A DNA stretch of 64,000 nt from an uncultured Chromatiales bacterium (GTDB taxonomy: Bacteria > Pseudomonadota > Gammaproteobacteria > SZUA-140), in NCBI GenBank assembly GCA_964437335.1, contig CAYTGL010000001.1, forward strand, positions 2,946-66,945, written 5' to 3'. Numbering within the stretch: position 1 is the stretch's first letter; the number at the start of each line of letters is the position of its first letter. The notes under the pieces were generated by a model. That model saw only the letters and a program-made list of their open reading frames with translations. It did not search any database and was not told the DNA's origin. The translations under genes were made by a program, and so were the position numbers. Positions 1-64,000 of the stretch are shown here, one piece after another.

Positions 1-2
1 CG

Positions 3-224
3 CTGCTCGAAACGGAACTGACAGTCCGGGAGATCAGCCGGCTCAAGGCTGGAGACATCATCCCGGTCGAGCTTCCCGAGATGGTCACCGGTGTCGTCAA
101 TGATATCCCCATCGTGCGCGGCGTGTTCGGCAAATCGGAAGGCCGGAACGCGATCAAGGTTACCAATATCATCAGGACACCTTCCAACAGGCAGTTGATG
201 TCAATTACAGGAGTCAGCCAATGA
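3..224 (+). CDS. fliM: flagellar motor switch protein FliM, C-terminal fragment (window starts inside gene)
   Basis: Frame-3 translation ...LLETELTVREISRLKAGDIIPVELPEMVTGVVNDIPIVRGVFGKSEGRNAIKVTNII... resembles the FliM C-terminal (FliN-like) domain. Its stop overlaps the fliN ATG (ATGA). Conserved fliM-fliN order. Confidence 0.8.
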   Translation: MLETELTVREISRLKAGDIIPVELPEMVTGVVNDIPIVRGVFGKSEGRNAIKVTNIIRTPSNRQLMSITGVSQ

Positions 225-622
225 ACAGCATCGAACAGTCGGGAGCACAGGAATCCCGGACGGGCAGCGGCGGGAGCGATGGCGCCGACGCGCAGGACTA
301 CGCCCGCGCGGATTTCGCAAATCTCCATGCCGATGCGACGGGCGACGGCGACAATCTCGGCGTCAAGAGCCTCGACATGATCCTCGATATCCCGGTCGCC
401 GTTGCGGTCGAAATCGGGCGTACCAAGATGTCGATCAGCAACCTTCTGAAACTTAACCAGGGCTCGGTAGTCGAACTCGACCGCTTCGCCGGAGAACCGA
501 TGGACATCACGGTCAACGGCACGCTGATTGCGCACGGGGAAGTCGTCGTCGTCAACGAGAAATTCGGCATCCGCCTGACGGATATCGTCAGCGCGGCGGA
601 ACGGGTCAAGAAACTTAAATAG
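221..622 (+). CDS. fliN: flagellar motor switch protein FliN
   Basis: 133 aa. C-terminal SpoA/FliN domain (DIPVAVAVEIGRTKMSISNLLKLNQGSVVELDR...). Position between fliM and fliO. Confidence 0.9.
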   Translation: MNSIEQSGAQESRTGSGGSDGADAQDYARADFANLHADATGDGDNLGVKSLDMILDIPVAVAVEIGRTKMSISNLLKLNQGSVVELDRFAGEPMDITVNGTLIAHGEVVVVNEKFGIRLTDIVSAAERVKKLK

Positions 623-623
623 C

Positions 624-1112
624 ATGTTACGGAATTCTATGCGATTGACAATCATGGCGCGCGCGGCACTCCGTGCCTGCATGGCTCCGGTTCTTGCGAT
701 GGCCGCGCTGCCGGGAAGTGTGCTTGCCAGTGAGGCCGCCGGCGGCTACCGCGGCAGCGAGGTGATCTCGCTCGGCGGCCTGCTGCAGATGGCGACCGGC
801 CTGGTGCTGGTGCTGCTCCTGATCTTCGGCGTGGCCTGGTTCGCTAAACGGTTCGGCCGCTTCCAGGGCGTCGCGAACGACCGCTTACGCCTGATGGGCG
901 GCGTCCACCTCGGTAACCGCGAGCGGATCATCATCGTGCAGGCAGAGGACGTGCGCCTGGTGGTCGGTGTGTCCCCCGGCTGTATCCGGACCCTGCATGT
1001 GCTGGGCGCAGATGACGGGCAAGGAAACGAAACCACAGCCCGCGAAGCCGCCGCCGGCGAAAGTTTCCTCAGCAGGTTCAACCAGGAAATCAGAAAGAGA
1101 ATACAGACATGA
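624..1112 (+). CDS. fliO: flagellar biosynthesis protein FliO
   Basis: 162 aa, single TM helix ([19 protein letters not shown]). Located between fliN and fliP. Confidence 0.75.
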
Positions 1113-1855
1113 TCAGGCGCGTGCTCCTCATGGCAATACTGATGCTGCCGTCGGCAGCGGCGCTCGCCACAGCCGAGAACGGAATTACCGCGCTTTCGGT
1201 GACGACGACTCCGGACGGCGGCCAGACCTGGTCGCTGAGCCTGCAGATCCTCGCGCTGATGACGGTGATGTCGCTGCTGCCGGCAGCGATGATGATGATG
1301 ACCTCGTTTACGCGGATCATCATTGTGCTCGCGATCCTGCGCCAGGCGCTGGGCACGGTCCAGACACCGACCACACAGACGCTGATCGGCCTGGCGCTGT
1401 TCCTGACAGTATTCATCATGACGCCTGTGTTCACCGACGTCTACAACAACTCCGTCAAGCCATACATGGCCGAGGAGATCAGTATGGAGGAGGCGCTGGC
1501 GAAGGGCAGCGGGCCTTTCCGCGCATTCATGATGCACCAGACACGCGAGAGCGATATCAACCTGTTTGCGGAGATTTCCGGCCGTGAGGAGATCGAGAGC
1601 CGGGACGACGTGCCGTTCTCGCTGTTGATGCCGGCCTTCGTCACCAGCGAGCTGAAGACCGCGTTCCAGATCGGATTCCTGATCTTCATCCCGTTTCTGA
1701 TCATCGACCTGGTCGTCGCGAGCGTGCTGATGTCGATGGGAATGATGATGCTGTCACCGCTGATCATCTCACTGCCGTTCAAGATCATGCTGTTCGTACT
1801 CGTCGACGGCTGGGCGCTGATCCTCGGCACACTGGCGTCCAGTTTCGCAGTCTGA
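1109..1855 (+). CDS. fliP: flagellar type III export apparatus protein FliP
   Basis: 248 aa. Signal peptide plus the conserved FliP core ([19 protein letters not shown]...). Confidence 0.95.
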
Positions 1856-1895
1856 TGCCGCCACTTCCGGAACTCTCGCTGAAGGAATCACCGCC

Positions 1896-2165
1896 ATGAC
1901 GCCGGAAACCGTTATAACGATCGGACAGAGCGCACTGACCCTGACTTCCATTATTATCGCGCTGCTATTGCTGCCGGCGCTTGGCGTCGGTCTTCTGGTC
2001 AGCATGTTTCAGGCAGCGACCCAGATCAACGAGCAGACCTTGAGCTTCATTCCCAAGCTCTTCGTCGTGCTTGCGGTGCTTTTCATCGGCGGACACTGGA
2101 TTCTGCAGTCCCTCATTCATTATACGATCAGGCTGTTCAACGACATCCCGGGCCTGATCGGCTGA
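1896..2165 (+). CDS. fliQ: flagellar export apparatus protein FliQ
   Basis: 89 aa two-TM protein. Conserved position. Confidence 0.9.
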   Translation: MTPETVITIGQSALTLTSIIIALLLLPALGVGLLVSMFQAATQINEQTLSFIPKLFVVLAVLFIGGHWILQSLIHYTIRLFNDIPGLIG

Positions 2166-2190
2166 CGGGCACGGACAGGAGTAACGATCC

Positions 2191-2964
2191 GTGACCATCG
2201 CCCTCGAACAGCTGACAGTATGGATAACCGGCTTTCTGTGGCCGTTCTTCCGCGTTGCGGCGTTGATCACGATGGTTCCGCTGCTCGGCATGAGGACGAT
2301 TCCGGTGACTTTCCGCATAGGCCTCGCAATCGCGATCACGCTCGTCATCATGCCGCTGCTGCCGCCGGTCCCGGCGATCGATCCGGTCAGCAGCGAAGGG
2401 CTGGTGATCATCGCCTGTCAGCTCATGATCGGTCTCGCGATGGGATTTTTTATCCGGATGGTGTTCAGTGCGATTGAGACCGCCGGCGGCGTGATCGGCA
2501 TGACCATGGGTCTCGGCTTCGCGCAGATGATGGATCCGGTCAACGGCATCACGGTGCCGGTCGTCAGCCAGCTCTACACGATCATGGCGACCCTGTTATT
2601 TTTCACGCTGAACGGTCATTTGATCCTGATTGAGATCCTCGCTGACAGTTTTTACGTGATACCGGTGGCGCCCGCTGCGATCAACGAAGGCGGACTGTGG
2701 CTGTTGCTGAACTGGGCCGGCTGGATTTTCAAAGGCGCGATCATCATCGCCTTGCCGGCGGTTGCGGCGCTGCTGCTGGTAAATATCTCGTTCGGTGTCA
2801 TGATGCGGGCGGCGCCGCAGCTCAACATATTCGCGATTGGTTTCCCGCTGACGCTGATGCTCGGATTCATATTCATTCTGGTCTCCTTGCCGATGTTCTA
2901 CCCGCAGTTCTCCAATCTTCTGGACGGCGCCTATTTCTCCATCCGCGGCATGATGGTCGAGTAG
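2191..2964 (+). CDS. fliR: flagellar export apparatus protein FliR
   Basis: 257 aa polytopic membrane protein following fliQ. Confidence 0.9.
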   Translation: MTIALEQLTVWITGFLWPFFRVAALITMVPLLGMRTIPVTFRIGLAIAITLVIMPLLPPVPAIDPVSSEGLVIIACQLMIGLAMGFFIRMVFSAIETAGGVIGMTMGLGFAQMMDPVNGITVPVVSQLYTIMATLLFFTLNGHLILIEILADSFYVIPVAPAAINEGGLWLLLNWAGWIFKGAIIIALPAVAALLLVNISFGVMMRAAPQLNIFAIGFPLTLMLGFIFILVSLPMFYPQFSNLLDGAYFSIRGMMVE

Positions 2965-2968
2965 CCCG

Positions 2969-4096
2969 ATGGCAGAGAAACCGGCCCAGGAAAGAACCGA
3001 ACAACCCACGCCCAAACGCCTGCAACAGGCGAAGGAAAAGGGGCAGGTCGCGCGTTCGCGCGAACTTACGACGATGGTCGTTCTTCTGGTCTCGGCGGTG
3101 TCGCTGATCATGATCGGCGACAACATCATTTCGGGGATGCTCGGCGTCATGCATGACGCTTTCGAGGCGCCGCGCTCAGACCTGATGGATCCGAACATGG
3201 CGCCGGTCAAACTGGAGCAGGCGATATTCGACGCCGTCCTCGCCCTGTTGCCATTCCTCGCGCTCGTCCTGGCTGCCGCGCTGATCGCACCGATGGCGAT
3301 CAGCGGCTGGTCATTCAGCACCAAGGCCATGGCCTTCAAGTGGGACAAGCTCGACCCGGTCAAGGGCCTCGGCCGCATCTTCTCTGCGCGCGCCCTGGTC
3401 GAGCTGTTGAAGGCGCTCGCCAAATTCCTCGTCGTCCTCGTGATCGCCCTGATCTTTCTCTGGTTCAATGTCGACTCGATGCTCGGCCTCGGCGCGCAGT
3501 CGGCTGAACCTGCCCTCGGCAACGCCGGCAGCATTCTGGTTTGGGCCTTCCTGTTCCTGAGCTCGGCGATGATCCTGATCGCGGCGGTCGACGTCCCGTT
3601 CCAGCTCTGGGACCACCAGCGTCAGCTGCGCATGACCCGGCAGGAAATCAGGGACGAATTCAAGGAAACCGACGGCAGCCCGGAAGTGAAGCGCCGGGTC
3701 CGCGAGGTCCGCAACGAGATCATGCGGCGGCGCATGATGGACGCGATCCCGACCGCCGACGTCGTCATCACGAACCCGACGCATTTCGCGGTTGCGCTCA
3801 AATATGACCAGAACAAGATGTCCGCCCCGGTTGTCGTCGCCAAAGGCCAGGATCTCGTCGCGTTGCATATCCGCAATCTCGCGATCAAGCACAAGGTGCC
3901 TATCATTTCGGCGCCGCCACTGTCGCGCGCGCTGTTCTACAGCACTGAACTGCAGCAGCGTATCCCGTCCGGCCTGTTCCTGGCAGTCGCCCAGGTCCTC
4001 GCCTACGCCTACCAACTGCGCCGCCACCCGCACAAGCGCCGCAGCGAGGCCTTCGATGATCTCCCGATCCCGGAAGATCTGCGCGTGGACGAATAA
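2969..4096 (+). CDS. flhB: flagellar export apparatus switch protein FlhB
   Basis: 375 aa. N-terminal MAEKPAQERTEQPTPKRLQ... and the NPTH autocleavage motif (VITNPTHFAVAL). Confidence 0.95.
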   Translation: MAEKPAQERTEQPTPKRLQQAKEKGQVARSRELTTMVVLLVSAVSLIMIGDNIISGMLGVMHDAFEAPRSDLMDPNMAPVKLEQAIFDAVLALLPFLALVLAAALIAPMAISGWSFSTKAMAFKWDKLDPVKGLGRIFSARALVELLKALAKFLVVLVIALIFLWFNVDSMLGLGAQSAEPALGNAGSILVWAFLFLSSAMILIAAVDVPFQLWDHQRQLRMTRQEIRDEFKETDGSPEVKRRVREVRNEIMRRRMMDAIPTADVVITNPTHFAVALKYDQNKMSAPVVVAKGQDLVALHIRNLAIKHKVPIISAPPLSRALFYSTELQQRIPSGLFLAVAQVLAYAYQLRRHPHKRRSEAFDDLPIPEDLRVDE

Positions 4097-4302
4097 AAAA
4101 ACGGCGAATGTGGAATGAATCTTGAAGGAAAGCGAACGTGGAACGGCACAGGGTCTGCGGAGGTTGGCGGGAAGCGCCTGACGAGACCGTTGGCCGCATG
4201 GATGCGGCCGTCGAGCCTACAGGGATGTATTTACGGCGTGTCCCGTCAGGCGCTTCCCGCCAACCTTCACCACTGACATAAAAGAGCGATCGAGGCACAG
4301 CA

Positions 4303-6405
4303 ATGAACAACGCAAACGTAATGAACGGCATTCAGCTTTTCAGCCGCAATGCCATGCTCGGCGCGCCGATCCTGCTGATGGTGCTGCTGATGATGCTGGT
4401 GGTGCCGATGCCGCCGCTGATGCTCGATATCTTCTTCACGTTCAATATCGCGCTGTCGCTGGTCGTGCTGCTGGCCTGCGTCTACAGCGGTCGCCCGCTC
4501 GCGTTCGCGACGTTCCCGACCGTCCTGCTGCTCGCGACGCTGCTGCGGCTCGCGCTGAATGTCGCGTCGACCCGCGTCGTGCTGCTCGAGGGTCATACCG
4601 GCACCGGCGCCGCCGGCAAGGTCATCGAATCCTTTGGCACCTTCGTCGTCGGCGGCAGCTATGCCGTCGGCCTCGTCGTGTTCGTGATCCTCGTCATCAT
4701 CAACTTCATCGTCGTGACCAAGGGCGCCGGCCGCATCTCCGAGGTCAGCGCGCGCTTCACCCTCGACGCGATGCCCGGCAAGCAGATGGCGATCGACGCC
4801 GATCTCAACGCCGGCCTCATCGACCAGAAAGAGGCCAGGCGCCGGCGCGACGATGTCGTCGCGGAGGCGGATTTCTACGGTTCGATGGACGGCGCGAGCA
4901 AGTTCGTGCGCGGCGACGCGATCGCCGGCATTCTGATCCTGCTGATCACGATCATCGGCGGATTGGCGATCGGCATACTGCAGCACGACCTGTCCTTCGG
5001 CGATGCGGTCCGGAACTACACGCTGCTGACGATCGGCGACGGGCTCGTCGCGCAGATCCCGCTGCTGGTCCTGTCGACGGCGACCGCGATCATGGTGACG
5101 CGCGTGTCCCAGGAGCAGGACATGGGGGCGCAGATGCTCGGACAGATGTTCGAGAACCCGCGCGCGCTCGGCGTCGCCGGCGGCGTGCTGACGATATTCG
5201 GCCTGATTCCCGGCATGCCGAATACGGTCTTTCTGGCGCTCGGCGCCGCCGCAGGCGCCGGCAGCTGGCTGATCTACCGGCGCGGCGCGGGATCGTCCGC
5301 GCGCAGAAAACAGGCGGAGGACCGCGCGGCGCTGCCCGCGGAAGCCGTCGCGCCGGAAAACCGCGACCTGAGCTGGGACGACGTGGTCCCGGTCGACTCG
5401 ATCGGACTCGAGGTTGGATACCGCCTGATCCCGCTCGTCGACAAGAACCAGGGCGGACAACTGATGCCGAGGATCAAGGGCGTACGCCGGAAGCTGACGC
5501 AGGAGGTCGGCTTCCTGATCCCGTCGGTACATATACGGGACAATCTCGAACTCTCGCCGAACGCCTATCGCATCACGCTGTTCGGCGTCACGGTCGGCGA
5601 GGCCGAGGTCTATCCGGACCGCGAGCTCGCGATCAACCCCGGTCAGGTCTTCGGCAAGCTGCCCGGTATCGCAACGCGCGATCCGGCCTTCGGCATGGAT
5701 GCGGTGTGGATCGAGCAGAACCAGCGCGATCAGGCCCAGACCCTCGGCTACACCGTCGTTGACACCAGCACGGTCATTGCAACCCACCTGAACCATATCC
5801 TGCAGACCCATACGCACGAACTGCTCGGCCGCGAGGAGGTGCAGCAGTTGCTCGAGGCCCTCGGACGGTCCTCGCCCAAGCTCGTCGAGGGCCTGGTGCC
5901 GGACACCTTGTCGCTCGGGGTCTTGCAGAAGGTGCTGCGCAATCTGCTCGAAGAGCGGATACCGCTCCGGGACATGCGGACCATCGCCGAGAGCCTCGCC
6001 GCGAATGCTCAACTCAGTCAAAACCCCGGCGATCTGACCGCGATCGTACGCGTCGCACTGGGTCGAATGATTATACAGAATATCAACGGCTTGGATCAGC
6101 AACTGCCAGTGATTACGCTGGACCAGACTTTGGAACACTTATTGCTTGAAAGCCTGAGAGCGCAGGGCGCAGGCGGCATGACGCTGGAACCGGGACTTGC
6201 GGAAAAGTTGCACCAGTCCCTGATCGATGCCGCGCAACGTCAGGAACTCGCAGGGCAACCGGTGGTGTTGCTGGTGTCCGCGGCGCTCAGGCAGATGCTG
6301 ACGCGCTTCATTCGGCACTCGATCGCGAACATGCATGTGATCTCGTATGACGAGATACCGGACAACAAGCAGATCAGGATAGTCGCCAGCATCGGGCGGC
6401 CGTAA
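4303..6405 (+). CDS. flhA: flagellar export apparatus protein FlhA
   Basis: 700 aa. Eight-TM N-terminal domain plus cytoplasmic domain, FHIPEP-family pattern. Confidence 0.95.
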   Translation: MNNANVMNGIQLFSRNAMLGAPILLMVLLMMLVVPMPPLMLDIFFTFNIALSLVVLLACVYSGRPLAFATFPTVLLLATLLRLALNVASTRVVLLEGHTGTGAAGKVIESFGTFVVGGSYAVGLVVFVILVIINFIVVTKGAGRISEVSARFTLDAMPGKQMAIDADLNAGLIDQKEARRRRDDVVAEADFYGSMDGASKFVRGDAIAGILILLITIIGGLAIGILQHDLSFGDAVRNYTLLTIGDGLVAQIPLLVLSTATAIMVTRVSQEQDMGAQMLGQMFENPRALGVAGGVLTIFGLIPGMPNTVFLALGAAAGAGSWLIYRRGAGSSARRKQAEDRAALPAEAVAPENRDLSWDDVVPVDSIGLEVGYRLIPLVDKNQGGQLMPRIKGVRRKLTQEVGFLIPSVHIRDNLELSPNAYRITLFGVTVGEAEVYPDRELAINPGQVFGKLPGIATRDPAFGMDAVWIEQNQRDQAQTLGYTVVDTSTVIATHLNHILQTHTHELLGREEVQQLLEALGRSSPKLVEGLVPDTLSLGVLQKVLRNLLEERIPLRDMRTIAESLAANAQLSQNPGDLTAIVRVALGRMIIQNINGLDQQLPVITLDQTLEHLLLESLRAQGAGGMTLEPGLAEKLHQSLIDAAQRQELAGQPVVLLVSAALRQMLTRFIRHSIANMHVISYDEIPDNKQIRIVASIGRP

Positions 6406-6465
6406 TACGGATACGACGGCATCCGCCGGAGTCCGGGAAGTCGCCAAACAGAAGAGAGACGGGAG

Positions 6466-7695
6466 ATGAAGATCAAGCGATTTTTTGCCCCCGATATCCG
6501 CCAGGCCATGCGCATGGTGCGGGAAGAGCAGGGCCCGGACGCCGTGATCCTGTCGAACAACCGGGTCAATGGCGGTGTCGAGATCGTCGCCGCAATCGAC
6601 TTCGACGCGGGTTTGTTCCCGGTGCAAGAAACCCCGGCGCCTGCCAGATCGGAACGCGATTCCTCGATTGCCGAGCCGGAAATCACTGCGCCGGTCGAAA
6701 CAGAAAACACCCGACCGCAGTCCGCCTCACAAGCCGGTAACATGTGGAGCCAGGAACCTACGCTGATCGAGATGCGGACCGAGCTCAATGCCTTGCGCCG
6801 CATGCTCGAAGGCCAGCTGTCGAGCCTCGCCTGGGGTCAGTTCGCGCGCAGCGAGCCCGGGCGGGTCGAACTGATCCAGCACCTGATGCAGCTCGGCATG
6901 AGCGCCGCGCAGTCGCGGGCGATCGCTGACATGGCCTGGCAAAAAGATACAGGCGCGGAGGAGGCCTGGAACGGCGCGCTCGCGATCATCACCCGTGGCA
7001 TTCCGATATATGGAGGAGACATCTTTCGTGACGGCGGCATCGTCGCGCTGGTCGGTCCCACCGGCGTAGGTAAAACGACGACGGTCGCCAAGCTCGCAGC
7101 GCGCTACGCACTGCAGCACGGCAGGCGCAACGTCGCGCTGGTGACTACCGACAACTACCGCGTCGGGGCTTTCGAACAACTGAAGACTTACGGCCGGATA
7201 CTCGATATCCCGGTCAGGATTGCGGACGGCCGGGACGAACTGCACCGCGTGCTTGACGACCTGTCGGATCGCCGGCTTGTGCTGATCGACACGATGGGGA
7301 TGAGTCAGCATGACAGCGGCCTGCCGGGCCAGGCGGGGCTGCTGGACAAGGCGGACTTTGCGAAGAAGGTATTCCTGCTGTTGTCCGCAACCAACCGCTA
7401 TTCGGGTCTCGATGACGTCGTGACCTCTTTCGCGTCGTTCAATCCCGATGCCTGCATTCTTACCAAGATCGACGAGTCGACCTGTCTCGGCGGGGCGCTC
7501 AGTATTGCGGTCAAGCACCAGCTCCCGATAGCGCATGTCAGTGATGGACAGCGCGTGCCGGAGGATCTCCATCCGGCGCGCGCCGACGCGCTGGTTTCAC
7601 GAGCAGTCGAGATCATGAAGCAGACCGGTTCCCTGATCAATGAGGATCTGATGACACTCAGTTTCGGAAAGGAAATTGCCAATGCTCGTTTCTGA
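6466..7695 (+). CDS. flhF: flagellar biosynthesis GTPase FlhF (SRP-type)
   Basis: 409 aa. G1 motif GPTGVGKTTT, SRP54-type GTPase domain (DTMGMSQHD). Follows flhA. Confidence 0.9.
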   Translation: MKIKRFFAPDIRQAMRMVREEQGPDAVILSNNRVNGGVEIVAAIDFDAGLFPVQETPAPARSERDSSIAEPEITAPVETENTRPQSASQAGNMWSQEPTLIEMRTELNALRRMLEGQLSSLAWGQFARSEPGRVELIQHLMQLGMSAAQSRAIADMAWQKDTGAEEAWNGALAIITRGIPIYGGDIFRDGGIVALVGPTGVGKTTTVAKLAARYALQHGRRNVALVTTDNYRVGAFEQLKTYGRILDIPVRIADGRDELHRVLDDLSDRRLVLIDTMGMSQHDSGLPGQAGLLDKADFAKKVFLLLSATNRYSGLDDVVTSFASFNPDACILTKIDESTCLGGALSIAVKHQLPIAHVSDGQRVPEDLHPARADALVSRAVEIMKQTGSLINEDLMTLSFGKEIANARF

Positions 7696-8581
7696 TGCAG
7701 GTATCTCCCAGATTGCCGGGCTAAGGCGCATGACGCAAACCCGGCCGGTCAAGGTCATCGCGGTGACCAGCGGCAAGGGCGGGGTCGGGAAGACCAATGT
7801 CTCGGTGAATCTCGGCGTCGCGATCGCGCTGTGCGGCAAGCAGGTGCTGCTGTTCGACGCGGACCTGGGCCTGGCCAATGTCGATGTCCTGCTCGGCCTG
7901 CAGGCGGCCGGCAACCTGTCGCATGTGATCAGCGGAGAACTCGATCTCGAGGAGATCCTGCTTGACGGCCCCTCCGGGCTGCGCATCATCCCGGCCGCAT
8001 CCGGCATTCAGCGCATGGCGGAGCTCAGTCATGCCGAGCATGCGGGTTTGATACGCGCCTTCAGCGGACTTAGTTTCAGTCCTGATGTACTGCTGATCGA
8101 TACGGCGGCAGGGATATCGGACAGCATCGTCACCTTCAGCCGGGCCGCGCACGAGGTGCTGGTGGTGGTCTGCGACGAGCCGGCTTCGATTACCGATGCC
8201 TATGCGATGATCAAGCTGCTGAACCGCGACTACGGCATCTACCGTTTCCGGGTGCTGGCGAACATGGTGCGCAGTACCCAGGAGGGACTGGAACTGTTCA
8301 GGAAATTGAGCAAGGTCTCCGATCGCTTCCTCGACGTAACCCTGGATTATTGCGGTGCGATCCCGCACGACGAGTATTTGCGCAAGGCCGTGCAGCGGCA
8401 GCGCGCCGTCATCGATGCGTACCCGCGCAGCAAGGCGGCGCAGGCCTTCGGCAAACTGGCGCAGAGGGTTACGCAGTGGCCGGCGCCGGCAGCGGCGACC
8501 GGTTCGATAGAGTTTTTTGTGGAAAGGTTGTTCAACGGGAATGACATCACCATGAAGGCGGCAGGCAACCGAAATGAATAA
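7676..8581 (+). CDS. fleN: MinD/ParA-family flagellar number regulator FleN/FlhG
   Basis: Deviant Walker A (VTSGKGGVGKTNVSVNL). Positioned between flhF and fliA. Start may be the internal Met (MTQTRPV). Confidence 0.85.
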   Translation: MPMLVSDAGISQIAGLRRMTQTRPVKVIAVTSGKGGVGKTNVSVNLGVAIALCGKQVLLFDADLGLANVDVLLGLQAAGNLSHVISGELDLEEILLDGPSGLRIIPAASGIQRMAELSHAEHAGLIRAFSGLSFSPDVLLIDTAAGISDSIVTFSRAAHEVLVVVCDEPASITDAYAMIKLLNRDYGIYRFRVLANMVRSTQEGLELFRKLSKVSDRFLDVTLDYCGAIPHDEYLRKAVQRQRAVIDAYPRSKAAQAFGKLAQRVTQWPAPAAATGSIEFFVERLFNGNDITMKAAGNRNE

Positions 8582-9311
8582 ACCAGCTATGTATGCATCG
8601 ACCGAAGAAGATTACAAAGGCTACGAAAATCTGGTGACGCAGTACGCCTCCCTCGTGAAGCGCATTGCCTACCACATCATGAGCCGCCTGCCGCCGAGCG
8701 TTCAGGTCGATGACCTGATCCAGGCCGGCATGATCGGTCTGCTCGAGGCCGCGCGAAACTACGACGCCGATCAGGGCGCGAGTTTCGAAACCTATGCAGG
8801 TATTCGCATTCGCGGCGCGATGCTCGACGAGATTCGCAAGGGCGACTGGGCGCCGCGCTCGGTGCATCGCAAGGCGCGCCAGGTCGCCGATGCGGTCAGA
8901 GTGATCGAGAACAACACCGGGCGTGACGCACGGGATCATGAAGTCGCGAAGCTGCTGAACATGTCGCTCGACGAGTATCACAAGACGCTGCAGGATGCGA
9001 GCGGCTGCCGCCTCCTGAGCTTTGAGGAAATGGGCATGAGCGAGGATTCGGTGCCTTCGCGCCTTGGCAGATCCGACGGGGGACCGTTCGAAGGCGTGCA
9101 GCGCGATGATTTCAAGCGCAATCTCGCGGAAGCGATCGCCGGTCTGCCCGATCGGGAACGGCTGGTCCTGACCCTTTATTACGATGAGGATCTCAACTTG
9201 CGCGAGATCGGCGCGGTCATCGGTGTCAGCGAGTCGCGTGTCAGCCAGATTCACAGCCAGGCGCTGATTCGGCTGCAGGCCAGGCTCGGCCACTGGCGCA
9301 CGAACGACTGA
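8574..9311 (+). CDS. fliA: flagellar sigma factor FliA (sigma-28)
   Basis: 245 aa. Sigma-70 regions 2, 3 and 4 (DLIQAGMIGLLEAARNYD...; region-4 HTH LREIGAVIGVSESRVSQIHSQAL). Confidence 0.9.
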   Translation: MNKPAMYASTEEDYKGYENLVTQYASLVKRIAYHIMSRLPPSVQVDDLIQAGMIGLLEAARNYDADQGASFETYAGIRIRGAMLDEIRKGDWAPRSVHRKARQVADAVRVIENNTGRDARDHEVAKLLNMSLDEYHKTLQDASGCRLLSFEEMGMSEDSVPSRLGRSDGGPFEGVQRDDFKRNLAEAIAGLPDRERLVLTLYYDEDLNLREIGAVIGVSESRVSQIHSQALIRLQARLGHWRTND

Positions 9312-9369
9312 GGATGCGTGTGCGATGCGCGAGTCGGATGCGTGAGGCCCTGAAAGCGGAGATCAGTCC

Positions 9370-10110
9370 TTGGATCTGTTGAGTATCATCGGGATTTCCC
9401 TCGGCCTGTTGGCGGTTTTCGGCGGTTCTATCGCGAAAGGGAGCGGTCTCGGGGCGCTGTGGAATCTCGCGGCCCTGATCATCGTCTTCGCGGGAACCCT
9501 GGCCGCGGTGCTGCTGCAGACGCCATTGAAGGTGTTTCTGCATTCGATCAGGATCGTCCCCTGGCTGATGAAGCCGCCGCATATCGATCCCGGCGGCGTC
9601 ATCGACAAGATCGTCGGCTGGAGCAACATCGCCCGCAAGGAAGGCCTGCTCGGACTCGAATCTCTGGTCGAGCAAGAGTCCGATTCATTTTCGCAGAAGG
9701 GGCTGCAACTGCTGGTCGATGGCAGCGAGCCGGAGGTCATCCGCAAAATCCTCGAAGTTGAATTGACCAGCCGCGAAGAGTTCGACAAGCATGCCGCCGG
9801 CGTATTCGAAGGCATGGGCATCTACGCCCCGACGCTCGGTATCATCGGCGCGGTCATGGGTCTGATGGCTGTAATGCAGAACCTGTCCGATCCCAGCAAG
9901 CTCGGCCCCGGCATTGCGGCGGCCTTCGTCGCGACGATCTACGGAATCGCTTCGGCCAACCTGTTGTTTTTGCCGATGGCCAACAAGCTCAAGACCCATG
10001 TGAAGCACCAGACCCAGTTTCGGGAAATGATCATCGACGGCATCATCTCGATCGCCGAGGGCGAGAATCCGCGCAATATCGAGACCAAGCTCAGAAGCTA
10101 CCTGCAGTAA
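9370..10110 (+). CDS. motA: flagellar stator protein MotA/PomA family (MotC-like)
   Basis: 246 aa, four TM helices, MotA/TolQ/ExbB signature. TTG start. Immediately downstream of fliA, as in Pseudomonas motCD. Confidence 0.85.
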   Translation: MDLLSIIGISLGLLAVFGGSIAKGSGLGALWNLAALIIVFAGTLAAVLLQTPLKVFLHSIRIVPWLMKPPHIDPGGVIDKIVGWSNIARKEGLLGLESLVEQESDSFSQKGLQLLVDGSEPEVIRKILEVELTSREEFDKHAAGVFEGMGIYAPTLGIIGAVMGLMAVMQNLSDPSKLGPGIAAAFVATIYGIASANLLFLPMANKLKTHVKHQTQFREMIIDGIISIAEGENPRNIETKLRSYLQ

Positions 10111-10128
10111 CGGCGCGGGGATCATCCT

Positions 10129-11250
10129 ATGGCGAGGCGCCCGAAGCACGAGGAACACGTCAATCACGAACGCTGGGCGATCCCTTACGGCGACCTGGTC
10201 ACACTGCTGCTCGCCTTCTTCGTTGTGATGTACTCGATCTCGTCAGTCAACGAAGGCAAGTACCGGGTGCTGTCGGACTCGCTGATGTCCGCATTCCGCC
10301 AGCCTGCGAAGTCGATGGAGCCGATCCAGGTCGGAGAGCCCGCCAAATCGCCGATGGCCGCGAATATCAACTTCGTCGAGCGCCCGAGCTTCGTCGAAAA
10401 CCAGTCGATGGTGGTCAGGAATCCGCATCAGACCGAGGAAGGATACCGGGGAAATTTTCCGACACTCGGTTCGCTGGTCGGGTCGGACAAGGTCGCGGAG
10501 ATCGGCAGAATCGCAGAAGAGATCAGCCGCTCCCTGAAGGATTTGATGGACCAGGGGCTGGTGACCGTGCATTTCAATGAGCTGTGGCTCGAAGTCGAGA
10601 TCAAGGACAGCATCCTGTTTCCGAGCGGCAGCGCACAGCTGCAGTCCCGCGCCGTGCCGGTGCTGATGCAGATCGCGGCTATCCTGCGCGACGCGACGAA
10701 TCCGGTCAGGGTCGAGGGATTCACCGACAATGTCCCGATCAATACCCTGCTATATCCGTCCAACTGGGAGCTGTCGACGGTGCGCGCCGCGAGCGTCGTG
10801 CGTCTATTGGCGCGCGACGGCATCGCGCCGGGACGGTTATCCGCGCTCGGCTACGGTGAGTTCAGGCCGATCGCGGACAACGATACGCCGGCAGGTCGTG
10901 CGCAGAATCGCCGGGTCGTGCTGGTCGTGCTTGCCGACGAAAATCTTTCATTCCTGCTCGAGGGCGGGATGCGGGAACGTCGCCCTCCCGTGCGGGGGCC
11001 CGTCGATGCCCGGGCGGCCGACGCAGAGCCGCCGGCGCGCGAGCAGCGGGAACCTGTCGCCGATACACCACCGGTGATCACGGAGCCGCGCGCTCCGGAC
11101 GCACTGACTGAATTTCAGCCTACCCCCCGGTCCGGGCCCCTGATCGCTGATACCGGGCCGGCGGTGCCGCTCATCCCGCGGATTACGCCGATTACGCCGA
11201 TCGATCTCGGCGGACCGCTGATTCGTACGCCCGCGCCACCGCCGCCCTGA
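10129..11250 (+). CDS. motB: flagellar stator protein MotB/MotD with OmpA-like domain and Pro-rich tail
   Basis: 373 aa. N-terminal TM helix, conserved plug region, OmpA/MotB peptidoglycan-binding domain (VEGFTDNVPI...NRRVVLVV), then a low-complexity Pro-rich C-terminus. Confidence 0.85.
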   Translation: MARRPKHEEHVNHERWAIPYGDLVTLLLAFFVVMYSISSVNEGKYRVLSDSLMSAFRQPAKSMEPIQVGEPAKSPMAANINFVERPSFVENQSMVVRNPHQTEEGYRGNFPTLGSLVGSDKVAEIGRIAEEISRSLKDLMDQGLVTVHFNELWLEVEIKDSILFPSGSAQLQSRAVPVLMQIAAILRDATNPVRVEGFTDNVPINTLLYPSNWELSTVRAASVVRLLARDGIAPGRLSALGYGEFRPIADNDTPAGRAQNRRVVLVVLADENLSFLLEGGMRERRPPVRGPVDARAADAEPPAREQREPVADTPPVITEPRAPDALTEFQPTPRSGPLIADTGPAVPLIPRITPITPIDLGGPLIRTPAPPPP

Positions 11251-11354
11251 GGTTGTCCAAAACTGGCATGGAATCTGCAGAATCACTGCGGTAGAACCGG
11301 ATGACGGGCGGGCCGGATCACTGATCGCGGTCTGCTCGCAGGACGGAGGTCCCA

Positions 11355-11531
11355 ATGTCCGAGATCAGGGATATCAAGCCGGCGGAGCCGATGTGGCAGA
11401 AGCGTTCGGTCGACAAGACGAGCCAGGACACCCGGCAGGAATCGCCGCGCAAGGAACGGAAACGCAAGCGGCGCGAGGACAGTCGCGGCGAGGATGATAC
11501 TCGCGGCGGCACTATTGACGAATATGTGTAG
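11355..11531 (+). CDS. small (58 aa) highly charged K/R/E/D-rich ORF of unknown function
   Basis: MSEIRDIKPAEPMWQKRSVDKTSQDTRQESPRKERKRKRREDSRGEDDTRGGTIDEYV. GGAGG 7 nt upstream. Below the 60-aa cutoff of the ORF track. Sits between motB and the DUF2802 gene. Confidence 0.35.
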   Translation: MSEIRDIKPAEPMWQKRSVDKTSQDTRQESPRKERKRKRREDSRGEDDTRGGTIDEYV

Positions 11532-11542
11532 GGGAGCCGGAA

Positions 11543-11989
11543 ATGACCATTGATCTGACAGCCATTCTGTTGCCGGCAGTGACGTGCATCGCACTGCTTG
11601 CCGCCGTGCTGCTCCAGGGCGCGAAGCTGCGGCGCGCGCGCAAAGCGGATCAGAACCTGCGTGGGGATATGGGGGCGCTCCGCCGGGATATCGAGGCGCT
11701 GCAAGACGACATCAGCGCATTGTGTTCAGGTGCCAACGGCGTGGGAATGCACCTGAGCAAGGTCGATCGGCAAATATTGCGGCTGAATGAGCGCCAGGAC
11801 CAGCTCGAGCTCAGGGATTCGGTCCATAGTGAATATGACCAGGCGGTGCGCATGATACAACGCGGCGCCAGCGTCGACGAGATCATCAGTCACTGCAACC
11901 TGGCGCGGGCCGAAGCCGAACTGCTGTCACGCCTGCACGATCCGGGGCTGCCGGGCCGGAATGAAAGGAGCATGCGCTCCGTCGCGTGA
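11543..11989 (+). CDS. DUF2802-domain protein (flagellar-cluster associated)
   Basis: 148 aa. N-terminal TM helix and a coiled region with MHLSKVDRQILRLNERQDQLE, typical of DUF2802 proteins encoded at the end of polar-flagellar che/mot clusters. GGGGAG RBS. Confidence 0.7.
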   Translation: MTIDLTAILLPAVTCIALLAAVLLQGAKLRRARKADQNLRGDMGALRRDIEALQDDISALCSGANGVGMHLSKVDRQILRLNERQDQLELRDSVHSEYDQAVRMIQRGASVDEIISHCNLARAEAELLSRLHDPGLPGRNERSMRSVA

Positions 11990-12062
11990 ATGCGCGATCC
12001 GCCCCGCTGGCGGCGAAACCTGCCCGGTGATACGCAGGATCGGGCATGGAATCCGCTGTATA

Positions 12063-13922
12063 TCAGCTGCCCGGTATCCCGATCTGCGGCTTGCCGATGA
12101 AGTTGCCCTGGGCGAAGTGAACACCGTACTGCTGCAGCAGCGCCAGGGTTTCGGCATTTTCGACGAATTCGGCGACGATCTGCTTGTCCAGCGCCCGGCC
12201 GACCTCGATCATCGATCGCACCAGTCGCTGATCAATCGGGTCGTTCAACAGGTTGTTGATGAAGCTGCCGTCGATCTTCAGATAGTCGACCGGGAACTGC
12301 TTGAGATAGTTGAATGAACTGAATCCGGTGCCGAAATCATCGAGCGCGAAACGGCAGCCGAACTCGCGCAGGCGATTGATCATCGCGCGGGTTTGCTCGT
12401 AGTTTTCAACCGCGGCGGTTTCGGTTATTTCGAAAGTGATGCGGCCGGGATCGACGGCCGTTTCCTTCAGTTTTTCATGTACCAGCGCCAGCAGCGCCGG
12501 GTTCCGGAAGGCATAAATCGACAGGTTGACGTTGATCGAGATATCGCTGTCGGGGCCGAGGCTGTGCAGCTTGTCGATCGCATGGCCCACTGCCCACAGG
12601 TCGATATCATGGATCAATCCCATGCGCTCCGCGACCGGAATGAACTGGTCCGGGGCGATCAGCGCGCCGGCGTCGTCAATCATGCGAATCAGGGCCTCGT
12701 AGCCGACGATGCGCCCGCCCGAAAGCTCGATGACCGGCTGGTACAACATACGGAAGCTGCCGCTGCTCAGCGCCTCCCTGATGCGGGGCACCCAGTCGAC
12801 CGCATCGTGCAGCAGGCTGCTGACGAGATCCTGCTCATTGAATAGATGCACGAGATTGCGGCCGCGGGACTTGGCCTCGAAGCAGGCCTGTGCGGAGCGC
12901 GCCAAGGCCTCGCTGGCGGTATAGCCGGACTCCGGAGGGATCGCCAGGATGCCGAGGCTGGCGCTGATCTGGTACTCGCGGTCCTCAGTCCTGAAGCGAA
13001 ACGCATCTATCTCCTTGCGCAGTACCTCCGCCAGCGCCATCGCAGCCTGATCGTCTGTGTCGCTGAGCAATACCGCATATTCATCCGAGCTGAGTCGCGC
13101 GAGCAAATGACCCTGGTGCAATTGCGCTCGCAGGATATTCGCGACGTTCATCAGCAGCCGGTCGCCGGCCGCATGGCCTTCGAGATCGTTGATGATCTTG
13201 AACTGATCAAGATCGATATAGATCAATGCTGCGGTCCTGTTTTGCTCGCGCAGCGCGGACAGCGTCGACTCCAGCATCTGTTCGAGGCGGCGCCGGTTCG
13301 GCAGTCCCGTGAGATCGTCATGCGAGACCAGGTATTGCAGCCGCGCCTCCATGACCTTGCGCTCCGCGAGTTCGGCTTCAAGTTCGCTCTCGTGACGCTG
13401 GCGCACATCGCGTTCCCGCTTCAGCAGCAGCGCGGAAATCACGCGCGGAATCAGATCGAAGCCTTCGATCGGGCGGAACAGGATGTCCGTCGCGCCGGCT
13501 TCGAGGGTCTCGGACAGGATTTCATCCTGCCACGCTGAGTGGGGGCGGATCGCGATGATCGGAATCTCGCGCCAGGGGCGGTGACTGTGCACGGCGCGGC
13601 TCAGCCGGTATCCGCCAAGTTTCGGCGCCATCACGTCGAGCAGGATCAGATCGATCCCGTCACCGTCATGCCGGCTGTTGCGTTCGAGAATCTCCAGCGC
13701 GTTCTGTTCGGTTTGTGCGATGTGGATCCGCGTGAAACCGCCGACCTCGAGCAGCGAGGCAATCGAGGCGCTGCCGGCCGGCACCTCATCGAGTACCAGG
13801 ACACCCATGCGACGCAGATCCTCGAGCCGAAGATCGCCGCCTGTCGGACGGTCTGAGAGGGGATTATCGACTCCCGGGGCAGTGGAGAGGCTGTTCAGGT
13901 CGGGTTTACGGGTGGCGGTCAT
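12063..13922 (-). CDS. response-regulator receiver + degenerate GGDEF + EAL c-di-GMP phosphodiesterase
   Basis: 619 aa. REC domain (LILLDVMAPK); GGDEF-like domain whose signature is SSDEY instead of GG[DE]EF; intact EAL domain (YEALIR, FEITE, LDDFGTG, KIDGSF). Confidence 0.9.
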   Translation of the reverse strand: MTATRKPDLNSLSTAPGVDNPLSDRPTGGDLRLEDLRRMGVLVLDEVPAGSASIASLLEVGGFTRIHIAQTEQNALEILERNSRHDGDGIDLILLDVMAPKLGGYRLSRAVHSHRPWREIPIIAIRPHSAWQDEILSETLEAGATDILFRPIEGFDLIPRVISALLLKRERDVRQRHESELEAELAERKVMEARLQYLVSHDDLTGLPNRRRLEQMLESTLSALREQNRTAALIYIDLDQFKIINDLEGHAAGDRLLMNVANILRAQLHQGHLLARLSSDEYAVLLSDTDDQAAMALAEVLRKEIDAFRFRTEDREYQISASLGILAIPPESGYTASEALARSAQACFEAKSRGRNLVHLFNEQDLVSSLLHDAVDWVPRIREALSSGSFRMLYQPVIELSGGRIVGYEALIRMIDDAGALIAPDQFIPVAERMGLIHDIDLWAVGHAIDKLHSLGPDSDISINVNLSIYAFRNPALLALVHEKLKETAVDPGRITFEITETAAVENYEQTRAMINRLREFGCRFALDDFGTGFSSFNYLKQFPVDYLKIDGSFINNLLNDPIDQRLVRSMIEVGRALDKQIVAEFVENAETLALLQQYGVHFAQGNFIGKPQIGIPGS

Positions 13923-14079
13923 CTGGCGTGCGGTTATCGGCGGGATTCTTCTGGTAATTGCTTATTGTTGGCATCGGTCCTGCATATTAAGGCAGGCGGC
14001 CGCTGTACATCTGCCCGTAGAGCGGGTCGCAACGCCTGATGAACCCTGAGATGCATTATATGCTATTTGGCGACTACAA

Positions 14080-15048
14080 GTGCATAGACCTTTCCGCCCG
14101 GGTGTTACGTCGTCCGGCCTGACCGTCATGCCACAGAGTCCGGAGCAGACACCTTCCCCCCACTGGTATACCCGGCGCGGCACCGTCGTACAGGGCCCGT
14201 TCCCTGCAGGCCTGATCCGTCGTTATGTCATCCTCGGCCGAATCCGGGTCGGCGATGAGCTGAGCCGGGATCTCGCAACGTGGACGCCACTCGAAGACCT
14301 GCCCGAGCTGATACCGGATTTTGTGCAGGACGCGCATGATGATCCCCGTATGCAACGGCGCCTGATCGCCGCGAAACGCTGGGAGGACGAACGGCGCTAC
14401 GAGGAGCGCCGGACGGACAGTAACGAACTCCAGGAGGAACGGCGCAGGGAGGAGGATCGTCGGCGCGCCGAATCGAATGAACTGCCGCTGCGACGGCCTG
14501 CCGCCAATGACGGTGACAGCATCGTGCACGGGATCCATCCCGGGCACCGCAGAGGTGTGATTACCGCGCTCGTCGCGTTCCTGGTCATGACCGTCGTCGT
14601 GATGTTCCTGTCCCGTCCCGCCATCCTCGAGGATGGCGCGGATTGTCGTCGGGCGCCGGGGCCGGAAGTGGACTGGCGTGACTGTTCGATGGAAGGCAGG
14701 AATCTGAACGGTACCGATCTTCGCGCCGCGAAGATGAACAGCATGGCGTTGAACGGGGCGAATCTCGGCAGTGCGCGCCTGGTTCGCGCGGACCTGTCCT
14801 TCAGCAATCTCAGCGTCGCGAGCCTGCGTGCTGCGGATTTGAGCGAGGCGCGACTGATGGGTACGAGCCTGCGCGGCAGCGACTTGTCCGGCGCCAGTGT
14901 CGAAAACGCTGATCTGTCATACGCCGATCTGCGAAATGCAAAACTGGACGGCATGCGGATGACCGGCGCGCGATTCGATCATGCTGTCTGGGTCGATGGC
15001 CGCACGTGCCTGCCCGGGTCGGTCGGAGGCTGTTTTACAACAGAGTAG
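14080..15048 (+). CDS. GYF_2 (DUF4339)-TM-pentapeptide-repeat protein
   Basis: N-terminal WYTRRGTVVQGPFPAGLIRRYVILGRIRVGDELSRDLATWTPLEDLPEL (GYF_2-like); charged linker; TM helix VITALVAFLVMTVVVMFL; C-terminal tandem pentapeptide repeats (A[DN]LS...). Start may be the internal Met at 14128. Confidence 0.75.
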   Translation: MHRPFRPGVTSSGLTVMPQSPEQTPSPHWYTRRGTVVQGPFPAGLIRRYVILGRIRVGDELSRDLATWTPLEDLPELIPDFVQDAHDDPRMQRRLIAAKRWEDERRYEERRTDSNELQEERRREEDRRRAESNELPLRRPAANDGDSIVHGIHPGHRRGVITALVAFLVMTVVVMFLSRPAILEDGADCRRAPGPEVDWRDCSMEGRNLNGTDLRAAKMNSMALNGANLGSARLVRADLSFSNLSVASLRAADLSEARLMGTSLRGSDLSGASVENADLSYADLRNAKLDGMRMTGARFDHAVWVDGRTCLPGSVGGCFTTE

Positions 15049-15073
15049 GATACGGTTCGCTGTGCTCCGCATG

Positions 15074-16645
15074 CTACGGGGCTGTCTGCTCACGGATACG
15101 TGCCGCGAGCGCCGATGGATCGACCGGCACGGCAGTGTCGATCGTGAGCACCTCCGCGCGTTCATCGCTTCCGAGCGGTTCCTGATCCCGTAACTGAAGT
15201 TCCAGCACCTCGAGGCCGGCTTCGGAGGCATCTTGCGATTGCGCGGCCCGTTGCAGGATTCTCGCGCGTAATTCGCTTTCCGGCGCCACGAAATCAAGTA
15301 TCAGAAACGGGACACCGAGTTTCCTCGCCAGTTCCCTGAAGCGTTCGCGCTGTGCGCGTTTGAGAAAGGTCGCATCGATGATCGCCGAGTAACCCGCCGC
15401 GATCACGGCAGCGCCGCAATTAGCCAGTCGTTCGTAGGTCTGTTGTCCCGTAGCGGGATCGTAGATTCCGCCGCCCGGCGCCGAGCGGCTGCGGTCCTCG
15501 GGCGCGAGCCCGCGCAAGCGCTTGCGCTCGACGTCCGAGCGTACCCTCAACGCGCGGCACGTAACCAGCAAGGCGTCGGTCAGTGTCGTCTTGCCGCAGC
15601 CGGACAGTCCATGCGTGATGAACAGCGCGGGTCGTCGCTCGCGAGTGTAGCTGTCTGCAAGCACGACATGACGGCGCATGTGATCAAGCAGGTCGGTCTG
15701 TTCGGCGCGCTTACCTGATTGGTCCGCGCGGATGCACGCGACCTTCGCCCTGACCATCGCGCGATAGACGAGGTAGTAGCCCAGGCAGGCCAGCCCGGCG
15801 TAATCGCCGCGATGATGCAGATACTGGTTCAGGAAGCGCAGGCCGTGATCCGGATGCTGGTGATAGTCGAGGTCCATGATCAGGAAGGCAATCTCGCTGA
15901 TCACATCAATCCAGCGCAGGTCCGGGCTGAATTCGAGGCAGTCGAACGGGACGGGCCGTCCGTCGATCAACGCGATATTGCCGAGGTGGAGGTCGCCATG
16001 GCATTCGCGTATGTATCCCTGTTGTCGGCGCAGCGCCATGCGTGGTGCGAGGCGCTCATGAGCGGCAAGGGTCCACGTGCGCAGCCGGGCGAGTTCCGGC
16101 GCGATATCGCCGGCCGGGGCCAGTGCGTCGATCTGGTTGAAATTTTCAATGGCGGGACGGAGGATCTGTGCGGGATGCCCGAGGGACGGGGGCGGCGGGG
16201 TCCTGGCCGCGTTCTCGTGGAAGTGGGCAAGGTCTTCGGCAAGGGCCGCGAAGCAGTGGTCGTCGATTCTGTTCAGCGTGATGAGCCTGTCGAGCTGCTG
16301 TGCCGGGTCGAATTCCCGCATTCGGACCGCATACTCGATCGGTTCTCCGGCCCCGTTGATCGCGGGCGCGTCCATGCTGCCGGTGATCGCGACGACGTCG
16401 AGATAGATATGCGGCGCCAGTCGCCGGTTGAGTCGCAGCTCTTCGTCACAGAAATGGCGGCGCAGTTCCAGGGTAGAGAAGTCGAGGAATCCGAGATTGA
16501 CCGGTTTTTTGATCTTGTAGGCCATGGCCCCGGTCAGCAGCACCCAGGAGATATGAGTCTCGACCAGATCAAAACCGGCGACCGGGTGATCATACAGCGC
16601 CGGATTCATCAATGCCCGGATCAGCACGGGCGGCTGCGCGTTCAT
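15074..16645 (-). CDS. bifunctional aminoglycoside-phosphotransferase-like kinase / P-loop ATP-binding protein
   Basis: N-terminal APH/choline-kinase-like fold (HGDLHLGNIAL, D...D motifs). C-terminal P-loop kinase (ITHGLSGCGKTTLTDAL). Start placed at the internal Met MNAQPPV; the ORF as listed runs to 16699. Confidence 0.8.
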   Translation of the reverse strand: MNAQPPVLIRALMNPALYDHPVAGFDLVETHISWVLLTGAMAYKIKKPVNLGFLDFSTLELRRHFCDEELRLNRRLAPHIYLDVVAITGSMDAPAINGAGEPIEYAVRMREFDPAQQLDRLITLNRIDDHCFAALAEDLAHFHENAARTPPPPSLGHPAQILRPAIENFNQIDALAPAGDIAPELARLRTWTLAAHERLAPRMALRRQQGYIRECHGDLHLGNIALIDGRPVPFDCLEFSPDLRWIDVISEIAFLIMDLDYHQHPDHGLRFLNQYLHHRGDYAGLACLGYYLVYRAMVRAKVACIRADQSGKRAEQTDLLDHMRRHVVLADSYTRERRPALFITHGLSGCGKTTLTDALLVTCRALRVRSDVERKRLRGLAPEDRSRSAPGGGIYDPATGQQTYERLANCGAAVIAAGYSAIIDATFLKRAQRERFRELARKLGVPFLILDFVAPESELRARILQRAAQSQDASEAGLEVLELQLRDQEPLGSDERAEVLTIDTAVPVDPSALAARIREQTAP

Positions 16646-16714
16646 GCGCGTATTGTCTCGCCGCGTCGCGACCACAACAAGCCCGGACCGCACAGACACA
16701 AGCGTTCATGAATA

Positions 16715-17275
16715 ATGCAGGTTAGTGCTAGAATCCAACGGATCGATTATCAGGGGTACGGGTACGTGAGCGTTTATTCCGTCGACAAGCTGATCGCGCA
16801 GGCCAGGCTGCTGGCGACAGAATACCGCCGAACCACCGGACGGCCGCTGGCCGGGATCAGCGGCGAGATCAGTCAATACGACGCGGCCCGCCTGCTTGAT
16901 CTCGAACTGCGACCAGGCGAGAACGCCGGTTATGACGCGATCGGCCGCGGCAGCCGGGCGGGCAGGCGCATCCAGATCAAGGCCAGGGCGATCTTCGATC
17001 AGAGCAAGTCCGGCCAGCGCATCGGACAGATCAAGATCGACCAGCACTGGGACAGCGTGGTACTTGTCCTGATGGACGAAAACTTCGAGCCCTTCGAAAT
17101 ATACGAGGCCGATCGCGAGGAACTCGTAGAGGCGCTCGGGCACCGCTCGGGCGGCAATCGCGGCAAGCGGGGCGCGATGTCGGTCGCGAAATTCAAGGCG
17201 ATTGGGCGTTTGGTCTGGACCCGGGAAAATGGCATCGAAGACGACGGTATCTGGGATAACCAGGCAAGACCCTGA
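16715..17275 (+). CDS. hypothetical protein (possible PD-(D/E)xK-like nuclease fold)
   Basis: 186 aa with good GC3 codon bias. Motifs YDAIG ... IQIKAR ... QIKIDQ. No confident family call. Its 3' end overlaps the dinG-like start region. Confidence 0.5.
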   Translation: MQVSARIQRIDYQGYGYVSVYSVDKLIAQARLLATEYRRTTGRPLAGISGEISQYDAARLLDLELRPGENAGYDAIGRGSRAGRRIQIKARAIFDQSKSGQRIGQIKIDQHWDSVVLVLMDENFEPFEIYEADREELVEALGHRSGGNRGKRGAMSVAKFKAIGRLVWTRENGIEDDGIWDNQARP

Positions 17276-19220
17276 GGCCGCGCTGCTGATCGGCGATGCC
17301 GCGGCAATCCTCGGTCCGAACGGGCCGATTGCCCGCGCACTGCCCGGTTTCACCGTTCGTCCGCGCCAGCAGGCCATGGCCGGGCGCGTCATGGAGACCC
17401 TGAGCGAAGGCGGAAACCTGATCAGCGAGGCCGGGACCGGTACCGGCAAGACGCTGGCCTACCTCGCGCCGGCGCTGCTGCACGGCGGCAAGGTTGTAAT
17501 CTCGACCGGCACCCGGACCTTGCAGGATCAGCTATTTCATCGAGATATCCCGCTGGTGCGCAAGGCGCTCGCGAGTTCTGCACGGGTCGCGATGCTCAAG
17601 GGTCGCTCGAACTATCTCTGTCTGCATCGCCTGGGGGAAGCGGAGAGCGCGGTTGGAGCCAGCGATGAGCGTCTGTTCGAAGTGCGGGCGTGGCTGAAGC
17701 ATACCCAGAGCGGCGAACTCTCCGAACTGCCGGCGATCCCGGATGATGATCCGCTGCGTTATCAGCTGAGCTCGACGACCGACAACTGTCTCGGTCAGCA
17801 GTGTCCTGCCTGGTCCGACTGCCACGTCGTCAAGGCGCGCCAGCGCGCCCAGGAGGCAGATGTGCTGGTCATCAACCATCACCTGCTGTTCTCCGATATC
17901 CTGCTGCGCGAGGAAGGTTATGGCGAACTGCTGCCGGACAACGCCTCGTTCATCATCGACGAGGCGCATCAGTTGCCGGAGATCGCTTCGAATTTCTTCG
18001 GCGTCGCGATCGGTGGACGCCAGTTGTCAGAACTCGCGCGCGACATCCTGCGTGCCCTGCGGGCGCTCGGCGGCGACATGCCGCAGATCGAACAGGCGGC
18101 GCGCCAGCTCGAGCGATCGACCGAAGGTTTCCGCCGCGTGCTCGGCGGCGAGCAGCGCCAGGTCGCCTGGCGCGAGCTGGGCCGGCGCAAGGAGGTCGGC
18201 GAGGCTGTTTCGGAACTGCTGCACAACCTGGATCAGCTCGACCAGTTGCTCGAACAGGCGGCCGCGCGTGACAAGTCGATCGACAACTGCCGCCGGCGCA
18301 ATCAGGTATTGCGGTCGCGATTGCAATTGTTCATCGGCGATGACAAAGCGGCTGAGGAAGGCGATCCACAAGATCAGATCCGCTGGGTCGAATGTACCCG
18401 GCGCTCATTCGTGCTGCGCGTGACACCGATGGATTTTGCCGATACCTTCCGCGCGGCGATGTCACGCTATGAAGGCGCATGGATCTTTACTTCGGCGACG
18501 CTTGCGGTCGGCGGCGACTTCACGCACTTCAGCACGCGACTGGGTATCGTGGATGCCGCGACCGCGCATTGGGACAGCCCGTTCGACTATGCCCGCAACG
18601 CGCTGTTGTATCTGCCGGAAGGGCTGCCCGAACCTGCGGCGCGCGGGTTTACCGCCGCGGCGGTCGATGCGATGGCCCCGGTGCTGGAAGCCAGCGGCGG
18701 GCGCGCGTTCGTGCTGTTCACGAGCCATCGCGCCCTGCAGGAAGCGGCGACGATCTTCGCGTCGCGACCTGCGCGTTACCCATTATTCGTCCAGGGCACG
18801 CTGCCGCACAGCGAACTGCTCGAACGCTTTCGCATTGCCGGCAATGCGGTGCTGCTCGGCACCGCGAGTTTCTGGGAGGGCATTGACGTGCGTGGTTCGG
18901 CGCTCTCCTGCGTCATCATCGACAAGCTGCCGTTTGCACCGCCCGATGACCCGGTGTTCCAGGCGCGGGCCGAACTGATCCGCGCCCGCGGCGGCAATCC
19001 TTTCCGCGACCATCAGCTGCCGAACGCGATCGTCGCATTGAAACAGGGCGTCGGCCGGCTGATTCGCGCGGTCGATGATCGCGGCGTGCTGATGCTGTGT
19101 GATCCGAGACTGATGTCGCGGCCCTATGGCCGCAGCTTTCTCCGCAATCTGCCGCCAATGCGCCGCGCCGGCGGTTTGTCCGAGGTCGAGGCATTTTTCA
19201 GGGATGCGGCGTTGTCTTGA
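17229..19220 (+). CDS. ATP-dependent DNA helicase DinG/YoaA family
   Basis: Walker A GTGTGKTLAYL; DEAH box (IIDEAHQLPE); Fe-S Cys cluster (CLHR...CLGQQCPAWSDCH); C-terminal helicase motifs. Start uncertain (17202 or 17229); overlaps the upstream ORF. Confidence 0.85.
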   Translation: MASKTTVSGITRQDPEAALLIGDAAAILGPNGPIARALPGFTVRPRQQAMAGRVMETLSEGGNLISEAGTGTGKTLAYLAPALLHGGKVVISTGTRTLQDQLFHRDIPLVRKALASSARVAMLKGRSNYLCLHRLGEAESAVGASDERLFEVRAWLKHTQSGELSELPAIPDDDPLRYQLSSTTDNCLGQQCPAWSDCHVVKARQRAQEADVLVINHHLLFSDILLREEGYGELLPDNASFIIDEAHQLPEIASNFFGVAIGGRQLSELARDILRALRALGGDMPQIEQAARQLERSTEGFRRVLGGEQRQVAWRELGRRKEVGEAVSELLHNLDQLDQLLEQAAARDKSIDNCRRRNQVLRSRLQLFIGDDKAAEEGDPQDQIRWVECTRRSFVLRVTPMDFADTFRAAMSRYEGAWIFTSATLAVGGDFTHFSTRLGIVDAATAHWDSPFDYARNALLYLPEGLPEPAARGFTAAAVDAMAPVLEASGGRAFVLFTSHRALQEAATIFASRPARYPLFVQGTLPHSELLERFRIAGNAVLLGTASFWEGIDVRGSALSCVIIDKLPFAPPDDPVFQARAELIRARGGNPFRDHQLPNAIVALKQGVGRLIRAVDDRGVLMLCDPRLMSRPYGRSFLRNLPPMRRAGGLSEVEAFFRDAALS

Positions 19221-19945
19221 AGCTGCTCGCGATCGAGACCTCGACAATCGCCTGCTCGGCGGCGCTGCTGATCGGTGACCGGATAAGCGAACGTTTTGAG
19301 CTCGCGCCGCAACGTCATGCCGACCTGCTGTTGCCGATGATCGGCGAATTGCTCGCCGAGAGTGGCCTGACACCGGCACAGCTCGACGGACTGGCCTTCG
19401 GGCGCGGGCCGGGCGCGTTCACCGGGGTGCGCATCGCGGCCGGTGTCGCGCAGGGAATCGCCTGCGCCGCGGATATCCCGGTTGCGCCGGTGTCGACGCT
19501 CGCCGCGCTCGCGCAGGGCGCTATCGACGCGTCCCCGCGCGTGCTGGCGGTCATGGACGCGCGCATGAGCGAGATTTACTGGGGTGCCTTCACAGCGAAC
19601 CCCGCTGGGATCATGCAGCCGTGTGGCAAAGAGCGGATCTGCGCACCGGACGAGGCGCCGCTGCCCGACGGCCCGGGCTGGTTCGGCGCCGGTGATGGCT
19701 GGGGCGCCTGTGGCGAACCCTTGCGTCGCAGGCTTGGCGCTGCACTCGCGGGCAGTGATGCAACGCGTTATCCGCGTGCGCGCGATGTCGCGCTGCTCGG
19801 ACGGGAGATCGCGCGGCGCGGCGCGATGCTGTCGGCCGAACAGGCGATTCCGGTCTATCTCAGGGAGCGCGTCGCGCTGACACGCGCCGCGCGTCAGGCC
19901 GCGCGCGACGGAAAGCCTGGGGAATTAAAGGAGAAAGGATCATGA
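19217..19945 (+). CDS. tsaB: tRNA threonylcarbamoyladenosine biosynthesis protein TsaB (YeaZ)
   Basis: MKLLAIETSTIACSAALL... Kae1/YeaZ fold with GRGPGAFTGVRIA motif. TTG start overlapping the helicase stop. Confidence 0.85.
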   Translation: MKLLAIETSTIACSAALLIGDRISERFELAPQRHADLLLPMIGELLAESGLTPAQLDGLAFGRGPGAFTGVRIAAGVAQGIACAADIPVAPVSTLAALAQGAIDASPRVLAVMDARMSEIYWGAFTANPAGIMQPCGKERICAPDEAPLPDGPGWFGAGDGWGACGEPLRRRLGAALAGSDATRYPRARDVALLGREIARRGAMLSAEQAIPVYLRERVALTRAARQAARDGKPGELKEKGS

Positions 19946-20286
19946 CCGATTGTCTGTTCTGCAAAATGGCCCGGGGCGAAATCAAGCCGGATATTGTCCT
20001 TGAAGATGATGAGTTGCTTGCGTTTCGCGACATTCATCCGCAGGCGCCGGTGCATGCGCTGGTCGTGCCGAAACGCCATATCGCGACGCTCGACGATCTT
20101 GTGCCGGAGGATGCCGGCCTGATCGGGCGGATGGCGCTCGCGGCGCAGAGGATCGCGCGGGAACAGGGCTTTAATCAGCACGGTTACCGCACCGTCATGA
20201 ATTGCAACAGCGACGGGGGGCAGACGGTTTATCACATCCATCTGCATCTGCTCGCCGGCCGCCGTATGCAATGGCCGCCGGGCTGA
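19942..20286 (+). CDS. HIT-family (histidine triad) nucleotide hydrolase
   Basis: 114 aa. HxHxHxx motif (HIHLHLL); CLFCKM N-terminus. Confidence 0.9.
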   Translation: MTDCLFCKMARGEIKPDIVLEDDELLAFRDIHPQAPVHALVVPKRHIATLDDLVPEDAGLIGRMALAAQRIAREQGFNQHGYRTVMNCNSDGGQTVYHIHLHLLAGRRMQWPPG

Positions 20287-20355
20287 GTTCGTGAAGCTGC
20301 TGCCGGGCCGGATTGCGGAGCGACGCGTCCGCAATCCGGCGCGGGTATACCCATT

Positions 20356-21417
20356 TTACTGCTTGTAGGTTGCCTCGACCGTATCCCTGACGGCGCTGCT
20401 GCCGGCAGTCGGCGGCAGGACCGGTAGCGACTGCTCGGGGAATTCACCGGTCAGGCTCTCCAGAAAGGCGACAATATCTGCGACCTGGGCATCCGACAGG
20501 ATATGGTTGAGCTGGGTCCTCGCCATCACACGCACGGCCTCATCCAGCGTCCACACGGAACCGTTGTGGAAGTAGGGCGCCGTCAGCGCGACATTACGCC
20601 AGGTCTGGACCTTGAACATGTGCTTGTCCGATTCCTCGCCAGTGACACCGAAGCGGCCTTTGTCGGCCATCAGGTCATACTTCTCGACATACTCATTGTC
20701 GGTGAAGGTCGGAAACTTCTGGAAGAAGCCCTGGCCCAAAGGCAGAGACGGACCAGCAAAGATCACGCCCTGGTGGCAGGCGACACAGCCGACTTCCTCG
20801 ACCAGCATCATACCGCGCCTGGCCTGTTCCGACATCGCGTTATCATCGCCCTTGATGAAGCGGTCGAACGGGCTGTTCGGCGTGATCAGCGTGCGTTCGT
20901 AGGTGGCGATGGCGTTCGCGATATTCTCGAAGCTGACGACACCGAACACTTCCTCGAACTGCTTCCTGTACCCCGGGATCGACTTGATGCGCTCGACGAC
21001 CTGCGCCTCGGACTGCATGCCCATCTCGATTGGATTCAGGATCTGCCCCTTGATCTGCGCCTCGAGCGACGGCGCGCGACCATCCCAGAACTGCGCGCTC
21101 ATGAACGCGGAGTTCCACACCGTCGGAGCCTTGCGCTCGCCGACCTGGCCATCGACGCCGATCGAGGACGGGCGGCCATCACCGCCGCCGGCCATGACGT
21201 TGTGACAACTGTTACAGGAAATGGCGCCGTTCGATGACAGACGCGGATCGAAAAACAGTTGCTTACCGAGTTCGATCTTGTCCGGAGTCATCGGATTGTC
21301 CGCCGCCACCGGGGGTTTCTCCGGAAGAGCCTGCAAGACCTGCGCGGACGCCTGGGTGCTGACGGCGAGGATCGCTGCCGAAACGCAGGCGAGGGCAAGG
21401 GCGCACAGCCTGATCAT
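20356..21417 (-). CDS. di-haem cytochrome c peroxidase (CcpA/MauG family)
   Basis: 353 aa. Signal peptide. Two CxxCH motifs (CNSCH, CVACH). Conserved PTVWNSA / FWDGRA / PYFHNGSV blocks. Confidence 0.9.
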   Translation of the reverse strand: MIRLCALALACVSAAILAVSTQASAQVLQALPEKPPVAADNPMTPDKIELGKQLFFDPRLSSNGAISCNSCHNVMAGGGDGRPSSIGVDGQVGERKAPTVWNSAFMSAQFWDGRAPSLEAQIKGQILNPIEMGMQSEAQVVERIKSIPGYRKQFEEVFGVVSFENIANAIATYERTLITPNSPFDRFIKGDDNAMSEQARRGMMLVEEVGCVACHQGVIFAGPSLPLGQGFFQKFPTFTDNEYVEKYDLMADKGRFGVTGEESDKHMFKVQTWRNVALTAPYFHNGSVWTLDEAVRVMARTQLNHILSDAQVADIVAFLESLTGEFPEQSLPVLPPTAGSSAVRDTVEATYKQ

Positions 21418-21667
21418 GATGGTAATGTCCCCCTGTTGTGTTGAACCATGCCTGGACCGGCATTCATTCTAGTTCATCGTTTAGATATAGCTTTATATTC
21501 TACAAGCTCATGTATTACTGTTACTTTATATCTACATCTTCGGTTATCATGGGATCGGCTCCATGTTCGCGCCGGCATCAGCGGCTGCAGGGCGTACGCG
21601 CAGGTTTCACTACGCACCGACCTGTGTTAGAAAGATCTATTTCCGCCCGACCGCAAGGAGACCCATC

Positions 21668-22135
21668 ATGCAGATTCGCGAAAATTGCGTTGTATCAATC
21701 CATTATATCCTGACCAACGGATCCGGCGAGCAACTCGATTCTTCGGTGGGACAGGATCCGTTCGTTTATCTGCATGGCTCGCGGGGCATCATCCCGGGGC
21801 TTGAGAAGGCCCTCGAAGGCAAGTCTCCGGGGGACGAATTCAAGGTTACGATCCCGCCCAAGGAGGCCTATGGCGAGGTCAACGACGGGCTGATACAGAC
21901 GATTCCGCGCGAGGCCTTCGCCGGCATCGACGACCTCGAGGTCGGTATGCAGTTCCAGACCCGGGATCCGAATGGTGAGACGTTGAACATTACAGTGAGG
22001 GAGATAGGCGATGATAGCGTCATGATCGACGCAAATCACCCGCTCGCCGGGCAGGCGCTGCATTTCGACGTCAGCATCACCGAGGTCCGCGAGGCAACCG
22101 CCGAGGAGCTCGACCACGGCCATGTGCACCCCTGA
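21668..22135 (+). CDS. slyD: FKBP-type peptidyl-prolyl isomerase SlyD
   Basis: MQIRENCVVSIHYILTNGSGEQLDSS... FKBP/IF-chaperone domains. His-rich C-terminal end (DHGHVHP). AGGAGA RBS. The longer ORF from 21563 is rejected. Confidence 0.9.
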   Translation: MQIRENCVVSIHYILTNGSGEQLDSSVGQDPFVYLHGSRGIIPGLEKALEGKSPGDEFKVTIPPKEAYGEVNDGLIQTIPREAFAGIDDLEVGMQFQTRDPNGETLNITVREIGDDSVMIDANHPLAGQALHFDVSITEVREATAEELDHGHVHP

Positions 22136-22313
22136 CCCTCCCGCCTGACACAATCTTACAAATCATTGCCGGGTATTGCAGAACATCCCGGGGTCCCCCG
22201 TGTCCTATCAGTTATAATTCTATGAGGCCCGGGCGCGACGAAATGCGCGAACGGGCGAGTTGAACAGGCCGGTCAGCAGTCCAAGGACTGCGGCCGCCGC
22301 AGGGGTAGCGACC

Positions 22314-23609
22314 ATGAAAACACTCGCCGCGCTGATCGTGTTCCCGCTGCTTGCGCTGCTGGCTTCGCCGCAGATCGTGGAGGCGCAGGACCAGGCCTCC
22401 GCAATTTCCGACGGCGAGATCCGGCAATTGCTCGCGCCGATCGCGCTCTATCCCGATGTCTTGTTGTCCCAAATCCTGATTGCGGCAACCTATCCGCTCG
22501 AGGTCGTCGAGGCCGCGCGCTGGTCACTCAATAATCCCGGTCTCGAGGGCCAGGCGGCGGTCGACGCCGTCGCATCGATGGACTGGGACCCGAGCATCAA
22601 GGCACTGGTCGCATTCCCGGATCTGCTCGCGCGGATGAGCGAGGAACTGGACTGGACGCGACGTCTTGGCGATGCATTCCTGCTGCAGGAAGAAGCGGTC
22701 TATGCCGCAATTCAGGACCTGCGTGAACGCGCCGAGGCCGCCGGCTCGCTCGACCGCCTTGATCACGCACGCGCCTATCGTGACGGTGATGTAATCGTCA
22801 TCGAGCCGGCTGACAGCCAGATCGTCTATGTGCCTTATTACAGTCCGCGCATCGTCTATGGCGGATGGTGGTGGTCAGGTTATCCGCCGTACTACTGGTA
22901 TCCGCCGACGGGTTATTACCCGGCGGCCGGATTCTACTGGGGCACCGGCATCGCGCTGTATCCCGGCTACTTCATCAGCAGCTTCGACTGGCGTTATAAC
23001 CATATCGCAATCAAGCCGCATCACCACCACCGTTACGGTTACTCCGGTAACCACAAATGGCGCCATGATCCGAAGCATCGCCGTGGCGTGGCATATCGCG
23101 AGCCTGCATTGAATCGTCAATTCGGACGCACGGCGTCGAGCGGCAAGCAGATACAGGCGCCGAGGGCGCAAGAAAGTGCGCCGCGCTCGCGCTCGGCACT
23201 AAGCCGTCATTCGGACGCCTATTACAACAGTGGCAGCGACCGGCGGACCGGAAGCACGGCGCCGCAGCGTCTGCGTCGCGAAAGCACAACCGCGGCTGAG
23301 GTTCCCGACGGCAACCGCTCTTCAGCGCTGCGCCGTTCCACCGACGATCGCGCGCAACGCAGCGCGCAGGATACCGGTGCATCGGCTGATCGCGAATCGG
23401 GTGAGAGAAATACGTCCGGCATGAGGTCTGATGACCGCAGCACCGGGCCGTCCACCCGCCTTCATGGCTCTGCCATGAGCGAGCAGCGTTCATCGTTCGG
23501 CAGTCGCAGCCCAAGTCAGTTGCGTGACATCAGCCCCGGGACGTCGCGGCCGGCTGCAAGCGGCGACGGCGGCAGTCGTGGATCGGCGCTCGGGGGGGGG
23601 AGGCGATAA
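22314..23609 (+). CDS. DUF3300-domain secreted protein with long disordered R/S-rich C-terminus
   Basis: Signal peptide MKTLAALIVFPLLALLASP. DUF3300 signature LAPIALYPDVLLSQILIAATYPLEVVEAARW. Tail rich in R/S/T/D. Confidence 0.8.
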   Translation: MKTLAALIVFPLLALLASPQIVEAQDQASAISDGEIRQLLAPIALYPDVLLSQILIAATYPLEVVEAARWSLNNPGLEGQAAVDAVASMDWDPSIKALVAFPDLLARMSEELDWTRRLGDAFLLQEEAVYAAIQDLRERAEAAGSLDRLDHARAYRDGDVIVIEPADSQIVYVPYYSPRIVYGGWWWSGYPPYYWYPPTGYYPAAGFYWGTGIALYPGYFISSFDWRYNHIAIKPHHHHRYGYSGNHKWRHDPKHRRGVAYREPALNRQFGRTASSGKQIQAPRAQESAPRSRSALSRHSDAYYNSGSDRRTGSTAPQRLRRESTTAAEVPDGNRSSALRRSTDDRAQRSAQDTGASADRESGERNTSGMRSDDRSTGPSTRLHGSAMSEQRSSFGSRSPSQLRDISPGTSRPAASGDGGSRGSALGGGRR

Positions 23610-23623
23610 CATTAGTTTCAGCG

Positions 23624-24418
23624 ATGCCGCGGCGCCCGATCCTGTCTCCACTGCGATGGTTGGCCATACTGCTGTGTCTGATCATCCCTGCGTTGATTCC
23701 TGCCGACGCCAACGCGCAGCCGGCACCGGTTCAGGGTTACGAGATCGTGCGCGTCTATCCGCATGCGCGTGACGCCTTCACCCAGGGACTGGTGTATCTC
23801 GACGGCCACCTCTATGAAAGCACCGGCCTGAACGGCGCATCTTCGCTGCGCAAGGTCGAGCTGCGCACTGGCCGGGTGCTCAGGCGCCATGACCTCGATG
23901 CGAAATATTTTGGCGAGGGTCTCGTCGACTGGGGGCCGAACCTGATCCAGTTGACGCTGAGATCGGGCACCGGTTTCGTCTACGATCGCGAGACTTTCCG
24001 CCTGCGCCAGACCTTTCAATATCGCGGCGAGGGCTGGGGGCTGACGCACGACGGCCGGCGACTGATCATGAGCGACGGCAGCGCGATGCTGCGTTTTCTC
24101 GATCCGCTGACCTTTAACGGGAGTTATGAACTGCGGGTCCATGACGGTGGACGGCCGGTGTCGAATCTCAACGAACTCGAATACGTCAATGGCGAGATCT
24201 ACGCGAATATCTGGCTGACCGATCGCATCGCGCGCATTTCGCCGGAGACGGGGCAGGTACTCGGCTGGATCGATCTCGAAGGGCTGCTCTCGATAGCGGA
24301 CCGGATGCTGCCGGTCGGCGAACTGAACGGCATCGCGTATGATGCCGTGCAGGACCGCCTGTTCGTCACCGGCAAGCGCTGGCCGAAGCTGTTCGAGATC
24401 CGTGTGCTGCCGCCTTAA
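23624..24418 (+). CDS. glutaminyl-peptide cyclotransferase (beta-propeller type)
   Basis: Signal peptide. YPHARDAFTQGL, LNELEYVNGEIYANIW, GKRWPKLFEI blocks typical of plant/bacterial-type glutamine cyclotransferase. Confidence 0.85.
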   Translation: MPRRPILSPLRWLAILLCLIIPALIPADANAQPAPVQGYEIVRVYPHARDAFTQGLVYLDGHLYESTGLNGASSLRKVELRTGRVLRRHDLDAKYFGEGLVDWGPNLIQLTLRSGTGFVYDRETFRLRQTFQYRGEGWGLTHDGRRLIMSDGSAMLRFLDPLTFNGSYELRVHDGGRPVSNLNELEYVNGEIYANIWLTDRIARISPETGQVLGWIDLEGLLSIADRMLPVGELNGIAYDAVQDRLFVTGKRWPKLFEIRVLPP

Positions 24419-25608
24419 CCATCTTCCCGCAGGCGGTTCAGCCAATAGCGTGCGTGATCCTGGTATCGCGGTTCGCGGCCCGCGGCCTCGAACGCCGCCC
24501 GCGCGGTGTTCTTCTGGCCGGCATGGTACGCGGAAATACCGAGCAGCAGGCGGGCCTCGGGCTCCACACCCTTGTCGAGTTCGCCTTTATCGAGCGCCCG
24601 TTCGAGATGCCTGACAGCCAGATCCCAGGTCTGGTCTTCATAATGGAGCTTGCCGATCAGCAGATCGATATCGCCGTCGCTGCTGCTGTCGGCGGCCTTC
24701 GCGAGATGAGATTTGGCCTTGTCGCGCTCGCGGGCGAGCAGCCACAGCCGGCCGATCAGGACCTGGCGCTCGGCGTCCGCTTCGAGCGTGCCGGTTTCGA
24801 GCCATTGCTCGAGCATCCGCGCGGCCTTTTCCGGGATGCCGAGATTGGCATGGAATCCGGAAATGCGCTCGAGCTCGGATCCCTCGACAAGGTCAAGCCG
24901 GTACGCGAGCATCAGCGTAGCGAGTGCCTCGTGCTGCTTCTCCTGCATGAACAGCACATAGCTCAGAAACTGCCAGTAGGTGCCCTTGTCTGGAAAGCGG
25001 GCGACGGTTTCCCGCAGGATCGCCTCGGCCTTGTCCCAAGCCTCCTGCTCGCGGTAGATCGCGAGCAGGATCTGGTACCAGTTCTCCTTCGGCTCCTCGC
25101 TCGAGTTGATCGCTTGCCGAATGTGCCGTTCCGCGACCTCGTACTGTTTCAGTTCATAGTAGACATAGGCGGCGACGGCGAGAAAGTCGGGATCGGGGTC
25201 CGGCCTGTTTTCGATGACCTTGTTGACATGATTGCGGGCGCATTCATATTCCTGAAGAGTCAGGCAGACCTGGGTCAACGCCATCGTTACGCCGTTGGCA
25301 ATCTGCTCCGGCAGTGTGTTGAATGATAACGCGGCCTCGAAGGCTTCGCGGGCCTTTGCCGAGTCGTCGGCCTCGAGATGGGCGAAGCCGAGCATCTGCT
25401 GAATCACGGCCTTTTCATAGGCATTGAGATTCCCGCGCCGCGCAAGCGTACCGAGTTTCGAAATTGCCTCCCGGCTGTTACCGGCGCCCAGCAATTCGTT
25501 CGCGGCCCGGACTTCCCGGTGAAGCTCGGCCGACATCCCCATCTGCGCCGCCGCCGGCAGCGGCAGCAGGATGACCGCGAGCAGAACAAGTCGATGCAGC
25601 ATGCGCAC
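24415..25608 (-). CDS. secreted TPR-repeat protein (TtpD-like component of TonB2-type system)
   Basis: 397 aa, signal peptide, multiple TPR repeats. Last gene downstream of tonB, as Vibrio ttpD. Confidence 0.75.
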   Translation of the reverse strand: MRMLHRLVLLAVILLPLPAAAQMGMSAELHREVRAANELLGAGNSREAISKLGTLARRGNLNAYEKAVIQQMLGFAHLEADDSAKAREAFEAALSFNTLPEQIANGVTMALTQVCLTLQEYECARNHVNKVIENRPDPDPDFLAVAAYVYYELKQYEVAERHIRQAINSSEEPKENWYQILLAIYREQEAWDKAEAILRETVARFPDKGTYWQFLSYVLFMQEKQHEALATLMLAYRLDLVEGSELERISGFHANLGIPEKAARMLEQWLETGTLEADAERQVLIGRLWLLARERDKAKSHLAKAADSSSDGDIDLLIGKLHYEDQTWDLAVRHLERALDKGELDKGVEPEARLLLGISAYHAGQKNTARAAFEAAGREPRYQDHARYWLNRLREDG

Positions 25609-25620
25609 GGCGTTCTCCCT

Positions 25621-26253
25621 TCAGCCGCTCAGATCGAATTCGATGCGCTGGCGCGCGAGGACTTCGATCGGATGGCCGTCCTGCCGTTTCGGCTCGAAGC
25701 GCCAGTACATGATGCTGTTGATCGCGGCACGGTCGAACACGCCCGGTGGGCTGGCATTGATGATCCTGACGTCCCGGACCCTGCCCTCGGAATCGACGGT
25801 GAATTCGACGTCGACGAAGCCCTCGATGCGCCGCATGCGGGCGTGGGCGGGGTATTCCGGCGGGATCCTGACCAGTGCGACCAGGTCGCCCGCGTTGATC
25901 CATTGGGGGCCGCTGACGTCGCCGAGAAACGGGCCGCCGAAGCTCGGCGCCGGAGACGGCGCGACCGGCGGCATGCGCATCGGCTCGACCGCCGAGGTCA
26001 GGTCTGTGACGATGCGTTCGATCTCCGGGGGTTTCTGCGTCTCCGGTTTTTCCGGCGGTGGTTTGCGCTCGCGTTGCGGATTGACGAGGTTGTCGTCCTG
26101 GCTGCGCAGGTAGTCGATTCTCAGTACCTCGGTGATGTTGAGCGCGCGCATCGAGTGCTGGCTGATCATGTATTGCATCAGAAAGAACAGGAAGATGTTG
26201 ATCACGATCGCGATCAACAGCGCGGGGCCGAACTTCATCAGGTCCGAGTTCAC
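25621..26253 (-). CDS. tonB: energy transducer TonB
   Basis: N-terminal TM anchor, Pro-rich spacer (KPPPEKPETQKPPE), C-terminal TonB domain. Confidence 0.85.
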   Translation of the reverse strand: MNSDLMKFGPALLIAIVINIFLFFLMQYMISQHSMRALNITEVLRIDYLRSQDDNLVNPQRERKPPPEKPETQKPPEIERIVTDLTSAVEPMRMPPVAPSPAPSFGGPFLGDVSGPQWINAGDLVALVRIPPEYPAHARMRRIEGFVDVEFTVDSEGRVRDVRIINASPPGVFDRAAINSIMYWRFEPKRQDGHPIEVLARQRIEFDLSG

Positions 26254-26666
26254 TGCCCGCTGCTCTCCCTCGTCGCGACCGCGACGTTATTGACGCCGGC
26301 GAGCCGGGCCTGATCGACGACCTGGACGAGCAGGCCGGTGCGCGATTCCTCGTCGGCCAGCACGACGACCGAGCCTTCCGGGTGCTCGGCGTGCAGCCGG
26401 GAGACGTGGCTGCGTACGGTGCGCGGGTCGACGCGCTGGCCGTCGATCCAGACCTCGCCGTCGCGGGTCACGGCGATCAGGATGTTCGCGCGCTCCTGCG
26501 GCATCGCGGTCCGCGCGTCCGGACGATGGACCTCGATGCCGGCCTCTTTGACGAACGACGAGGTCACGACGAAAAAGAGCAGGATCACGAAGATCAGGTC
26601 GATCAGCGGCACCAGGTTGATCGACGGCTCCTCCTGATGCTGGTGGGAATGGGAAAGTCTACTCAT
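26250..26666 (-). CDS. exbD: biopolymer transport protein ExbD/TolR
   Basis: 138 aa. INLVPLIDLIFVILLFFVV signature. Confidence 0.9.
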   Translation of the reverse strand: MSRLSHSHQHQEEPSINLVPLIDLIFVILLFFVVTSSFVKEAGIEVHRPDARTAMPQERANILIAVTRDGEVWIDGQRVDPRTVRSHVSRLHAEHPEGSVVVLADEESRTGLLVQVVDQARLAGVNNVAVATRESSGQ

Positions 26667-27213
26667 TGTCGAAGTCCTCTTCGTCTTCCGAATCCGATGC
26701 CGCCTCCTGCGACAGCTCGGATTCGAGCTTGTGCTGAATGGAGATCACGCGTTCCTGGAGATTGTTGTTGAAATAGATTCCCGACAGCGCGGTGGTCAGG
26801 CCGGCCATCGTCGGCAGCGTCGCCTGCGAGATGCCGGCCGCCATGCCGCGCACGTTGCCGGCGCCGAACAGCGTCAGCGCGTTGAATGTCTTGATCATCC
26901 CGCCGACCGTGCCGAACAGGCCGAGCAGGGGCAGCAGGGCAGTCAGCACGAGAATCGTCGGCAGATGGTGATGCAGTTGCGCATGGAAATCCGACACCAG
27001 GCCCTGGCGGAACCATTCGCGCGCCGCCGGGGCCTGCGGCGCCTCTCTGCGCCACTGCGCCATGATCTCCGTATGCCGCCGCGAGGCGCCGGTGGTGACG
27101 TACCAGTAGCGCTCGAGGATCAGCATCCACATCAGGCAGGATGCGATCAGTATCGGCCACAGGACGTAGCCGCCGCGTTCAAAAAATTCGAGCCAGGATT
27201 CGAGCGCGAACAT
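26659..27213 (-). CDS. exbB: biopolymer transport protein ExbB/TolQ
   Basis: 184 aa. MotA/TolQ/ExbB proton-channel motifs (LLGLFGTVGGMIKTF). Confidence 0.9.
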   Translation of the reverse strand: MFALESWLEFFERGGYVLWPILIASCLMWMLILERYWYVTTGASRRHTEIMAQWRREAPQAPAAREWFRQGLVSDFHAQLHHHLPTILVLTALLPLLGLFGTVGGMIKTFNALTLFGAGNVRGMAAGISQATLPTMAGLTTALSGIYFNNNLQERVISIQHKLESELSQEAASDSEDEEDFDNE

Positions 27214-27222
27214 CGGCCGTTC

Positions 27223-28605
27223 TCAGTGTTCCCCGCCCTTCGCCGCCATCAGCCGCGTACCGTGGTGCTCGAGCACCTGGACGAGGCGGTTGGCCCGGCC
27301 GTTCAGGAAGCTGTGGACCAGCAGCACCGGGATCGCGACGGCAAGGCCGAGCTCGGTTGTAACCAATGCCTGCGAGATGCCGCCGGACATCACGCGCGGG
27401 TCGCTGGAGCCGAACAGCGTGATCGCCTGGAAGGTCTGAATCATGCCGGTGACGGTGCCGAGCAGCCCGAGCAGCGGGGCGATCGCGGCGAAGAGCGCCA
27501 GCGTGCGCAACCCGCGGTGCATGCCCGATGACTCCACGCCGATCGTTTCGTGCAGCCGCGCGGCGAGCGCTTTCGATGAGAGGTGCCTGGTCTGGGCCGA
27601 GGCCAGGTGCAGGCGGCCGAGCGGATTATCGTTGCGCAGCTCTTCCTCGTTCTTCGCCTGGGCGACCATCCGGCCGCGCGTCAACATCAGCGTGACGTAG
27701 CGGGACACGGCGATGACGAGCGCGATGAAGCCGATCAGGATGATCAGATAGCCGATGATCCCACCGGAGTCGATGCGTTCGAAGAAGTCGGGGCTGTGCA
27801 CGATCAGCGACAGGATCGCGCCGCGCGACGGATCGACCGGGAACGGCTGGAACCCGGAGGTCGCCCCTTCGAGCTTGGCCGCGAGGCTGGTGAAGCGCGA
27901 CGGCGGCTGGCGGCTCAGCTCGACCAGCTTTTCGGTCTCCGGCAGGTAGCGCAGGAACCGGCCGTCGCTGACGGCGTTGAAGACACCGACCCGGGTCACG
28001 GTCTTCAGCATTTCCTCACCCTGGGCGGTGATCACCGGCGCCTCGAAGCGGGAGATCTTGCCGTTCTGCACCGTCGCCTCGAGGATCGTCAGCCACAGGC
28101 TTTCCATGTCCTCGATCGACAGTGCGTGCGGCTGCGACGCGATCTCGGACAGGCGTTCCGGCCACTGCTCGAACTGCGCGCTCAGCAGCGTTCCCCGCAG
28201 ACTCGCCTGGGTTTCGAGCGCCGACTGGCGCGCGATGCTGAACACGCCCTGCAACTCGCCGGCGCGTTCCGAAAAGGCCTGCTCGAGTTGGGCGAGCCGG
28301 ACCTCGTTGCGCTCGAACTGGCGGCGCAGCTCGTCGGCGCGGCGTTCCTCGCGCTGTTCCTGAGCCCTGGCCTCCTGCAGCAGCGTCTGCTGGCGGTTCC
28401 TCTCCGCCAGAAAGCGCGTCTCCCGTTCCCGGTGATGGCGCTGCTCGGCGCCGCGGGACTGCTTGACCTCGTCGAGCAGTTGCTCGAGGCTGATGACCCG
28501 TTCTTCCGTCGCGGGCGCTTCGGTCGCGCCACCCGCGGAAAGCGCGGCGCCGGCCGGCAGCGCCAGGGCTGCCAACAGCGGAATGCAAGCGATGATCCTG
28601 TTCAT
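27223..28605 (-). CDS. MotA/TolQ/ExbB-family protein with long N-terminal periplasmic coiled-coil (TtpC-like)
   Basis: Signal peptide MNRIIACIPLLAALALPAGAA; ~250 aa coiled-coil; C-terminal ExbB-type channel (LLGLLGTVTGMIQTF). Start ATG overlaps the upstream gene stop (ATGA). Confidence 0.8.
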   Translation of the reverse strand: MNRIIACIPLLAALALPAGAALSAGGATEAPATEERVISLEQLLDEVKQSRGAEQRHHRERETRFLAERNRQQTLLQEARAQEQREERRADELRRQFERNEVRLAQLEQAFSERAGELQGVFSIARQSALETQASLRGTLLSAQFEQWPERLSEIASQPHALSIEDMESLWLTILEATVQNGKISRFEAPVITAQGEEMLKTVTRVGVFNAVSDGRFLRYLPETEKLVELSRQPPSRFTSLAAKLEGATSGFQPFPVDPSRGAILSLIVHSPDFFERIDSGGIIGYLIILIGFIALVIAVSRYVTLMLTRGRMVAQAKNEEELRNDNPLGRLHLASAQTRHLSSKALAARLHETIGVESSGMHRGLRTLALFAAIAPLLGLLGTVTGMIQTFQAITLFGSSDPRVMSGGISQALVTTELGLAVAIPVLLVHSFLNGRANRLVQVLEHHGTRLMAAKGGEH

Positions 28606-29393
28606 GAGCCTTGCTCCGGAGCGGCGACCGGCAGACGGATCAGGTCGGGCGGCAGCTCCTTGCGCGCCAGGCGGAGTCCCTGCTTGATCATCTGGACGTT
28701 GTTGCCCGGGAGCGTTTCCCATCTGCGCTGCCGGTTGTCCCAGATGCCGGCTTCCCGTTCATCGAGGGTCATGTAATAGAGCGCGGTACGGCCTATCCTC
28801 AGCAGTTCGACGGTTTTGTGGCCGTTGCCGCGGGGCAGCTCCGCGCGGTAGGCCTCGATCGTGTGGCCGTATTCCATCTCGATCTGGTAGGCTTCGAGCA
28901 GGCGGCGGAACTTGTCCGCGAGCGGCGTGCCGGCTTGCTGCATCATCGCGTTCAGGTCCTTGAGTCGGGTCTGGCGTTCGTCGATCAGGAACGGCGCGTC
29001 GCTCTCGACCAGTTGTCCGAGGACGTCGAGCATCTGCTGCATCAGCGGCAGGATCTGGCGCTGGGTCACCTCGATCTCGTTGATCTGGCGCTCGATCGAG
29101 GTGACCTCCCGGGTCTGCGATTCGATCATGCGTTCCATCTGCGCGTTGTAGGTCATCAACTGGTCGACCTGCCTCATCGTCTCGCGATATTGCTCGAGCG
29201 CGATGCGGCTTTCATCGTCGAGCTGCTCGATGCGCTGCTGTGACCGCGCGGCTTCGCGTTGCGCAGCTTCCTGTTCTGCGATCGAAGTATCGAGCGCGGC
29301 CTGGGCGGCAATGGCATGGCTGCTGTATCCGATCAGAGCGCAGAGTGCCACGGCTGTGAATCGCGCGACAGGGTAACGGAATCGATTACTCAT
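28602..29393 (-). CDS. DUF3450-domain periplasmic protein (TtpB-like)
   Basis: Signal peptide MSNRFRYPVARFTAVALCALIG, then coiled-coil DUF3450-like region. First gene of the ttpB-ttpC-exbB-exbD-tonB-TPR operon. Confidence 0.75.
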   Translation of the reverse strand: MSNRFRYPVARFTAVALCALIGYSSHAIAAQAALDTSIAEQEAAQREAARSQQRIEQLDDESRIALEQYRETMRQVDQLMTYNAQMERMIESQTREVTSIERQINEIEVTQRQILPLMQQMLDVLGQLVESDAPFLIDERQTRLKDLNAMMQQAGTPLADKFRRLLEAYQIEMEYGHTIEAYRAELPRGNGHKTVELLRIGRTALYYMTLDEREAGIWDNRQRRWETLPGNNVQMIKQGLRLARKELPPDLIRLPVAAPEQGS

Positions 29394-29438
29394 ATATGGT
29401 CGGTCTCTCATTTGCTGGTCGTAGTGGAATGAAGCTGT

Positions 29439-29559
29439 AGGGCGAGCGCAAGTGTTATTCGATAGCAGACTCCAAGATCCATGCGAATGATAATGATAAT
29501 AATAGCGCAAGTATCATTCGATAGAAGGCTCCAAGGTCCGGGTCAACGATAATGATCCG
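29439..29559. promoter_or_regulatory. tandem ~59-bp repeat, each unit ending in a Fur-box-like GATAATGAT(AAT) element
   Basis: Unit 1 at 29439-29497 (GCGCAAGTGTTATTCGATAGCAGACTCCAAGATCC...GATAATGATAATAATAG). Unit 2 at 29498-29556 (GCGCAAGTATCATTCGATAGAAGGCTCCAAGGTCC...GATAATGATCC). The Fur consensus begins GATAATGATAATCATTATC. Upstream of the ttpB operon. Confidence 0.45.
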
Positions 29560-29729
29560 GTGATGCTGTGCGGCAATGACCATGCAGAAGTACGGCATCA
29601 GGTATTACGACATATTATATATTATTATGGCTTGTTCCGTCTGAGACTTTACCGGATATCGGCAGTTGGCGTTCATTCCCGGTCGGGTTGGACTGTCAGG
29701 CGAGTAAGGTCAGACCGGGCGAGTATTGG

Positions 29730-30437
29730 TCAATCTATATCTATTGTGAAGGTCAGGTTGGCCGACAGCTTTTCAGTATCGGTGTCGGGATGATCCTTCA
29801 GACCGATCCGGTGATAGGCCAGGATGTAATGGAAGCCTTGATCCGGGACCGGCAGCGAGATCCTGCCTTCGCGATTCGTCAAAAACAGGTCGAAAACGCC
29901 GAGCATCTCGAGTTCGGCGCCGGCGAGCGGAGCGCCCTCATACATCACCTGGACTGACAATTCGTCACCCGGTTTAATCCGGAAGGGATTTTCGAGCGGG
30001 ATGATCTCGAGTCGAGCGCCGGTCGGCTTGTTTGCGGCCGGGCTCCAGCCGAGCAATGCCTTGGCGAACATTTTCTGATGCACTGAAGACCGGTAACCAG
30101 GCACCTCGTACTTTGGTTTGTTGACGGCGATCTCATTGGAATCCTCGGTCCAGATGCCGTGGTCGTAGTTGACGGAGACCAATAGGGTATCCGCCTTGGG
30201 GTTGACTACCACCTGGCTGTCTTTCACGCGGTATGCAAGGTCATGGCGTACGCCCTGCTGGTCTATTGCGGCAGCGCTGACGAGTTTGGCAGGGTCGTAT
30301 GATTCAAGCTCGCCCGGGTGGCCGAAAACAAGCATCAGGGTATTCCCTTCGCCCGGGATCAGCCAGACATCGTGGGCGCTGACGGGCAACAGGAGAGCAG
30401 AATTGATAAGTATTAAAAATAACCACTTATAAAACAT
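29730..30437 (-). CDS. DUF4198-domain periplasmic protein (Ni/Co-uptake-associated family), copy 1
   Basis: 235 aa. Signal peptide then HDVWLIPGEG...FGHPGE. Paralogous to ORFs at 40883-41584 and 52773-53552. Confidence 0.8.
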   Translation of the reverse strand: MFYKWLFLILINSALLLPVSAHDVWLIPGEGNTLMLVFGHPGELESYDPAKLVSAAAIDQQGVRHDLAYRVKDSQVVVNPKADTLLVSVNYDHGIWTEDSNEIAVNKPKYEVPGYRSSVHQKMFAKALLGWSPAANKPTGARLEIIPLENPFRIKPGDELSVQVMYEGAPLAGAELEMLGVFDLFLTNREGRISLPVPDQGFHYILAYHRIGLKDHPDTDTEKLSANLTFTIDID

Positions 30438-30515
30438 CTGCGATTCTCCATGACATATTGCATCGTGTGGAAAAATGGGTGACCGGCAACGGTGACGTGG
30501 TCATGAAGTGGCGAG

Positions 30516-30547
30516 CCACCCGGCGGGGGAGAATTGCCGCCGGGTGG
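30516..30547. repeat. palindromic element CCACCCGGCGG-N10-CCGCCGGGTGG (copy 1)
   Basis: Perfect 11-bp inverted repeat between TBDR1 stop and DUF4198-1 start. Near-identical copy at 40787-40818. Confidence 0.5.
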
Positions 30548-30567
30548 CCTTTGCCGGTTTGCTGCGT

Positions 30568-32700
30568 TTACATCTTCATGATCACGCCTGCGAACACGCT
30601 GGCCGGGGGACGCGTGTTGTAGGTGGTCGGCACCGTCGAGTTCTCGGCGCCGCCGGGACCGTCGGCATACTGCTCGTCGAGGATGTTGGTGAAGTCCACG
30701 TACCAGCGCGTGCTGCCGCCATTGGCGCCGGGGACGGTGTAGAACACCGTCGCGTCGACCACGTCGTAGCCCTCATAGGTGCCCGTATTGTTGTTATTGA
30801 CGTACATCTCACCCACGGTGCGCCATCTCAGCGTGCCACCCCAGCCCACGGCGGGGGCGTAGCTCGCCGTCAGGTTGGCAACGTAGTCCGGCACGCGCGG
30901 GATCTCGTTGCCCTCGAGGGCCGGGTTGTTGGGCCTCTTCACGATGTCCGAATCGAAGAAACCGAAGCCGGTGCTGAGCGTAAGGTTCGGCACTGCCTGC
31001 GGGAAGTAGCGGATCTCGCCCTCGATGCCGCTGCGGTCCGTCTCGCCGGCGTTCTGGAGCTGTGGCGGGTCACCTGCGGTCAGGAGCTCGTCCGAGCTGT
31101 TCAGCATGAAATAGACCAGGTCGAAGTACAGCGAGGGCGTGGGCGTGCCGCTGATCCCGAATTCGTACTGGGTGAACTTCACCGGGTCCAGGTTGACGTC
31201 TTCGGCTATGGAGCGCTGTTCGATGCTTGGTATCTGGAAGCCCTCCGCGTAGCTGGCGCGCAGCTCGAGGTTGTCGGTGATAGCGGAGCGCACGCCCAGC
31301 TTCGGCAGGAACGCGCTGTTATTGGTGTCGTAATCGGTCCTGTTGTCCAGCGGGTTGTCGGTCATGCCCTTGCCGGTTTGGTCGATGCTGTCGTAGCGGA
31401 AGCCGATCGTGGGCCGGAACAGGCGGTGGACGTCCAGATCCATCTGGCCGAACGCGGACGTGGTCTTCGTTACGAAGTCGCCGTCCCTCTGCAGCCGCTC
31501 GGGGATACCCTGGACGAAGCCGCGATCCTGCGCGTTGGTCCGGTACATGGTTTCGTCGGTCTCTTCATTGTAATACTCCGCGCCGAGCACCCAGTTGCTC
31601 GCGATGTTGCCGAAGGAGTTCACGCCGTTGAAGCTGAAGCCGAGCGCCCCCACGTTCCGATCATGTGACAGATCTCGCTGGCAGGACGTGGTCCCCGTCG
31701 TCAGGGTGGCGCAGATGGCCGGATCCGTGGTGACCGCGACGTCGGTCTCGAAGCGGCTCAGGAACATATCGGTCTGATAGGCCCAGGTCAGCAGCTTGAG
31801 ATGGTCGGAAAAGCTGTGGTTGAAATCGATGCGCTGGGAGTCATAGGTCTTCTCGGCCATGTCGCGCTGGGTCTGATGGATCGGCGATTGTTTGCGGGCT
31901 TCGTCCCAGCCCGCCTCGAACTGTTCGCCGGAGATGTTGCCTGGTACGTACGACCGCGCCCCGTGGCCGCGCAGAGACAGCGCGATCTCCGAGCGCTCGC
32001 CGAGCATGTACGAGGCCCGAAGGGCGAGGTTCATCTTGGTGAAACGCGAGTTGTCTCTCCAGCCTTCGTGCTCGTAGCCCTGAACGGCGCCGTTGAGCTG
32101 CACGGGGCCGATCAGGGGGGCGTCGACCTGGGTGCCGAAGGCCACTTGGCCGTCGTAAGTCCCCCATGAACCGCCAGAGAGGGATATGTCCGTGTACTCG
32201 CCGCCCTTGCGGGTCTGGAAGGCCATGACGCCGCCGCGCGCGAAGTTTCCGTACAGCGGCGAGACAGGCCCCTTATAAACAGTCAGACTTTCTATCTCGA
32301 GCGGGACGACGATATTGGTGTCGGCGTAGCCGTCGGAGTGGCCTTCCGCCTCGTTCAGGGTGATGCCGTCGAGCGAGAAGCCGAGGTCGCCGCCGTGGCC
32401 GCCGCTGGTCATGCCGCGGATAGTGACGAAGTCGCCGACGCTGCCGCCCTGGATGGAGCGGACCTCGACGCCCGGCGCCTCCTCGAAGATCTGCAGCGGG
32501 TTTTCCCAGCGCCTGGCCCCGATCTCGTCATGTCCGATTTGATTGACCGTGAACGCGCGGTCGGCGTCTCTCATGCCTTCGCCCTTGACGGTGATCTTGT
32601 CGAGCTCGACGTTCTCTGCCAAGGCGGCGCCTCCCGCGCCTGCTCCGAGCCCGCATACGATCGCGGCTATGACACTGTTCCTCAGTCGGTGATTAATCAT
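30568..32700 (-). CDS. TonB-dependent outer-membrane receptor (TBDR1)
   Basis: 710 aa. Signal peptide, TonB box/plug (DKITVKGEG), 22-strand barrel motifs. Confidence 0.9.
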   Translation of the reverse strand: MINHRLRNSVIAAIVCGLGAGAGGAALAENVELDKITVKGEGMRDADRAFTVNQIGHDEIGARRWENPLQIFEEAPGVEVRSIQGGSVGDFVTIRGMTSGGHGGDLGFSLDGITLNEAEGHSDGYADTNIVVPLEIESLTVYKGPVSPLYGNFARGGVMAFQTRKGGEYTDISLSGGSWGTYDGQVAFGTQVDAPLIGPVQLNGAVQGYEHEGWRDNSRFTKMNLALRASYMLGERSEIALSLRGHGARSYVPGNISGEQFEAGWDEARKQSPIHQTQRDMAEKTYDSQRIDFNHSFSDHLKLLTWAYQTDMFLSRFETDVAVTTDPAICATLTTGTTSCQRDLSHDRNVGALGFSFNGVNSFGNIASNWVLGAEYYNEETDETMYRTNAQDRGFVQGIPERLQRDGDFVTKTTSAFGQMDLDVHRLFRPTIGFRYDSIDQTGKGMTDNPLDNRTDYDTNNSAFLPKLGVRSAITDNLELRASYAEGFQIPSIEQRSIAEDVNLDPVKFTQYEFGISGTPTPSLYFDLVYFMLNSSDELLTAGDPPQLQNAGETDRSGIEGEIRYFPQAVPNLTLSTGFGFFDSDIVKRPNNPALEGNEIPRVPDYVANLTASYAPAVGWGGTLRWRTVGEMYVNNNNTGTYEGYDVVDATVFYTVPGANGGSTRWYVDFTNILDEQYADGPGGAENSTVPTTYNTRPPASVFAGVIMKM

Positions 32701-33192
32701 TATTCATTCGCCCCTTTGGTATGGTCATTGGTATCTGTCAATTAGTTCATCAGGCTCCTGTTTATCTCATGGAGACTGAGTAGATAATATTATAACATAA
32801 TAATTAATACTTTTAAATACAGTATGTACCAATATTAATACTGCAACAGCAGATTTGACTTGATTAGCGCCTGTTTCGAATCTACGTACCGGATCTTCTT
32901 TCGCTTCGGAACCTAGTACTTTCGTATGGTCAGTTACAGCGATTCACTACGATCTATGTCATTACATTTAATAAGTTTATTGGCCGCGCACGGTGGCAGT
33001 CATGCGTATTGGACGTGATTCAACCAGCGCTTGTCCGGCTAGCTTCAGCCAGTAATTACGAGAGGATTGCGGATACGACATTACGGTGTGCCGCACGTTG
33101 TTTCTTTGCAACACCTTGGGATACAACAGATGATTCCAACCACCAGCGAGAATCACAACGTCCGTGGGGTGAATAATCGCGATTAGTTTGTG
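32701..33192. repeat. copy 1 of a duplicated ~0.6-kb segment (TBDR leader), homologous to 43680-44195
   Basis: Alignable to the region upstream of TBDR2 along its length, with numerous substitutions and indels. Confidence 0.7.
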
Positions 33193-33318
33193 TTATTTGC
33201 GCCAGAATTCCGGCATCAACAGGACGAGGAGCGTGAAGATCTCGAGACGCCCAAGCAGCACCGCGAGCGCGCACGGCCACTTCGCGGCGGCATTAATGTC
33301 ATGGAATGTCACCGCAAC
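33193..33318 (-). pseudogene. remnant of trkH 3' end (last ~35 codons)
   Basis: FHDINAAAKWPCALAVLLGRLEIFTLLVLLMPEFWRK matches the C-terminus of the full TrkH at 44196-45641 (FHDINPTAKWLCTLAMLLGRLEIFTLLVLLTPEFWRK). Upstream part absent. Confidence 0.65.
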
Positions 33319-33364
33319 CGCGCCGAGGTGACCTATCCTCCGCCTAGGTAGCCAGAATGAGTGA

Positions 33365-34207
33365 TTATTCAGGTCTCCCAAGCTGGGGTGGGAGTTTTTC
33401 CATAAAATATTCAGCCGCTTGCATCAGCGACTTAGTATATGGATGTTTAGGATTGAATATAACCTCATCTCGACTACCAGATTCAACAATCTGGCCCTGA
33501 AACATTACAGCGACTTGACCGCATAACTGGTTTATGACTGCAATATCATGCGATATAAAGAGATAGGTTAAGTCATGTTTGACTTGCAAGTCTTTAAGTA
33601 AATTAACTATTTGTGATTGTATAGATTTGTCGAGCGAGGAGACAGGTTCATCACAAACTACCACTCGCGGATTTGACACGATTGCACGCGCTATACATGC
33701 ACGCTGTCTCTCTCCACCACTTAGCTGATGCGGATACGCATCAAGCAGTCGAAGTGGTAATTCAACATCATCAAATATCCTGATAATCCTTGTCTGTCGT
33801 GCTTTTTTATCGAGTAAAGTAAGGTTACTAAGTGGCTCCTCAATACTTCGCCTTATGGTCATCATCGGGTCCAGCGCCCCATAAGCATCCTGATAAATAA
33901 TCTGGACATCCTTGCGAAATTTTCTCAGCTCTTTTCTACCATAGCGGTCAATCCGCTTACCCATAACAGAAATATACCCTGCAGTGGGTTTCTCTAGCCC
34001 GAGTATTAGACGGGCTAGTGTACTCTTGCCAGATCCGCTCTCTCCGACCAAGCCATAGGCCTCGCCCTGACGAATCTTAAGTGATATGTCGCTTACGGCT
34101 TGTACGCGGGCACTCTGATTCCCAAAATAGCTACCTAAAGTTTGATAGCTTTTGGACAAGCTGAGGATTTGTACTGCAGGCTCTGCCCTATCCAACATTC
34201 TCATCAA
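33365..34207 (-). CDS. ABC transporter ATP-binding protein (OppF/DppF/NikE-like)
   Basis: Walker A GESGSGKST, signature LSGGERQR, Walker B. Low-GC codon usage. Confidence 0.9.
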   Translation of the reverse strand: MMRMLDRAEPAVQILSLSKSYQTLGSYFGNQSARVQAVSDISLKIRQGEAYGLVGESGSGKSTLARLILGLEKPTAGYISVMGKRIDRYGRKELRKFRKDVQIIYQDAYGALDPMMTIRRSIEEPLSNLTLLDKKARQTRIIRIFDDVELPLRLLDAYPHQLSGGERQRACIARAIVSNPRVVVCDEPVSSLDKSIQSQIVNLLKDLQVKHDLTYLFISHDIAVINQLCGQVAVMFQGQIVESGSRDEVIFNPKHPYTKSLMQAAEYFMEKLPPQLGRPE

Positions 34208-34216
34208 TCTGTAAAC

Positions 34217-35071
34217 CTACAATTGATTTCTTGCATAGGTATTAGAATTATTCTCAGTACCATAGCCTAATTGAGACTCCCGATTCAGCCTGGGCATTGC
34301 GTTCAACAGGGTCCTGGTATATGTGTCTCGGGGAGTGTTTAGAACCCTGTCAAGGTGATCATAGTCAACAAACCTACCACGATGCATGACCGCGATATGG
34401 CTCACAAGTCTGCTGACAAAACCAATATCATGACTGATAATAAGCATAGATAAATCAGTGTCTCTATGAATCTCCTCGAGGAGTTTTGTAATCTCTACTT
34501 GATTCAATAGATCAAGTGAGGAGGTTGGCTCATCAGCTATCAATAGTTTCGGCTCGAGTACAAGCGCAGCCGCTAATGCTACCCGCTGACACATACCACC
34601 ACTGAGTTCGAAGGCGTAACTATTCATTACCTCTTTTGCGCGGGGCATTTTCACGCGATCAAGAGCATTTAATATTTTCATGTGAGCTTCGCCTTGCGAT
34701 ATCGGATAATGCGTACGCAATACATGCTCTATCTGGCGCCCAATTCTTGCACATGGATTGAAGCTATTTTGCGGCGACTGGAAAATCATGCCGATTTCTT
34801 TCCCTCGAATAGCTTCCCAATATTTATCACTCCTGCTCTGCAGTGGCTCGCCTTGATATTTCACTGTACCGTTTATTATCTGCCCAGGACGATCAAGCAG
34901 GTAAAGAAGTGCAAGAGCCAAGGTGCTCTTTCCAGATCCGCTCTCACCTACGACACCCAATATTTCACCGGTGTTCAGCGATAAACTCACGTCATTCACT
35001 GCACGCAGTCTTCCGCTAGCTAGGATGTAATCTACACTAAGATGTTCGATTTCCAGAATTGGTGCTTTCAT
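34217..35071 (-). CDS. ABC transporter ATP-binding protein (OppD/DppD/NikD-like)
   Basis: Walker A GESGSGKST, signature LSGGMCQRV. Low GC. Confidence 0.9.
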   Translation of the reverse strand: MKAPILEIEHLSVDYILASGRLRAVNDVSLSLNTGEILGVVGESGSGKSTLALALLYLLDRPGQIINGTVKYQGEPLQSRSDKYWEAIRGKEIGMIFQSPQNSFNPCARIGRQIEHVLRTHYPISQGEAHMKILNALDRVKMPRAKEVMNSYAFELSGGMCQRVALAAALVLEPKLLIADEPTSSLDLLNQVEITKLLEEIHRDTDLSMLIISHDIGFVSRLVSHIAVMHRGRFVDYDHLDRVLNTPRDTYTRTLLNAMPRLNRESQLGYGTENNSNTYARNQL

Positions 35072-35956
35072 TTAATTTTCTGCTCTATTCCTAGGGTCGA
35101 TGCCATCACGCAACCCGTCACCCACGAGGTTGATTGACATTACCGTGAGCATAATCATTACCCCAGGGAAAATGACGTTCCACCACGCCCCACTCATGGC
35201 AGCGCTTAGACCATTACCCAGAAGATTTCCCCAGCTGGACACTGTTGAGGGGACACCTAAATTGATAAAGCTTAATGTTGCTTCCAGGGTAATCGCCTGA
35301 CCAATACTAACGGTTAATATCACAAGCAATGGCCCCATCAGATTAGGCAGGATATGATGCATAATCAATTTCAGCACTCCACATCCAGCTGTGATAGATG
35401 CGCGGATAAAATCGGTTTCCATCAATCGTCTGCACTCAGTACGAACAACGCGGGCGACGCCCATCCAGCTAACCAGCGCGATCGATAACGTAATTTTAGT
35501 GAGACTCAGTTCTCCAGATGCTTGTATCAGGATTACATACAAAATCACTGGTATGGAAAGAATCGTATCCAGTACCTGCATCAGTACTTGATCCAGCCAG
35601 CGCGGACCTAACCCGCTTAATAACCCATAGAATATCCCGGCAAATCCAGCAATTATGATCGCCATCAATCCAACTAGCAGTGATAATCTGCCACCCAACA
35701 TGACCCTATCAAAAAGATCTCTTCCCAGATGATCTGTTCCGAACCAATGCATACTTGAGGGAGGTGCATACATCATAGCGGTATCTGTCATGCTATTCCC
35801 GACGTTCACCAATGGATAAAGTATACAAAGTGCACTTATTATTACTAAAAGCACAAGTCCCATCATGGCTAAGCGATGGGAACGTAACGTTAATACTATC
35901 CACGGCTTCCGCACCGCTATCGGCCCCCGTTCTATGAGCGATTTTTCAGCGGACAT
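35072..35956 (-). CDS. ABC transporter permease (OppC/DppC/NikC-like)
   Basis: 294 aa, six TM helices, BPD_transp_1 pattern. Confidence 0.9.
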   Translation of the reverse strand: MSAEKSLIERGPIAVRKPWIVLTLRSHRLAMMGLVLLVIISALCILYPLVNVGNSMTDTAMMYAPPSSMHWFGTDHLGRDLFDRVMLGGRLSLLVGLMAIIIAGFAGIFYGLLSGLGPRWLDQVLMQVLDTILSIPVILYVILIQASGELSLTKITLSIALVSWMGVARVVRTECRRLMETDFIRASITAGCGVLKLIMHHILPNLMGPLLVILTVSIGQAITLEATLSFINLGVPSTVSSWGNLLGNGLSAAMSGAWWNVIFPGVMIMLTVMSINLVGDGLRDGIDPRNRAEN

Positions 35957-36911
35957 ATTGTCTCCGCAGTCTAGGATCGAATGCGGCTATTAAGCAGTCA
36001 GCTAGCAGGTTACCCGCGATTATCAAGATGCCTGTGACTAGAGTGCATGCCATTAGTACAGGATAGTTCCGTCCAATTGCGCTCTGTAAAAACAATCGCC
36101 CTATACCCGGCCATCCAAACACCCATTCAACGACATAGACACTACCAATTAGTAGTGGCAATGAAAAACCAACCCACGTAATAAAGGGTGTGAGCGCATT
36201 TGGCATTAAATGACGAAATATAAGATCGTATTTTCTTATTCCTCTTGAACGCGCGGCACGAATGTAATCCATGGTAATAGTATCGCGTATACTACCTCTC
36301 ATAAGGCGCAGATAAGGACCTAACTGAGTCAACACGATGGTAGCCACAGGCAATACAAGGTGGGAGGCCAAATCGTAAAAATTATCATTGATGCCAATCG
36401 TTGACATACCCGAAGATGGAAAAAGTCCCAAGCCAACGGAAAACATCAGGATTAACATCAGACCAAGCCAGAATGGGGGAATGGAAAAGCTGACTAGTGC
36501 GATTCCACTGATTGAATAATCAATCGTGGTGTGAGGATTCGCTCCGGCTAAGTACCCAAGATAAATGCCTAATATGATAATCAATACCCAGGCACTTCCA
36601 ACCAGAATCAGGGTATTTTTCAACGAGGACAACACAACACCTTGAACCTTCCTACCATCCTTTAAGGAATAACCCCAATCACCCTGAACCATGCGATTCA
36701 GCCACAAACCATATTGAACAGGTAGCGGTTGGTCTAGCCCCAAATTATGTCGAACACGCTCATAGTCATCGAGTGTCATATTCTCACGCCCGCCTACAAG
36801 ACTGGGAACAGGATCGCCGGGCATCGATTTGATTATTACAAATGCTAATAGACTTATCAGCAACAGTTGGGGTATTACCCCGAGCAGTCGAGTTGCGATA
36901 AATCTAATCAT
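35946..36911 (-). CDS. ABC transporter permease (OppB/DppB/NikB-like)
   Basis: 321 aa, six TM helices. N-terminal MIRFIATRLLGVIPQLL typical of DppB. Confidence 0.9.
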   Translation of the reverse strand: MIRFIATRLLGVIPQLLLISLLAFVIIKSMPGDPVPSLVGGRENMTLDDYERVRHNLGLDQPLPVQYGLWLNRMVQGDWGYSLKDGRKVQGVVLSSLKNTLILVGSAWVLIIILGIYLGYLAGANPHTTIDYSISGIALVSFSIPPFWLGLMLILMFSVGLGLFPSSGMSTIGINDNFYDLASHLVLPVATIVLTQLGPYLRLMRGSIRDTITMDYIRAARSRGIRKYDLIFRHLMPNALTPFITWVGFSLPLLIGSVYVVEWVFGWPGIGRLFLQSAIGRNYPVLMACTLVTGILIIAGNLLADCLIAAFDPRLRRQYVR

Positions 36912-38500
36912 CGGGAGTTTCCTGGCAATTTATCCCACTTCTCAACATTCCACAGGGGGCTCGATCCATGCCCCATGACTCGTTGCTCGAAGCCGCTGAA
37001 CCCCTTTCGCACTGCGTAGATATGCTTGAGATAGACCAGATAGTTCAGCGGTGGATCATTGACCATTTCTCGCTGTATCTCTTGGTAGAGAGCCTTACGT
37101 TTTTCTGGATCTATCTCCTCACGGGCCTTCTTTAGTAAGATATCCACTTTTTCATTTTTATAACCGCTGTAGTTCATTCCGGAAAATTGCAAATCGCTTG
37201 AAAAATACTTGTAGAGGTCATCGTCTGGATCTCCGGGATACCCCAATCCAAGTATTATTGAAGAAACATCGCGAATATTAAACGAGGCGAAGTCTTTGAT
37301 CTGTACTTGCACATCAAAGCCCGCACGCTTGAGTTGCTCAGCCAGCAGAATAGCGAGATCCTGTCTTTCAGGTTCATTGCTGGGGGCTACTAACGCAATC
37401 GAAAAACGCTCGCCATTTTTCTGGTAAATTCCATCACTGCCGCGCACCCACCCGGCCTCCTTCATCAAGCTCTCTGCCTTGCCGGGATTATTATCATGAT
37501 GAGACATCTCCGGGAATGAAATATCATGCATCTGTAGCGGTCCATATGCAGGTACTCCATAACCCAGGAGCGCGCCGGTTACGAGCGCCTTGCGATCCGT
37601 CGCGTATTGAAGTGCCTGGCGAACCTTAATATCCCGAAAAATAGGGTAGCGATGATTAGTCATCATCGCTCGATAATCTGTTGAGTTAACCGTCTCTATT
37701 GTGAAATTATCGGCCCCTTTCAACGCCTGAACCTGCTTGGGTTTAATCTCTGTAATATCGACCTCTCCATTTTTCAATTGAACCAGTCGAACATTAGAGT
37801 CCGGTATAAACTTGTAGACTAATCGATCCAGTTTGGGCCGCCCATCGTAAAATTGGGAATTGGCCTCGAACACCATATATTCACCGCGCTTCCACACACT
37901 TAATTTGAATGGTCCGGTTCCAATAGGGCTTTCATAGTTGAATGGATCAGTATTGAAATCCTTGCCTTCCAAACGGTGACGCGGAATCATGCCAATTTTT
38001 AGCTTACTGGGAAGGGCGGCGAGTGGCCTGTGCAGAACGATACGAATCGTGAGCGGATCGATAGCATCTACTCTCTTGATCTCCTCAATCAGTTTTCTGG
38101 CGCCACTACTATTTTTTGGATCAAGTATCGCCTCGATTGTGAACTTGACATCATCTGCGGTAAATTCAACACCGTCGTGCCATTTAATATTTGGCTTTAG
38201 GATAATGATGTATTCCAGGCCATCTGCAGACATGGCCCAGGATTTTGCCATGTCAACCACGACACGGTTATCTTTGTCCAGTTTGAATAAGCCTCTGAAA
38301 AGCGCCATATCGGAATCGGGATGTTGATGCCCTGCCACAGGGTTCAGCCATTCAGGTTCTGATGGCATTGCAATAGTCAGAGTCTTTATTGCCGATCTAT
38401 TCTCATCTTTTTCTGTCTGACCACAACTCAACAGGATAAAAGTGGCGGCGAGCAGGAAGCTGATGTTTCTGTACTTAACGGCATAATATTTTAGTGTCAT
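36908..38500 (-). CDS. family-5 solute-binding protein (Opp/Dpp/NikA type), predicted lipoprotein
   Basis: SBP_bac_5 fold. Start placed at MTLKYYAVKYRNISFLLAATFILLSCGQ, which has a lipobox (LLSC). The ORF track's TTG start at 38572 is less likely. Low GC. Confidence 0.85.
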   Translation of the reverse strand: MTLKYYAVKYRNISFLLAATFILLSCGQTEKDENRSAIKTLTIAMPSEPEWLNPVAGHQHPDSDMALFRGLFKLDKDNRVVVDMAKSWAMSADGLEYIIILKPNIKWHDGVEFTADDVKFTIEAILDPKNSSGARKLIEEIKRVDAIDPLTIRIVLHRPLAALPSKLKIGMIPRHRLEGKDFNTDPFNYESPIGTGPFKLSVWKRGEYMVFEANSQFYDGRPKLDRLVYKFIPDSNVRLVQLKNGEVDITEIKPKQVQALKGADNFTIETVNSTDYRAMMTNHRYPIFRDIKVRQALQYATDRKALVTGALLGYGVPAYGPLQMHDISFPEMSHHDNNPGKAESLMKEAGWVRGSDGIYQKNGERFSIALVAPSNEPERQDLAILLAEQLKRAGFDVQVQIKDFASFNIRDVSSIILGLGYPGDPDDDLYKYFSSDLQFSGMNYSGYKNEKVDILLKKAREEIDPEKRKALYQEIQREMVNDPPLNYLVYLKHIYAVRKGFSGFEQRVMGHGSSPLWNVEKWDKLPGNSR

Positions 38501-38550
38501 AATGCAATACATTTCTCCAGATACCGGGTTTATGTATTTATCGATACATA

Positions 38551-38597
38551 TGTGACCGTTCTGGCTGATCAAAATCAGCCAGAACGGTCACACAGGA
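38551..38597 (-). terminator. 18-bp perfect hairpin downstream of TBDR3
   Basis: GTGACCGTTCTGGCTGAT-caaa-ATCAGCCAGAACGGTCAC lies ~20 nt after the TBDR3 stop. Overlaps the alternative TTG start region of the SBP gene. Confidence 0.5.
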
Positions 38598-38614
38598 TCT
38601 ACAGCGACTCAGAA

Positions 38615-40627
38615 TTAGCCGAAGAAGTACTTAAAGCCAACCTCGGCTTCTAGCTTCGGAATGGGCGCATAGAAAACGCCGCCGAAATCGAACATGGGTT
38701 CGGCAGTATCTTCATCCGGTTGATATACAAATGCAGCATAGGTGGACCACCGGTTCTTGTCGAAACTAACCTTGCCCATGTAACGCCAGAACGGATCACG
38801 CATCGTGCTTCCAGTTGAGTTGAGCGGGGTATCGCCAAGCTGCTGACCGTATAGATCGACAACAACGCGAGCATTGTCCATTAACGGTTTGAACCAGGTT
38901 CCGCCGACTGTCAGATAGTTTTCAGGTAGCCCGGATAGTTTATTAGCATCCGGCGAACTTGGTGTTTTATTTTTTGCATCAACTGCGGAATATGTAACAA
39001 ACAAGGATAAGGCACTGGTGGGATTGTAGGTTAATATCATGTCAAAACCGTTTCTTTCAATTTCGCCTACGTTGACTGCTTCCTCAGCGATGACATTAAT
39101 CTCGTCTTCTGTGGTACTCCAATAGTAGTTGAAATCTAAGCTCACTTGCGGATTAAATAAGACATTAAATCCGACATCAGTGCTAACTATCTTGGGCATA
39201 TTCAAGTCGAAGTTAGCATTTCCTGTTACAGGAGAAATCTCTGATACTTCCGGGGTACGGAATCCTTGACCGCTATTGGCATAAATTACAATGGTATCAC
39301 TTGGTGACCAGGTTATTCCAAGCTTAGGACTTAGTAAATCGGCATTTCCTGTTCCAGAGTTAGCAGGCGTAATATTATTAGTGATGTCCGAATCATAAGT
39401 GTCATACCGCAAACCACCATGAAGTTTTACTCGTTCTAGAATCTGATATTGAGCTTGGGCAAACAGTCCAATGCTTAACTCATTAATATCCCAATCACTG
39501 TTTACAGCTCCGGTTTTGTCACGATCGAGGGTGGGAAAGCTTTGAAGTATCATGTCATCGTAACGTCCATCTGTACCGACAGTAATAAGATATTTGTTTC
39601 CGGGTAAAAAGTTGTAAAGGACGTTCCATCCAAAATAGCTATTCTCATTATGATTCAAGCTTTGTGGGCTGTTGAACGATGAATACCGATTCAATTCCTT
39701 ATCAGATAGATACACTGTGCCATGCCAACCAGACTCGCCAGGAGACGAGTCGTAGCGTATTGCGAGATTTATCGCGTTACTGTCGCCACCGTCTGACGGT
39801 TGGGAAGACCCTATTGGTATTGTAGCCGCTGTCCGTGGGATCACACCATTGATCACATCATCCAGCAATATATACCCGGGCGCATCCCATTCCTCATTAA
39901 CAAGGTGTGCCACAATCGACACATCACCTCCCATGGATGCAATTGTTGCCTTATTATAAAGGTTGTAGCGTGTGTCCTCGCTGTTATCCCTATAGCCTTC
40001 CTTGTCGCGGAACTCATACATTAAAAATGGTGTGACATTACCATGAGTTTCATTATAAGTCCCAACGGCGCGCATATACTTGTAACTGCCAATTTCCGCA
40101 CCTGCACTCGAACCAGCATTGCGTGATTTTGTTATTATGTTAACGGCACCACACAATGCGAAGTTCCCATATAAAGCTGATATGGGTCCCTTGATAATTT
40201 CAATTCGCTCGACCATCTCCGGCGTAATCCAGGCAAAATCACCGTAACCATGAGCCTGACCATGATTTGGCATGTTCATAGGTACGCCATCTACATGTAC
40301 AGCGATTTGATTTGTATGGCTCCCGGATGTACAACCCCGCATTGCCAAACCGTCTGCTATACCACCCTGGCCATAAGGTTGTGTATTCATACCGGGTTGT
40401 TTTCGAAACAGATCGAGATAGTTCGTTACTGGCATAGTATCAATCTGCTGAGAGTCGATGATTAGAACAGATCCTGGCAAGGCTTCTGTAGATGTTGAGA
40501 TAGCCGCCTTTTCTTCTCCTCCTACAACAGTCATGGCTGGCAGAGTTTCTACGTCAGCAGAATATGCAGTTGAAAATATCACAGCAGACATAACCAAAAT
40601 GCATGCTAGAAAAAGTTTTTGCGACAT
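38615..40627 (-). CDS. TonB-dependent outer-membrane receptor (TBDR3), low GC
   Basis: 670 aa. Signal peptide, plug domain, barrel ending ...FKYFFG. Confidence 0.9.
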   Translation of the reverse strand: MSQKLFLACILVMSAVIFSTAYSADVETLPAMTVVGGEEKAAISTSTEALPGSVLIIDSQQIDTMPVTNYLDLFRKQPGMNTQPYGQGGIADGLAMRGCTSGSHTNQIAVHVDGVPMNMPNHGQAHGYGDFAWITPEMVERIEIIKGPISALYGNFALCGAVNIITKSRNAGSSAGAEIGSYKYMRAVGTYNETHGNVTPFLMYEFRDKEGYRDNSEDTRYNLYNKATIASMGGDVSIVAHLVNEEWDAPGYILLDDVINGVIPRTAATIPIGSSQPSDGGDSNAINLAIRYDSSPGESGWHGTVYLSDKELNRYSSFNSPQSLNHNENSYFGWNVLYNFLPGNKYLITVGTDGRYDDMILQSFPTLDRDKTGAVNSDWDINELSIGLFAQAQYQILERVKLHGGLRYDTYDSDITNNITPANSGTGNADLLSPKLGITWSPSDTIVIYANSGQGFRTPEVSEISPVTGNANFDLNMPKIVSTDVGFNVLFNPQVSLDFNYYWSTTEDEINVIAEEAVNVGEIERNGFDMILTYNPTSALSLFVTYSAVDAKNKTPSSPDANKLSGLPENYLTVGGTWFKPLMDNARVVVDLYGQQLGDTPLNSTGSTMRDPFWRYMGKVSFDKNRWSTYAAFVYQPDEDTAEPMFDFGGVFYAPIPKLEAEVGFKYFFG

Positions 40628-40786
40628 TATTCTCCCCTCACAGTTATTTTCCTGTAACTGTTAATCGTGAACGAGCGTTCAATTTCCCGCATGACTCATT
40701 CGCCCCCTTGTATGGTTATTGGTATCTGTCAATCAGTTCATCAGGCTCAGCTTCCTATCTAATAAGAGATTGAGTCAGAGGTGGCG

Positions 40787-40818
40787 GGCCACCCGGCGGG
40801 GGAGAGGATCCGCCGGAT
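40787..40818. repeat. palindromic element CCACCCGGCGG-N10-CCGCCGGATGG (copy 2)
   Basis: Near-identical to 30516-30547. Lies between DUF4198-2 stop and TBDR3 start. Confidence 0.5.
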
Positions 40819-40882
40819 GGCTTACGCCGGGCACTGCATTTATTTCGTTCAGACCTACAGGGTCATCAACGAAATTCTCCTG

Positions 40883-41584
40883 TTAACGGAAGAAGGTGAG
40901 ATTGGTCTCCAGCGCTAGTGTGTCAGCGTCAGGGTGATTTTTCAGGGTTTCCTTATGCCTTGCCAGGATGTACTGAAAACTGTCCGCTGATATCGGTAGC
41001 GAGGCCTTGCCGTCGGCATCGGTCTTGTGCAGCGTTTCGTCGCCAAGTATCTCGATCTCTGCGCCTGAGAGAGGCTTTGATTTGTACAGCAACTGTACGG
41101 GCAGAAGTTCACCGGGCTTCAATGCAAGAGGGTCCTTGAGCGGCAGGATTTCAAAGTCCGCGCCGACCGGCTTGCCTGCTGTCTGACTCCAGGAGACGAT
41201 CATCTTGTTGAATTTCATGGAATGCATTGATGCCTTGTAATTTGGCACTTCCCGCTTTGAAACATTGAAATATTTTTCATTCTGGTCTTCGGTCCAAAAC
41301 CCATTGTCGAAATCCGTGATGACCAGTGACAACCCGCCAGGAAATTCAGCGAACAGCTGTTCATTGTGCACATGAGTCTTGATCTTGCCTCTGGCACCGT
41401 CTTTGTTGATGCCGGTTACTGATTTTGCTTTAGCCGGTTCATAGGGTTCGGGTTCGCCGGGATGGCCATAAACAAGCCGATAATTTTCCCCGTCGGGCAC
41501 GAACCAGACATCATGTGCCGATGCAGTGGCGGCAAATACGATCGATAAGGCTGTCAGTATGAGAAATATTCGTAATATTTTCAT
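40883..41584 (-). CDS. DUF4198-domain periplasmic protein, copy 2
   Basis: 233 aa, signal peptide, HDVWFVPDGENYRLVYGHPGEPEPYEP. Paralog of 29730-30437. Confidence 0.8.
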   Translation of the reverse strand: MKILRIFLILTALSIVFAATASAHDVWFVPDGENYRLVYGHPGEPEPYEPAKAKSVTGINKDGARGKIKTHVHNEQLFAEFPGGLSLVITDFDNGFWTEDQNEKYFNVSKREVPNYKASMHSMKFNKMIVSWSQTAGKPVGADFEILPLKDPLALKPGELLPVQLLYKSKPLSGAEIEILGDETLHKTDADGKASLPISADSFQYILARHKETLKNHPDADTLALETNLTFFR

Positions 41585-41659
41585 GGTTCTCCTCGGTGTG
41601 ATTATATGTGCTGGGCGGCCGTGTCAACGATGTGACCGCCCGGTAACCTGCTGGACCAA

Positions 41660-43679
41660 CTACATCGATATCGAAATACCCATCATGAAATTGATTGGTG
41701 GGCGCGGTGTATAGAGGTCTTCGAAAGCTGCTTCGGAGTACACCTCATCCGTCAGGTTGTTGATATCGAGAAACCAGCGCGCATACTTGCCCTGATCAAG
41801 CGGCACGGCGTAGAACACGCTGGCGTCTAGGACATCGAAGCCGTCATATTTGACGGTATTCGCAGCGTTGAGATAGGAAGATCCAATGGAGCGCCAGCGC
41901 AGACTACCGCCCCAGCCGGACGGAGGTGCGTAGTTGAGGCTGATCGTTACAATATGATCCGCTGATCCCTCGATCTCATTACCAACCAGTGTAGCATCCG
42001 GATTGCTTAGGATCTCGCTATCCGGCAGCGCAAAGATTGCGGAGACGCTGAAGTTGTTTATTGCCTGCGGGAAGTACCGGACCTCACCCTCCAGACCGCT
42101 GCGACGTGTTTTGCCGACATTGCGGAACTGCGATGATCCCGGCGGATCCTCGAGAATCTCGTCGGAGCTGTCAAGAATGTAGTAGGCGAGATCCAGGTAC
42201 CATTGCGGGCTCGGCGTGCCGTTGATGCCCACTTCGTATTGCCAGTACTGGATTGTGTCAACATTGATGGTAGGATCGTATTTCGACTCGCCATCGGGTA
42301 ATCCGAAACCGTCGGCGATGCTGCCACGCAACTCCCAGTTTTCATGGAACGCCGAACGCACACCGAGCTTCGGGCTGATGTGGTCATAACTGTTATCTTC
42401 GTTGAAAGGCGTTCCGCTGGGATCCCGGTTGAGATAGGAACCATTGTAGTTGTCATAGCGAACCCCAAGGGTCGGACGGAATAGCGGACTGATATCCATA
42501 TCGATCTGTCCGTAGATCGATGCGGTTTGGCTGTCGAAGACTCGATCTTCGATCTGGTCGATGCGCACCCGATTGCTGGTGTCCCAGCGCAGCCAGTCGG
42601 TCTCTTCGGTGTAATATTCGAAGCCCACTACCCAGCTGCTGGGAATATTGAAAAGGGTCCGGGAACCATTCAGGCTGCCGCCGGTGGCAATGGCATTGCG
42701 GCCGTAAAAGCGTTCGGTCTGGCCGCCGGGGTCATAGCCGAACTTGGCGAAGCGAGTAAAGTCATTGCTGGTGCCATAGAGAAACAACAGCATTCTGAGA
42801 TCATCGTCAACGTCATAAAACCAGTCAAGACGCTGGTTATAATACTGCTTGTGCCCGCCGTCGTTCTCGGCATTGATGGCCTGCTGTCTGCGGACGCTTT
42901 CGTCCCCGCTCTTGAACTGTTCTTCAGGAATATAGCCCGGGGCATCCCACTGACCGCCATAACCACGCATCGTCAGTACCACTTCGGAACGGTCACTGAC
43001 ATCGTAGCCGAGCCGCAGCGAGGCATTGGTTTTAGTGAAGCGCGAGTTCTCGCGCCAGCCTTCGCTGTCATAGGCCTGGAGCGCCAAGTTGGCCTTGAAT
43101 GGACCGATCTCTCTGCCCATGGCTGCCTGGGCATCAAAGGTTTTGTACATGCCGCCGGAGAGATAGGCGTCGTTATAGTTACCGCCCTTGCGGGTCGTGA
43201 AGGCCAGCACACCGCCGCGGGCATAGTTGCCGTACAGTGCCGACCGGACCTCTGTAGACAGTCAGGGAATCGATCTCGAGCGGTATGATGCTGTTGGTGT
43301 CGGCATATCCGTCGGCATGGGATTCGCCTTCGTTGAGACTGATGCCATCGAGGGTGATTGCGGCGTCACTGCCGTGTCCGCCTGTCTGGAACCCTCGTAT
43401 CGTAAACTGATCGGCGACGCCACCTTGCTGGTAGACGCCCAGATCAAGCCCCGGGACTTCTTCAACCAAGCGTAGCGATTGATCCCAGGAACGGGAACGG
43501 ATCACGTCTGAACCTATGGTGTTGACACTGAACGAGCGATCGGCCTCCCTCATGCCTTCACCCTTTACGGTAATTTTATCGAGATCGACGTTGTCCGCCA
43601 GTGCGGCGCCTCCCGCTGCTGCCCCGATTCCGTATAAGATCGCGGCTAAGACGCTTCTCCTCACTAGGTGATTAATCAT
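41660..43679 (-). pseudogene. TonB-dependent receptor (TBDR2) disrupted by a frameshift near 43235
   Basis: N-terminal 166-aa ORF (43179-43679) and C-terminal 516-aa ORF (41660-43210) are collinear with TBDR1. They are out of frame at ...VYRGPVG|ALYGNYARGGVLAFTTRKGG, where TBDR1 has the in-frame motif GPVSPLYGNFARGG. Confidence 0.7.
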
Positions 43680-44195
43680 TTCTCATTCGCTCCCTAGAAT
43701 GATTATTGGTTATTCGTCAAACAGTTCATCAGGATCAGTCTCCTGCCATGGAAACTGAGTTCGTAATATGTTAACGTAATATTTATTACTTAGACAAGCG
43801 GTATGTATTATTAAGAATACTGCATCCTAGATTCGCCAAGTTGGTTTCTGTTTCAAATCGACGTATCGATCTTCCGCCGCTTCAGAACCCAATACTCTCG
43901 GCCGGTTCAGAATCTAGTACTTTCGTATGTTCCGTTACAGCAGTTCACTTTGGTCCATATCATTATATTCTATAAGTTTATTATTCCAGGCACGGTGACC
44001 GTCATGCGCATTGGACGCGAAATAAGCAGCGCTTCCCCGGCTCGCTTCAGGCAGTAATTACGGGAGAATTACGGATTCGACATTTCGGTGTGCTGTATGT
44101 TGTTCCTATACAACACAGTGGCGTATCACTGATGATTCGAACCGCCAGCGGGAATCACGCCACCCGATGGGGCGAATGATCGCGATATATTTGTA
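43680..44195 (-). promoter_or_regulatory. conserved long 5' leader of TBDR2; candidate cis-regulatory RNA with cobalamin-riboswitch-like motifs
   Basis: Transcript-sense sequence contains GGGTGGCGTGATTCCCGCTGGCGG...GCCACTGTG...GCCTGAAGCGAGCCGGGGAAGCGC. These are reminiscent of the B12 aptamer core (GGTG.A..TCCCGC...GCCACTG...GGGAAG). Not validated. Confidence 0.3.
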
Positions 44196-45641
44196 TTATT
44201 TGCGCCAGAATTCCGGCGTCAGCAATACCAGCAGCGTGAAGATCTCAAGTCGCCCGAGCAGCATCGCGAGTGTGCACAACCATTTCGCGGTCGGGTTGAT
44301 ATCGTGGAAGGTGGAAGCGACCTCGCCCAGGCCGGGACCGAGGTTGTTCAGGCTCGTCGCGACCGCGCCGAACGCGGTGACCTGGTCGACGCCGGTCGCC
44401 ATCAGGGCAAGCACCAGTGCGGCGAAGATCATGATGTAGATCGAAAAGAAACTCCAGATCGCGTCCAGCACGAGTTTTGGTACCGGACGGTCGCCGATCT
44501 TGATCGGCCGGACCAGTTGCGGGTGAATCAGGCGCTGCAGCTCGCGAATGCCGACCTTGGCAAGCACGATGATCCGGATCGCCTTGATTCCGCCTGACGT
44601 CGACCCGGCGCAACCACCGAAGAAGCTGACAAAGATCAGCAGCATTGGCAGGCCCAGCGGCCAGACCGCGAAATTCCCGGTGCTGAAGCCGGTTGTCGTG
44701 ATCACCGAGACGACCTGGAAGGCCCCGTGGCGCAGGGAATGGGCCCATGTCGGGTATTGCTCGCCGAGCCATAGGAACATCCCGGTCAGCAGCGCGAATC
44801 CGAGTACGGTCAGCAGAAATACCCGCGACTGAGTGTCGTGCCAGTAGACCGAGGGACTCGGTCCACGCAGCGCCATGAAGTGAACACTGAAACTCAACGA
44901 GCCTATCAGCATGAACACGATCGCAATGATCTCGATGGCGAGGTTGTCGAAATGGCCGATGCTTGCATCGTGGGTCGATAAACCGCCGGTTGAGACGGTC
45001 GACATGCTGTGGGCAATTGCGTCGAACAGCGACATGCCGGCTAGCCAGTACGCGGCCGCACAGGTCACGGTCAGCGCGAAATAGATGATCAGCATGAAGC
45101 GTGCGGTCTGGGCAATGCGCGGGGTCAGCCTCTCGTTCTTCATCGGTCCCGGGGTCTCGGCCAGGTAGAGCTGCATGCCACCGACGCCGAGCATCGGCAG
45201 GATCGCGACCGCGAGCACGATTACGCCGAGGCCGCCAAACCACTGGAGCTGCTGGCGGTAATACAGGATCGAGAGCGGCAGGTTGTCGATGCCGACGATC
45301 GCGGTTGCGCCGGTCGTCGTGAAGCCGGAGACCGCCTCGAACACGGCGTCGGTCAATATGAGATCGGTGCCAAGCAGCAGCGGGATGCTACCGAGTGTCC
45401 CGAGCAGTACCCAGAACAGCGAGACGATGAGAAAGACTTCGCGATTGTAGAGATTGCCACGATGCCGACGCGTCGGCAGCCACAGCAACAGCCCGGGCAG
45501 CGCGAGAATCAGCACGCTTTCCAGGAAAATGATTAACTGACCGTCATTTCCCCACGCGGCAAGCAACGCTGGCGGGATCAGCGTCAGGCTGAACAGTAAC
45601 AAAAACAGGCCGACGAGACGGATGACGAAGGCAGGCCGCAT
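44196..45641 (-). CDS. trkH: Trk-type potassium uptake protein TrkH
   Basis: 481 aa polytopic membrane protein with TrkH/KtrB fold. Confidence 0.9.
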   Translation of the reverse strand: MRPAFVIRLVGLFLLLFSLTLIPPALLAAWGNDGQLIIFLESVLILALPGLLLWLPTRRHRGNLYNREVFLIVSLFWVLLGTLGSIPLLLGTDLILTDAVFEAVSGFTTTGATAIVGIDNLPLSILYYRQQLQWFGGLGVIVLAVAILPMLGVGGMQLYLAETPGPMKNERLTPRIAQTARFMLIIYFALTVTCAAAYWLAGMSLFDAIAHSMSTVSTGGLSTHDASIGHFDNLAIEIIAIVFMLIGSLSFSVHFMALRGPSPSVYWHDTQSRVFLLTVLGFALLTGMFLWLGEQYPTWAHSLRHGAFQVVSVITTTGFSTGNFAVWPLGLPMLLIFVSFFGGCAGSTSGGIKAIRIIVLAKVGIRELQRLIHPQLVRPIKIGDRPVPKLVLDAIWSFFSIYIMIFAALVLALMATGVDQVTAFGAVATSLNNLGPGLGEVASTFHDINPTAKWLCTLAMLLGRLEIFTLLVLLTPEFWRK

Positions 45642-45906
45642 GTCTGGAGCCGGAGGCGCCTCTCGGCCGTCCCGGTAACGGCATTATCTTTATGAAGGAG
45701 GGGCCCGGGCCGGACAAATTAGAAGTGATTACAGTGCGCAAGTCAAACCTACCGGGGGCGTACTTGTGCGCCTGCGAAATCAGGATTGGGTGCGCACGGC
45801 TTGTCCGGATCACGCGTCAACGCTGACATGTTCATCGCGTGGCATTTCGCGTGCGTGATAATCGCCGCCACAAACGGGAACGTCGATGTCCTGGCCTAGC
45901 AACGAA

Positions 45907-45935
45907 TGGGGTCAGGCCCCTGCGGGGTCTGACCC
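45907..45935. repeat. REP-like palindrome GGGGTCAGGCCCC-tgc-GGGGTCTGACCCC
   Basis: Imperfect inverted repeat in the trkH-ffs intergenic region. Second copy at 60788-60815. Confidence 0.5.
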
Positions 45936-45999
45936 CGAGTACCCACACCGGGCAAAGAAACTGCTAGACTATCCGTCCAGGCCGCCATGGCCATTACGC

Positions 46000-46117
46000 A
46001 ATGGCAGCCCGTGCCGGTCCCCTCGCAACGGCAGGTTGTAAACCCCGTCAGGCCCGGGAGGGAGCAGCGGTAGCAACTGATACGTGTGCCGGGGTGTGGC
46101 GGGTACGGGTTGCCACC
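46000..46117 (+). ncRNA. ffs: signal recognition particle RNA (4.5S, ffs)
   Basis: Domain IV consensus GTCAGGCCCGGGAGGGAGCAGC, then ...GATACGTGTGCCGGGGTGTGGCGGGTACGGG, matches E. coli 4.5S GUCAGGUCCGGAAGGAAGCAGC...GACGCGUGUGCCGGGAUGUAGCUGGCAGGG. 5'/3' ends pair. Conserved position upstream of dnaX. Ends approximate. Confidence 0.7.
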
Positions 46118-46149
46118 TTCCAGGAATGCAGGGATCTGGATAAATAGCT

Positions 46150-47742
46150 ATGACCTATCAGGTGCTTGCCCGCAAGTGGCGACCCCGTTCGTTCGAACGC
46201 CTGGTCGGCCAGGAACATGTCCTGCGGGCGCTGGTCAACGCGCTCGACAGCGGGCGACTGCATCACGCCTATCTATTCACCGGTACCCGCGGTGTCGGCA
46301 AGACCACGATCGCGCGCATCTTCGCGAAGGCGCTGAACTGCGAGAAGGGGGTCAGTTCCACACCCTGCGGCGAGTGCAGTGCCTGCCGCGAGGTCGATGA
46401 GGGCCGCTTCGTCGATCTGATCGAGGTTGACGCGGCCTCGCGCACCAAGGTCGAGGACACCCGCGACCTGCTCGACTATACCCAGTACGCCCCGACGCGC
46501 GGTCGCTACAAGGTCTACCTGATCGACGAGGTCCACATGCTGTCGAAGCACAGCTTCAATGCGCTGCTGAAGACCCTCGAAGAACCGCCGCCGCATGTCA
46601 AGTTCCTGCTCGCGACTACCGACCCGCAGAAGCTGCCGGTTACCGTATTGTCGCGCTGCCTGCAATTCAATCTGAAGCGCCTGCCCGAGGATCTGATTGC
46701 ACGGCATCTGGCCGACGTGCTCGAACAGGAAGGCATCGCGGCCGAGGCGCCGGCGATCGCCGGCATCGCGCGCGCTGCCGATGGCAGCATCCGTGATGCG
46801 TTGAGCCTGCTCGATCAGGCGATCGCCTATGGTGGCGGCGCGTTGAGGGAAGCCGAGGTCAGGTCGATGCTCGGCACGATCGATCATGCTCATATCCACG
46901 AAGTGCTCGCAGCGCTCGCCAATGGCGACGGCGCGCGTCTTTTACAGTGCGTGCAACAGGCCGCTGAGTTCACTGTCGATTTCTCCGGGCTGCTCGATGA
47001 ATTGATCGCTGCACTGCAACGCATCGCCGTTGTGCAACTGGTGCCCGGGGCGGTCGACTCCAGCCGGGGTGACGTCGAGCGGATCGCCGCATTGGCCACG
47101 CAGTTCGAGCGGGAAGCGGTCCAGCTCTATTACCAGATTGCGCTGCTCGGCCGGCGTGACTTGCCGCTCGCGCCCGATCCGAGAAGCGGCATCGAGATGA
47201 TCCTGTTGCGGATGCTGGCCTTTCGTCCCGCGTGCGCAGAAACACCGGCCGCCGCCGCAGGCGGGATGACGCCGGTTGCAAAGGCGTCAGCCGCGAAGGT
47301 ATCGGAGCCTGCGCGCCCTGCAACTGCACGGACGGCGACGTTCACTGAACCAGTCGCTGCGGGAGAAGACTGGGAAGGACTCATCGGCAAGATGAACCTG
47401 CAGGGCATGGTACGTGAACTCGCCGCGAATTGCGTGCTGATCGAGCGTAACGCCGACCTGATCCGCCTGCAGCTCGACAAGGCGCATGCGCATCTGCACA
47501 GCAAGATCATCGAAGATCGCCTGCGCCAGGCCTTGCAGAAGCAATTCACCGGTGGTCTTCGCCTCGAGATCCTGGTCGGCGACAGCAGCGATGCATCGAC
47601 GCCGGCGGGGCGGCGTAAAAAGCAGGAGCAGGACCGGCTGGATGCCGCGATCGCGTCACTCGAGGAGGACGCCGAGGTCAGGGTGCTCAAAGACATCTTC
47701 AATGCGCGGATCGTTCCGGGGTCGGTGCAACCGGTTGAATAG
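46150..47742 (+). CDS. dnaX: DNA polymerase III subunits gamma/tau
   Basis: Walker A GTRGVGKTT, zinc module CGECSACRE, sensor motifs. Confidence 0.95.
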   Translation: MTYQVLARKWRPRSFERLVGQEHVLRALVNALDSGRLHHAYLFTGTRGVGKTTIARIFAKALNCEKGVSSTPCGECSACREVDEGRFVDLIEVDAASRTKVEDTRDLLDYTQYAPTRGRYKVYLIDEVHMLSKHSFNALLKTLEEPPPHVKFLLATTDPQKLPVTVLSRCLQFNLKRLPEDLIARHLADVLEQEGIAAEAPAIAGIARAADGSIRDALSLLDQAIAYGGGALREAEVRSMLGTIDHAHIHEVLAALANGDGARLLQCVQQAAEFTVDFSGLLDELIAALQRIAVVQLVPGAVDSSRGDVERIAALATQFEREAVQLYYQIALLGRRDLPLAPDPRSGIEMILLRMLAFRPACAETPAAAAGGMTPVAKASAAKVSEPARPATARTATFTEPVAAGEDWEGLIGKMNLQGMVRELAANCVLIERNADLIRLQLDKAHAHLHSKIIEDRLRQALQKQFTGGLRLEILVGDSSDASTPAGRRKKQEQDRLDAAIASLEEDAEVRVLKDIFNARIVPGSVQPVE

Positions 47743-47779
47743 AGGATATTCCGGAGTATCAATGAAGAGGTAGCATGCG

Positions 47780-48103
47780 ATGAAAGGTGGATTGGGTGGT
47801 CTGATGAAGCAGGCCCAGAAGATGCAGGAAGATATGCAGCGGGCGCAGGAGGAGATCGCGTCGATGGAGGTCACCGGCCAGGCCGGCGGTGGACTCGTCA
47901 GCGTGATCATGACCGGGCGCCATGACCTCAAGCGTGTCACGATCGACGACAGCCTGATGAAAGACGACAAGGAAATGCTCGAGGATCTGCTGGCCGCGGC
48001 GGTCAACGACGCAGTGCGCAGGATCGAGACCGAGACACGGGAGAAGATGGCGGGCATGACCAAGGGCCTGCCGTTTCCGCCGGGGATGAAGTTGCCGTTC
48101 TGA
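47780..48103 (+). CDS. ybaB: nucleoid-associated protein YbaB/EbfC
   Basis: 107 aa. Conserved dnaX-ybaB-recR order. [17 protein letters not shown] start. Confidence 0.9.
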
Positions 48104-48111
48104 CCCCGCAG

Positions 48112-48708
48112 ATGACCGAGAGCCCGCTGATCAGACGCCTGATCGAGGCGTTGCGCTGCCTGCCCGGCGTCGGGCCGAAATCCGCGCAGCGCATGGCCTT
48201 CTATCTGCTGGAACGCAACCGAGACGGCGCCCGCAAACTCGCCGCGACGCTGCAGGAGGCGGCGGAGAGGGTCGGCCGCTGCAGCGAGTGCCGCACGCTG
48301 AGCGAACACCCCGTGTGCCGCCTGTGCGCCGCGGAAAACCGGAATACCGCCCAGCTCTGCGTCGTCGAAAGTCCCGCCGACGTGCAGGCGATCGAGCAGA
48401 CGACCTCCTACCAAGGGCTTTACTTCGTGCTGATGGGGCATCTGTCGCCGCTCGATGGCATCGGTCCCGCTGATATCGGACTTGATCAGCTCGCGGAGCG
48501 CTTCGCGCGCGGCGCGGTGAAGGAGGTCATCCTCGCAACGAACCCGACGGTCGAGGGCGAGGCAACCGCGCATTACATCGCCGACATCGCACGCCAGCAC
48601 GGCGTCCGCGCAAGCCGCATCGCCTATGGCGTTCCGTTCGGCGGGGAGCTCGAGTACGTCGACACCGGGACGCTGTCGCATGCACTTGCCGGCCGCAGGG
48701 AGCTATGA
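48112..48708 (+). CDS. recR: recombination protein RecR
   Basis: C4 zinc finger ([16 protein letters not shown]), Toprim domain. Confidence 0.95.
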
Positions 48709-49113
48709 ATGATCTCGGGAACCCTCGCCTTCATGATTCTGACCTGGTTCATCATGCTGGGCGCCTTTTTCCTCCATCGCTATCGAAAGCTGCATCTCAC
48801 CGTCATGTCATCGGTGATCGCGCTGGATGTCTGTTTCCCCTTTTATCTGTTGCTGACCCGCGACTGGCAAAAGCGGTTCTTTGAGGACGGCGAGATCCTG
48901 TCCTTCCTGCTGTGGATGCACCTGATGCTGATAATCACGCTCTATGTGCTGTATGTCGTGCAGGTCCAGGCCGGCCGGAAGATCCTCAATGGTGATCAGA
49001 AGATCAAGGTCGAGCACCGCGGTCAGGGCATCGGTATTCTTGTGACACGTGCCCTTATCATCCTGACCGGCGGCCTGCTGGTCGAGCCGCCACCGATGGC
49101 CGATGGCTCCTGA
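48709..49113 (+). CDS. hypothetical small integral membrane protein (4 TM)
   Basis: 134 aa. ATG overlaps the recR stop (TGAATG). Translationally coupled to the downstream rrf2 gene. Confidence 0.6.
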   Translation: MISGTLAFMILTWFIMLGAFFLHRYRKLHLTVMSSVIALDVCFPFYLLLTRDWQKRFFEDGEILSFLLWMHLMLIITLYVLYVVQVQAGRKILNGDQKIKVEHRGQGIGILVTRALIILTGGLLVEPPPMADGS

Positions 49114-49571
49114 TGCAACTGACGCTTTATACCGATTACTCGCTACGGGTGCTGATATACCTGGGTGTCCATCACAACCGGCTTGCAACGATCTCGGAGA
49201 TCGCGGCCGGATATGGCGGCATCTCCCGCAACCATCTGGTCAAGGTCGTCCATAACCTGTCGATTCACGGCTACATCCGCACGACGCGTGGCAAGGGCGG
49301 GGGCCTGATGCTCGCCCGCGAACCCCGGGCGATCAATATCGGGGACGTGGTCAGACACACCGAGGTGAATTTCGATGTCGTCGAGTGCTTCGACAAGGAA
49401 AGAAACCGCTGTCCGATCACGCCGGCCTGCCGGCTGAAGGGCGCGCTGCGCGAAGCGCTGTCTGCATTCATGGTGGTGCTCGACGGCTACACGCTTGCGG
49501 ATGTGCTCGCGAATAAGCATGAACTTTCCGCACTGCTCGGCGGAACCAAGGTATCAAGGGATCAGACCTGA
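49113..49571 (+). CDS. Rrf2-family transcriptional regulator (NsrR/IscR-like, three-Cys cluster)
   Basis: N-terminal wHTH (YSLRVLIYLG...ISEIA). Cys pattern CFDKERNRCPITPAC consistent with an Fe-S-binding Rrf2 member. Confidence 0.85.
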   Translation: MQLTLYTDYSLRVLIYLGVHHNRLATISEIAAGYGGISRNHLVKVVHNLSIHGYIRTTRGKGGGLMLAREPRAINIGDVVRHTEVNFDVVECFDKERNRCPITPACRLKGALREALSAFMVVLDGYTLADVLANKHELSALLGGTKVSRDQT

Positions 49572-49614
49572 AATTTCACATATTGTGGATGTGAAATTTC
49601 AGGTCTGATCCCTT
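49556..49614. terminator. bidirectional terminator: 26-bp perfect inverted repeat shared by convergent rrf2 and rsgA 3' ends
   Basis: AGGGATCAGACCTGAAATTTCACAT-attgtgg-ATGTGAAATTTCAGGTCTGATCCCT. Each arm encodes ...SRDQT* of one gene. Confidence 0.6.
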
Positions 49615-50561
49615 GATTCGGAAAATGAATCGAGCAGGGCGCGATAACTTTCAACGCGCGCGCGGCTGATCAGGCCCTGATCCGCCGCTGCATTGATCGC
49701 GCAACCGGGCTCGTCCGAGTGCCGGCAGTCGCGGTAGCGGCAGTGTTCGAGATGGCCGCGAAACTCCCGAAAGCCCTGGGCCAGCTCGCCGGCCTTGACC
49801 GGCCAGAGCCGGAATTCCCGGACGCCCGGAGAATCGATGATGTCTCCGCCTCCCGGCAAATGAAACAGCATCGAGACCGTAGTGGTATGGCGGCCCTTGC
49901 CGCCGACGCGGGACAGTTCTCCGATGCGGATCTCGTGCCCGGGGACGAGGGCGTCGATCAGCGAGGATTTACCGACACCGGATTCGCCGACCACCACGCT
50001 GCGGTGGCCATGCAGCAGCGCGCGCAGCGCATCGAGTCCGTCATCCATTATTGCGCTGGTAGAGATGATCCGGTAACCGGTCGCGCGATACGGCGCCAGT
50101 TGCGCGTCAAGCTGAGTGCGTCGGTCCGTATCGGCAAGATCAATCTTATTGATGACGATGATGGCTTCGATGCCGAGCAGCTCGGCGGCGACTAGATAGT
50201 TGTCGATCAGGTCGTGCTTCAGCAGTGTGCGGGCATCATCATCATCATCGGCGCTGCGATGGGGGATCGCGCCGGTGACGAGAATCTGATCGATGTTGGC
50301 GCACAGCAGTTTGGGTTTGCCACGCGGATCCGGGCGTGAAAGCAGCGTGCCGCGGGGCAGGATGCCGGAGACGACGGCAGGCCCGTGCGCCTGCGCCACC
50401 CATTCGACCTGGTCCCCGCAGATGACCGCGCCCGCCATTTTGCGCGCGACGCAGTGGACGACCTTGCCGTCTGCCGTTTCGACGAGCAGAGTCTGCCCGT
50501 GGTTCGCGATCACGAGTCCGGTGGCTGGCAGGCGGGGCGTGTCGGGCATCGATCGCGTCAA
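49599..50561 (-). CDS. rsgA: ribosome small-subunit biogenesis GTPase RsgA (YjeQ)
   Basis: Circularly permuted GTPase (GESGVGKSSL), OB fold, C-terminal zinc knuckle (CRYRDCRHSDEPGC). Confidence 0.9.
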   Translation of the reverse strand: MTRSMPDTPRLPATGLVIANHGQTLLVETADGKVVHCVARKMAGAVICGDQVEWVAQAHGPAVVSGILPRGTLLSRPDPRGKPKLLCANIDQILVTGAIPHRSADDDDDARTLLKHDLIDNYLVAAELLGIEAIIVINKIDLADTDRRTQLDAQLAPYRATGYRIISTSAIMDDGLDALRALLHGHRSVVVGESGVGKSSLIDALVPGHEIRIGELSRVGGKGRHTTTVSMLFHLPGGGDIIDSPGVREFRLWPVKAGELAQGFREFRGHLEHCRYRDCRHSDEPGCAINAAADQGLISRARVESYRALLDSFSESRDQT

Positions 50562-51832
50562 GGCCGTCTAACTGCGTTCGACAGATGGGCGATGCGGGCG
50601 GAGGCCTGCGGGTGCGAGTGGTGGTAGGCCGAGTACAGCGGATCGGGGGTCAGCGTTGAGGCATTGTCACGATAGAGCTTGACCAGCGCGCTGACGAGAT
50701 CTCCGGCGTTCGCCAGTTGCGCGGCGAAATCGTCCGCCTCGTATTCCTGGCGTCGGCTGAGCTGCATCATCAGCGGCGTGATGATGAAACCGAATATCGG
50801 CCCCGCGAACGCGAACAGCAGCAGCGCCCCGTGATGAGACGCGGTGTCGAGCCCGAGCCCGCTGTAATACCACCCCTGACCGAGCAGCCAGTCGAGCAGC
50901 AGCAGGCCGGCGAGCCCGAGCAGGGCGTTCTTGGCGAGGTGCTTGTGGACGTGATGGCGGCGGAAGTGCCCGAGTTCATGGGCGAGTACGGCCTCAATCT
51001 CGGCCGGTGTCAGCGTATCGAGCAGCGTATCGAAGAAGACAATGCGCTTGTTTGCGCCGAGGCCGGTAAAGTAGGCATTGCCATGCGCCGACCGCCGCGA
51101 GCCGTCCATGACGAACACGCCATTACTGGAAAAACCGGCGCGCGCGAGCAGCGCGTCGATGCGCCGCTTCAGTTCGACATTGTCGAGCGGTTCAAAGCGA
51201 TTGAACCAGGGCGCGATCAATGCCGGCCATGCCCAGATCATCAACAGCGTAAAGCCAAGCCAGGCCAACCAGGTGTACAACCACCACAAGGGGCGAGTCT
51301 CCAGCGCGAGCGGGTTTCCCGGACCCATCAGCATCAGCACGATCGTCACGAGCGGCAGGCCGATTATCAGCGTCAACAGCCCGCTCTTGACCAGGTCTGT
51401 CACGAACAGGGCGGGTCGAGTATGATTGAATCCGAAACGTTGTTCGATGACAAAGACGCGCCAGACTGACAGCGGCAGTGTCAGCAATGCGTTCATGAAC
51501 ATGACGCTGAAGATGACGCCGGCTCCGGTCGCGTACGGATCGGCCATGAAACCGCGCCAATACGAATCGAGCGCGCTGATACCGCCGCCGAGAGTCCAGG
51601 CAAGCAACAGGACGACGTGACAGACCGCGCTCACGATCTCGAATCGCGCCCCGGCCAGCGTGTAGTCCGCCGCCTTGCGATGCTGCTCGAGGCTGATGCG
51701 GGACGCGAATGCCTCGGGCACCCGGTCACGATGCCCGGCGACATGGTGGATCTGCCGCCGGGCCAGCCACAACTGGATACCGGTGGCGACAATCAGCGCG
51801 GCGATAAAGATCCCGGTGAATAAATTCATCAA
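50558..51832 (-). CDS. M48-family zinc metallopeptidase (Ste24/HtpX-like) with N-terminal membrane domain
   Basis: HEXXH (HELGHF) plus downstream E; multiple TM helices. Confidence 0.85.
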   Translation of the reverse strand: MMNLFTGIFIAALIVATGIQLWLARRQIHHVAGHRDRVPEAFASRISLEQHRKAADYTLAGARFEIVSAVCHVVLLLAWTLGGGISALDSYWRGFMADPYATGAGVIFSVMFMNALLTLPLSVWRVFVIEQRFGFNHTRPALFVTDLVKSGLLTLIIGLPLVTIVLMLMGPGNPLALETRPLWWLYTWLAWLGFTLLMIWAWPALIAPWFNRFEPLDNVELKRRIDALLARAGFSSNGVFVMDGSRRSAHGNAYFTGLGANKRIVFFDTLLDTLTPAEIEAVLAHELGHFRRHHVHKHLAKNALLGLAGLLLLDWLLGQGWYYSGLGLDTASHHGALLLFAFAGPIFGFIITPLMMQLSRRQEYEADDFAAQLANAGDLVSALVKLYRDNASTLTPDPLYSAYHHSHPQASARIAHLSNAVRRP

Positions 51833-51871
51833 TAGCGTGAAGCGACCTTATCAACGGCAGGACGAAACGAC

Positions 51872-52417
51872 ATGGCGCAAGACCCCAATCACCTTATCTG
51901 GATAGATCTGGAAATGACCGGTCTCAATACGGAGACCGATTATATCATCGAGATCGCAACGATCGTGACCGACAGCGAATTGAATATCCTCGCGGAGGGT
52001 CCGGTGATTGCCATTCATCAGGAGGATACGGTGCTGGCGGCGATGGACGAGTGGAACACCCGCCAGCATGGACGATCAGGGTTGACCGCGCGGGTACGTG
52101 AAAGCCGGATCGATGAGGCCGCCGCCGAGCAGGCGACACTGGCCTTTCTGCAGGAGTACGTACCGGCCGGCAAGTCGCCGATGTGCGGCAACAGCATCTG
52201 CCAGGACCGGCGCTTTCTCGCGCGTCACATGCCCGAACTCGAACGCTACTTTCATTACCGTAATCTCGACGTCAGCGTCTTCAAGGAACTGGCGCGCCGC
52301 TGGGCGCCGGCGATCTTCAACGGATTCAGCAAGGAACCGGCCCACCTTGCCCTCGAGGACGTGCGCGATTCAATCCGGGAACTGCAGTATTACAGGGAGC
52401 ATTTCATCATTAAATGA
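51872..52417 (+). CDS. orn: oligoribonuclease
   Basis: 181 aa DEDDh exonuclease ([11 protein letters not shown]..., H...D). Confidence 0.95.
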
Positions 52418-52437
52418 AAAGGGTAGCGTCCCTTTTT

Positions 52438-52773
52438 CTAGCGCTTGACCAAATCTCCTGAATTGATGCGGTGAGTATGTCCGATCTCCGCGCCGATGAA
52501 GATCACCATGAAGTCGCCATTGCCGGGCTTGTCGAAGGTGAAGTTGCCATCGGCGTCGAAGTTGCCGGTAACCAGTGTCTTGCCATCAGCGTCCTTCAGC
52601 AGTACCCGATCGCGATCAGCCGGCGGACTGCCGTCCACGTATCCGGCGCTGCAGGTGACCGTCCCGTTCTGGTTGTCGAAGCAGTCCATGTAGGATTCAT
52701 GGGCGAGCACGGCGACACCTGGGAGCAGGATGCCGGCGCACGACAGAATCAGATTTCTGAGCGCGCGCTTCAT
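52438..52773 (-). CDS. small secreted beta-sandwich (carboxypeptidase-regulatory-like) His-containing protein
   Basis: Signal peptide MKRALRNLILSCAGILLPGVAVLA; VLLKDADGKTLVTGNFDADGNFTF motif; HTHRIN. ATG overlaps the stop of the upstream DUF4198 gene (ATGA). Confidence 0.6.
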   Translation of the reverse strand: MKRALRNLILSCAGILLPGVAVLAHESYMDCFDNQNGTVTCSAGYVDGSPPADRDRVLLKDADGKTLVTGNFDADGNFTFDKPGNGDFMVIFIGAEIGHTHRINSGDLVKR

Positions 52774-53552
52774 CAGCGGACCTGAAAGGTCAGCGTCGTC
52801 GTGTAGGACTCGACGTCGCAGACCTTCGAGTCCGGATACGGCTGCCGCACGTTGGTCCGGATCAGCCATTTGCCCGGGTGCAGGATGCGAATCGAGGCCT
52901 TGCCTTCGTTGTCGGCCTCGACGGTATAGGCATAGGCGCCATCGTTGGAAAAGCCGGCATAGGTCGCGAACACCATGCCTTCGTACGGCTTGTCACGGAC
53001 AAAGACCTGCACGTCCATGAAATCGCCGACGCGAAGCCCGGCCGGGTTCGACAGCGGCACGATCTCGAGGGCCTGCCCATGGCGCTTGCCGGCCTGATCC
53101 TGACCCTTGCCGTTACCGACGGTCAGAATCGCCTTCATGTTGTTCGATGAGTACGAGCAGCCGAGGACGCCGTCGAGCCCTTCCTTCGACTGCCGGTGGT
53201 TGCCCCGGGTAGTGCGGGTGAAAAAGCTGCTGGTCTGCGTCGCGAGCAGTACATAGGTGCCGGCGCCGTTTAATTCCGGCGTCGTGTAGCCGACGTCGTC
53301 TTTCGGTTCGAGCGCATGCTGCTTGCCATCCGGGCCGACCAGTGTGATGCTCCCGAGTCGGTCGTTCGGCATGAAGCCCTCGAGGGGAAAGGAATGACCG
53401 ATACCGACGAAGGCGGTCATGGAGCGCCCTTCGGGAGGCGTGTAGTTTGAGGCCATCAGCCAGGGATAATGGGCCTGGGCAGCCGTAGCCGACAGCAGCA
53501 GTCCACCGAGCAGACTGGAATGGAGCAGGCGACGAGCAGGAATCGACAACAT
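52773..53552 (-). CDS. DUF4198-domain periplasmic protein, copy 3
   Basis: 259 aa. Signal peptide then HYPWLM...; same family architecture as copies 1 and 2. Confidence 0.7.
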   Translation of the reverse strand: MLSIPARRLLHSSLLGGLLLSATAAQAHYPWLMASNYTPPEGRSMTAFVGIGHSFPLEGFMPNDRLGSITLVGPDGKQHALEPKDDVGYTTPELNGAGTYVLLATQTSSFFTRTTRGNHRQSKEGLDGVLGCSYSSNNMKAILTVGNGKGQDQAGKRHGQALEIVPLSNPAGLRVGDFMDVQVFVRDKPYEGMVFATYAGFSNDGAYAYTVEADNEGKASIRILHPGKWLIRTNVRQPYPDSKVCDVESYTTTLTFQVR

Positions 53553-53717
53553 GAGCTGGCTTCCTTTTTCTGGCGACGAATTGGAGGACAGAATGTAGGA
53601 AATAATATATTAATATCCTAATTCCGTCAATGTTCCGGCAGCCAGACTTCAACTCGACAATGGGATCGCTCGTGTGCAAAGCGACCCCATTCGCCAACGC
53701 TGTTATCAGTTACAGGC

Positions 53718-54308
53718 TTACCACCACTTCGGACCGGACCCTGCATGCGGTACGCTGTGGCAGCGCTCGCAGGTCCAGATATTGAACGCGACCTTGTCGT
53801 GGCAGCGGCCGCAGAACTCGCCGGCGAGGATGCGCGTCATCGAGATCGGATTGGCGCCCTTTTGCGGGATGAAGATACCGAAATGGCAGTTGCTGCAGGT
53901 CAGCCACTGGGTATGCGGCTTGTGGGGAAACAGTACATGCGGCATGTTCTTGGTGTTGGTCATCAGGATGTCGAGATCCATGACCCGCATCAGTTCGTTG
54001 TCCCAGGGATCGTCGGTCAGGGTCCTGCGGGGGTTAATCAAGGATTCGTTCAGCGTGCGCACCCAGTTGATCTCGCCGCGCCGGTCGACCGGAAAATTCT
54101 TCATCGATTCTTGCGGGTTCTGTAATCGTCGCGTGGCCTCATTGTCAGGGTCATGAATGCCGGACTCGACATTCGGCGAGAGCGGCGGGGCGGTATTGAT
54201 ATCGACCGCATACACCGGGAGCCACAACAAGCACAGCGCGAAGATCGGCGCCAACGAAAGGTAGCGCTTGCCGGGTAGCCTGCGGCGCCGGTCGTCAGAG
54301 TTGTTCAT
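53718..54308 (-). CDS. tri-haem c-type cytochrome (three CxxCH motifs)
   Basis: CSNCH, CGRCH, CERCH. Start placed at MNNSDDRRRRLPGKRYLSLAPIFALCLLWLPVYA (signal-like). Overlaps the queG 3' end by ~14 nt. Confidence 0.65.
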   Translation of the reverse strand: MNNSDDRRRRLPGKRYLSLAPIFALCLLWLPVYAVDINTAPPLSPNVESGIHDPDNEATRRLQNPQESMKNFPVDRRGEINWVRTLNESLINPRRTLTDDPWDNELMRVMDLDILMTNTKNMPHVLFPHKPHTQWLTCSNCHFGIFIPQKGANPISMTRILAGEFCGRCHDKVAFNIWTCERCHSVPHAGSGPKWW

Positions 54309-55485
54309 GCCACGCCCCTCCTGTATCGCGACCGGTCGTCCGGTCTTGTGATTGTGCCAGCGCCCACCGCACATGTTCGTGTACCAATGGGGAAGGATCA
54401 TCGACGCGCTTTCTCAATGTGTCGGCGATGATGACAGCCTGCGGCGCCTGCGCGGTGCGCAGGGCATTACCGAGCGCGACTGCGATGTTGCGCAGCCAGC
54501 CTTCGTGACCGACGCGGCGAATCGCCGAGCCTTCGGTGTATTTTAAGAACTCCGCTTCATTCCACGCAAATAAAACGCCGAGGGATGCCGCGTCCAGGCC
54601 GTGGCGCGGCCTGAAATCGCCATTGGGGCTTAATTGCGCGAAACGGTTCCACGGGCACACGAGTTGGCAGTCGTCACAGCCGAAGATTCGGTTGCCGATC
54701 AGCGGGCGCAGGTCCTCCGGGATCGACCCGCGCAGCTCGATCGTCAGATAGGAGATGCAGCGCCGTGCGTCGAGCCGCCAAGGTCCGACGATCGCCCGGG
54801 TCGGGCAGATCTCGATGCACGCCTGGCAGGTACCGCAGCGCGCCTCCGCCGGCGCGTCGATCGGCAACGGCAGGTCGGTGTAGATCTCGCCGAGAAAGAA
54901 CCACGAGCCGGCCTCGGTCGACAGCAGATTCGTATGCTTGCCGATCCAGCCCAGCCCGGCCTTTTCCGCGAGCGCCTTTTCGAGCACTGGCGCACTATCG
55001 GCGAAGACGCGATAGCCGAAAGACCCGACGGATGTTGAAATGCGGTTCGCAAGGCCCTGCAGGCGACTCCTGACTACCTTGTGATAATCGCGCCCGAGGG
55101 CGTATCGGGAGATATAGGCCGACATCGGATCGGCGAGCACGGCCTCGGGCTCGGCGCCGCCGGGCGGCAGGTAGTTCATCCGCGCGGAGATCACGCGCAC
55201 AGTGCCGGGTTGCAGCTCTGCCGGACGGCTGCGCCGGGTCCCGTGGCGCGCCATCCAGGCCATCTCGCCATGAAATCCGGCCTCGAGCCAGTGCTGCAAA
55301 TGGGATTCATGGGCGTCGAGCCGGGTATCGGTGATGCCGATCCGGTCAAATCCGCAGGCGAGGCCCCAGGCCTTGATATCCGCTGCGAGGCGGGTGAAAT
55401 CTACTGGTTTGAAATCGTCCGGGTCGGAATCCTCCGGCGGCTCGCGGTGTTTATGGTTCTGTGGCGTCGACATTATCGCTATCAT
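54295..55485 (-). CDS. queG: epoxyqueuosine reductase QueG
   Basis: Two 4Fe-4S ferredoxin motifs (CGTCQACIEICP, CDDCQLVCPWN). Conserved QueG N-terminal domain. Confidence 0.9.
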   Translation of the reverse strand: MIAIMSTPQNHKHREPPEDSDPDDFKPVDFTRLAADIKAWGLACGFDRIGITDTRLDAHESHLQHWLEAGFHGEMAWMARHGTRRSRPAELQPGTVRVISARMNYLPPGGAEPEAVLADPMSAYISRYALGRDYHKVVRSRLQGLANRISTSVGSFGYRVFADSAPVLEKALAEKAGLGWIGKHTNLLSTEAGSWFFLGEIYTDLPLPIDAPAEARCGTCQACIEICPTRAIVGPWRLDARRCISYLTIELRGSIPEDLRPLIGNRIFGCDDCQLVCPWNRFAQLSPNGDFRPRHGLDAASLGVLFAWNEAEFLKYTEGSAIRRVGHEGWLRNIAVALGNALRTAQAPQAVIIADTLRKRVDDPSPLVHEHVRWALAQSQDRTTGRDTGGAWHEQL

Positions 55486-55492
55486 AGCGCGG

Positions 55493-56989
55493 ATGCATCC
55501 GCTACCCCACCACCTCTATCGCGCCGCGCAGGTCAGGGAACTCGACCGCCTTGCGATCGATGAATATGGGATACCTGCAACGGCCCTGATGGAACGGGCC
55601 GGCGCCGCGGCCTTCGGCGTGCTGCAGTGGCGCTGGCCGGACGTACGGCGCATCGCGGTGTTATGCGGGACCGGCAATAATGGCGGCGACGGTTATGCGC
55701 TCGCGCGCCATGCCCGCGCCGCGGGTTATGCCGTTGATGTCTTTCACCTCGGCACACCGCAGGACCCGCACGGCGCCGCGGCCCAGACCGCTGAAGTGCT
55801 GGTCTCGAACGGGCCTCCCGTGGCGGCCTGGGAAGGGCAGCCGCTGGAAGAGTACGAATTGATCGTCGATGCGCTGTTCGGCACCGGTCTCGATCGTGAG
55901 GTCACCGGCGTACCACGCAAGGCCATCCTCGCGATCAATGCCAGCGGTGCGAAGGTGCTGGCGCTCGATGTGCCGTCCGGTCTTGATGCGGATACCGGCC
56001 ATGTGCTGGGTGCGGCGATTCGCGCCGATGTGACCGTGACCTTCATCGGACTGAAGCAGGGGCAGTTTACCGCGGCGGGCCTCGATTGCTGCGGTGCCGT
56101 CCATTACAGCAGCCTCGATGTACCGGTTGAAATCTTTTCGCGCGTGACGCCGGCGGCAATCCGCTATGCGCTCGACAGCCTCGAGGAACTGCTCGCGCCG
56201 CGGCCCAGGGACAGCCACAAGGGACACTTTGGCCATGTGCTCGTGATCGGCGGCGAGCGTGGCATGAGCGGCGCGGTCCAGCTCGCGGCTGAGGCGGCGT
56301 TGCGCAGCGGGGCAGGGCTGGTCAGCATCGCAACGCGCGCCGAGCATGCCGCATTGCACACTATCCGGTGCCCGGAGATCATGTCACACGGTATCGAGGG
56401 CGGCGCCGGCCTGCGCGGATTGATCGAGCGCGCGTCCGTCATCGCGATCGGCCCCGGTCTCGGCCGCTCGGCCTGGGCGCACGGCCTGCTCGGTGTGGTG
56501 CTCGAATCACGGCGGCTGCCGATCATCGTGGATGCCGATGCGCTGAATCTGCTGGCCGCAGAACCTCAGCGGCGCGACGACTGGATACTGACACCGCATC
56601 CGGGTGAGGCGGGGCACCTGCTCGGCGCGACAGCGGAGGAAGTTCAGCGCGATCGCTTCACGGCCGTCGAAACCCTGCAGAAGCGTTATGGCGGTGTCGT
56701 GGTACTGAAAGGCGCCGGCACCCTGGTTTGTTCCGGCGATCGGGTCATCGGCCTGTGCGCTGCGGGAAATCCGGGCATGGCCGCCGGCGGCATGGGGGAC
56801 GTGCTGACCGGCATCATCGCAGGGTTGGTCGCCCAGCACATCAGCCTTGCCGATGCGGCTTGTCTCGGCGCCATGCTGCACGCGGAAGCCGGCGACCGGG
56901 CCGCCGCAACCAGCGGGCAGCGCGGCCTGATCGCCAGCGATCTGCTCGCCAGACTGCCAAGACTGATCAATCCGCAAGCGCGCCGCTGA
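55493..56989 (+). CDS. nnr: bifunctional NAD(P)H-hydrate repair enzyme Nnr (YjeF)
   Basis: N-terminal YjeF epimerase domain (GTGNNGGDG). C-terminal carbohydrate-kinase-like dehydratase (GPGLG, GMGDVLTG). Start at the internal Met MHPLPHH. Confidence 0.9.
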   Translation: MHPLPHHLYRAAQVRELDRLAIDEYGIPATALMERAGAAAFGVLQWRWPDVRRIAVLCGTGNNGGDGYALARHARAAGYAVDVFHLGTPQDPHGAAAQTAEVLVSNGPPVAAWEGQPLEEYELIVDALFGTGLDREVTGVPRKAILAINASGAKVLALDVPSGLDADTGHVLGAAIRADVTVTFIGLKQGQFTAAGLDCCGAVHYSSLDVPVEIFSRVTPAAIRYALDSLEELLAPRPRDSHKGHFGHVLVIGGERGMSGAVQLAAEAALRSGAGLVSIATRAEHAALHTIRCPEIMSHGIEGGAGLRGLIERASVIAIGPGLGRSAWAHGLLGVVLESRRLPIIVDADALNLLAAEPQRRDDWILTPHPGEAGHLLGATAEEVQRDRFTAVETLQKRYGGVVVLKGAGTLVCSGDRVIGLCAAGNPGMAAGGMGDVLTGIIAGLVAQHISLADAACLGAMLHAEAGDRAAATSGQRGLIASDLLARLPRLINPQARR

Positions 56990-57444
56990 TGCGGTGCAGG
57001 ATCGCCACGGAGGAGGAGATGGCGGTGCTCGGTGCGCGGCTCGCCCAGGCCCTCATAGGCGGATGCATCATCACGCTGGGCGGTCCGCTCGGCGCGGGCA
57101 AGACGACGCTGGTGCGCGCGGTCCTGCGTGCGCTCGGCCATGCCGGCACTGTCAGGAGTCCGACCTATACTCTGGTCGAATCCTATGCCGTTCGCGGGAT
57201 GAAGATTCATCATTTCGATTATTATCGCCTTGCCGATCCTGCCGAGCTGGAGTACACCGGATTGCGGGATCTGCTCGAACCCGGCGCGATCGGCCTGATC
57301 GAGTGGCCAGAACGCGGCGCAGGGTGGACACCACCGGTGGATCTCCATATCGAGATTTCGCTGACCGGGTCGATACGGGAAGTGGAATTACGCGCATTGG
57401 GGCCGGGCGGGCGAAGAATCATAGCGGGGATCTCCTGTCCATAA
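56989..57444 (+). CDS. tsaE: tRNA threonylcarbamoyladenosine biosynthesis ATPase TsaE (YjeE)
   Basis: P-loop GPLGAGKTTLVR; conserved ...SPTYTLV...HFDYYRL. ATG overlaps the nnr stop (TGATG). Confidence 0.85.
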   Translation: MRCRIATEEEMAVLGARLAQALIGGCIITLGGPLGAGKTTLVRAVLRALGHAGTVRSPTYTLVESYAVRGMKIHHFDYYRLADPAELEYTGLRDLLEPGAIGLIEWPERGAGWTPPVDLHIEISLTGSIREVELRALGPGGRRIIAGISCP

Positions 57445-57571
57445 ACTTCAATGGCTTAGGATGCTTATATCAGGTCGCGTACAAAAACTTCATGGTATCT
57501 ATCTTAAATACTTGCAATCACACAGGGTTTATATTAAAAAATCCGGGTCGCGGATTAGCAGAGAAAACAGA

Positions 57572-58888
57572 ATGAAGAAGCTAATCGCCTCTGTGGCGGG
57601 ATTAGTCGGATGCCTCCTCGCTCTCGCATCTGTTGCGCAGGCCGCTGATGTCGGGGTGCTCGGCGTGCGCATGTGGCCCGCGCCGGACAGCAGCCGGATC
57701 GTGTTCGACGTCAGCGGTCCGGTGCGCTACAAGGTCTTCCGCCTCGACAATCCCGATCGGGTCGTCGTCGATTTCAGCAACGCATCGCTCAAGACCCGCC
57801 TGCCTTCGCCGTCCCAGCAGGATCGCATTACGCAGCGCGTCCGCCATGCGGTGCGCGGCCAGGATGATTTACGGATCGTACTCGACGTCAGTCAGCCGAT
57901 CGATGTCAAGAGTTTTCTGCTCGAACCCAATGAACACTACGGACACCGGCTCGTCCTCGACCTGGTTAAACCGCAGGCCGCGCGCGATCCGGTCGTGACG
58001 CACAACGTGCAGGCGACGCCGGATACGGATACCCCGCGCGAGATCGTGATCGCGATCGATGCCGGCCACGGCGGCGAGGATCCCGGCGCGCGCGGTTACG
58101 CGGGGAACTATGAAAAGGATCTGGTGCTCGCAATCGCCCGTCGGCTCCAGTCTCTCGTTGCGAACGAGCCGGGTATGCGCCCGGTGATGATTCGCGATGG
58201 TGATTATTTCATCAGCCTGCGCAATCGAACACTGAAGGCGCGCGCGGCGAAGGCGGACCTGTTCGTGTCGATCCACGCCGACGCGTTCCATGATCAGCGA
58301 GTCAGAGGCTCGTCGCTGTACGTGCTGTCGCAGGGCGGCGCGAGCAACGAGGCGGCGCGCTGGCTCGCCGAGCGGGAGAATGCCTCGGACCTGATCGGTG
58401 GCGTCAGTCTCGACAACAAGGACAATGTGCTCAAATCGGTGCTGCTCGACCTGTCGCAATCCGCAACGATCGAGGCGAGTTTCGAGGCCGGGGATGCGAT
58501 CCTCCGTCATATGAGCCCGCTCGGGCGGGTGCACAAGCCGCGCGTGCAGCAGGCGGGTTTTGCGGTGCTGAAGTCGCCGGACATCCCGTCAGTGCTGATC
58601 GAGACCGCGTTCATCTCGAATCCCGAGGACGAGAGCAAGCTGCGCAACGACCGTCACCAGCAGGCCGTCGCCGAGGCGATATTCCGGGGGTTAAAGGACT
58701 ATTTCAACAAGCATCCGCCGGCCGGCACGCTGTATGCGGTGAACCGCCGTCATATCATCTCGCGGGGCGATACGCTGTCGCAACTGGCGCAGCAGTATCG
58801 CGTCAGCGTCGATAACCTGCGCATCGCGAACAACCTGAAAAACGATGTCTTGCGCATCGGCCAGGTCCTGCAGATCCCGCCGGGTTAG
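57572..58888 (+). CDS. amiB: N-acetylmuramoyl-L-alanine amidase with AMIN and C-terminal LysM domains
   Basis: Signal peptide MKKLIASVAGLVGCLLALA. AMIN domain, Amidase_3 core (IDAGHGGEDPGA ... SIHADA), C-terminal LysM (YRVSVDNLRIANNL). Symbol by synteny (nnr-tsaE-ami-mutL). Confidence 0.85.
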   Translation: MKKLIASVAGLVGCLLALASVAQAADVGVLGVRMWPAPDSSRIVFDVSGPVRYKVFRLDNPDRVVVDFSNASLKTRLPSPSQQDRITQRVRHAVRGQDDLRIVLDVSQPIDVKSFLLEPNEHYGHRLVLDLVKPQAARDPVVTHNVQATPDTDTPREIVIAIDAGHGGEDPGARGYAGNYEKDLVLAIARRLQSLVANEPGMRPVMIRDGDYFISLRNRTLKARAAKADLFVSIHADAFHDQRVRGSSLYVLSQGGASNEAARWLAERENASDLIGGVSLDNKDNVLKSVLLDLSQSATIEASFEAGDAILRHMSPLGRVHKPRVQQAGFAVLKSPDIPSVLIETAFISNPEDESKLRNDRHQQAVAEAIFRGLKDYFNKHPPAGTLYAVNRRHIISRGDTLSQLAQQYRVSVDNLRIANNLKNDVLRIGQVLQIPPG

Positions 58889-58977
58889 CCCTCCGGCCCG
58901 GACAAGGCCCTTCTGCGAATAATCTGCGGGGATCAACAACGCTGACCCCTCGACTGCGTCACGGGTATAATGCCCCG

Positions 58978-60780
58978 ATGCGCATCCACCGCCTGTCAGA
59001 CCAGCTCGCCAACCAGATCGCCGCCGGCGAGGTCGTCGAACGGCCGGCCTCGGTCGTCAAGGAACTGCTCGAAAACAGCCTCGATGCCGGCGCGACCGAG
59101 ATCGCGATCGATATCGAACAGGGCGGCCTGCGCCTGATCCGCGTCCGCGACGATGGCTGCGGCATTCATCACGACGACCTCGGTCTCGCCCTGAGCCGGC
59201 ACGCGACCAGCAAGCTCAGGACGGCCGAAGAACTCGGCAGCATCCGCACGCTCGGCTTCCGCGGCGAGGCGCTGCCGAGCATCGTATCGGTGGCGCGGCT
59301 CGTGCTGACATCGCGCACAAGCGAGGATCCACATGCGTGGCGCACCGAGGCCGGGCTCGACGGCGCGGTCGGCGCGCCGGTTCCGGCCGCGCATCCGCCC
59401 GGCACGACGGTCGAAGTCCGCGACCTGTTTTTCAACATTCCGGCGCGGCGCAAGTTCCTGCGCACCGAGCGCACCGAGTTCGGCCATATCGAAGAGATCT
59501 TCCGGCGTATCGCGCTCAGCCGTTTCGATGCCGGTTTCCTGCTCACGCACAATCAGCGCGCGATCCACCAGCTCCGGCCGCTTCCCGCGCAGCGGGAACG
59601 CATACAGCGCATCGCGGACCTGTGTGGCGAGTTGTTCGCGGCGAATTGCCTGGAGATCAGACGGGAAGCGGGCGATTTGCGCTTGTTCGGCTGGATCGGA
59701 CTGCCAACCGCGTCACGCGCCCAGACCGATCTCCAGTACTTCCATGTCAATGGGCGTGTCGTGCGTGACCGCCTGGTCGCACACGCGATCCGCCGCGCCT
59801 ACCAGGACGTGCTCTATCATGGACGGCATCCGGCCTATGTCCTGTATCTTGAGATCCCGCCCGGCGAGGTCGATGTCAACGTACATCCGACCAAGCACGA
59901 GGTGCGCTTCCGGGAGAGCCGGCGCATCCATGATTTCCTGTTCCGCACGATCCATGACGCGCTGGCGCGCAGTGGACCGGGCGCGGAAAGTATCGGCGAC
60001 CCTGTCCGCATGCCGATCGTCAGTCCGGGCGGGTGTGACGAGTCGGCTCAGTCGAGTCCGGGAGTTCAGCGGGCAGGTGGTATTCAGCACGCGATGCCGC
60101 TCCCGCGTAATGACAGGGGCGTCGACTCGAGATTGCTCTACGCGACCTTGCAGGGCGCCGTCGCGAACGCCGTGCATGAAGACGCCGGAGACGACGTGCA
60201 CCCGCTCGGGCGTGCGCTCGCACAGATCCACGGCGTCTATATTCTTGCCGAAAACAGGCACGGACTGGTCCTGGTCGACATGCACGCGGCACACGAACGC
60301 ATCGTCTACGAACGCATGAAACTCAGCCACCGCGATGGCGGAATCCGTTCACAACCGCTGCTCGTACCGCTGACGATTCGCATGAGCCGCCGCGAGGTCG
60401 CGCTGGTCGAACAGCACCAGACGGTATTCGACGCGATCGGTCTCGAGGTCGCGTGCCTGTCCGACGACACCGTTGCGGTGCGCGCGGTGCCGAATCTGCT
60501 GTGCGAGTCCGATGTCGATACCCTGGTCAGGGACATCATCGCCGATCTCGGTGCCGACGGGGACAGCAGCCGCGCCGATGAACGGATCGACGAGATCCTC
60601 GCGACGATGGCCTGTCACGGTTCGGTACGGGCAAATCGCCGTCTCACGCTGCCGGAAATGGATGCGCTGCTTCGTGACATGGAGCGCACCGAACGCAGCG
60701 GGCAATGCAATCACGGCCGCCCGACCTGGGTGCAGCTCGACATGCAGGCGCTGGATCGGTTGTTTTTGCGCGGGCGATAA
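58978..60780 (+). CDS. mutL: DNA mismatch repair protein MutL
   Basis: GHKL ATPase N-terminal (ANQIAAGEVVERPASVVKELLENSLDAGA), C-terminal dimerisation domain. Confidence 0.95.
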   Translation: MRIHRLSDQLANQIAAGEVVERPASVVKELLENSLDAGATEIAIDIEQGGLRLIRVRDDGCGIHHDDLGLALSRHATSKLRTAEELGSIRTLGFRGEALPSIVSVARLVLTSRTSEDPHAWRTEAGLDGAVGAPVPAAHPPGTTVEVRDLFFNIPARRKFLRTERTEFGHIEEIFRRIALSRFDAGFLLTHNQRAIHQLRPLPAQRERIQRIADLCGELFAANCLEIRREAGDLRLFGWIGLPTASRAQTDLQYFHVNGRVVRDRLVAHAIRRAYQDVLYHGRHPAYVLYLEIPPGEVDVNVHPTKHEVRFRESRRIHDFLFRTIHDALARSGPGAESIGDPVRMPIVSPGGCDESAQSSPGVQRAGGIQHAMPLPRNDRGVDSRLLYATLQGAVANAVHEDAGDDVHPLGRALAQIHGVYILAENRHGLVLVDMHAAHERIVYERMKLSHRDGGIRSQPLLVPLTIRMSRREVALVEQHQTVFDAIGLEVACLSDDTVAVRAVPNLLCESDVDTLVRDIIADLGADGDSSRADERIDEILATMACHGSVRANRRLTLPEMDALLRDMERTERSGQCNHGRPTWVQLDMQALDRLFLRGR

Positions 60781-60787
60781 TCCTTAA

Positions 60788-60815
60788 GGGTCAGACCCCT
60801 ACGGGGTCTGACCCC
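60788..60815. repeat. REP-like palindrome GGGTCAGACCCC-tac-GGGGTCTGACCC immediately after the mutL stop
   Basis: Perfect inverted repeat. Same family as 45907-45935. Followed by an AT-rich spacer. Confidence 0.55.
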
Positions 60816-61027
60816 ATGGATCAACGACTCTGGTGCCTTGATCCTTTTCTAATTTTTTATATCAATTAATTCATGTAGATAATTAGATAATACTGAGTAG
60901 CTCACTTCACAAGTTAATCATTATGTTGTAATCGTAATATATATGTGATAACGTGTGCCTGCGAGTTTGCGAATGGATTGCTGGACAAGGATGTCCTCTC
61001 TTTTCCGTCCTTGCCGGGTATGCGTAG

Positions 61028-61486
61028 ATGAGTTGCATCACTGAGATTACCGCTCTGCATGAGGTCCCGGGACGGGTCCGGTTTTTTGTTCCGCAGATCA
61101 AGTCGAGTCCGGCGAATGCTGCGACTCTCAAGGATTACCTGAAAAAGATTCCTGGCATCTTTCACGCGAAGACCTGCCCTCACTTGGGCACCCTGATCGT
61201 ATATTTCGATACTGCTGAGGTCTCCAGGGCATCGTTGCATGACCACATTCACGATTGCGAGCTTCCCGAAATGATTGTTGGCCCAACCCATGCGCCGGCA
61301 CCAATACAAGTCAGGCACCGCATCTCAGTCAAGAGAACCCAGTCCGTCAATACAAGAACAAATTCCGGCTTGTTAATAGCACTGGTGAAGCAGGGCCTGC
61401 TCGCAAGCGGTGGAAATTACAGCGGTAGTCTCGGTCTCGGCATGACCGCACTCAGAACGCTGCTCGCCGTAGCTCGTGCCCACTGA
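61028..61486 (+). CDS. hypothetical protein with N-terminal HMA-like domain lacking CxxC (motif H-x2-PGR-V-R-F)
   Basis: 152 aa. ALHEVPGRVRFFVPQIKSS...LKKIPGIFHAKTCPHLGTLIVYFD. Paralogous to the N-termini of ORFs at 62687 and 63287. Confidence 0.5.
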   Translation: MSCITEITALHEVPGRVRFFVPQIKSSPANAATLKDYLKKIPGIFHAKTCPHLGTLIVYFDTAEVSRASLHDHIHDCELPEMIVGPTHAPAPIQVRHRISVKRTQSVNTRTNSGLLIALVKQGLLASGGNYSGSLGLGMTALRTLLAVARAH

Positions 61487-61517
61487 GAGTATCAGAAAGA
61501 TATCAAAGAAAGAGCTG

Positions 61518-61679
61518 TTGCGGCCTGATGAGGCCGCCGAGTTGCTCAATGTCAGTCGCTGGACCATCTACCGCTGGGTCAAGAAAGGCGAGCTTGAGGC
61601 GACCAAGATCAGTTCCGGCAGCCTGCGGATCTTCCGCCATTCAATCCAGAAAATAATCGACGACAAGCGCACCGGATAA
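61518..61679 (+). CDS. excisionase/AlpA-type (HTH_17) small DNA-binding protein
   Basis: LLRPDEAAELLNVSRWTIYRWVKKGELEATKI. TTG start preceded by AAAGAAAGAG; the ORF track's alternative GTG start is at 61476. Confidence 0.6.
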   Translation: MRPDEAAELLNVSRWTIYRWVKKGELEATKISSGSLRIFRHSIQKIIDDKRTG

Positions 61680-61826
61680 ACCTCGTGCCCGGCAGAATCT
61701 TAATGCCAGGTGCCTCCTGACTTTTTACAGGAATTCGAACGTGGCGACATTAGTTGTAGCATCCGTTGGCAGGCATTGGCAGATGCTATTGTTTCCCGGC
61801 TGGCAAAGGACTGATACTCAATAACC

Positions 61827-62141
61827 GTGAAGAAGGTGGTTGTATTCAGGGAATTCCATTTATCGACAAAGGAATTCTCCACCCGTCTTGACCGCTACCT
61901 GGTGCAGGCGGACCAGACATTCAAGACGTTTGATGGCGCAGTGAAATATGTCTGGAACGACCGCCGTGATCGCGTATCAATTCATTCGAGCCTGTTCACC
62001 GCAGATATCATGCATCTGGCCAGCAAGGGAGTACTGGTCGTGGTCATCCTGTCAGTAATCACGATCCCATTCAGGCGGCAGATCGAGAATCGAATCGATC
62101 ATGCACTGACCGCAATATTTGAAACCAAAGGAGAAGTTTGA
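61827..62141 (+). CDS. hypothetical protein (one predicted TM helix)
   Basis: 104 aa. First of four overlapping-stop/start ORFs (61827-63229). No family recognised. Confidence 0.4.
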   Translation: MKKVVVFREFHLSTKEFSTRLDRYLVQADQTFKTFDGAVKYVWNDRRDRVSIHSSLFTADIMHLASKGVLVVVILSVITIPFRRQIENRIDHALTAIFETKGEV

Positions 62142-62428
62142 ACATGTTAATTCATCCTGCATTCTGGATCGGCGCCGCCGTGGTTGTGGCTTATGAATTC
62201 TGGCCACAGATCAGCAAGGCAACGCGTCCGACGGGCGTCAAGTTACTTAAGGCCGGTATCGCGACCGGAGAAAATATCAGGAAATCGGTCAGTAGGGCCA
62301 AGGAAGGACTTGATGACCTGATGGCCGAGGTGAAGAGCGAGGAAGCGCACGAGCATCATGATGAAGTCCCGGAGCACAAGAGCATCACGAAGAAGCACGG
62401 CAAGGTGAACAAACATGACGCCAACTAG
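62138..62428 (+). CDS. hypothetical small protein with His/Glu-rich C-terminus
   Basis: 96 aa. N-terminal TM-like segment. Tail EEAHEHHDEVPEHKSITKKHGKVNKHDAN suggests metal binding. Confidence 0.4.
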   Translation: MNMLIHPAFWIGAAVVVAYEFWPQISKATRPTGVKLLKAGIATGENIRKSVSRAKEGLDDLMAEVKSEEAHEHHDEVPEHKSITKKHGKVNKHDAN

Positions 62429-62690
62429 CGGCATGTCTCAAATGGTGGGCGGCATGTTCGGGTCGGCAAACGGCGGCCTCGTCGTCGGGGTGTTCGTTCC
62501 GCTGCTGACCGGGGCGATGATTGCCAGCGCAGTAATATCGCTGATGCGTCACGACCATTCGCGCCTGCTCACCACGCTGAGAAATCCGGATGAAACGGCC
62601 GCGGGGAGGACGCTTGAAGAACTCCTTGCGGAAAAGGAACACCTTGAAGACCTGATCGCGGAAGCCGCGGCCAAGCAAAGCAAGAAATGA
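62415..62690 (+). CDS. hypothetical small membrane protein
   Basis: 91 aa. Gly-rich TM segment (GGLVVGVFVPLLTGAMIASAVISL). Start and stop overlap the flanking genes. Confidence 0.4.
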   Translation: MTPTSGMSQMVGGMFGSANGGLVVGVFVPLLTGAMIASAVISLMRHDHSRLLTTLRNPDETAAGRTLEELLAEKEHLEDLIAEAAAKQSKK

Positions 62691-63229
62691 TACGGGCGGC
62701 AGTACTGCATCGACTCCCGGGGCGCCTTCGTATCCGCGGAGATGCGCTATGCGGTCAGGATGCCGCGCTGCGCGCTATCGAGCAGGAACTGTCGGCCTTT
62801 GCCGGCGTTATGAAAGTGACTGGCAACAATGTCACGGGCAGCGTACTGATCGAATATGATGCCGATGTCCTGTCGGATGGACAATTGCTCGTTCGCTTGC
62901 GACAAACTCTCGATTTCACCACTGAAGAATCCGCCACAGATAGCAGCGATCCCGTGGGCGACGCTCCGGTGAGCGATTCACCAAAGGTCGCTGCTGTGAT
63001 CCAGTCGCCGTTCGATCGCGTTGACGAAATGCTGAAAGAGCTTAGCGATGGCTTTCTCGACCTGCGTTATTCGGTTCCGGTGGTCTTTATCGTGCTCGGC
63101 ACCTGGAAGGTATTGATGTCGTCGTCACCACCCGGCATCCCCTGGTACATGTATTACTGGATGTCCTATCGCCTGTTCGCGAATAACCGTACCTCGGAGA
63201 AGCTGAGTAGTTACCAGAAACCAGTTTGA
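62687..63229 (+). CDS. hypothetical protein with N-terminal HMA-like domain lacking CxxC (H-x2-PGR-L-R-I)
   Basis: 180 aa. VLHRLPGRLRIRGDALCG...MKVTGNNVTGSVLIEYD. C-terminal hydrophobic/aromatic segment. Confidence 0.5.
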   Translation: MIRAAVLHRLPGRLRIRGDALCGQDAALRAIEQELSAFAGVMKVTGNNVTGSVLIEYDADVLSDGQLLVRLRQTLDFTTEESATDSSDPVGDAPVSDSPKVAAVIQSPFDRVDEMLKELSDGFLDLRYSVPVVFIVLGTWKVLMSSSPPGIPWYMYYWMSYRLFANNRTSEKLSSYQKPV

Positions 63230-63286
63230 TCTGATTATCCACCCGGCGTTGCCGACGCGAGCCGGCACCCAAGACAGGGGACCCAG

Positions 63287-64000
63287 ATGTCATCGCGAGC
63301 AATACATGATCTATCCGATCCATTGATAAAGGACGCAGGCAAATCGGCCTCTCCCCAGCCGCGATCCCGGCGAGATCTTGCCTCCTGGCCGAAGCATCGG
63401 CTGCAATATCGCGTCCTCCACTTCACCCCAGGACGAATACGATTTTTCATCCCGCTGATCGAAGATAATCACGAGCTCTCCGCGTGCTTCGAACACGCAT
63501 ATCACGGCGTCGACGGTGTTGAACACGTCAGTGCGAATCCGGTCACCGGGACACTGCTGATCCAGTACAACCCCGCCACGACGAACCTGGCGTTTGTCGT
63601 CCATCATCTGCTTGTCGCGCAGGACCAGGACGACTTCAACGCGGCGGCGGGTGAGAGCTACTGCGCCGGACCGATCTGCGTCCACTGTCACAGCGCCGCC
63701 CATGCGGAGCACGAACCGTTCGACCTGAAGCGCAAGTTCATCGGCGTTATCGTGACCGGCGTGATTCTCGGCATCGTCGGCTTTCAGGGCTATCTCGCGC
63801 GCTTCATCCCCGGTCTCGCGAAGCTGCCCGGCCTGTGGATCGCGTCGGGCACGGCGCTGGTCGCGGGCATCCCGGTATTCCGCGAAGGCTGGGAAACGAT
63901 GCGCGAGGAAAAACGCCTGAACCTCGATTTCCTCGTTGCGATGGCCGGCATTGCGTCGATCGCCGCCCGCCAGGGCGTCGCGGCCCTCGAGGTCGTCTGG
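63287..64000 (+). CDS. heavy-metal-translocating P1B-type ATPase, N-terminal part (runs off window end)
   Basis: N-terminal HMA-like domain (VLHFTPGRIRFFIPLIED...TGTLLIQYNP); Cys/His cluster CAGPICVHCHSAAH; first TM helices and a conserved cytoplasmic-loop start (FREGWETMREEKRLNLDFLVAMAGIA). Confidence 0.8.
   Translation, partial: MSSRAIHDLSDPLIKDAGKSASPQPRSRRDLASWPKHRLQYRVLHFTPGRIRFFIPLIEDNHELSACFEHAYHGVDGVEHVSANPVTGTLLIQYNPATTNLAFVVHHLLVAQDQDDFNAAAGESYCAGPICVHCHSAAHAEHEPFDLKRKFIGVIVTGVILGIVGFQGYLARFIPGLAKLPGLWIASGTALVAGIPVFREGWETMREEKRLNLDFLVAMAGIASIAARQGVAALEVVW

Follow-up and report, generated by a model that had tools for sequence, protein, structure and literature searches.

Gene content and composition of the locus

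The window, a 64,000-nt stretch of DNA, comes from a Chromatiales-like gammaproteobacterium of about 62% GC, and the locus occupies what is probably a recombination-prone slot in it, bordered by trkH and by a TonB2-type energising operon (Table 1). Coordinates are positions in the window, and L-numbers (L001-L019) are our labels for related or independent loci. Pfam matches across 24415-45641 bear out the minus-strand gene order proposed in a sequence-only reading of the same DNA, and they cover its DUF4198 proteins (PF10670) and TonB-dependent receptors (TBDRs; Plug and barrel).

Table 1. Coordinates and main properties of the features of the locus.
Feature	Position	Strand	Properties
TonB2-type energising operon	24415-29393	-	DUF3450, large MotA/ExbB (TtpC-like), ExbB, ExbD, TonB, TPR (Pfam)
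TonB2 operon control region	29440-29560	-	Repeated GATAAT hexamers (29483-29507) between two direct repeats of ~36 nt
DUF4198-1	29730-30437	-	Predicted periplasmic His-brace metal-binding protein; PF10670, E 1e-22
Palindrome copy 1	30505-30557		Perfect 11-bp stem (30516-30547), 10-nt loop; between TBDR1 and DUF4198-1
TBDR1	30568-32700	-	Intact chimeric receptor; Plug and barrel (Pfam); GC3 0.86
Leader A	32701-33192	-	492 nt, 42% GC; aligns to leader B
Dead trkH 3' fragment	33193-33330	-	Last 44 codons and stop; tblastn 82% aa, E 1.5e-16
ABC importer, Nik/Opp/Dpp type, five genes	33365-38572	-	SBP_bac_5, two BPD_transp_1, two ABC_tran (Pfam); GC3 0.40-0.49
ABC ATPases	34217-35071 and 33365-34207	-	ABC_tran (Pfam)
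ABC permeases	35946-36911 and 35072-35956	-	BPD_transp_1 (Pfam)
ABC binding protein	36908-38500/38572	-	SBP_bac_5 (Pfam)
Hairpin	38529-38611	-	Perfect 20-bp stem between TBDR3 and binding-protein gene; MFE -50.9 kcal/mol, z-score -6.9
TBDR3	38615-40627	-	Receptor of the low-GC cassette; Plug and barrel (Pfam); GC3 0.41
Third, partial leader copy	40627-40775	-	~85 nt, predicted transcription start to ATG; three-way alignment
Palindrome copy 2	40778-40830		GC-rich; 11-bp stem with one mismatch; 81% identical to copy 1
DUF4198-2	40883-41584	-	Predicted periplasmic metal-binding protein; PF10670, E 9.5e-24; GC3 0.57
TBDR2	41660-43679	-	Frameshifted receptor; Plug and barrel in separate ORFs; GC3 0.62-0.67
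Leader B	43680-44195	-	516 nt, 44% GC; aligns to leader A
trkH	44196-45641	-	Intact, 481 aa; Pfam TrkH, E 3.7e-88

The intact trkH is the upstream border of the variable receptor slot. It shares 87% amino acid identity with trkH of L006, the closest relative, and its GC3 is host-like up to the 3' end, with no visible breakpoint. The locus falls into three compositional strata. GC3 is 0.40-0.49 in the sharply delimited island of ABC block and TBDR3, 0.57 in DUF4198-2, 0.62-0.67 in TBDR2 and 0.86 in TBDR1, as against 0.77-0.89 in host genes. The GC content is 45.1% in 33331-40689 and 62% outside the locus; both measures agree with the low-GC insertion recognised previously and mark it as compositionally foreign.

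In Vibrio and other marine gammaproteobacteria, TonB2-type systems are arranged as TtpB/DUF3450-TtpC-ExbB2-ExbD2-TonB2-TtpD. The operon in the window has the identical six-gene order and domain content, with a predicted TtpC-like role for the large MotA/ExbB protein; unlike the Vibrio systems, it closes off a variable receptor slot on the downstream side as a constant flank. A TonB2-type operon likewise follows the receptor slot in L001, L006, L007 and L014, and its DUF3450 protein was called as 263 aa in L019. The Fur-box repeats proposed from the sequence correspond to a Fur-like site upstream of the operon, where the hexamers at 29483-29507 match the Fur consensus at 14 of 19 positions.

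TBDR2 is interrupted at about 43243 by a 2-nt gap, equivalently a +1 shift, which leaves the Plug (43179-43679) and the barrel (41660-43210) in separate ORFs. This split and the close homologues, all intact, about 670 aa long and 74-77% identical, confirm the frameshift suspected from the sequence, and the same frameshift occurs in the Logan contig L012. The repaired protein has 673 aa and is 46% identical to TBDR1. TBDR2 may be either a pseudogene or a gene that needs frame correction.

DUF4198-1 is 62% identical to its L006 homologue and matches the nickel-binding NikK/IsDUF4198 structure (PDB 9gcb) with an E value of 7.3e-28. In this match His22 aligns with the mature N-terminal His and the GHP histidine is conserved; both metal-ligand histidines are thus retained. 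The predicted mature N-terminus of DUF4198-2 begins with HDVW; this protein is 44% identical to DUF4198-1 and 67% identical to the neighbour of the TBDR2 homologue in L002. A third DUF4198 paralog, counted earlier as part of the locus, does exist (52773-53552, 25% identical), but it lies about 7 kb past trkH and about 9 kb from DUF4198-2 among unrelated neighbours, and only two are inside the locus. Both predicted palindromes are present. The window has no others, and the related loci yielded none; copy 2 follows DUF4198-2 and is therefore out of register with copy 1.

TBDR3 and the ABC importer form a 7.4-kb low-GC cassette bounded by a relic leader start codon and the dead 44-codon trkH fragment. 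TBDR3 is only 23% identical to TBDR1 and is 70% identical to the receptor heading the matching six-gene cassette in L011, where the TBDR3-ABC arrangement is conserved and again lies beside a trkH 3' end, but is convergent. Homologous ABC cassettes also occur in L017, preceded by a TBDR2-like receptor, and in L018 (Nitrosospira), where the orthologous cassette is followed by nikR and the binding protein is 59% identical. We found no integrase, transposase or tRNA marking the low-GC island, so that the route of entry proposed below is an inference. The hairpin between TBDR3 and the binding-protein gene had been taken for a terminator. However, it has no U-tract and was not called as an intrinsic terminator; it is probably an attenuator or stabiliser. 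A sub-threshold Rfam match to mir-7131 at this position is spurious.

Predicted function and substrate

The receptors, the DUF4198 proteins, the Nik-like ABC importer and the TonB2-type operon are all consistent with a dedicated TonB-dependent metal-uptake locus, as was proposed from the sequence. The receptors, energised by the TonB2-type system, would take up a metal or metal chelate through the outer membrane, and the DUF4198 proteins would capture the metal in the periplasm via an N-terminal histidine brace. Import would then be the task of the NikA-like binding protein and the NikBCDE-like permease/ATPase. Expression may be driven from AT-rich, metal-regulated promoters, and TBDR2 would currently be inactive.

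IsDUF4198 ('NikK', PDB 9gcb) binds Ni with a Kd of 18 nM (PMC12537917), and Zcp of Neisseria gonorrhoeae is a monocistronic, Zur-regulated DUF4198 zinc-capture protein (PMC12663993). The window proteins resemble this group in the PF10670 domain, in the signal peptide followed by an N-terminal His (AHDVW), in the second-ligand His of GHP and in the proximity of their genes to TonB-dependent receptors. Unlike zcp, they are paired with receptors, and their metal preference is a prediction. Nickel-transporting TonB-dependent receptors include FrpB4, NikH and CntO, and the receptors Bll6948 and Daro_3944 are linked to NikR (PMC11247825). The ABC importer resembles NikABCDE-type (Nik/Opp/Dpp, PepT family) nickel importers in its five-gene layout (one SBP_bac_5 gene, a pair of permease genes and a pair of ATPase genes) and in the receptor gene directly upstream. 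It differs from known systems in being compositionally foreign to its host and in having two more receptors and DUF4198 proteins around it.

These sequence comparisons favour nickel (or Ni/Co) as the substrate. The ligand histidines shared by DUF4198-1 and 9gcb, and nikR beside the Nitrosospira ABC orthologue, point to it. On the other side, the window contains no nikR, unlike NikR-controlled NikABCDE loci; the best NCBIfam models of the ABC genes (NikB/D/E and Opp2/Opp4) all score under the nickel equivalog cut-offs; and a Fur-like box precedes the TonB2 operon. The last feature would suit an ordinary Fur-controlled iron-siderophore or haem cluster, in which the Nik-like ABC importer takes up a ferric chelate or peptide instead of nickel. 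The best match of TBDR1 and TBDR2 is TIGR01783 (siderophore receptor) and that of TBDR3 a haem/haemoglobin receptor model, all below cut-off, and iron starvation induces DUF4198 genes in some bacteria (PMC12663993, discussion). However, the locus has neither siderophore-type binding proteins nor FecCD permeases, Nik and Opp2 nickel models give the top scores for its ABC components, and the two observations that point to nickel also argue against this alternative. We regard an iron or haem cluster as possible but distinctly the less probable assignment.

Receptor exchange in the slot

The first 30 residues of TBDR1 are 70% identical to TBDR2 and 58% identical to the L013 homologue. After residue 30, identity to L013 is 77-100% per 30-residue window, mostly at least 90%. 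At the nucleotide level, the body is mostly 93-98% identical to L013, the upstream region 37-69% and the sequence after the stop codon less than 45%; the trkH C-terminus of L013 is just 73% identical to that of the window. This comparison shows that TBDR1 is a chimera: the signal peptide is of the resident type, and the mature body (about 32610-30575) is a recent import whose donor was an L013-like lineage. Identity changes abruptly at both crossovers, one in the conserved TonB-box motif (DKITVKGEGMR) and the other at the stop codon; therefore, the mature receptor alone was exchanged, while the resident leader and signal peptide stayed. A TBDR2-like gene in L015 is 77% identical from residue 29 on, and its leader, signal peptide and neighbourhood differ.

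The slot carries trkH-TBDR-DUF4198-TonB2 in L006, so that the suspected single-unit arrangement does exist in a relative. It carries trkH-TBDR1like-TBDRx-... in L001, L007 and L013, and trkH-TBDR2like-DUF4198-2like-TBDRx-TBDR1like in L002. No trkH remnant was found in 12 distinct related loci, nor was a genome with an intermediate arrangement, and the 10 of these loci compared with the leader have no homologue of it. Closer homologues (62-90% aa) of TBDR1, TBDR2 and each DUF4198 protein were found in other Chromatiales metagenome genomes, and identity comparisons show both TBDR1/TBDR2 and DUF4198-1/-2 to be old paralogues. Together with the sharp TBDR1 breakpoints, these closer homologues indicate that the slot swaps receptor cassettes by recombination and that the repeat described below is probably a scar of this process.

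Hypervariable receptor loci shaped by recombination are known, for example, from the pyoverdine-receptor regions of Pseudomonas. The locus resembles them in its conserved flanks, interchangeable receptor genes and sharp-edged allele replacement. Unlike them, exchange here is limited to the mature receptor, from TonB box to stop, and mobility genes are absent.

The direct repeat and the origin of the locus

In BLASTN, 32543-33328 and 43522-44331 align over 814 columns and are 74.3% identical (E 7e-151, 519 bits); none of 100 shuffles scored above 26.5 bits. The diverged copy reported earlier at 32701-33318 and 43680-44310 is thus significant and somewhat longer than thought. Its ungapped blocks are 71-81% identical, and it extends no further than the trkH fragment, the leader and ~50 codons at the start of the receptor gene. 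The trkH remnant is present as described, although it spans 44 codons and not about 35. It matches residues 438-481 of trkH, differs from the intact gene at 30 of 132 nt (8, 4 and 18 at codon positions 1, 2 and 3), and over these 132 nt is about equidistant from the intact copy and L006. Since the copies differ by about 25%, the repeat is either old or derived from another lineage.

Insertion scars arise from Campbell-type or homology-facilitated illegitimate recombination, and here too duplicated anchor sequence flanks the inserted DNA. New cassettes may have recombined in at the shared leader by a single crossover or by homology-facilitated illegitimate recombination, duplicating the anchor sequence. 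Insertion scars would then include both the 85-nt third copy and the ~0.8-kb repeat, which takes in the trkH fragment, the leader and the signal peptide.

The sequence-only reading explained the direct repeat by segmental duplication of a whole DUF4198-TBDR-leader-trkH' unit. The repeat and its dead trkH piece stand; duplication of the entire unit is not supported, the receptors and DUF4198 proteins sharing only 46% and 44% aa identity. The strongest form of this model, in which one tandem duplication of trkH fragment-leader-TBDR-palindrome-DUF4198 was followed by divergence or body replacement and by later entry of the low-GC cassette at the joint, accounts for two colinear units at a near-constant offset of ~11.0 kb, each with leader, receptor, palindrome and DUF4198. 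It also fits the similar identity of leader, trkH fragment and palindrome (74-81%) and the single unit in L006. However, when the units are compared, most of the trkH fragment and distal leader show 73-84% nucleotide identity, the proximal leader 62-71%, the signal peptide with the TonB box ~80%, the plug 54-74%, and the barrel and DUF4198 only ~50-60%. Divergence is thus much greater in the coding parts than in the non-coding leader and dead trkH piece, the opposite of the pattern expected from a single event with drift. Other genomes contain closer homologues (67-90% aa) of TBDR1, TBDR2 and DUF4198-2, L002 holds TBDR2-like and TBDR1-like genes together without the leader repeat, and the palindrome is ~730 nt out of register. 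Such a duplication would need at least two later body replacements and then merges with the mosaic model; we consider it unlikely. The region is probably a TonB-dependent divalent-metal uptake locus that is a mosaic of separately acquired parts and not one block duplication.

The leader copies

The promoter-like site of leader A, at 32817-32789, is strong (TTTAAA-17-TATAAT with TG). In leader B the sigma-70-like promoter is degenerate, and 24 nt are locally duplicated in tandem. No ORF common to both was found. The third copy, 84% identical to positions 412-489 of leader A, has no detectable promoter-like site. Its similarity stops at a relic ATG (40692-40690), the first of the 21 codons of a uORF; the stop of this uORF and the start of TBDR3 overlap as TAATG. 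The window contains no further leader copies, and none was found by BLAST in 10 of the 12 related loci (all but L017 and L018).

It is very unlikely that a function as a cis-regulatory element, beyond that of a mere recombination scar, explains why there are still two copies of the leader and three of its last 85 nt. Examples of such an element would be a new metal-sensing RNA or a docking site for an sRNA or regulator. The leader copies are ~72-80% identical, compared with 59% for third codon positions in the trkH fragment next to them; a 5'UTR core is common to all three receptors, and a few compensatory pairs are predicted. However, these pairs are equally frequent on both strands, the consensus 5'UTR structure reaches -5 kcal/mol, and folding z-scores are only -1.9 (A) and -1.5 (B). 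No riboswitch or structured RNA was detected in either leader, with no Rfam match even at E<=1. The screened related loci without a leader homologue include those of the TBDR1 (90%) and TBDR2 (77%) homologues. Identity between A and B is lowest within the 5'UTR itself, and the lengths of identity runs appear to equal those expected under uniform drift.

Soundness of the assembly

Two contigs of run SRR16798009, L012 (45524-34238) and L019 (34256-20568), contain the two island junctions and match the window there with 100% identity. A misjoin of the low-GC block into a high-GC contig at the repeats is scarcely credible, although the genome comes from a metagenome, repeats flank the block and the independent assembly breaks inside it at 34238-34256: each low-GC/high-GC junction lies within one independent contig, the break falls between two ATPase genes ordered as in the L011 cassette, and repeats of ~74% identity are too diverged to mislead an assembler. 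The cluster is real, and it would represent fairly ordinary outer-membrane metal uptake, probably assembled from several horizontally exchanged receptor and transporter cassettes.

Gene organization of the locus

The minus-strand gene order proposed in the sequence-only reading was reproduced by an ORF map and Pfam scans, and its observation of the locus was confirmed with small corrections only. TBDR1, TBDR2, and TBDR3 denote the three TonB-dependent receptors, and leaders A and B denote two diverged copies of a non-coding stretch. The features are listed below.

Features of the locus in the order of minus-strand reading
Feature	Coordinates	Strand	Length or position	Basis
trkH	44196-45641	-		ORF map, Pfam
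Leader B (non-coding)			516 nt, between trkH and TBDR2	
TBDR2 (Plug and barrel in separate ORFs)	41660-43679	-		Pfam
DUF4198-2	40883-41584	-		Pfam
TBDR3	38615-40627	-		Pfam
Family-5 binding protein, two permeases, two ATPases	33365-38572	-		Pfam
Leader A			492 nt, between trkH fragment and TBDR1	
TBDR1	30568-32700	-		Pfam
DUF4198-1	29730-30437	-		Pfam
DUF3450, large ExbB, ExbB, ExbD, TonB, TPR (complete operon)	24415-29393	-		Pfam

Matches of the DUF4198 (PF10670) and receptor domain models to the called proteins, proposed earlier as a check, were obtained. A TonB-dependent receptor was defined as a single polypeptide with an N-terminal Plug domain and a 22-strand barrel domain. TBDR1 and TBDR3 carry PF07715 (Plug) and PF00593 (barrel) in one polypeptide. 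Both domains were also found in TBDR2, yet in two frames owing to a frameshift; the disruption noted earlier is a 2-nt gap at approximately 43243 relative to TBDR1 and all of the intact homologues of approximately 670 residues. The TonB2-type (TtpC-containing) system encodes DUF3450, large MotA/ExbB, ExbB, ExbD, TonB, and TPR proteins in the expected order. Three DUF4198 paralogs had been counted in the locus; two lie inside it, but the third (52773-53552, minus strand) is approximately 7 kb beyond trkH among unrelated neighbours. This isolated gene scores 132.5 bits against PF10670, is 25% identical to DUF4198-1, has a host-like GC3 of 0.79, and adjoins cytochrome c7-like and QueG-like genes.

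Both palindromes and the strong hairpin after TBDR3 are present, as are the GATAAT hexamer repeats, previously called Fur-box repeats, ahead of the TonB operon. The palindrome is not a dispersed REP element, as it occurs in just two copies, both in the locus, and in none of the relatives. A Fur-like site (29483-29507), with 14 of 19 matches to the 19-bp consensus, is located upstream of the TonB2-type operon only. Two direct repeats of approximately 36 nt (GGAyCTTGGAG...CTATCGAATrAyACTTGCGCT; 29440-29560, minus strand) flank the Fur-like hexamer array. Since the longest DUF3450 ORF, which would begin at 29510, runs into these repeats, 29393 is probably the true start.

In the surroundings, ffs, the gene for the bacterial small SRP RNA (46012-46108, plus strand, 63.4 bits), lies directly upstream of dnaX-ybaB-recR, and the ffs-dnaX synteny is common to the window and three related loci (L001, L002, and L006). 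Two ORFs have no Pfam match: one of 134 residues (48709-49113, plus strand) between recR and an Rrf2-family regulator gene, and one of 275 residues (23618-24445, minus strand) downstream of the TPR gene.

Uneven identity along the repeat

The nucleotide repeat noticed earlier is genuine. Positions 32543-33328 and 43522-44331 align with 74.3% identity (E 7e-151), and the alignment scores 519 bits, compared with 26.5 bits for the best of 100 shuffles. It includes the 3' end of trkH as claimed, but the dead trkH fragment comprises the last 44 codons of the gene rather than approximately 35.

The repeat had been read as a segmental duplication of a unit containing DUF4198, a receptor, the leader, and the trkH 3' end. 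A whole-unit duplication was taken to imply comparable nucleotide identity throughout and copies that are each other's closest relatives. We found instead that identity is uneven along the unit and that closer homologues exist in other genomes. In sliding-window alignments, the two units are 73-84% identical across the distal leader and the greater part of the trkH fragment and 62-71% in the proximal leader. The 73-84% level recurs in the first 100 nt or so of the receptor; the value is about 80% across the start codon and the sequences for the signal peptide and TonB box. The plug region is 54-74% identical, and the barrel and DUF4198 regions fall to about 50-60%. The corresponding protein identities are 46% for TBDR1 and TBDR2 and 44% for DUF4198-1 and DUF4198-2. 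A non-coding leader and a dead trkH piece are thus far better conserved than the adjoining functional genes, a pattern that drift after one duplication event cannot account for.

The trkH fragment differs from intact trkH at 30 of 132 positions, 18 of them third codon positions, and it is about equally distant from the trkH of the window and that of L006, the locus of the closest relative. This equidistance suggests that the event that produced the repeat may be as old as the split from L006, or that one copy may derive from another lineage, the 132-nt sample being too small to decide. A mosaic breakpoint inside intact trkH, which would make its 3' end donor DNA, is not visible, and GC3 is host-like throughout the gene. 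The sole large indel between the leader copies is accounted for by a local tandem duplication of approximately 24 nt in leader B (43860-43920, minus strand; GrTTCTGAAsCGGCsGA...), absent from leader A.

Exchange of the receptor body in TBDR1

TBDR1 is 90% identical overall to its homologue in another genome (L013), but only 58% over the first 30 residues. These residues are 70% identical to TBDR2, and a four-residue insertion in the signal peptide is common to both window receptors. At the DNA level, TBDR1 and the L013 gene are mostly 93-98% identical from approximately 32610, in the TonB-box region (DKITVKGEGMR), to just before the stop codon. Outside the body, identity is 37-69% upstream and below 45% downstream, and the C-terminus of L013 TrkH is 73% identical to that of the window. 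Taken together, these alignments make TBDR1 a recent chimera: distant lineages exchanged the mature body alone, and the gene in the window retained its resident leader and signal peptide. The best homologue of TBDR2 (77%; L015) matches from residue 29 onward only and has another neighbourhood and another leader.

A variable slot between conserved flanks

Species-representative genomes, metagenomes, and Logan assemblies were scanned for homologous loci, most of which are from Chromatiales or unclassified gammaproteobacterial MAGs. The slot is bordered by ffs-dnaX-ybaB-recR and trkH at one end and by the TonB2-type operon at the other; these flanks are conserved, and the content between them varies. 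L006, with trkH 87% identical, has one receptor and one DUF4198 gene in this slot. L001, L007, and L013 contain trkH, a TBDR1-like gene, and a further receptor, with or without DUF4198. In L002, trkH is followed by TBDR2-like (75%), DUF4198-2-like (67%), further receptor, and TBDR1-like (75%) genes. For both the receptors and DUF4198, homologues in other genomes (62-90% amino acid identity) are closer than the paralogues within the window. As TBDR1 and TBDR2 each have closer homologues of their own elsewhere (75-90%), the two receptors are old paralogues.

The related genomes compared (L001, L002, L006, L007, and L013) contain no Nik-like cassette in the slot and no trkH fragment, and no leader homologue was found in 10 distinct related loci that receptor-protein scans had drawn from the genome, metagenome, and Logan collections. 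A search for leader or trkH-fragment repeats in the receptor arrays of other genomes returned coding-region paralogy alone.

The low-GC cassette

The low-GC insertion recognized earlier is borne out. The block at 33331-40689 has a GC content of 45% compared with 62%, and its GC3 is 0.40-0.49 compared with 0.77-0.89 in the neighbouring host-like genes; the deviant composition has sharp borders. The block contains six transport genes only, with no mobility genes, and no tRNA that could serve as a target is present anywhere in the window. An assembly artefact is rejected because two independent contigs from run SRR16798009, each spanning one island junction, are 100% identical to the window.

TBDR3 is conserved as a module with the five ABC genes. 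The same six genes occur in L011, where the receptor is 70% and the binding protein 78% identical to those of the window. In that metagenome contig, approximately 250 nt separate the end of the cassette from the 3' end of trkH, which is convergent, and kdpF lies on the other side (L011 8218-8536); the same cassette thus landed near trkH twice, in opposite orientations. A second related contig (L017) has a TBDR2-like receptor gene (52%) ahead of the ABC genes, and in Nitrosospira sp. Nl5 (L018), the ABC orthologue is followed directly by nikR. A cobalamin riboswitch was considered for the related cassettes; the sole match (90.6 bits; L017 2071-2355) lies upstream of nrdAB, with metE nearby, and not of the receptor. 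In both L017 (2071-2355) and L015 (1006-2118), receptor/ABC cassettes adjoin class I ribonucleotide reductase genes.

The downstream edge of the cassette is the trkH fragment. At the upstream edge is a third copy of the leader 5'UTR, 85 nt long and 84% identical to leader A, whose similarity ends at a relic ATG. This relic receptor start codon and its Shine-Dalgarno sequence open a 21-codon uORF (MREIERSFTINSYRKITVRGE; 40627-40692, minus strand). The uORF ends in TAATG, in which its stop and the start codon of TBDR3 overlap, and translational coupling to TBDR3 is therefore possible. Between TBDR3 and the binding-protein gene lies a perfect 20-bp hairpin with a 4-nt loop (38529-38611, minus strand; z-score -6.9); it has no U-tract, and its Rfam matches are sub-threshold and spurious (microRNA precursor).

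Origin of the arrangement

A recombination mosaic replaces the segmental-duplication reading of the locus. New DNA would have recombined in at the shared leader, thereby duplicating the anchor sequence; the route would be either homology-facilitated illegitimate recombination or the integration, by a single crossover, of a circle with a homologous leader. More speculatively, in this clade, the stretch downstream of trkH formed by the leader, signal peptide, and TonB box may be a fixed expression platform as well as an anchor for recombination. Homologous recombination between lineages would then exchange only mature receptor bodies and complete transporter cassettes, and duplicate copies of the platform would remain in place. 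We regard this extension of the mosaic as possible but doubtful. A variant of the earlier reading, in which a whole-unit duplication was followed by replacement of both receptor bodies, is an unlikely route to the same arrangement.

Leader and regulation

Leader A contains a strong promoter-like site (TTTAAA-17-TATAAT; 32817-32789), and leader B has a degenerate version at the same position. Several possible roles for the 0.5-kb leader were rejected. Rfam returned no known riboswitch in either copy, whether the gathering threshold or E<=1 was applied, and single-sequence fold z-scores (-1.9 for A and -1.5 for B) are unremarkable. Two-sequence consensus folds have a few compensatory pairs, on both strands alike, and that of the 5'UTR is weak (-5 kcal/mol). 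No small conserved ORF is common to copies A and B, and the 10 related loci screened have no homologue of the leader. Nothing here supports a novel leader RNA, attractive as the idea is, and a lineage-specific regulatory element is very improbable; the leader is taken here for an ordinary promoter/5'UTR region that owes its preservation to common descent.

Across the 64-kb window, just three sites match the gammaproteobacterial Zur-box consensus at 15 or more of 23 positions (32784-32806, 43763-43785, and 29609-29631), and all of them fall in AT-rich promoter regions of the locus. The matches at the receptor promoters are weak (15-16 of 23) and lie in AT-rich DNA. Both leaders carry an ATATTAY direct repeat with 13-nt spacing. 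These repeats and Zur-like sites could constitute an operator or merely reflect AT-richness.

Predicted function in metal uptake

DUF4198-1 and DUF4198-2 score 81.8 and 85.1 bits against PF10670 (cut-off 34). DUF4198-1 matches the structure of IsDUF4198/'NikK' (9gcb, E 7e-28), which binds nickel (PMC12537917); another member of the family, Zcp from Neisseria, binds zinc (PMC12663993). The alignment begins with His22 of the query at His1 of the chain, and the GHP histidine is aligned with the second ligand, His18 of IsDUF4198. DUF4198-2 has the same motifs (SAHDVW...GHPGE). The N-terminal histidine would be the first mature residue after signal-peptide cleavage.

The cassette operon has the NikABCDE layout of a family-5 binding protein, two BPD_transp_1 permeases, and two ABC ATPases. 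Nik and Opp2 nickel models give the highest scores for its components, all below the equivalog cut-offs (NikE, 262 against 333; NikD, 234 against 319; Opp2B, 267 against 350; NikA, 167 against 393). These scores place the importer in the Nik/Opp family, as a member whose specificity is putative. The E. coli NikR operator consists of GTATGA and TCATAC half-sites with an N16 spacer. No NikR homologue was found in the window, and a scan for GTATGA/TCATAC-type sites with an N11 spacer, not N16, gave none.

The earlier reading of a metal-uptake locus is plausible from the component families. From what is known of these families, the TonB2-energized receptors would carry a metal or chelate across the outer membrane, the DUF4198 proteins would capture the metal in the periplasm, and the NikA-like binding protein and NikBCDE-like transporter would import it. 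Nickel, or nickel and cobalt, is tentatively favoured as the substrate from these resemblances. Iron is a serious alternative, suggested by the Fur-like box upstream of the TonB2-type operon and by siderophore-receptor-like scores.

Implications

Hypervariable receptor loci are already known, every component here belongs to a known family, and no new kind of system is revealed. The locus is a clean worked example of how a TonB-dependent uptake locus diversifies: the flanks (trkH and the TonB2-type operon) are fixed, one receptor body was replaced precisely between the TonB box and the stop codon, where the breakpoints lie, and the same slot also took in a foreign Nik-like cassette. The precise receptor-body swap is its most interesting feature. 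The genomic context also lends support to a recent proposal in which DUF4198 proteins handle Ni/Zn in the periplasm in partnership with TonB-dependent receptors. If the expression platform is real, the locus would represent a cassette system, free of mobility genes, that diversifies outer-membrane receptors.

Follow-up and report, generated by a model that had tools for sequence, protein, structure and literature searches.

The locus considered here raises the question of how a block of low-GC genes came to lie among GC-rich neighbours in an uncultured Chromatiales bacterium, and of what those genes import. Across the 64-kb stretch of DNA that was analysed (the window), GC content drops to 0.40-0.48 over about 33.3-40.7 kb, the flanks having 0.61-0.69, and the 7.4-kb block at 33330-40689 (the cassette) has a GC of 0.45 compared with ~0.63 for the host. 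Its six genes have GC3 values of 0.395-0.488, against 0.787 +/- 0.048 in 38 host genes (z -6.2 to -8.2; Mann-Whitney p = 1.4e-7), and its tetranucleotide profile correlates with the rest of the window at r = -0.10, where host segments of the same size give 0.98. Thus GC, GC3 and tetranucleotide profiles all set the cassette apart, in agreement with an earlier sequence-only reading, which had described lower GC and a different codon usage. Relatives L004 and L005 carry trkH-TBDR arrays that lack the cassette. In loci L003 and L006-L009 the GC of the homologous operon equals that of its flanks, so there the operon is native. The cassette is foreign DNA inserted into a resident metal-uptake locus, a solid and fairly ordinary case of gene transfer.

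The six genes are intact and all lie on the minus strand (Table 1). Stops and starts within the operon overlap or abut, the start of the NikB/OppB-type permease gene overlapping the SBP stop and the NikC/OppC-type gene overlapping its neighbour by 11 nt, and the genes are translationally coupled. The Pfam matches bear out the earlier description of a TBDR with a Nik/Opp-type ABC importer. Among NCBIfam models, the first permease scored best with Opp2B 'nickel ABC transporter permease' (267 bits, short of the 350-bit cutoff), the second matched Opp4C and Opp2C (both under cutoff), and the ATPases matched NikD TIGR02770 (234 bits; cutoff 319) and, as top model, NikE TIGR02769 (262 bits; cutoff 333); no Nik component of the cassette reached an equivalog cutoff. 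Neither nikR nor a classical NikR box nor a nickel enzyme was found in the window.

Table 1. Features of the cassette, its junctions and the resident locus (window coordinates).
Feature	Coordinates	Strand	Evidence or remark
TBDR-L, 670 aa, signal peptide + Plug + barrel	38615..40627	-	Plug 1.5e-22, TonB_dep_Rec_b-barrel 6.9e-32 (Pfam); GC3 0.41
SBP_bac_5 lipoprotein, NikZ-like 'GHQH / single-His' variant, 530 aa	36908..38500	-	PF00496 3.4e-86
NikB/OppB-type permease, 321 aa	35946..36911	-	BPD_transp_1 1.7e-38 + BPD_transp_1_N
NikC/OppC-type permease, 294 aa	35072..35956	-	BPD_transp_1 8.9e-24 + OppC_N
NikD/OppD-type ATPase, 284 aa	34217..35071	-	ABC_tran 6.2e-30, partial oligo_HPY
NikE/OppF-type ATPase, 280 aa, last cassette gene	33365..34207	-	ABC_tran 1.2e-34
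Right junction: third resident-5'UTR copy, promoter-less, with RBS, + uORF	40627..40748	-	repeat family D5
Left junction: orphan 135-nt trkH 3' fragment, in frame	33193..33328	-	aligned to real trkH end
Leader A, non-coding	32701..33192	-	72% identical to leader B
TBDR-A, resident receptor, 710 aa	30568..32700	-	Pfam; GC3 0.86
DUF4198-A, putative periplasmic metal-binding protein	29730..30437	-	49% identity to L005 DUF4198 ORF; mature N-terminus HDVW
DUF4198-B, 233 aa, just upstream of cassette	40883..41584	-	PF10670 9.5e-24; GC3 0.57
TBDR-B, TBDR-A paralog (about 44% aa), split Plug/barrel ORFs	41660..43679	-	1-nt frameshift near 43242
Leader B + true trkH 3' end	43691..44331	-	palindrome GGTAT-N12-ATACT at 43800-43821
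GC-rich hairpin between DUF4198-B and right junction	40778..40830		repeat family D10
TonB cluster: DUF3450, large ExbB, ExbB, ExbD, TonB, TPR protein	24415..29510	-	Pfam + ORF list

The cassette had been placed exactly between two copies of a duplicated leader, which proved correct on one side only. There it is flanked by the ~640-nt leader copy A (33328->32701), whose orphan trkH fragment begins 36 nt past the final stop codon of the cassette. The other side has a third copy of the resident 5'UTR (40748->40696), 54 nt long and 92.6% identical to the TBDR-A UTR of leader A; the full leader copy B (44331->43691) is 3 kb past the right junction, beyond the frameshifted TBDR and a DUF4198 gene. 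In the third 5'UTR copy an ATG at 40692 opens a 21-codon uORF (translation MREIERSFTINSYRKITVRGE), and its TAA stop overlaps the ATG of TBDR-L (TAATG). Between the orphan and real trkH 3' ends pS is 0.61 and pN 0.098 (ratio 0.16), and the presence of the orphan fragment indicates that the insertion joined DNA of two diverged lineages. It probably replaced whatever came after DUF4198-B, which in relative L005 is a TBDR.

The resident locus in which the cassette lies has the make-up trkH-TBDR-DUF4198-TonB. TBDR-A has orthologs of 75-78% identity in the Chromatiales MAGs L004 and L005, and belongs to the same family as the TBDRs that partner GHQH operons (see below) in L006, L007, L009 and L016. 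The L005 ORF that matches DUF4198-A is a 67% ortholog of the Pfam-confirmed DUF4198-B. A tblastn search with the L005 ortholog placed the frame switch of TBDR-B at 43242/43243, the independent Logan contig L001 has the identical frameshift, and TBDR-B is probably a pseudogene. The hairpin recurs (81%) at 30505-30557, between TBDR-A and DUF4198-A. The TonB cluster, whose ExbD (26250-26666) was assigned from position and size only, is presumed to energise all three TBDRs.

Within the cassette no promoter or operator of its own was recognisable. Upstream of it lie, in order, leader B, the frameshifted TBDR-B, DUF4198-B, the hairpin and the promoter-less 5'UTR copy; with no promoter and a position behind resident genes, the cassette is probably expressed by read-through from a resident metal-responsive promoter. 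In leader A a palindrome, AGTAT-N12-ATACT (32821-32842), immediately precedes the best sigma-70-like promoter (-35 at 32817, -10 TATAAT at 32794-32789), which the 5'UTR follows. This palindrome also precedes TBDR-B, the L002 cassette and, in L003, the TBDR next to nikR, as it does TBDR-A, and was seen nowhere else in the loci; we regard it as a candidate operator, and NikR as a possible regulator to bind it.

Judged by sequence and predicted fold, the SBP is NikZ-like, resembling Campylobacter jejuni NikZ (CjNikZ) and CcNikZ-II and not OppA, E. coli NikA or CntA. Its best sequence matches in the PDB were 8efz (5e-110) and 4oet (4.9e-101), and its predicted model (pLDDT 91) matched best by Foldseek to 4oeu, CjNikZ-Ni(L-His) (TM 0.87/0.93, 38% identity). 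The v-loop His and chelator-binding Arg defined for CjNikZ (bioRxiv 10.1101/2022.10.03.510666) are conserved, His26 corresponding to H60 and Arg344 to R379. Throughout the SBP clade H58, Q59, H60, R379 and H511 are invariant, but the GHHG double-His prong of the family (HH-prong) has lost one His to a one-residue deletion (GH-G), and the N-terminal v-loop has a second His (GHQH, invariant in all ~60 closest homologs). The clade, whose few named members come from Nitrosospira, Thiomicrorhabdus and Sinobacteraceae, is an uncharacterised branch of an established family of nickel-binding proteins; as the HH-prong is not intact, its specificity could differ from that of NikZ. The lipobox of the SBP (LLSC, Cys26 of the 530-aa form) had been taken as a mark of Gram-positive or otherwise distant origin. 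However, about 55 of 59 clade members carry one, so the lipobox supports neither a Gram-positive nor a distant origin.

A TBDR directly adjoins the operon of this clade in 11 of 16 loci, the window included, and lies within about 2.2 kb of it in L003. The gene nikR adjoins the homologous operon in L003 and L010. Perfect GTATGA-N15-TCATAC boxes, of the GTATGA-N15/16-TCATAC type that we take to be the NikR operator consensus, occur in L003 and L014, ~170 nt from a znuA-like gene versus ~730 nt from the SBP gene, and L008 has a palindromic variant. A CsoR/RcnR-family repressor and a CDF gene lie by the operon in L006. TBDR-L itself has a 70% ortholog in L002, its next relatives being 40-45% identical and adjoining DUF4198 genes and ECF Ni/Co importers; in this family DUF4198 always comes next. 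In L022 and L024 the relatives are clustered with CbiM-PDGLE-CbiQ-ATPase and TonB/ExbBD genes, and no cobalamin riboswitch was found upstream of either cluster. Among solved structures TBDR-L had no close relative, the best matches (~1e-17) being plug-only ones to YncD, PqqU and CirA.

Several other explanations were weighed. Chimeric joining of the low-GC block, or of the A-side, from two organisms in an apparently metagenome-derived genome is one; the index 53818 in the name of the Logan contig points to a metagenomic run, the divergence between the two trkH ends is what orthologs from two lineages would show, and the left junction at 33329 was seen in this assembly only, since contig L001 ends at 34238. 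However, L001 comes from a different assembler and matches the window at 100% identity over 34238-45524, thereby reproducing the right junction (cassette, B module, trkH) base for base; the order B...A is the same in L005, and L002 has the same cassette beside another trkH 3' end. Moreover, repeat copies that share only 72-93% identity offer no exact repeat at which an assembler could have joined sequences wrongly, and we consider an artefact very improbable. Harder still to credit is an ordinary Opp/Dpp/App permease for oligopeptides or dipeptides lying beside a TBDR by chance. The family-5 SBP, the OppC_N and oligo_HPY domains, and Bacillus subtilis AppA as third-best PDB match (4e-63) would fit it, but NikZ matches better than AppA by 40-50 orders of magnitude, the putative metal-ligand residues are invariant in the clade, and linkage to TBDR, nikR and DUF4198 is consistent across loci. 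Nor does the SBP cluster with canonical OppA, a possibility that the sequence-only reading had raised (OppA model 63 bits, cutoff 947; DppA model 124 bits, cutoff 1005).

As to the substrate, sites with three His are also typical of Zn, and the predicted SBP site has three. With architecture and horizontal origin unchanged, cobalt or zinc as the physiological substrate would suit the B12-related genes beside the homologous operons of L007 (metE and riboswitch-controlled nrdAB), L008 (nrdAB) and L009 (BtuR/BtuF-like/CbiA-CobQ), the CbiZ/CobN genes near TBDR-L relatives, the znuABC-like operon that runs divergently in L003 and L014, and the single PDB match of TBDR-A, a weak one (9e-11) to the Zn/Ni-pseudopaline receptor CntO. 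In addition, NikZ-type proteins bind Co, Cu and Zn in vitro at micromolar level (bioRxiv 10.1101/2022.10.03.510666), and Zcp, a Neisseria DUF4198 protein, binds Zn and is Zur-regulated (PMC12663993). Against this, no cobalamin riboswitch preceded the cassette or its homologs in about 20 loci, where such elements were readily detected before neighbouring genes; the sole metal-regulator signals physically linked to the operon are nikR and NikR-type boxes, the Ni chaperone domain CooT lies beside the TBDR-L relative in L022, and the closest characterised proteins are Ni binders, so that we regard cobalt or zinc as unlikely, if well short of negligible. Import-only piracy of an opine-type metallophore (staphylopine/pseudopaline class) or another foreign-made dedicated nickelophore, a candidate in the sequence-only reading, now seems improbable. 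A TBDR before the importer does suggest a chelated substrate, too large or scarce for porins, the window holds no biosynthesis or export genes, as that reading had noted, and the chelator-binding Arg, which in CjNikZ binds the carboxylate of a co-chelator (free His or oxalate) held together with Ni (bioRxiv 10.1101/2022.10.03.510666), is invariant in the clade. However, the CntA model reached 128 bits where the cutoff is 800, with CntC, CntD and CntF far under theirs; CntA structures ranked ~35th by Foldseek (20-21% identity), behind NikZ in first place; TBDR-L had no CntO match among PDB structures; no cntL/cntM-type genes adjoined the about 20 homologous loci sampled; and CcNikZ-II and CjNikZ bind Ni with no added chelator (bioRxiv 10.1101/2022.10.03.510666). 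Of the earlier proposal, then, metal import, most likely of nickel, is the part best supported, and the opine metallophore is the part to be given up; since the co-chelator Arg is invariant, a complex of Ni with a small chelator is possible.

Our preferred reading, at a probability of about 0.6, is that the six genes form an operon, acquired by horizontal transfer, which takes up a transition metal with high affinity, and that this metal is most probably Ni(II). In this nickel-uptake scheme, Ni, free or on a small carboxylate or imidazole chelator such as L-His, would cross the outer membrane via TBDR-L, with energy from the resident TonB-ExbB-ExbD cluster, which lies 4 kb downstream. The lipid-anchored SBP would take it through H511 and the two His of the GHQH loop (H58, H60), R379 holding the co-chelator, and the NikBC-like permeases and NikDE-like ATPases would pass it on to the cytoplasm. 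The DUF4198 proteins encoded nearby are probably periplasmic Ni buffers or shuttles.

Among known systems, the opine-metallophore ones (Staphylococcus aureus CntABCDF/CntKLM/CntE; Pseudomonas aeruginosa CntOLMI) are alike in having a family-5 SBP importer or a TBDR (CntO) and in handling chelated Ni/Co/Zn, but the cassette has no CntO-like receptor and the window no cntL/M/I/E genes. E. coli NikABCDE/NikR shares the ABC architecture, and nikR or NikR-type boxes accompany the homologous operons of L003, L010 and L014, whereas the SBP shares no more than about 21-22% identity with NikA (TIGR02294 167 bits; cutoff 393) and the window lacks both nikR and the classical box; to our knowledge the E. 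coli nik operon has no dedicated TBDR. Two flanking DUF4198 genes with TBDR neighbours, and an N-terminal His (HDVW...) after cleavage, recall Zcp and the Ideonella protein IsDUF4198, which binds Ni2+ with a Kd of 18 nM and is encoded beside TonB receptors and NikR_C regulators (PMC12537917), although here these genes belong to the resident locus and not to the cassette. The NikZ importers of C. jejuni (4OET/4OEU/4OEV) and Clostridium carboxidivorans (CcNikZ-II, 8EFZ) have the same family-5 SBP, two permeases and two ATPases, and share the chelator-binding Arg and v-loop His with the cassette SBP; the cassette clade differs in its single-His prong, its GHQH v-loop and, usually, a TBDR joined to the operon. 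By its proposed mode of action this last feature is like TonB-dependent Ni uptake, known from Helicobacter pylori FrpB4/FecA3 and H. mustelae NikH and predicted for the NikR-regulated TBDTs Bll6948, Daro_3944 and Rgel01002199 (PMC11247825), in which a Ni-dedicated TBDR energised by TonB-ExbBD feeds an inner-membrane importer.

When base composition was computed, the departure from the flanks that the sequence-only reading had noticed was seen in every measure. Between about 33.3 and 40.7 kb the GC content is 0.40-0.48 as against 0.61-0.69 outside, and the six genes of this block (the cassette), which encode a TonB-dependent receptor (TBDR-L), a family-5 substrate-binding lipoprotein (SBP), two permeases and two ATPases, have GC3 values of 0.395-0.488 compared to 0.787 +/- 0.048 for 38 host genes of the window (z -6.2 to -8.2; Mann-Whitney p = 1.4e-7). 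The tetranucleotide profile of the cassette correlates with the rest of the window at r = -0.10, the value for equal-length host segments being 0.98. The genes share one strand and are tightly packed, with stops and starts that overlap or abut. No integrase or transposase ORF was found in or beside the cassette, no tRNA anywhere in the window, and no exact flanking direct repeats; the repeats that do flank it are diverged resident sequences (72-93% identical). On the basis of its composition and its absence from two related MAGs (L004 and L005; L numbers denote database loci used for comparison), the cassette is a 7.4-kb piece of horizontally acquired DNA, an island that in itself would not surprise a specialist. 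Elsewhere the window holds ordinary host genes, among them a flagellar export/motor cluster (fliP, fliR, flhB, flhA, flhF, flhG, fliA, motA, motB) followed by a gene for a response-regulator GGDEF-EAL protein.

Positions of the features discussed, in window coordinates
Feature	Position	Strand	Remarks
TBDR-L	40627->38615	-	cassette gene, intact
SBP	38500->36908	-	cassette gene, intact
Permeases (two)	36911->35946, 35956->35072	-	cassette genes, intact
ATPases (two)	35071->34217, 34207->33365	-	cassette genes, intact
Third 5'UTR copy and uORF	40627-40748	-	promoter-less; resident-type RBS, ATG at 40692
Orphan trkH 3' fragment	33193-33328 (real end 44196-44331)	-	135 nt, still in frame
trkH	45641->44196	-	
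Leader A	32701-33192	-	
Leader A promoter	32817->32789	-	
Leader A palindrome	32821-32842		
Leader B	43691-44195	-	
Leader B palindrome	43800-43821		
TBDR-B	41660-43679	-	
GC-rich inverted repeat CCGGCGG...CCGCCGG	30505-30557, 40778-40830		copies 81% identical
ffs (SRP RNA)	46012-46108	+	
dnaX	46150-47742	+	
Third DUF4198 gene	52773-53552	-	259 aa
Cytochrome c7-like protein	53718-54401	-	
HMA_2 protein	62687-63229		
Flagellar cluster	1109-11250	+	
GGDEF-EAL protein	12063-13922	-	

Among solved structures, the best sequence matches of the SBP (phmmer) were Clostridium carboxidivorans NikZ-II (CcNikZ-II; 8efz, 5e-110) and Campylobacter jejuni NikZ (CjNikZ; 4oet/4oeu/4oev, 4.9e-101), with weaker matches to B. 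subtilis AppA (4e-63), E. coli NikA (~1e-27) and S. aureus CntA (~1e-26). In a Foldseek search with the AlphaFold model of the SBP (pLDDT 91), CjNikZ-Ni(L-His) and CcNikZ-II took ranks 1-4 (TM 0.87-0.96, 38% identity) and CntA came near rank 35. None of the curated NCBIfam equivalog cutoffs was reached, either by the SBP (bits/cutoff: NikA TIGR02294 167/393, Opp5A_nikA 195/600, CntA NF047575 128/800, OppA 63/947, DppA 124/1005) or by the permeases and ATPases with the Nik models (NikB TIGR02789 240/447, NikC TIGR02790 172/358, NikD TIGR02770 234/319, NikE TIGR02769 262/333). By these scores the SBP does not cluster with canonical OppA. The opine-metallophore architecture of the staphylopine/pseudopaline kind that had been proposed for the cassette also had to be given up: in addition to the low score and rank of CntA, the CntC (131/440), CntD (225/380) and CntF (227/385) models stayed under their cutoffs, and no cntL or cntM gene was present among the window ORFs.

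Diep et al. (bioRxiv 10.1101/2022.10.03.510666) described NikZ-type nickel binders by a GHHG HH-prong, a conserved Arg and a variable loop. In that work the HH-prong, a C-terminal double His, is the proposed signature (H480/H481 in CjNikZ, H511/H512 in CcNikZ-II), the Arg (R344 and R379, respectively) holds a co-chelator or anion, and the loop gives a metal ligand (His26 in CjNikZ). The SBP has the family-5 fold with CjNikZ and CcNikZ-II as its nearest neighbours, an Arg aligned within SNEPERQD (the R379 column is invariant), and the loop AGHQHPD, in which H60 aligns with CjNikZ His26 and H58 is extra. It does not have the HH-prong, as the corresponding segment (MG-HGSS) keeps a single His through a one-residue deletion. 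In all of the ~60 closest homologs (51-78% identity; with the SBP, the GHQH clade) the loop is invariant (NP[VI]AGHQH[AP]D) and the C-terminal motif is G-HG with a single His, whereas the next clade (35-45% identity; Clostridia, Desulfotomaculales, CjNikZ) has the GHHG prong and one or no loop His. Since the loop gains a His and the prong loses one, the predicted number of His ligands stays at three, with one apparently shifted from the C-terminal prong to the N-terminal loop.

The lipobox of the SBP (LLSC, Cys26 of the 530-aa form, the form that NCBI also annotates) had been taken as a mark of Gram-positive or otherwise distant origin. However, about 55 of 59 GHQH-clade members have one, as do the Clostridial proteins, and the few clade members that bear names (Nitrosospira, Thiomicrorhabdus, Sinobacteraceae) are Proteobacteria. 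The lipobox is thus a family trait and no sign of Gram-positive ancestry.

Fifteen further GHQH-clade SBP loci were sampled (16 with the window). The five-gene ABC unit is constant in them, and a TBDR is directly adjacent in 11 of the 16 (the window, L002, L006-L012, L016 and L017); in Nitrosospira sp. Nl5 (L003) the TBDR lies ~2.2 kb from the operon, and the remaining loci are truncated or without TBDR. Only L002 among the sampled loci has an ortholog of TBDR-L (TBDR 70%, SBP 78%). In L006, L007, L009 and L016 the partner belongs to the family of the two resident receptors of the window, TBDR-A and TBDR-B (38-41% to A, 44-50% to the barrel of B), so that the resident receptors and the incoming importer correspond to two halves of one pathway that are encoded together elsewhere. 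The operon of L003 and L006-L009 matches its flanks in GC content and is therefore native there. The L002 cassette, the only other one of the TBDR-L type, ends at the 3' end of a convergent trkH (8474-8536) and has kdpF on its other side; the adjacency to trkH may be fortuitous, or it may reflect a preference for the trkH end as a site.

The window locus is flanked by ffs and dnaX. A native GHQH operon, accompanied by TonB-ExbBD and an A/B-type TBDR, is likewise found near ffs-dnaX in L016 (19140-21090), and ffs is close to trkH in L004 (1210-1304) and L005 (2472-2567). With these neighbours shared, the chromosomal neighbourhood looks conserved, and the lineage of the window could formerly have had a native version of its own here.

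Nickel, already the candidate substrate of the sequence-only reading, is the best supported one, with a probability that we put at about 0.6; most of the remainder goes to Co or Zn. A nikR gene (RHH_1 + NikR_C) stands beside the operon in L003 and L010. Perfect GTATGA-N15-TCATAC boxes occur in L003 (9247-9273) and L014 (5337-5363), where they lie in the ~920 nt that separate the GHQH-SBP operon from a divergent znuABC-like operon. As both boxes are nearer to the znuA-like gene than to the SBP operon, this 'Znu-like' transporter may itself be nickel-regulated. In L008 a perfect GTAGGA-N16-TCCTAC lies about 130 nt upstream of the TBDR, in L005 a NikR-type box with one mismatch lies just upstream of the TBDR-A ortholog, and L006 has a CsoR/RcnR-family repressor and a CDF exporter. 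The nikR genes and NikR-type boxes of the clade favour nickel, as do the NikZ-like SBP and the linkage of TBDR-L relatives to DUF4198 and ECF-type genes described below, but the B12-related neighbours in L007-L009 and the divergent znuABC-like operon in L003 and L014 are signals to the contrary. No cobalamin riboswitch was detected in the window or before the homologous operons, although riboswitches of this class were found before neighbouring genes in the same loci.

TBDR-L has the plug (PF07715, 1.5e-22) and barrel (PF00593, 6.9e-32) of a TBDR and a signal-peptide-like N-terminus (MSQKLFLACILVMSAVIFSTAYSA). Its similarity to solved receptors is at the level of the plug only (YncD, PqqU, CirA, ~1e-17), and no match to CntO was obtained. 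Beyond L002, it has relatives of 40-45% identity in assemblies of low GC content (0.38-0.41), those with names being Thermodesulfovibrionales, Caldimicrobium, Ca. Kryptonium and hot-spring metagenome entries. A DUF4198 gene immediately follows the TBDR-L relative in all three contexts examined, and two of these clusters also contain CbiM-PDGLE-CbiQ-ATPase genes (an ECF-type Ni/Co importer) with TonB-ExbB-ExbD, that of L022 including CooT. Where a cobalamin riboswitch occurs in these loci, it lies before the unit that comes next (a second TBDR plus CbiZ) and not before the TBDR-L-like unit. Upstream of the TBDR-L-like genes in L022 and L024 (~8800-9000), tandem AAAGTTCAA-like repeats give way to a conserved GC-rich stretch (CAGGGAGACCC...CCCTGCCC); neither had a match in Rfam.

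DUF4198 proteins have recently been shown to be periplasmic metal binders (PMC12537917, PMC12663993): IsDUF4198 binds Ni2+ with a Kd of 18 nM via its N-terminal His and belongs to a family that neighbours TonB receptors and NikR_C regulators (PMC12537917), and Neisseria Zcp binds Zn (PMC12663993). The two resident DUF4198 proteins of the window, DUF4198-A and DUF4198-B, both have the mature N-terminus HDVW... A third DUF4198 gene (Pfam 2.9e-38) lies ~9 kb from the main locus and is adjoined by a gene for a cytochrome c7-like protein; a heavy-metal-associated HMA_2 protein is also encoded in the window.

The surroundings of the cassette are a resident metal-uptake locus. Along the minus strand, trkH is followed by a long non-coding leader (leader B), TBDR-B, DUF4198-B, a GC-rich hairpin, a 54-nt copy of the 5'UTR and the cassette, and then by the orphan 3' fragment of trkH, the second leader (leader A), TBDR-A, the hairpin, DUF4198-A and a complete TonB system (DUF3450, two ExbB genes, ExbD, TonB and a TPR protein). 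The hairpin corresponds to the inverted repeat, one copy of which lies after TBDR-A and the other after DUF4198-B, and may represent either a REP-like element or an intercistronic stem-loop. Leaders A and B with the trkH ends can be aligned over about 650 nt. The view that the cassette sits between the duplicated leaders was correct for one side, which leader A borders, but the other border is the short third UTR copy (40748->40696, 93% identical to the UTR of A), and leader B is 3 kb away.

The two leaders might have arisen by a simple tandem duplication, but this can be ruled out, as the orphan trkH fragment has diverged from the real trkH end under purifying selection (pS 0.61, pN 0.098, ratio 0.16; mostly synonymous differences). 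The low ratio implies that most of the divergence accumulated while both copies were functional, and hence in two lineages. Tandem duplication is also contradicted by the receptors, since TBDR-A and TBDR-B (about 44% identical in amino acids) are old paralogs, each with a separate ortholog in the two 'uncultured Chromatiales' MAGs. L005 has trkH, orthologs of TBDR-B (74-86%) and DUF4198-B (67%), a third TBDR and a TBDR-A ortholog (75%), and in L004 trkH is directly followed by the TBDR-A ortholog (78%). The locus is thus a recombinational mosaic of two diverged lineages and not a recent internal duplication. TBDR-A is native-looking (GC3 0.86) and the B module intermediate in composition (GC3 0.57-0.67, tetranucleotide r 0.71). 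Plausibly, a segment of DNA from a related lineage, running from the trkH end and leader B through TBDR-B and DUF4198-B to the cassette, entered a resident trkH-leader A-TBDR-A locus by recombination.

Over 34238-45524 the window is matched at 100% identity by an independent Logan contig, which reproduces the B module with its TBDR-B frameshift as well as the right junction; the left junction at 33329 lies outside this span. The frameshift, of 1 nt near 43242 and just past the plug domain, probably makes TBDR-B a pseudogene, in whose place TBDR-L may now serve. Leaders A and B share 72% identity in their non-coding parts, compared to ~39% at synonymous sites of the adjacent trkH fragment, which suggests functional constraint or gene conversion. 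Searches of L004 and L005 (blastn-short) revealed no homologs of the leaders or UTR, and neither leader has an obvious small ORF or an Rfam match.

Leader A contains the best sigma-70-like promoter of the window (TTTAAA-17-TGnTATAAT), with the palindrome AGTAT-N12-ATACT directly upstream of its -35; the palindrome of leader B differs from it by one mismatch. In ~137 kb of other loci the exact palindrome was found only twice, ~100 nt upstream of the cassette TBDR of L002 (839-860) and 60-80 nt upstream of a nikR-adjacent TBDR-A-like receptor in L003 (17566-17587). Its occurrences, in three genomes, are confined to sites upstream of this system's TBDR genes. We regard the palindrome as a candidate operator for a shared regulon; NikR might bind it, with the qualification that the spacing differs from that of the classical box and the sample is small. 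A tblastn search of the window with the L003 NikR gave only noise, and no GTATGA-N15-17-TCATAC with <=2 mismatches was found near the window locus. At the Rfam gathering threshold the SRP RNA was the only hit in the whole window, and at E<=1 no riboswitch or known RNA was detected in the leaders or junction (32600-33450 and 40550-44500); RNAalifold of the three 5'UTR copies gave -4.9 kcal/mol with no supporting covariation.

The cassette has no AGTAT-N12-ATACT of its own and no predicted promoter in 40628-40880. The ATG of the third UTR copy opens a 21-codon ORF (MREIERSFTINSYRKITVRGE) whose TAA stop overlaps the ATG of TBDR-L (TAATG), which could provide translational coupling or be a mere scar of recombination. 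On the simplest reading, a resident TBDR gene would have been exchanged, from its start codon on, for the incoming DNA, and transcripts from leader B would now read through TBDR-B, DUF4198-B and the hairpin into the cassette. A copy of this hairpin lies inside the A operon, after TBDR-A and before DUF4198-A, and strong termination by the copy ahead of the cassette is therefore unlikely.

Urease, hydrogenase, CODH and other enzymes require nickel, which must be scavenged, and to our knowledge only a few receptors are known for its passage across the Gram-negative outer membrane. The window and roughly 20 related loci tie the NikZ-like SBP clade, several TBDR lineages and the Ni/Zn-binding DUF4198 proteins into what would be one pathway, assembled repeatedly and horizontally exchangeable. 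A wider reading, which we offer tentatively and consider rather improbable as a whole, is that lipoprotein SBPs with the GHQH loop and a single C-terminal His form an unrecognised, widespread family of TBDR-coupled metal importers in which one ligand has moved from prong to loop, and that the window shows such a module plugging into a resident regulon by start-codon-exact replacement of a TBDR, the resident 5'UTR, RBS and ATG being kept as a coupled uORF. The ligand move, if true, could change which metals are selected, or it could make possible a transfer from the receptor or DUF4198 to a membrane-tethered SBP. The locus would also illustrate how a resident promoter and UTR can capture a foreign operon in nature, and it offers residues (H58, H60, H511 and R379) and a candidate operator that can be tested. 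As the general function could be guessed from standard annotation ('peptide/nickel transport system'), the advance is incremental; its modest interest lies in the altered binding site, in the modular exchange of receptor lineages and in the capture by the resident UTR at exactly the start codon.

The known two-membrane nickel routes are functionally alike, in that a TonB-energised TBDR is combined with a Nik-type ABC importer. By the curated thresholds, the cassette falls outside E. coli NikA, the opine (Cnt) systems and Opp/Dpp. With the NikZ family, represented by CjNikZ and CcNikZ-II, the SBP shares the fold, the Arg and the loop His, but it differs in the HH-prong. With the other two sequence features present, we class the predicted importer as a variant of the NikZ type: NikZ-like, lipoprotein-based and TBDR-coupled, with an apparently relocated His ligand.

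What the first reader, a model, noticed from the sequence alone, without database searches (positions are those of the whole stretch)
60781..64000. Synteny break after mutL: AT-rich spacer then a metal-handling cluster with three paralogous CxxC-less HMA-like domains, an excisionase-type HTH, small His-rich/membrane proteins and a P1B-ATPase
The conserved nnr-tsaE-amiB-mutL run ends (miaA-hfq would normally follow). A REP-like hairpin and a ~200-bp AT-rich stretch precede lower-GC genes. Three separate ORFs begin with a ferredoxin-like HMA-type domain in which the CxxC metal loop is replaced by a conserved H-x2-PGR-[VLI]-R-[FI] motif: VPGRVRFF, LPGRLRIR, TPGRIRFF. One of these is fused to a heavy-metal P-type ATPase that also has a CAGPICVHCH cluster. 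An AlpA/Xis-type HTH and four translationally coupled tiny ORFs, one with a His/Glu-rich tail, sit between them. This looks like a horizontally acquired, uncharacterised metal efflux and chaperone module with a novel metal-binding-domain variant.
Basis: partly seen in the sequence, partly recalled or inferred. Interest (0 to 1): 0.65.

Follow-up and report, generated by a model that had tools for sequence, protein, structure and literature searches.

The report
Rare ferrosome-like metal pump gene cluster
Downstream of mutL lies a rare but conserved operon built around a metal-pumping ATPase related to the pumps of iron-storage "ferrosomes" and mycobacterial "effluxosomes"; its unusual HMA-like domains are the already described CoBaHMA family, and its neighbours in other genomes point to nickel or cobalt rather than iron.

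Summary
After nnr-tsaE-amiB-mutL come a hairpin, an AT-rich spacer and seven tightly packed genes. Three of them start with a CxxC-less HMA-like domain.

That domain is not new. It is Pfam HMA_2 (PF19991), also called CoBaHMA, and matches the "R-rich motif" of ferrosome proteins.

The same gene order recurs in Nitrospirota and other MAGs: CoBaHMA protein, HTH_17, PHA_gran_rgn-like protein, PacL/DUF5132-like protein, GxxxG protein with an acidic helix, CoBaHMA membrane protein, P1B-ATPase, then usually a CbiO-like ABC ATPase. So this is one conserved functional unit, and the HTH is a cluster component, not an excisionase.

The ATPase forms its own clade (TM4 CPC, TM6 H-V-x-N-S). It sits in a superclade with FezB (P1B-6) and CtpC. 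Two accessory proteins match proteins of a genuine fez cluster, and one matches a PacL-like partner of a CtpC-like pump.

Neighbours elsewhere are NikR, CooT, CbiM/Q/O, DUF4198, CobN-like proteins and TonB systems, which points to Ni/Co.

Best reading: a fez/PacL-type pump platform for a non-iron metal. Whether it exports the metal or stores it in a compartment is open. It is a new variant of a known kind. Horizontal acquisition is plausible but unproven.

The parts
60788..60814 (.). REP-like hairpin GGGTCAGACCCC-TAC-GGGGTCTGACCC just after the mutL stop codon. Probably the mutL terminator and a repeat element of the host genome.
   Evidence: 12-nt arms, 100% complementary, 3-nt loop. A second near-identical copy lies at window 45924.
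60815..61027 (+). AT-rich spacer holding the presumed promoter and operator of the cluster. It contains a block shared with the closest relative (ATATGTTG.A.T.GTAATA ... GGACA[AG]GGATGTCC).
   Evidence: GC is 0.42 at 60750-61049. One sigma-70-like site lies at 60856-60883, which is no more than chance would give. Aligned with L008. No Fur, Zur or NikR consensus match stands out.
61028..61486 (+). orfA, 152 aa. N-terminal CoBaHMA/HMA_2 domain (HEVPGRVRFF), conserved N-terminal M-[GS]-C and H-[HD]-C, and a Gly-rich hydrophobic C-terminal part.
   Evidence: Pfam HMA_2 E=7e-10, 39.4 bits against a cut-off of 30. Orthologues at 34-42% identity in L002, L003 and L006; further copies in L008, L011 and L016. 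Alignment.
61476..61679 (+). Small HTH_17 (excisionase/MerR-type) DNA-binding protein, 67 aa. Overlaps orfA by 11 nt. Presumed dedicated regulator of the cluster.
   Evidence: HTH_17 E=4e-13 and TIGR01764 E=6e-12. 55-66% identical copies at the same position in L002, L003, L005 and L006; also present there in L008 and L011. The MamR match is far below cut-off (24.7 against 100 bits).
61827..62141 (+). orfC, 104 aa. A soluble alpha+beta protein distantly related to the PHA_gran_rgn family. Its hydrophobic stretch 64-82 is modelled as beta strands, not a TM helix.
   Evidence: All 8 orthologues hit PF09650, best E=7e-7. AF2 mean pLDDT 80 with b-a-b4-a topology. Weak Foldseek hits to Bet v1/START/TBP-like folds and PA4090 (2jpi). 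Only 6 further related representatives (E<=2.5e-7) among 1.84 billion.
62144..62428 (+). orfD, 94 aa from the ATG at 62144 (the ORF opens at TTG 62138). It has an N-terminal TM helix, an amphipathic helix ending in DDLMAEVKSEE, and a His/Glu-rich tail (AHEHHDEVPEH). It is a PacL/DUF5132-like scaffold.
   Evidence: DUF5132 hit in 8 of 8 orthologues, DUF1490 (PacL) in 3 of 8, DUF6110 in 1 of 8, all below cut-off. hhalign gives 95.6% probability (E=1e-8) to a DUF5132 protein encoded next to a CtpC-like ATPase in L014. The His-rich tail is present only in L001, L008 and L012.
62415..62690 (+). orfE, 91 aa. Gly-rich N-terminus, a TM helix with GxxxG/GxxxA, and an invariant acidic helix LEELLAEKEHLEDLIAEAAA. 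It resembles the small GxxxG proteins of fez clusters.
   Evidence: Alignment. hhalign gives 96.7% probability (E=4e-10) to the 85-aa protein of a genuine FezB cluster, L013. Distant paralogy with orfD at 71% probability. No Pfam family.
62687..63229 (+). orfF, 180 aa. CoBaHMA domain (LHRLPGRLRIR), a linker and a C-terminal membrane hairpin (DLRYSVPV...IPWYMYYWMSYRLF). It is the counterpart of the HMA_2 protein encoded directly upstream of FezB.
   Evidence: HMA_2 E=2e-16 over the whole profile. AF2 residues 1-80 have pLDDT 78-92 with b0-b1-a1-b2-b3-a2-b4 topology. Top Foldseek hits are ATP7B/RAN1/CopZ/ZiaA HMA domains and KipI-N. hhalign gives 98.7% probability (E=4e-16), full length, to L013:6390-6965.
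63287..64000 (+). The first 238 codons of a 767-aa P1B-type ATPase, cut off by the end of the window. This part holds the CoBaHMA domain (LHFTPGRIRFF), a Cys/His linker (CAGPICVHCH) and the N-terminal TM helices. In the full protein TM4 is VVSCPCAAAIATP, TM5 is QNYGFSMGMN and TM6 is LHVANSLGVILNS.
   Evidence: The full sequence comes from L001, which is identical to the window over 3295 nt. TIGR01525 scores 538 bits against a cut-off of 346. HMA_2 E=8e-12. Motifs and clade assignment.

Best explanation
The region is the first seven genes of a conserved eight-gene operon. The eighth gene is a CbiO-like ABC ATPase. In this genome and its closest relative a His-rich CDF transporter follows.

Core pump:
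- The core is a P1B-6-like ATPase. It belongs to a distinct lineage in the superclade that also holds the ferrosome pump FezB and the mycobacterial pump CtpC.
- It moves a divalent transition metal out of the cytoplasm across a membrane. Ni2+ or Co2+ is the most likely substrate.

Accessory proteins:
- The three CxxC-less HMA-like domains are CoBaHMA domains. They have an HMA fold with an extra beta0 strand carrying a His, and an Arg ladder in beta1.
- I infer that they are not CopZ-type chaperones. They would be basic-patch docking or regulatory modules.
- The conserved acidic Glu/Ala helices of the two single-pass proteins would bind these patches. These are orfD (PacL/DUF5132-like) and orfE (FezA-like, GxxxG).
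- That binding would gather the pump, orfA and orfF into a membrane platform. PacL1 does this with the N-terminus of CtpC.
- Several Cys/His features would capture or sense metal: the His/Glu tail of orfD, the CVHC/His linker of the pump, the N-terminal Cys and HxC of orfA, and the His- or Cys-rich tails of the ABC ATPase and CDF.
- The HTH_17 protein would be the cluster's own regulator.

Shown: gene content and conservation, domain identity and fold, ATPase clade and TM motifs, homology of orfD, orfE and orfF to PacL-like and fez-cluster proteins, and the Ni/Co-type neighbourhood.

Inferred: the substrate, the docking mechanism, the regulator role, and whether the metal ends up in the periplasm or in an intracellular compartment.
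For: Conservation:
- The cluster keeps the same gene order in L002, L003/4, L006, L008-10, L011 and L016. L005 and L012 are variants.

ATPase placement:
- The ATPase clade has 100% bootstrap support and lies in a 98% superclade with FezB and CtpC-like pumps.
- Its motifs are [SA]CPC and HVxNS. CtpC-like pumps have CPC and HN; FezB has DYSCG and HNxxT.
- Boudehen 2022 (PMC9374683) defines CtpC as "P1B6-like". That paper shows that PacL1 binds CtpC residues 1-85 through its Glu/Ala repeats.

Domains and accessory proteins:
- CoBaHMA identity and fold: with literature.
- orfD matches a DUF5132 partner of a CtpC-like pump.
- orfE and orfF match proteins of a genuine fez cluster.

Ni/Co context:
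- nikR is divergent from the cluster in L012.
- CooT is present in L002 and L005, with a weak hit in L012.
- CbiM-CbiQ-CbiO and DUF4198 lie beside the cluster in L006 and L016.
- CobN-like proteins with TonB/ExbBD and a receptor occur in L002 and L003.
- The cluster's ABC ATPase is CbiO/ECF-like and 67% identical to a genuine CbiO.
- The ABC ATPases and the CDF end in His- or Cys-rich tails.
Against: - No experiment exists on any member, so the substrate is inferred from neighbours only.
- The neighbours are not uniform. L003 and L017 have ZnuA/ABC-3, which suggests Zn or Mn. L008 has a FecI/FecR-type system.
- NikR is adjacent in only one of eight lineages.
- No NikR, Fur or Zur operator could be identified in the window's spacer.
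- The matches of orfD to DUF5132 and DUF1490, and of orfC to PHA_gran_rgn, are below Pfam's cut-offs.
- The His tail of orfD and the CVHC linker are lineage-specific, so they are not core to the mechanism.
- The role of an orphan CbiO-like ATPase without CbiM or CbiQ in this genome is unexplained.
Confidence: 0.6

Rival explanations
1. The cluster builds a ferrosome-like, lipid-bounded intracellular compartment. The pump would load the metal (Ni/Co) for storage rather than expelling it. The GxxxG protein (orfE), the CoBaHMA membrane proteins and the granule-protein-like orfC would shape or coat the compartment.
For: - Three components are homologous to fez-cluster proteins: the pump, orfF and orfE.
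- All orfC orthologues hit PHA_gran_rgn.
- The cluster sits next to uptake systems and NikR, just as fez clusters sit next to FeoAB, Fur and DtxR (Grant & Komeili).
- The same parts list (CoBaHMA, DUF5132, Gly-zipper proteins) surrounds ccyA, a marker of intracellular carbonate biomineralisation.
Against: - The defining P1B-6 TM motifs are absent.
- No Ni/Co-storing organelle is known.
- In two lineages a CDF efflux pump follows the cluster.
- PacL-like partners also serve plain efflux in mycobacteria.
- There is no imaging or expression data.
Confidence: 0.27
2. It is a plain PacL-CtpC-type efflux ("effluxosome") module for Zn2+, Mn2+ or Cd2+. It would have been acquired as a metal-resistance determinant.
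For: - CPC in TM4 as in CtpC, 39% identity to CtpC-like pumps, and JGI's label "P-type ATPase C".
- A PacL-like orfD with a His-rich tail like the Zn-binding DLHDHDH of PacL1.
- A CDF pump next door.
- ZnuA/ABC-3 beside the cluster in L003 and L017.
Against: - TM6 has HV, not HN.
- The module has five more conserved genes than the two-gene pacL-ctpC pair.
- The neighbours are mostly uptake and Ni/Co genes, not resistance genes.
- No metal-resistance regulator of the ArsR, MerR or CzcR type is adjacent.
Confidence: 0.2
3. It is a true iron ferrosome (fez) cluster whose pump has merely diverged in its TM motifs.
For: - Homology of orfE, orfF and the pump to fez proteins.
- TonB-dependent receptors and a FecI/FecR system as neighbours in L001 and L008.
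- AT-rich GATAAT-type repeats in the spacers.
Against: - D[YF]SC[AG] and HNxxT are both replaced in every member of the clade.
- No FeoAB, Fur or DtxR is adjacent in any of the eight lineages, whereas the genuine fez locus L013 has all three.
- No Fur box stands out in the spacer.
Confidence: 0.08
4. The segment is cargo of an integrative mobile element, and the HTH is its excisionase.
For: - A match to the HTH_17/TIGR01764 "excisionase family" domain.
- A break in the usual gene order after mutL, and lower GC in the small genes.
Against: - There is no integrase, tRNA or flanking direct repeat in the window or in 12.5 kb downstream.
- The HTH gene keeps the same internal position, at 55-66% identity, in loci from other phyla.
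- The hairpin is a repeat of the host genome.
Confidence: 0.04

Closest known systems
Ferrosome (fez) gene clusters: FezB P1B-6-ATPase with FezA/C/D/E/G (Grant & Komeili, bioRxiv 10.1101/2020.01.10.902569)
   Same: - The pump lies in the same superclade (98% bootstrap) and carries an N-terminal R-rich/CoBaHMA domain.
- A full-length HMA_2 membrane protein is encoded immediately upstream of the pump (orfF matches L013:6390-6965 at 98.7% hhalign probability).
- A small GxxxG protein carries the LEEL.AEKEHLEDLIAE helix (orfE matches L013:10056-10313 at 96.7%).
- The cluster is embedded among uptake genes for a metal.
   Different: - The pump lacks the defining D[YF]SC[AG] and HNxxT motifs and has CPC and HVxNS instead.
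- There are extra conserved genes: HTH_17, the PHA_gran_rgn-like orfC, the PacL-like orfD, a second CoBaHMA protein (orfA) and a CbiO-like ABC ATPase.
- The neighbours are Ni/Co-type, not FeoAB/Fur/DtxR.
- No organelle has been observed.
PacL1-CtpC metal efflux platforms ("effluxosomes") of Mycobacterium tuberculosis (Boudehen 2022, PMC9374683; PMC13043812)
   Same: - A "P1B6-like" pump with CPC in TM4 and an N-terminal R-rich domain.
- A single-pass partner with a Glu/Ala-rich helix and an optional C-terminal His motif (orfD).
- PacL1 binds the pump's N-terminal 85 residues through its Glu/Ala repeats, which is the docking model proposed here.
   Different: - PacL is DUF1490 and restricted to Actinobacteria. 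orfD is closer to DUF5132, and only below threshold.
- TM6 is HV, not HN.
- The mycobacterial module has two genes; this one has eight.
- The proposed substrate is Ni/Co, not Zn.
CoBaHMA domain (Pfam HMA_2, PF19991): calcyanin N-terminus and the ccyA neighbourhood in Microcystis (PMC8890360; bioRxiv 10.1101/2024.07.07.602159; Gaschignard 2024, Proteins, not held)
   Same: - The same domain: an HMA fold with a beta0 strand carrying His, basic residues in beta1/beta2, and no CxxC.
- The Microcystis ccyA neighbourhood combines CoBaHMA proteins (one with a helical-hairpin C-terminus), two DUF5132 proteins (TM helix plus a long helix) and Gly-zipper proteins. That is the same parts list as here.
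   Different: - There is no calcyanin or GlyZip3 domain here.
- The core here is a heavy-metal P1B ATPase rather than Ca/carbonate machinery.
- The organisms are different.
Classical HMA metallochaperones and metal-binding domains (CopZ/Atx1, CopA/ZntA N-termini; PF00403)
   Same: [quoted passage not shown] Foldseek's top hits are ATP7B, RAN1, CopZ and ZiaA domains.
   Different: - No CxxC metal loop.
- An extra beta0 strand and a conserved Arg ladder.
- The PF00403 score is below cut-off (19.4 against 24.8 bits).
- Metal binding by this domain has not been shown.

Membership tests
CoBaHMA / Pfam HMA_2 (PF19991) | Scores above Pfam's gathering cut-off for HMA_2 | tested here: met
   orfA 39.4, orfF 60.8 and the ATPase N-terminus 45.8 bits, against a cut-off of 30.
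CoBaHMA / Pfam HMA_2 (PF19991) | Ferredoxin-like HMA fold with an additional N-terminal strand beta0 carrying a conserved His | tested here: met
   In the orfF AF2 model, residues 1-80 have pLDDT 78-92. The strands and helices are E2-10 (His8), E13-18, H25-36, E41-47, E52-57, H64-75 and E77-80. Foldseek's top PDB hits are HMA domains and KipI-N 2kwa. Only orfF was modelled; the other two domains were aligned to it.
CoBaHMA / Pfam HMA_2 (PF19991) | Conserved basic residues in beta1/beta2 and no CxxC loop | tested here: met
   PGRVRF, PGRLRIR and PGRIRF lie in beta1, with K/H in beta2. No CxxC follows beta1.
Classical HMA (PF00403) chaperone or metal-binding domain | CxxC metal-binding loop and a PF00403 score above cut-off | tested here: not met
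   No CxxC is present. The only PF00403 hit scores 19.4 bits against a cut-off of 24.8, on orfF.
P1B-type heavy-metal ATPase | TIGR01525 above cut-off, with DKTGT and a (C/S)PC-type TM4 | tested here: met
   538 bits against a cut-off of 346. CLDKTGTLT and VVSCPCAAAIATP are present.
FezB / P1B-6 ATPase (ferrosome pump) | TM4 D[Y/F]SC[A/G] and TM6 HNxxT | tested here: not met
   The query clade has [SA]CPCAAA and LHVxNS in all members. Real P1B-6 hits (P0034 onward) have DYSCG and HNxxT.
FezB / P1B-6 ATPase (ferrosome pump) | Falls inside the FezB clade in a phylogeny | tested here: not met
   In an NJ tree with 50 bootstrap replicates it forms its own clade (100%). That clade lies in a 98% superclade with FezB and CtpC-like pumps.
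fez (ferrosome) gene cluster | R-rich/CoBaHMA motif on the pump and on accessory proteins (FezC-like) | tested here: met
   Three CoBaHMA domains. orfF matches the HMA_2 protein upstream of FezB in L013 at 98.7% hhalign probability.
fez (ferrosome) gene cluster | One or more small hydrophobic GxxxG proteins (FezA-like) | tested here: met
   orfE has GLVVG and GAMIA in its TM helix. hhalign gives 96.7% probability to the 85-aa GxxxG protein of L013.
fez (ferrosome) gene cluster | Genomic association with iron homeostasis genes (FeoAB, Fur/DtxR) | tested here: not met
   None in eight lineages. The neighbours are NikR, CooT, CbiMQO, DUF4198, CobN-like proteins, ZnuA and TonB systems. The genuine fez locus L013 has FeoA, FeoB and DtxR.
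fez (ferrosome) gene cluster | Directs formation of membrane-bounded metal granules | not testable with these tools
   Needs microscopy and genetics.
PacL-CtpC effluxosome module | "P1B6-like" pump: CPC in TM4 plus HN in TM6 | tested here: not met
   CPC is present, but TM6 is H-V/I, not H-N, in every clade member. Identity to CtpC-like pumps is 39%.
PacL-CtpC effluxosome module | Partner protein of family DUF1490 (PacL) | tested here: inconclusive
   Among orfD orthologues, DUF1490 hits 3 of 8 (best E=5e-4), DUF5132 hits 8 of 8 (best E=1e-3) and DUF6110 hits 1 of 8, all below cut-off. hhalign gives 95.6% probability to a bona fide DUF5132 protein next to a CtpC-like pump.
PacL-CtpC effluxosome module | Partner architecture: N-terminal TM helix, Glu/Ala-rich helix, variable tail, optional His motif | tested here: met
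   Seen in the orfD and orfE sequences and alignments.
PacL-CtpC effluxosome module | Zinc efflux and formation of membrane foci | not testable with these tools
   Needs experiments.
Excisionase (Xis/AlpA) of a mobile element | HTH_17/TIGR01764 domain together with an adjacent integrase and att sites | tested here: not met
   The domain is present. There is no integrase, tRNA or flanking repeat. The gene is conserved inside the cluster across phyla.

The most novel reading that the evidence does not exclude
The operon encodes a non-iron counterpart of the ferrosome: a membrane-bounded intracellular compartment loaded with nickel or cobalt. The loading pump would be a new P1B-6-like ATPase lineage (CPC / HVxNS). 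CoBaHMA proteins, PacL/FezA-like scaffolds and a granule-protein-like factor would organise it, and it would be co-regulated with Ni/Co uptake.
Probability: 0.25. Interest if true: 0.85.

Novelty: new variant of a known kind. Interest (0 to 1): 0.55.

Why it matters
Ferrosomes and mycobacterial effluxosomes are two recent discoveries. Both rest on the same poorly understood toolkit: P1B-6-type pumps, R-rich/CoBaHMA domains and small single-pass scaffold proteins.

This cluster is a third, rare lineage that combines parts of both. It adds new conserved parts: an HTH, a PHA_gran_rgn-like protein and a CbiO-like ATPase with a metal-binding tail. It is linked to nickel/cobalt genes rather than iron or zinc.

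- If it builds a storage compartment, metal-storing organelles would not be restricted to iron.
- If it is an efflux platform, PacL-type organisation would extend beyond Actinobacteria.

Either way it gives a compact, testable system for asking what CoBaHMA domains do. For annotation, the practical message is that "CxxC-less HMA" domains upstream of P1B pumps should be called CoBaHMA/HMA_2, not novel metal-binding domains.

Tried and rejected
- **Rfam.** A scan of eight loci found no known riboswitch, NiCo included, and nothing near threshold in the leaders.
- **Operator scans.** I scanned for Fur, Zur and NikR consensus sequences. Nothing in the window's spacer stands out against the rest of the window. 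The NikR-type palindrome in L012 rests on a consensus recalled from memory, so I give it little weight.
- **FezH.** I tried to test whether the pump is the "FezH" second ATPase of large fez clusters. Neither the preprint text nor its held supplement gives FezH motifs or sequences, so this remains untested.
- **Host organism.** It was not identified. Exact-sequence look-ups carry no names, and the species is not among the GTDB representatives hit. The closest cluster relative, L008, is not next to mutL.
- **miaA and hfq.** They are not in the window or in 12.5 kb downstream. I could not walk further because only window proteins can be looked up.
- **MamR.** Rejected for the HTH: 24.7 bits against a cut-off of 100.
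- **orfC as a membrane protein.** Rejected. The hydrophobic stretch is modelled as beta strands.
- **CAGPICVHCH as a core feature.** Rejected. It is absent from most of the clade.
- **CoBaHMA paper.** The primary paper (10.1002/prot.26668) is not held. Its content is cited only through papers that quote it.

Full report
**1. What is in the sequence**

The + strand carries nnr (55331-56989), tsaE, an AmiB/C-type amidase with LysM (57569-58888) and mutL (58978-60780). tsaE was recognised by motifs only.

Directly after the mutL stop lies a perfect hairpin at 60788-60814. GC then drops from about 0.65 to 0.42 over roughly 200 bp.

A second copy of the hairpin lies at 45924. It is therefore a host repeat or terminator, not an island boundary.

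Seven + strand genes follow:
- orfA, 61028-61486
- a 67-aa HTH, 61476-61679, overlapping orfA by 11 nt
- orfC, 61827-62141
- orfD, 62144-62428
- orfE, 62415-62690
- orfF, 62687-63229
- a P-type ATPase starting at 63287 and running off the window

Their junctions overlap or are 2 nt apart.

A Logan contig (L001) is identical to the window over the 3295 shared bases. It supplies the rest of the locus:
- the 767-aa ATPase
- a CbiO/ECF-like ABC ATPase with a His-rich tail
- a His-rich CDF transporter
- a DUF3016 protein
- two TonB-dependent receptors

No miaA or hfq is found in the window or in those 12.5 kb.

**2. The "CxxC-less HMA-like" domains**

All three N-terminal domains pass Pfam's threshold for HMA_2 (PF19991). 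They align with each other at 21-34% identity.

An AlphaFold2 model of orfF is confident for residues 1-80 (pLDDT 78-92). It shows b0-b1-a1-b2-b3-a2-b4 topology. The conserved His lies in beta0 and the R-x-R in beta1.

Foldseek's best PDB matches are HMA domains of ATP7B, RAN1, CopZ and ZiaA, plus KipI-N.

This is exactly the published CoBaHMA family: "Conserved Basic residues HMA", with an extra beta0 strand carrying His, basic residues in beta1/beta2 and no CxxC (PMC8890360).
- A preprint equates it with Pfam HMA_2 (10.1101/2024.07.07.602159).
- A later preprint reports that it is hypothesised to be regulatory and possibly to bind anionic lipids.
- It is also the "R-rich motif" that Grant & Komeili noted on FezB, FezC, FezH and CtpC.

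**3. The cluster is a conserved unit**

Homologues of the ATPase at 49% identity or more number only about 17 clusters among 5.8 billion proteins.

Looking up their contigs shows the same gene order: CoBaHMA protein, HTH_17, three small ORFs, CoBaHMA protein, ATPase. This holds in:
- a Nitrospirota MAG (L002)
- an uncultured Nitrospiraceae MAG (L006)
- L011 and L016
- a further lineage (L003/L004/L017)
- the closest relative (L008-L010, ATPase 79% identical)

L005 and L012 are variants.

A CbiO-like ABC ATPase sits directly after the pump in six of eight lineages, at 45-67% identity. In L003 a more divergent ABC ATPase precedes the cluster.

The unit is rare:
- 2 loci among representatives of 185,579 species
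- 4 loci among 241 million metagenome records
- only 6 further related orfC representatives (E<=2.5e-7) among 1.84 billion

**4. The pump**

It is a bona fide P1B ATPase (TIGR01525, 538 bits against a cut-off of 346).

Every member of its clade has these motifs:
- TM4: [SA]CPCAAAIATPTA
- TM5: QNYxYSMxxN
- TM6: LHVxNSLGVIxNS

The next relatives differ:
- CtpC-like pumps (39% identity) have ACPCAAGL and LHNxS[ST].
- FezB/P1B-6 pumps (33-37% identity) have DYSCG and HNxxT.

An NJ tree gives the clade 100% bootstrap support. It lies in a 98% superclade with FezB and CtpC-like pumps, apart from CopA, ZntA/CadA and the other groups.

Boudehen et al. call CtpC "P1B6-like" because it has CPC plus HN. 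This clade is a further variant, with CPC plus HV.

The CAGPICVHCH linker exists only in the three closest sequences, where the core CVHC is kept.

**5. The accessory proteins**

*orfF* aligns over its full length with the HMA_2 protein encoded directly upstream of FezB in a genuine fez locus (98.7% hhalign probability, E=4e-16). That locus, L013, has DYSCG/HNxxT and is flanked by FeoA, FeoB and DtxR.

*orfE* has a TM helix with GxxxG/GxxxA and an invariant acidic helix, LEEL.AEKEHLEDLIAEA. It matches the 85-aa GxxxG protein of the same fez locus (96.7%, E=4e-10).

*orfD* has a TM helix, an amphipathic helix ending in DLMAEA, and a variable tail.
- It hits DUF5132 in all eight orthologues, DUF1490 (PacL) in three and DUF6110 in one, all below threshold.
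- It matches a bona fide DUF5132 protein next to a CtpC-like pump in L014 (95.6%).
- Its tail is His/Glu-rich here and in L008, and His/Lys-rich in L012, but not in the other lineages.
- orfD and orfE are themselves distantly related (71% probability).

*orfC* orthologues all hit PHA_gran_rgn (best E=7e-7). Its model (pLDDT 80) is a soluble beta-alpha-beta4-alpha fold with weak similarity to Bet v1/START/TBP-like proteins.

*orfA* adds a conserved N-terminal M-[GS]-C and an H-[HD]-C motif. An N-terminal Cys is used for Ni binding by CooT; this comes from my own knowledge and was not tested.

*The HTH* is 55-66% identical across phyla in the scored loci and keeps its position. There is no integrase, tRNA or flanking repeat. 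It is a cluster component, presumably its regulator.

**6. Which metal**

No locus has Feo, Fur or DtxR. Instead the neighbours are:
- nikR, divergently adjacent in L012 (NikR_C E=6e-32)
- CooT in L002 and L005, with a weak hit in L012
- TonB-ExbB, a receptor and DUF4198 upstream, and DUF4198-CbiM-CbiQ-CbiO downstream, in L006 and L016
- CobN-like proteins with TonB systems in L002 and L003
- a cluster ABC ATPase of the CbiO type ending in His-rich or Cys-rich tails

This favours Ni/Co.

The counter-indications are ZnuA/ABC-3 in L003 and L017, a FecI/FecR system in L008, and my failure to find a convincing operator in the window's spacer. I put Ni/Co at roughly one in two, with Zn/Mn and Fe behind it.

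**7. How it most likely works**

Shown:
- a P1B-6-like pump
- three CoBaHMA domains
- two PacL/FezA-like single-pass proteins with conserved acidic helices
- conservation of all of these as one operon

Inferred from PacL1, whose Glu/Ala repeats bind CtpC residues 1-85 and stabilise it in membrane foci:
- The acidic helices of orfD and orfE dock on the basic patches of the CoBaHMA domains.
- This assembles the pump, orfA and orfF into a platform.
- The Cys/His tails collect or sense metal.

The destination of the metal is open. The fez homologies, the granule-protein-like orfC and the uptake-gene context, which parallels fez with Feo/Fur, argue for storage. The PacL analogy and the adjacent CDF argue for efflux.

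**8. Acquired or ancestral**

For acquisition:
- The same unit occurs in Nitrospirota.
- The closest relative has it beside an ECF sigma/FecR pair and receptors, not beside mutL.
- The small genes have a GC3 of 0.59-0.72, against about 0.76-0.79 for host genes.

Against, or neutral:
- The ATPase and CDF have host-like GC3 (0.79 and 0.77).
- There are no mobility genes.
- The host's relatives could not be examined.

The verdict is plausible but not shown.

**9. Novelty and score**

The domain, the pump superclade and the scaffold idea are all published. The specific eight-gene architecture, the CPC/HVxNS pump lineage and its Ni/Co-type context were not found in the searchable literature.

I rate it a new variant of a known kind, with interest 0.55. 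The most novel reading that the evidence does not exclude is a nickel/cobalt "ferrosome", at a probability of about 0.25.

Noticed in passing
L002:7560-7715, L006:5660-5830, L011:7595-7765 (also L016; partly L005:7560-7640): In the Nitrospirota versions the first gene is preceded by a highly conserved leader. It has two tandem terminator-like hairpins (GGCCATGAAGGTC...CATTCATGGCC-U run, then GAGACCATGGAGGTTTC...ACCTTTATGGTC-U run) just before the RBS. No Rfam family matches. The outer stem sequence CCATGAAGG/CTTCATGG is kept even in the distant L005. This may be a new attenuator or metal riboswitch. It is absent from the window.
   Followed up: partly
window 30568-43210 (minus strand): A strongly low-GC patch (0.45-0.51, against about 0.62 elsewhere). 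It carries a TonB-dependent receptor (38615-40627) followed by a Nik/Opp/Dpp-family ABC importer (SBP 36908-38572, permeases, two ATPases down to 33365). The best NCBIfam matches are nickel NikA-E and Opp, all below cut-off. Two more receptors lie at 30568-32700 and 41660-43210. Compositionally this is a much clearer foreign island than the finding itself, and it is again metal or nickel uptake.
   Followed up: partly
window 32784-32806 and 29483-29507: An AT-rich palindrome, ATAATATTATAACATAATAATTA (16 of 23 to a Zur-type consensus), lies just upstream of the receptor gene 30568-32700. A Fur-like GCGAATGATAATGATAATAATAGCG (14 of 19) lies near the DUF3450 gene. Both are possible metalloregulator sites. 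The consensus sequences were taken from memory.
   Followed up: no
window 45909-45935: A second copy of the mutL-terminal hairpin (GGGTCAGGCCCC-TGC-GGGGTCTGACCCC). This shows it is a REP-like repeat of the host genome.
   Followed up: partly
L001:5700-5865; L002:13290-13356; L006:11110-11175; L011:13140-13206; L003:7540-7604: The cluster-associated CbiO-like ABC ATPases all end in putative metal-binding tails. The proteobacterial-type ones are His-rich (HHHLHDHD...HPHDHHHEHPHEGEH). The Nitrospirota ones are Cys-rich (SACPRxGRCxxC). In this genome the ATPase has no CbiM or CbiQ partner nearby, and its role is unexplained.
   Followed up: partly
L012:6961-7720: This is a variant of the cluster without the HTH gene and without the ABC ATPase. 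Instead it has nikR divergently transcribed. The promoter holds a palindrome-like GTGTTAC-N15-GTAATAC (L012:7628-7656), a possible NikR operator.
   Followed up: partly
L005:7691-12598: A divergent variant. It has no orfA or orfF, two orfE-like genes, and a 54-aa ORF with a His-rich tail (HHHEHLHDKKHEHP). Its ATPase has a roughly 130-aa N-terminal extension that hits IF3_N.
   Followed up: no
window 61028-61040 and 61244-61258 (orfA residues 1-3 and 73-77): orfA orthologues conserve an N-terminal M-[GS]-C and a later H-[HD]-C. Most also have a C-x-H in beta2. These suggest a real metal site on this one CoBaHMA protein. The N-terminal Cys is reminiscent of Ni sites in CooT and NiSOD (from memory).
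   Followed up: no
L014:5675-8175: A CtpC-like pump (CPC/HN) from a metagenome contig is preceded by a DUF5132 protein that scores above Pfam's threshold. DUF5132 may therefore be another PacL-like partner family besides DUF1490 and DUF6110.
   Followed up: partly
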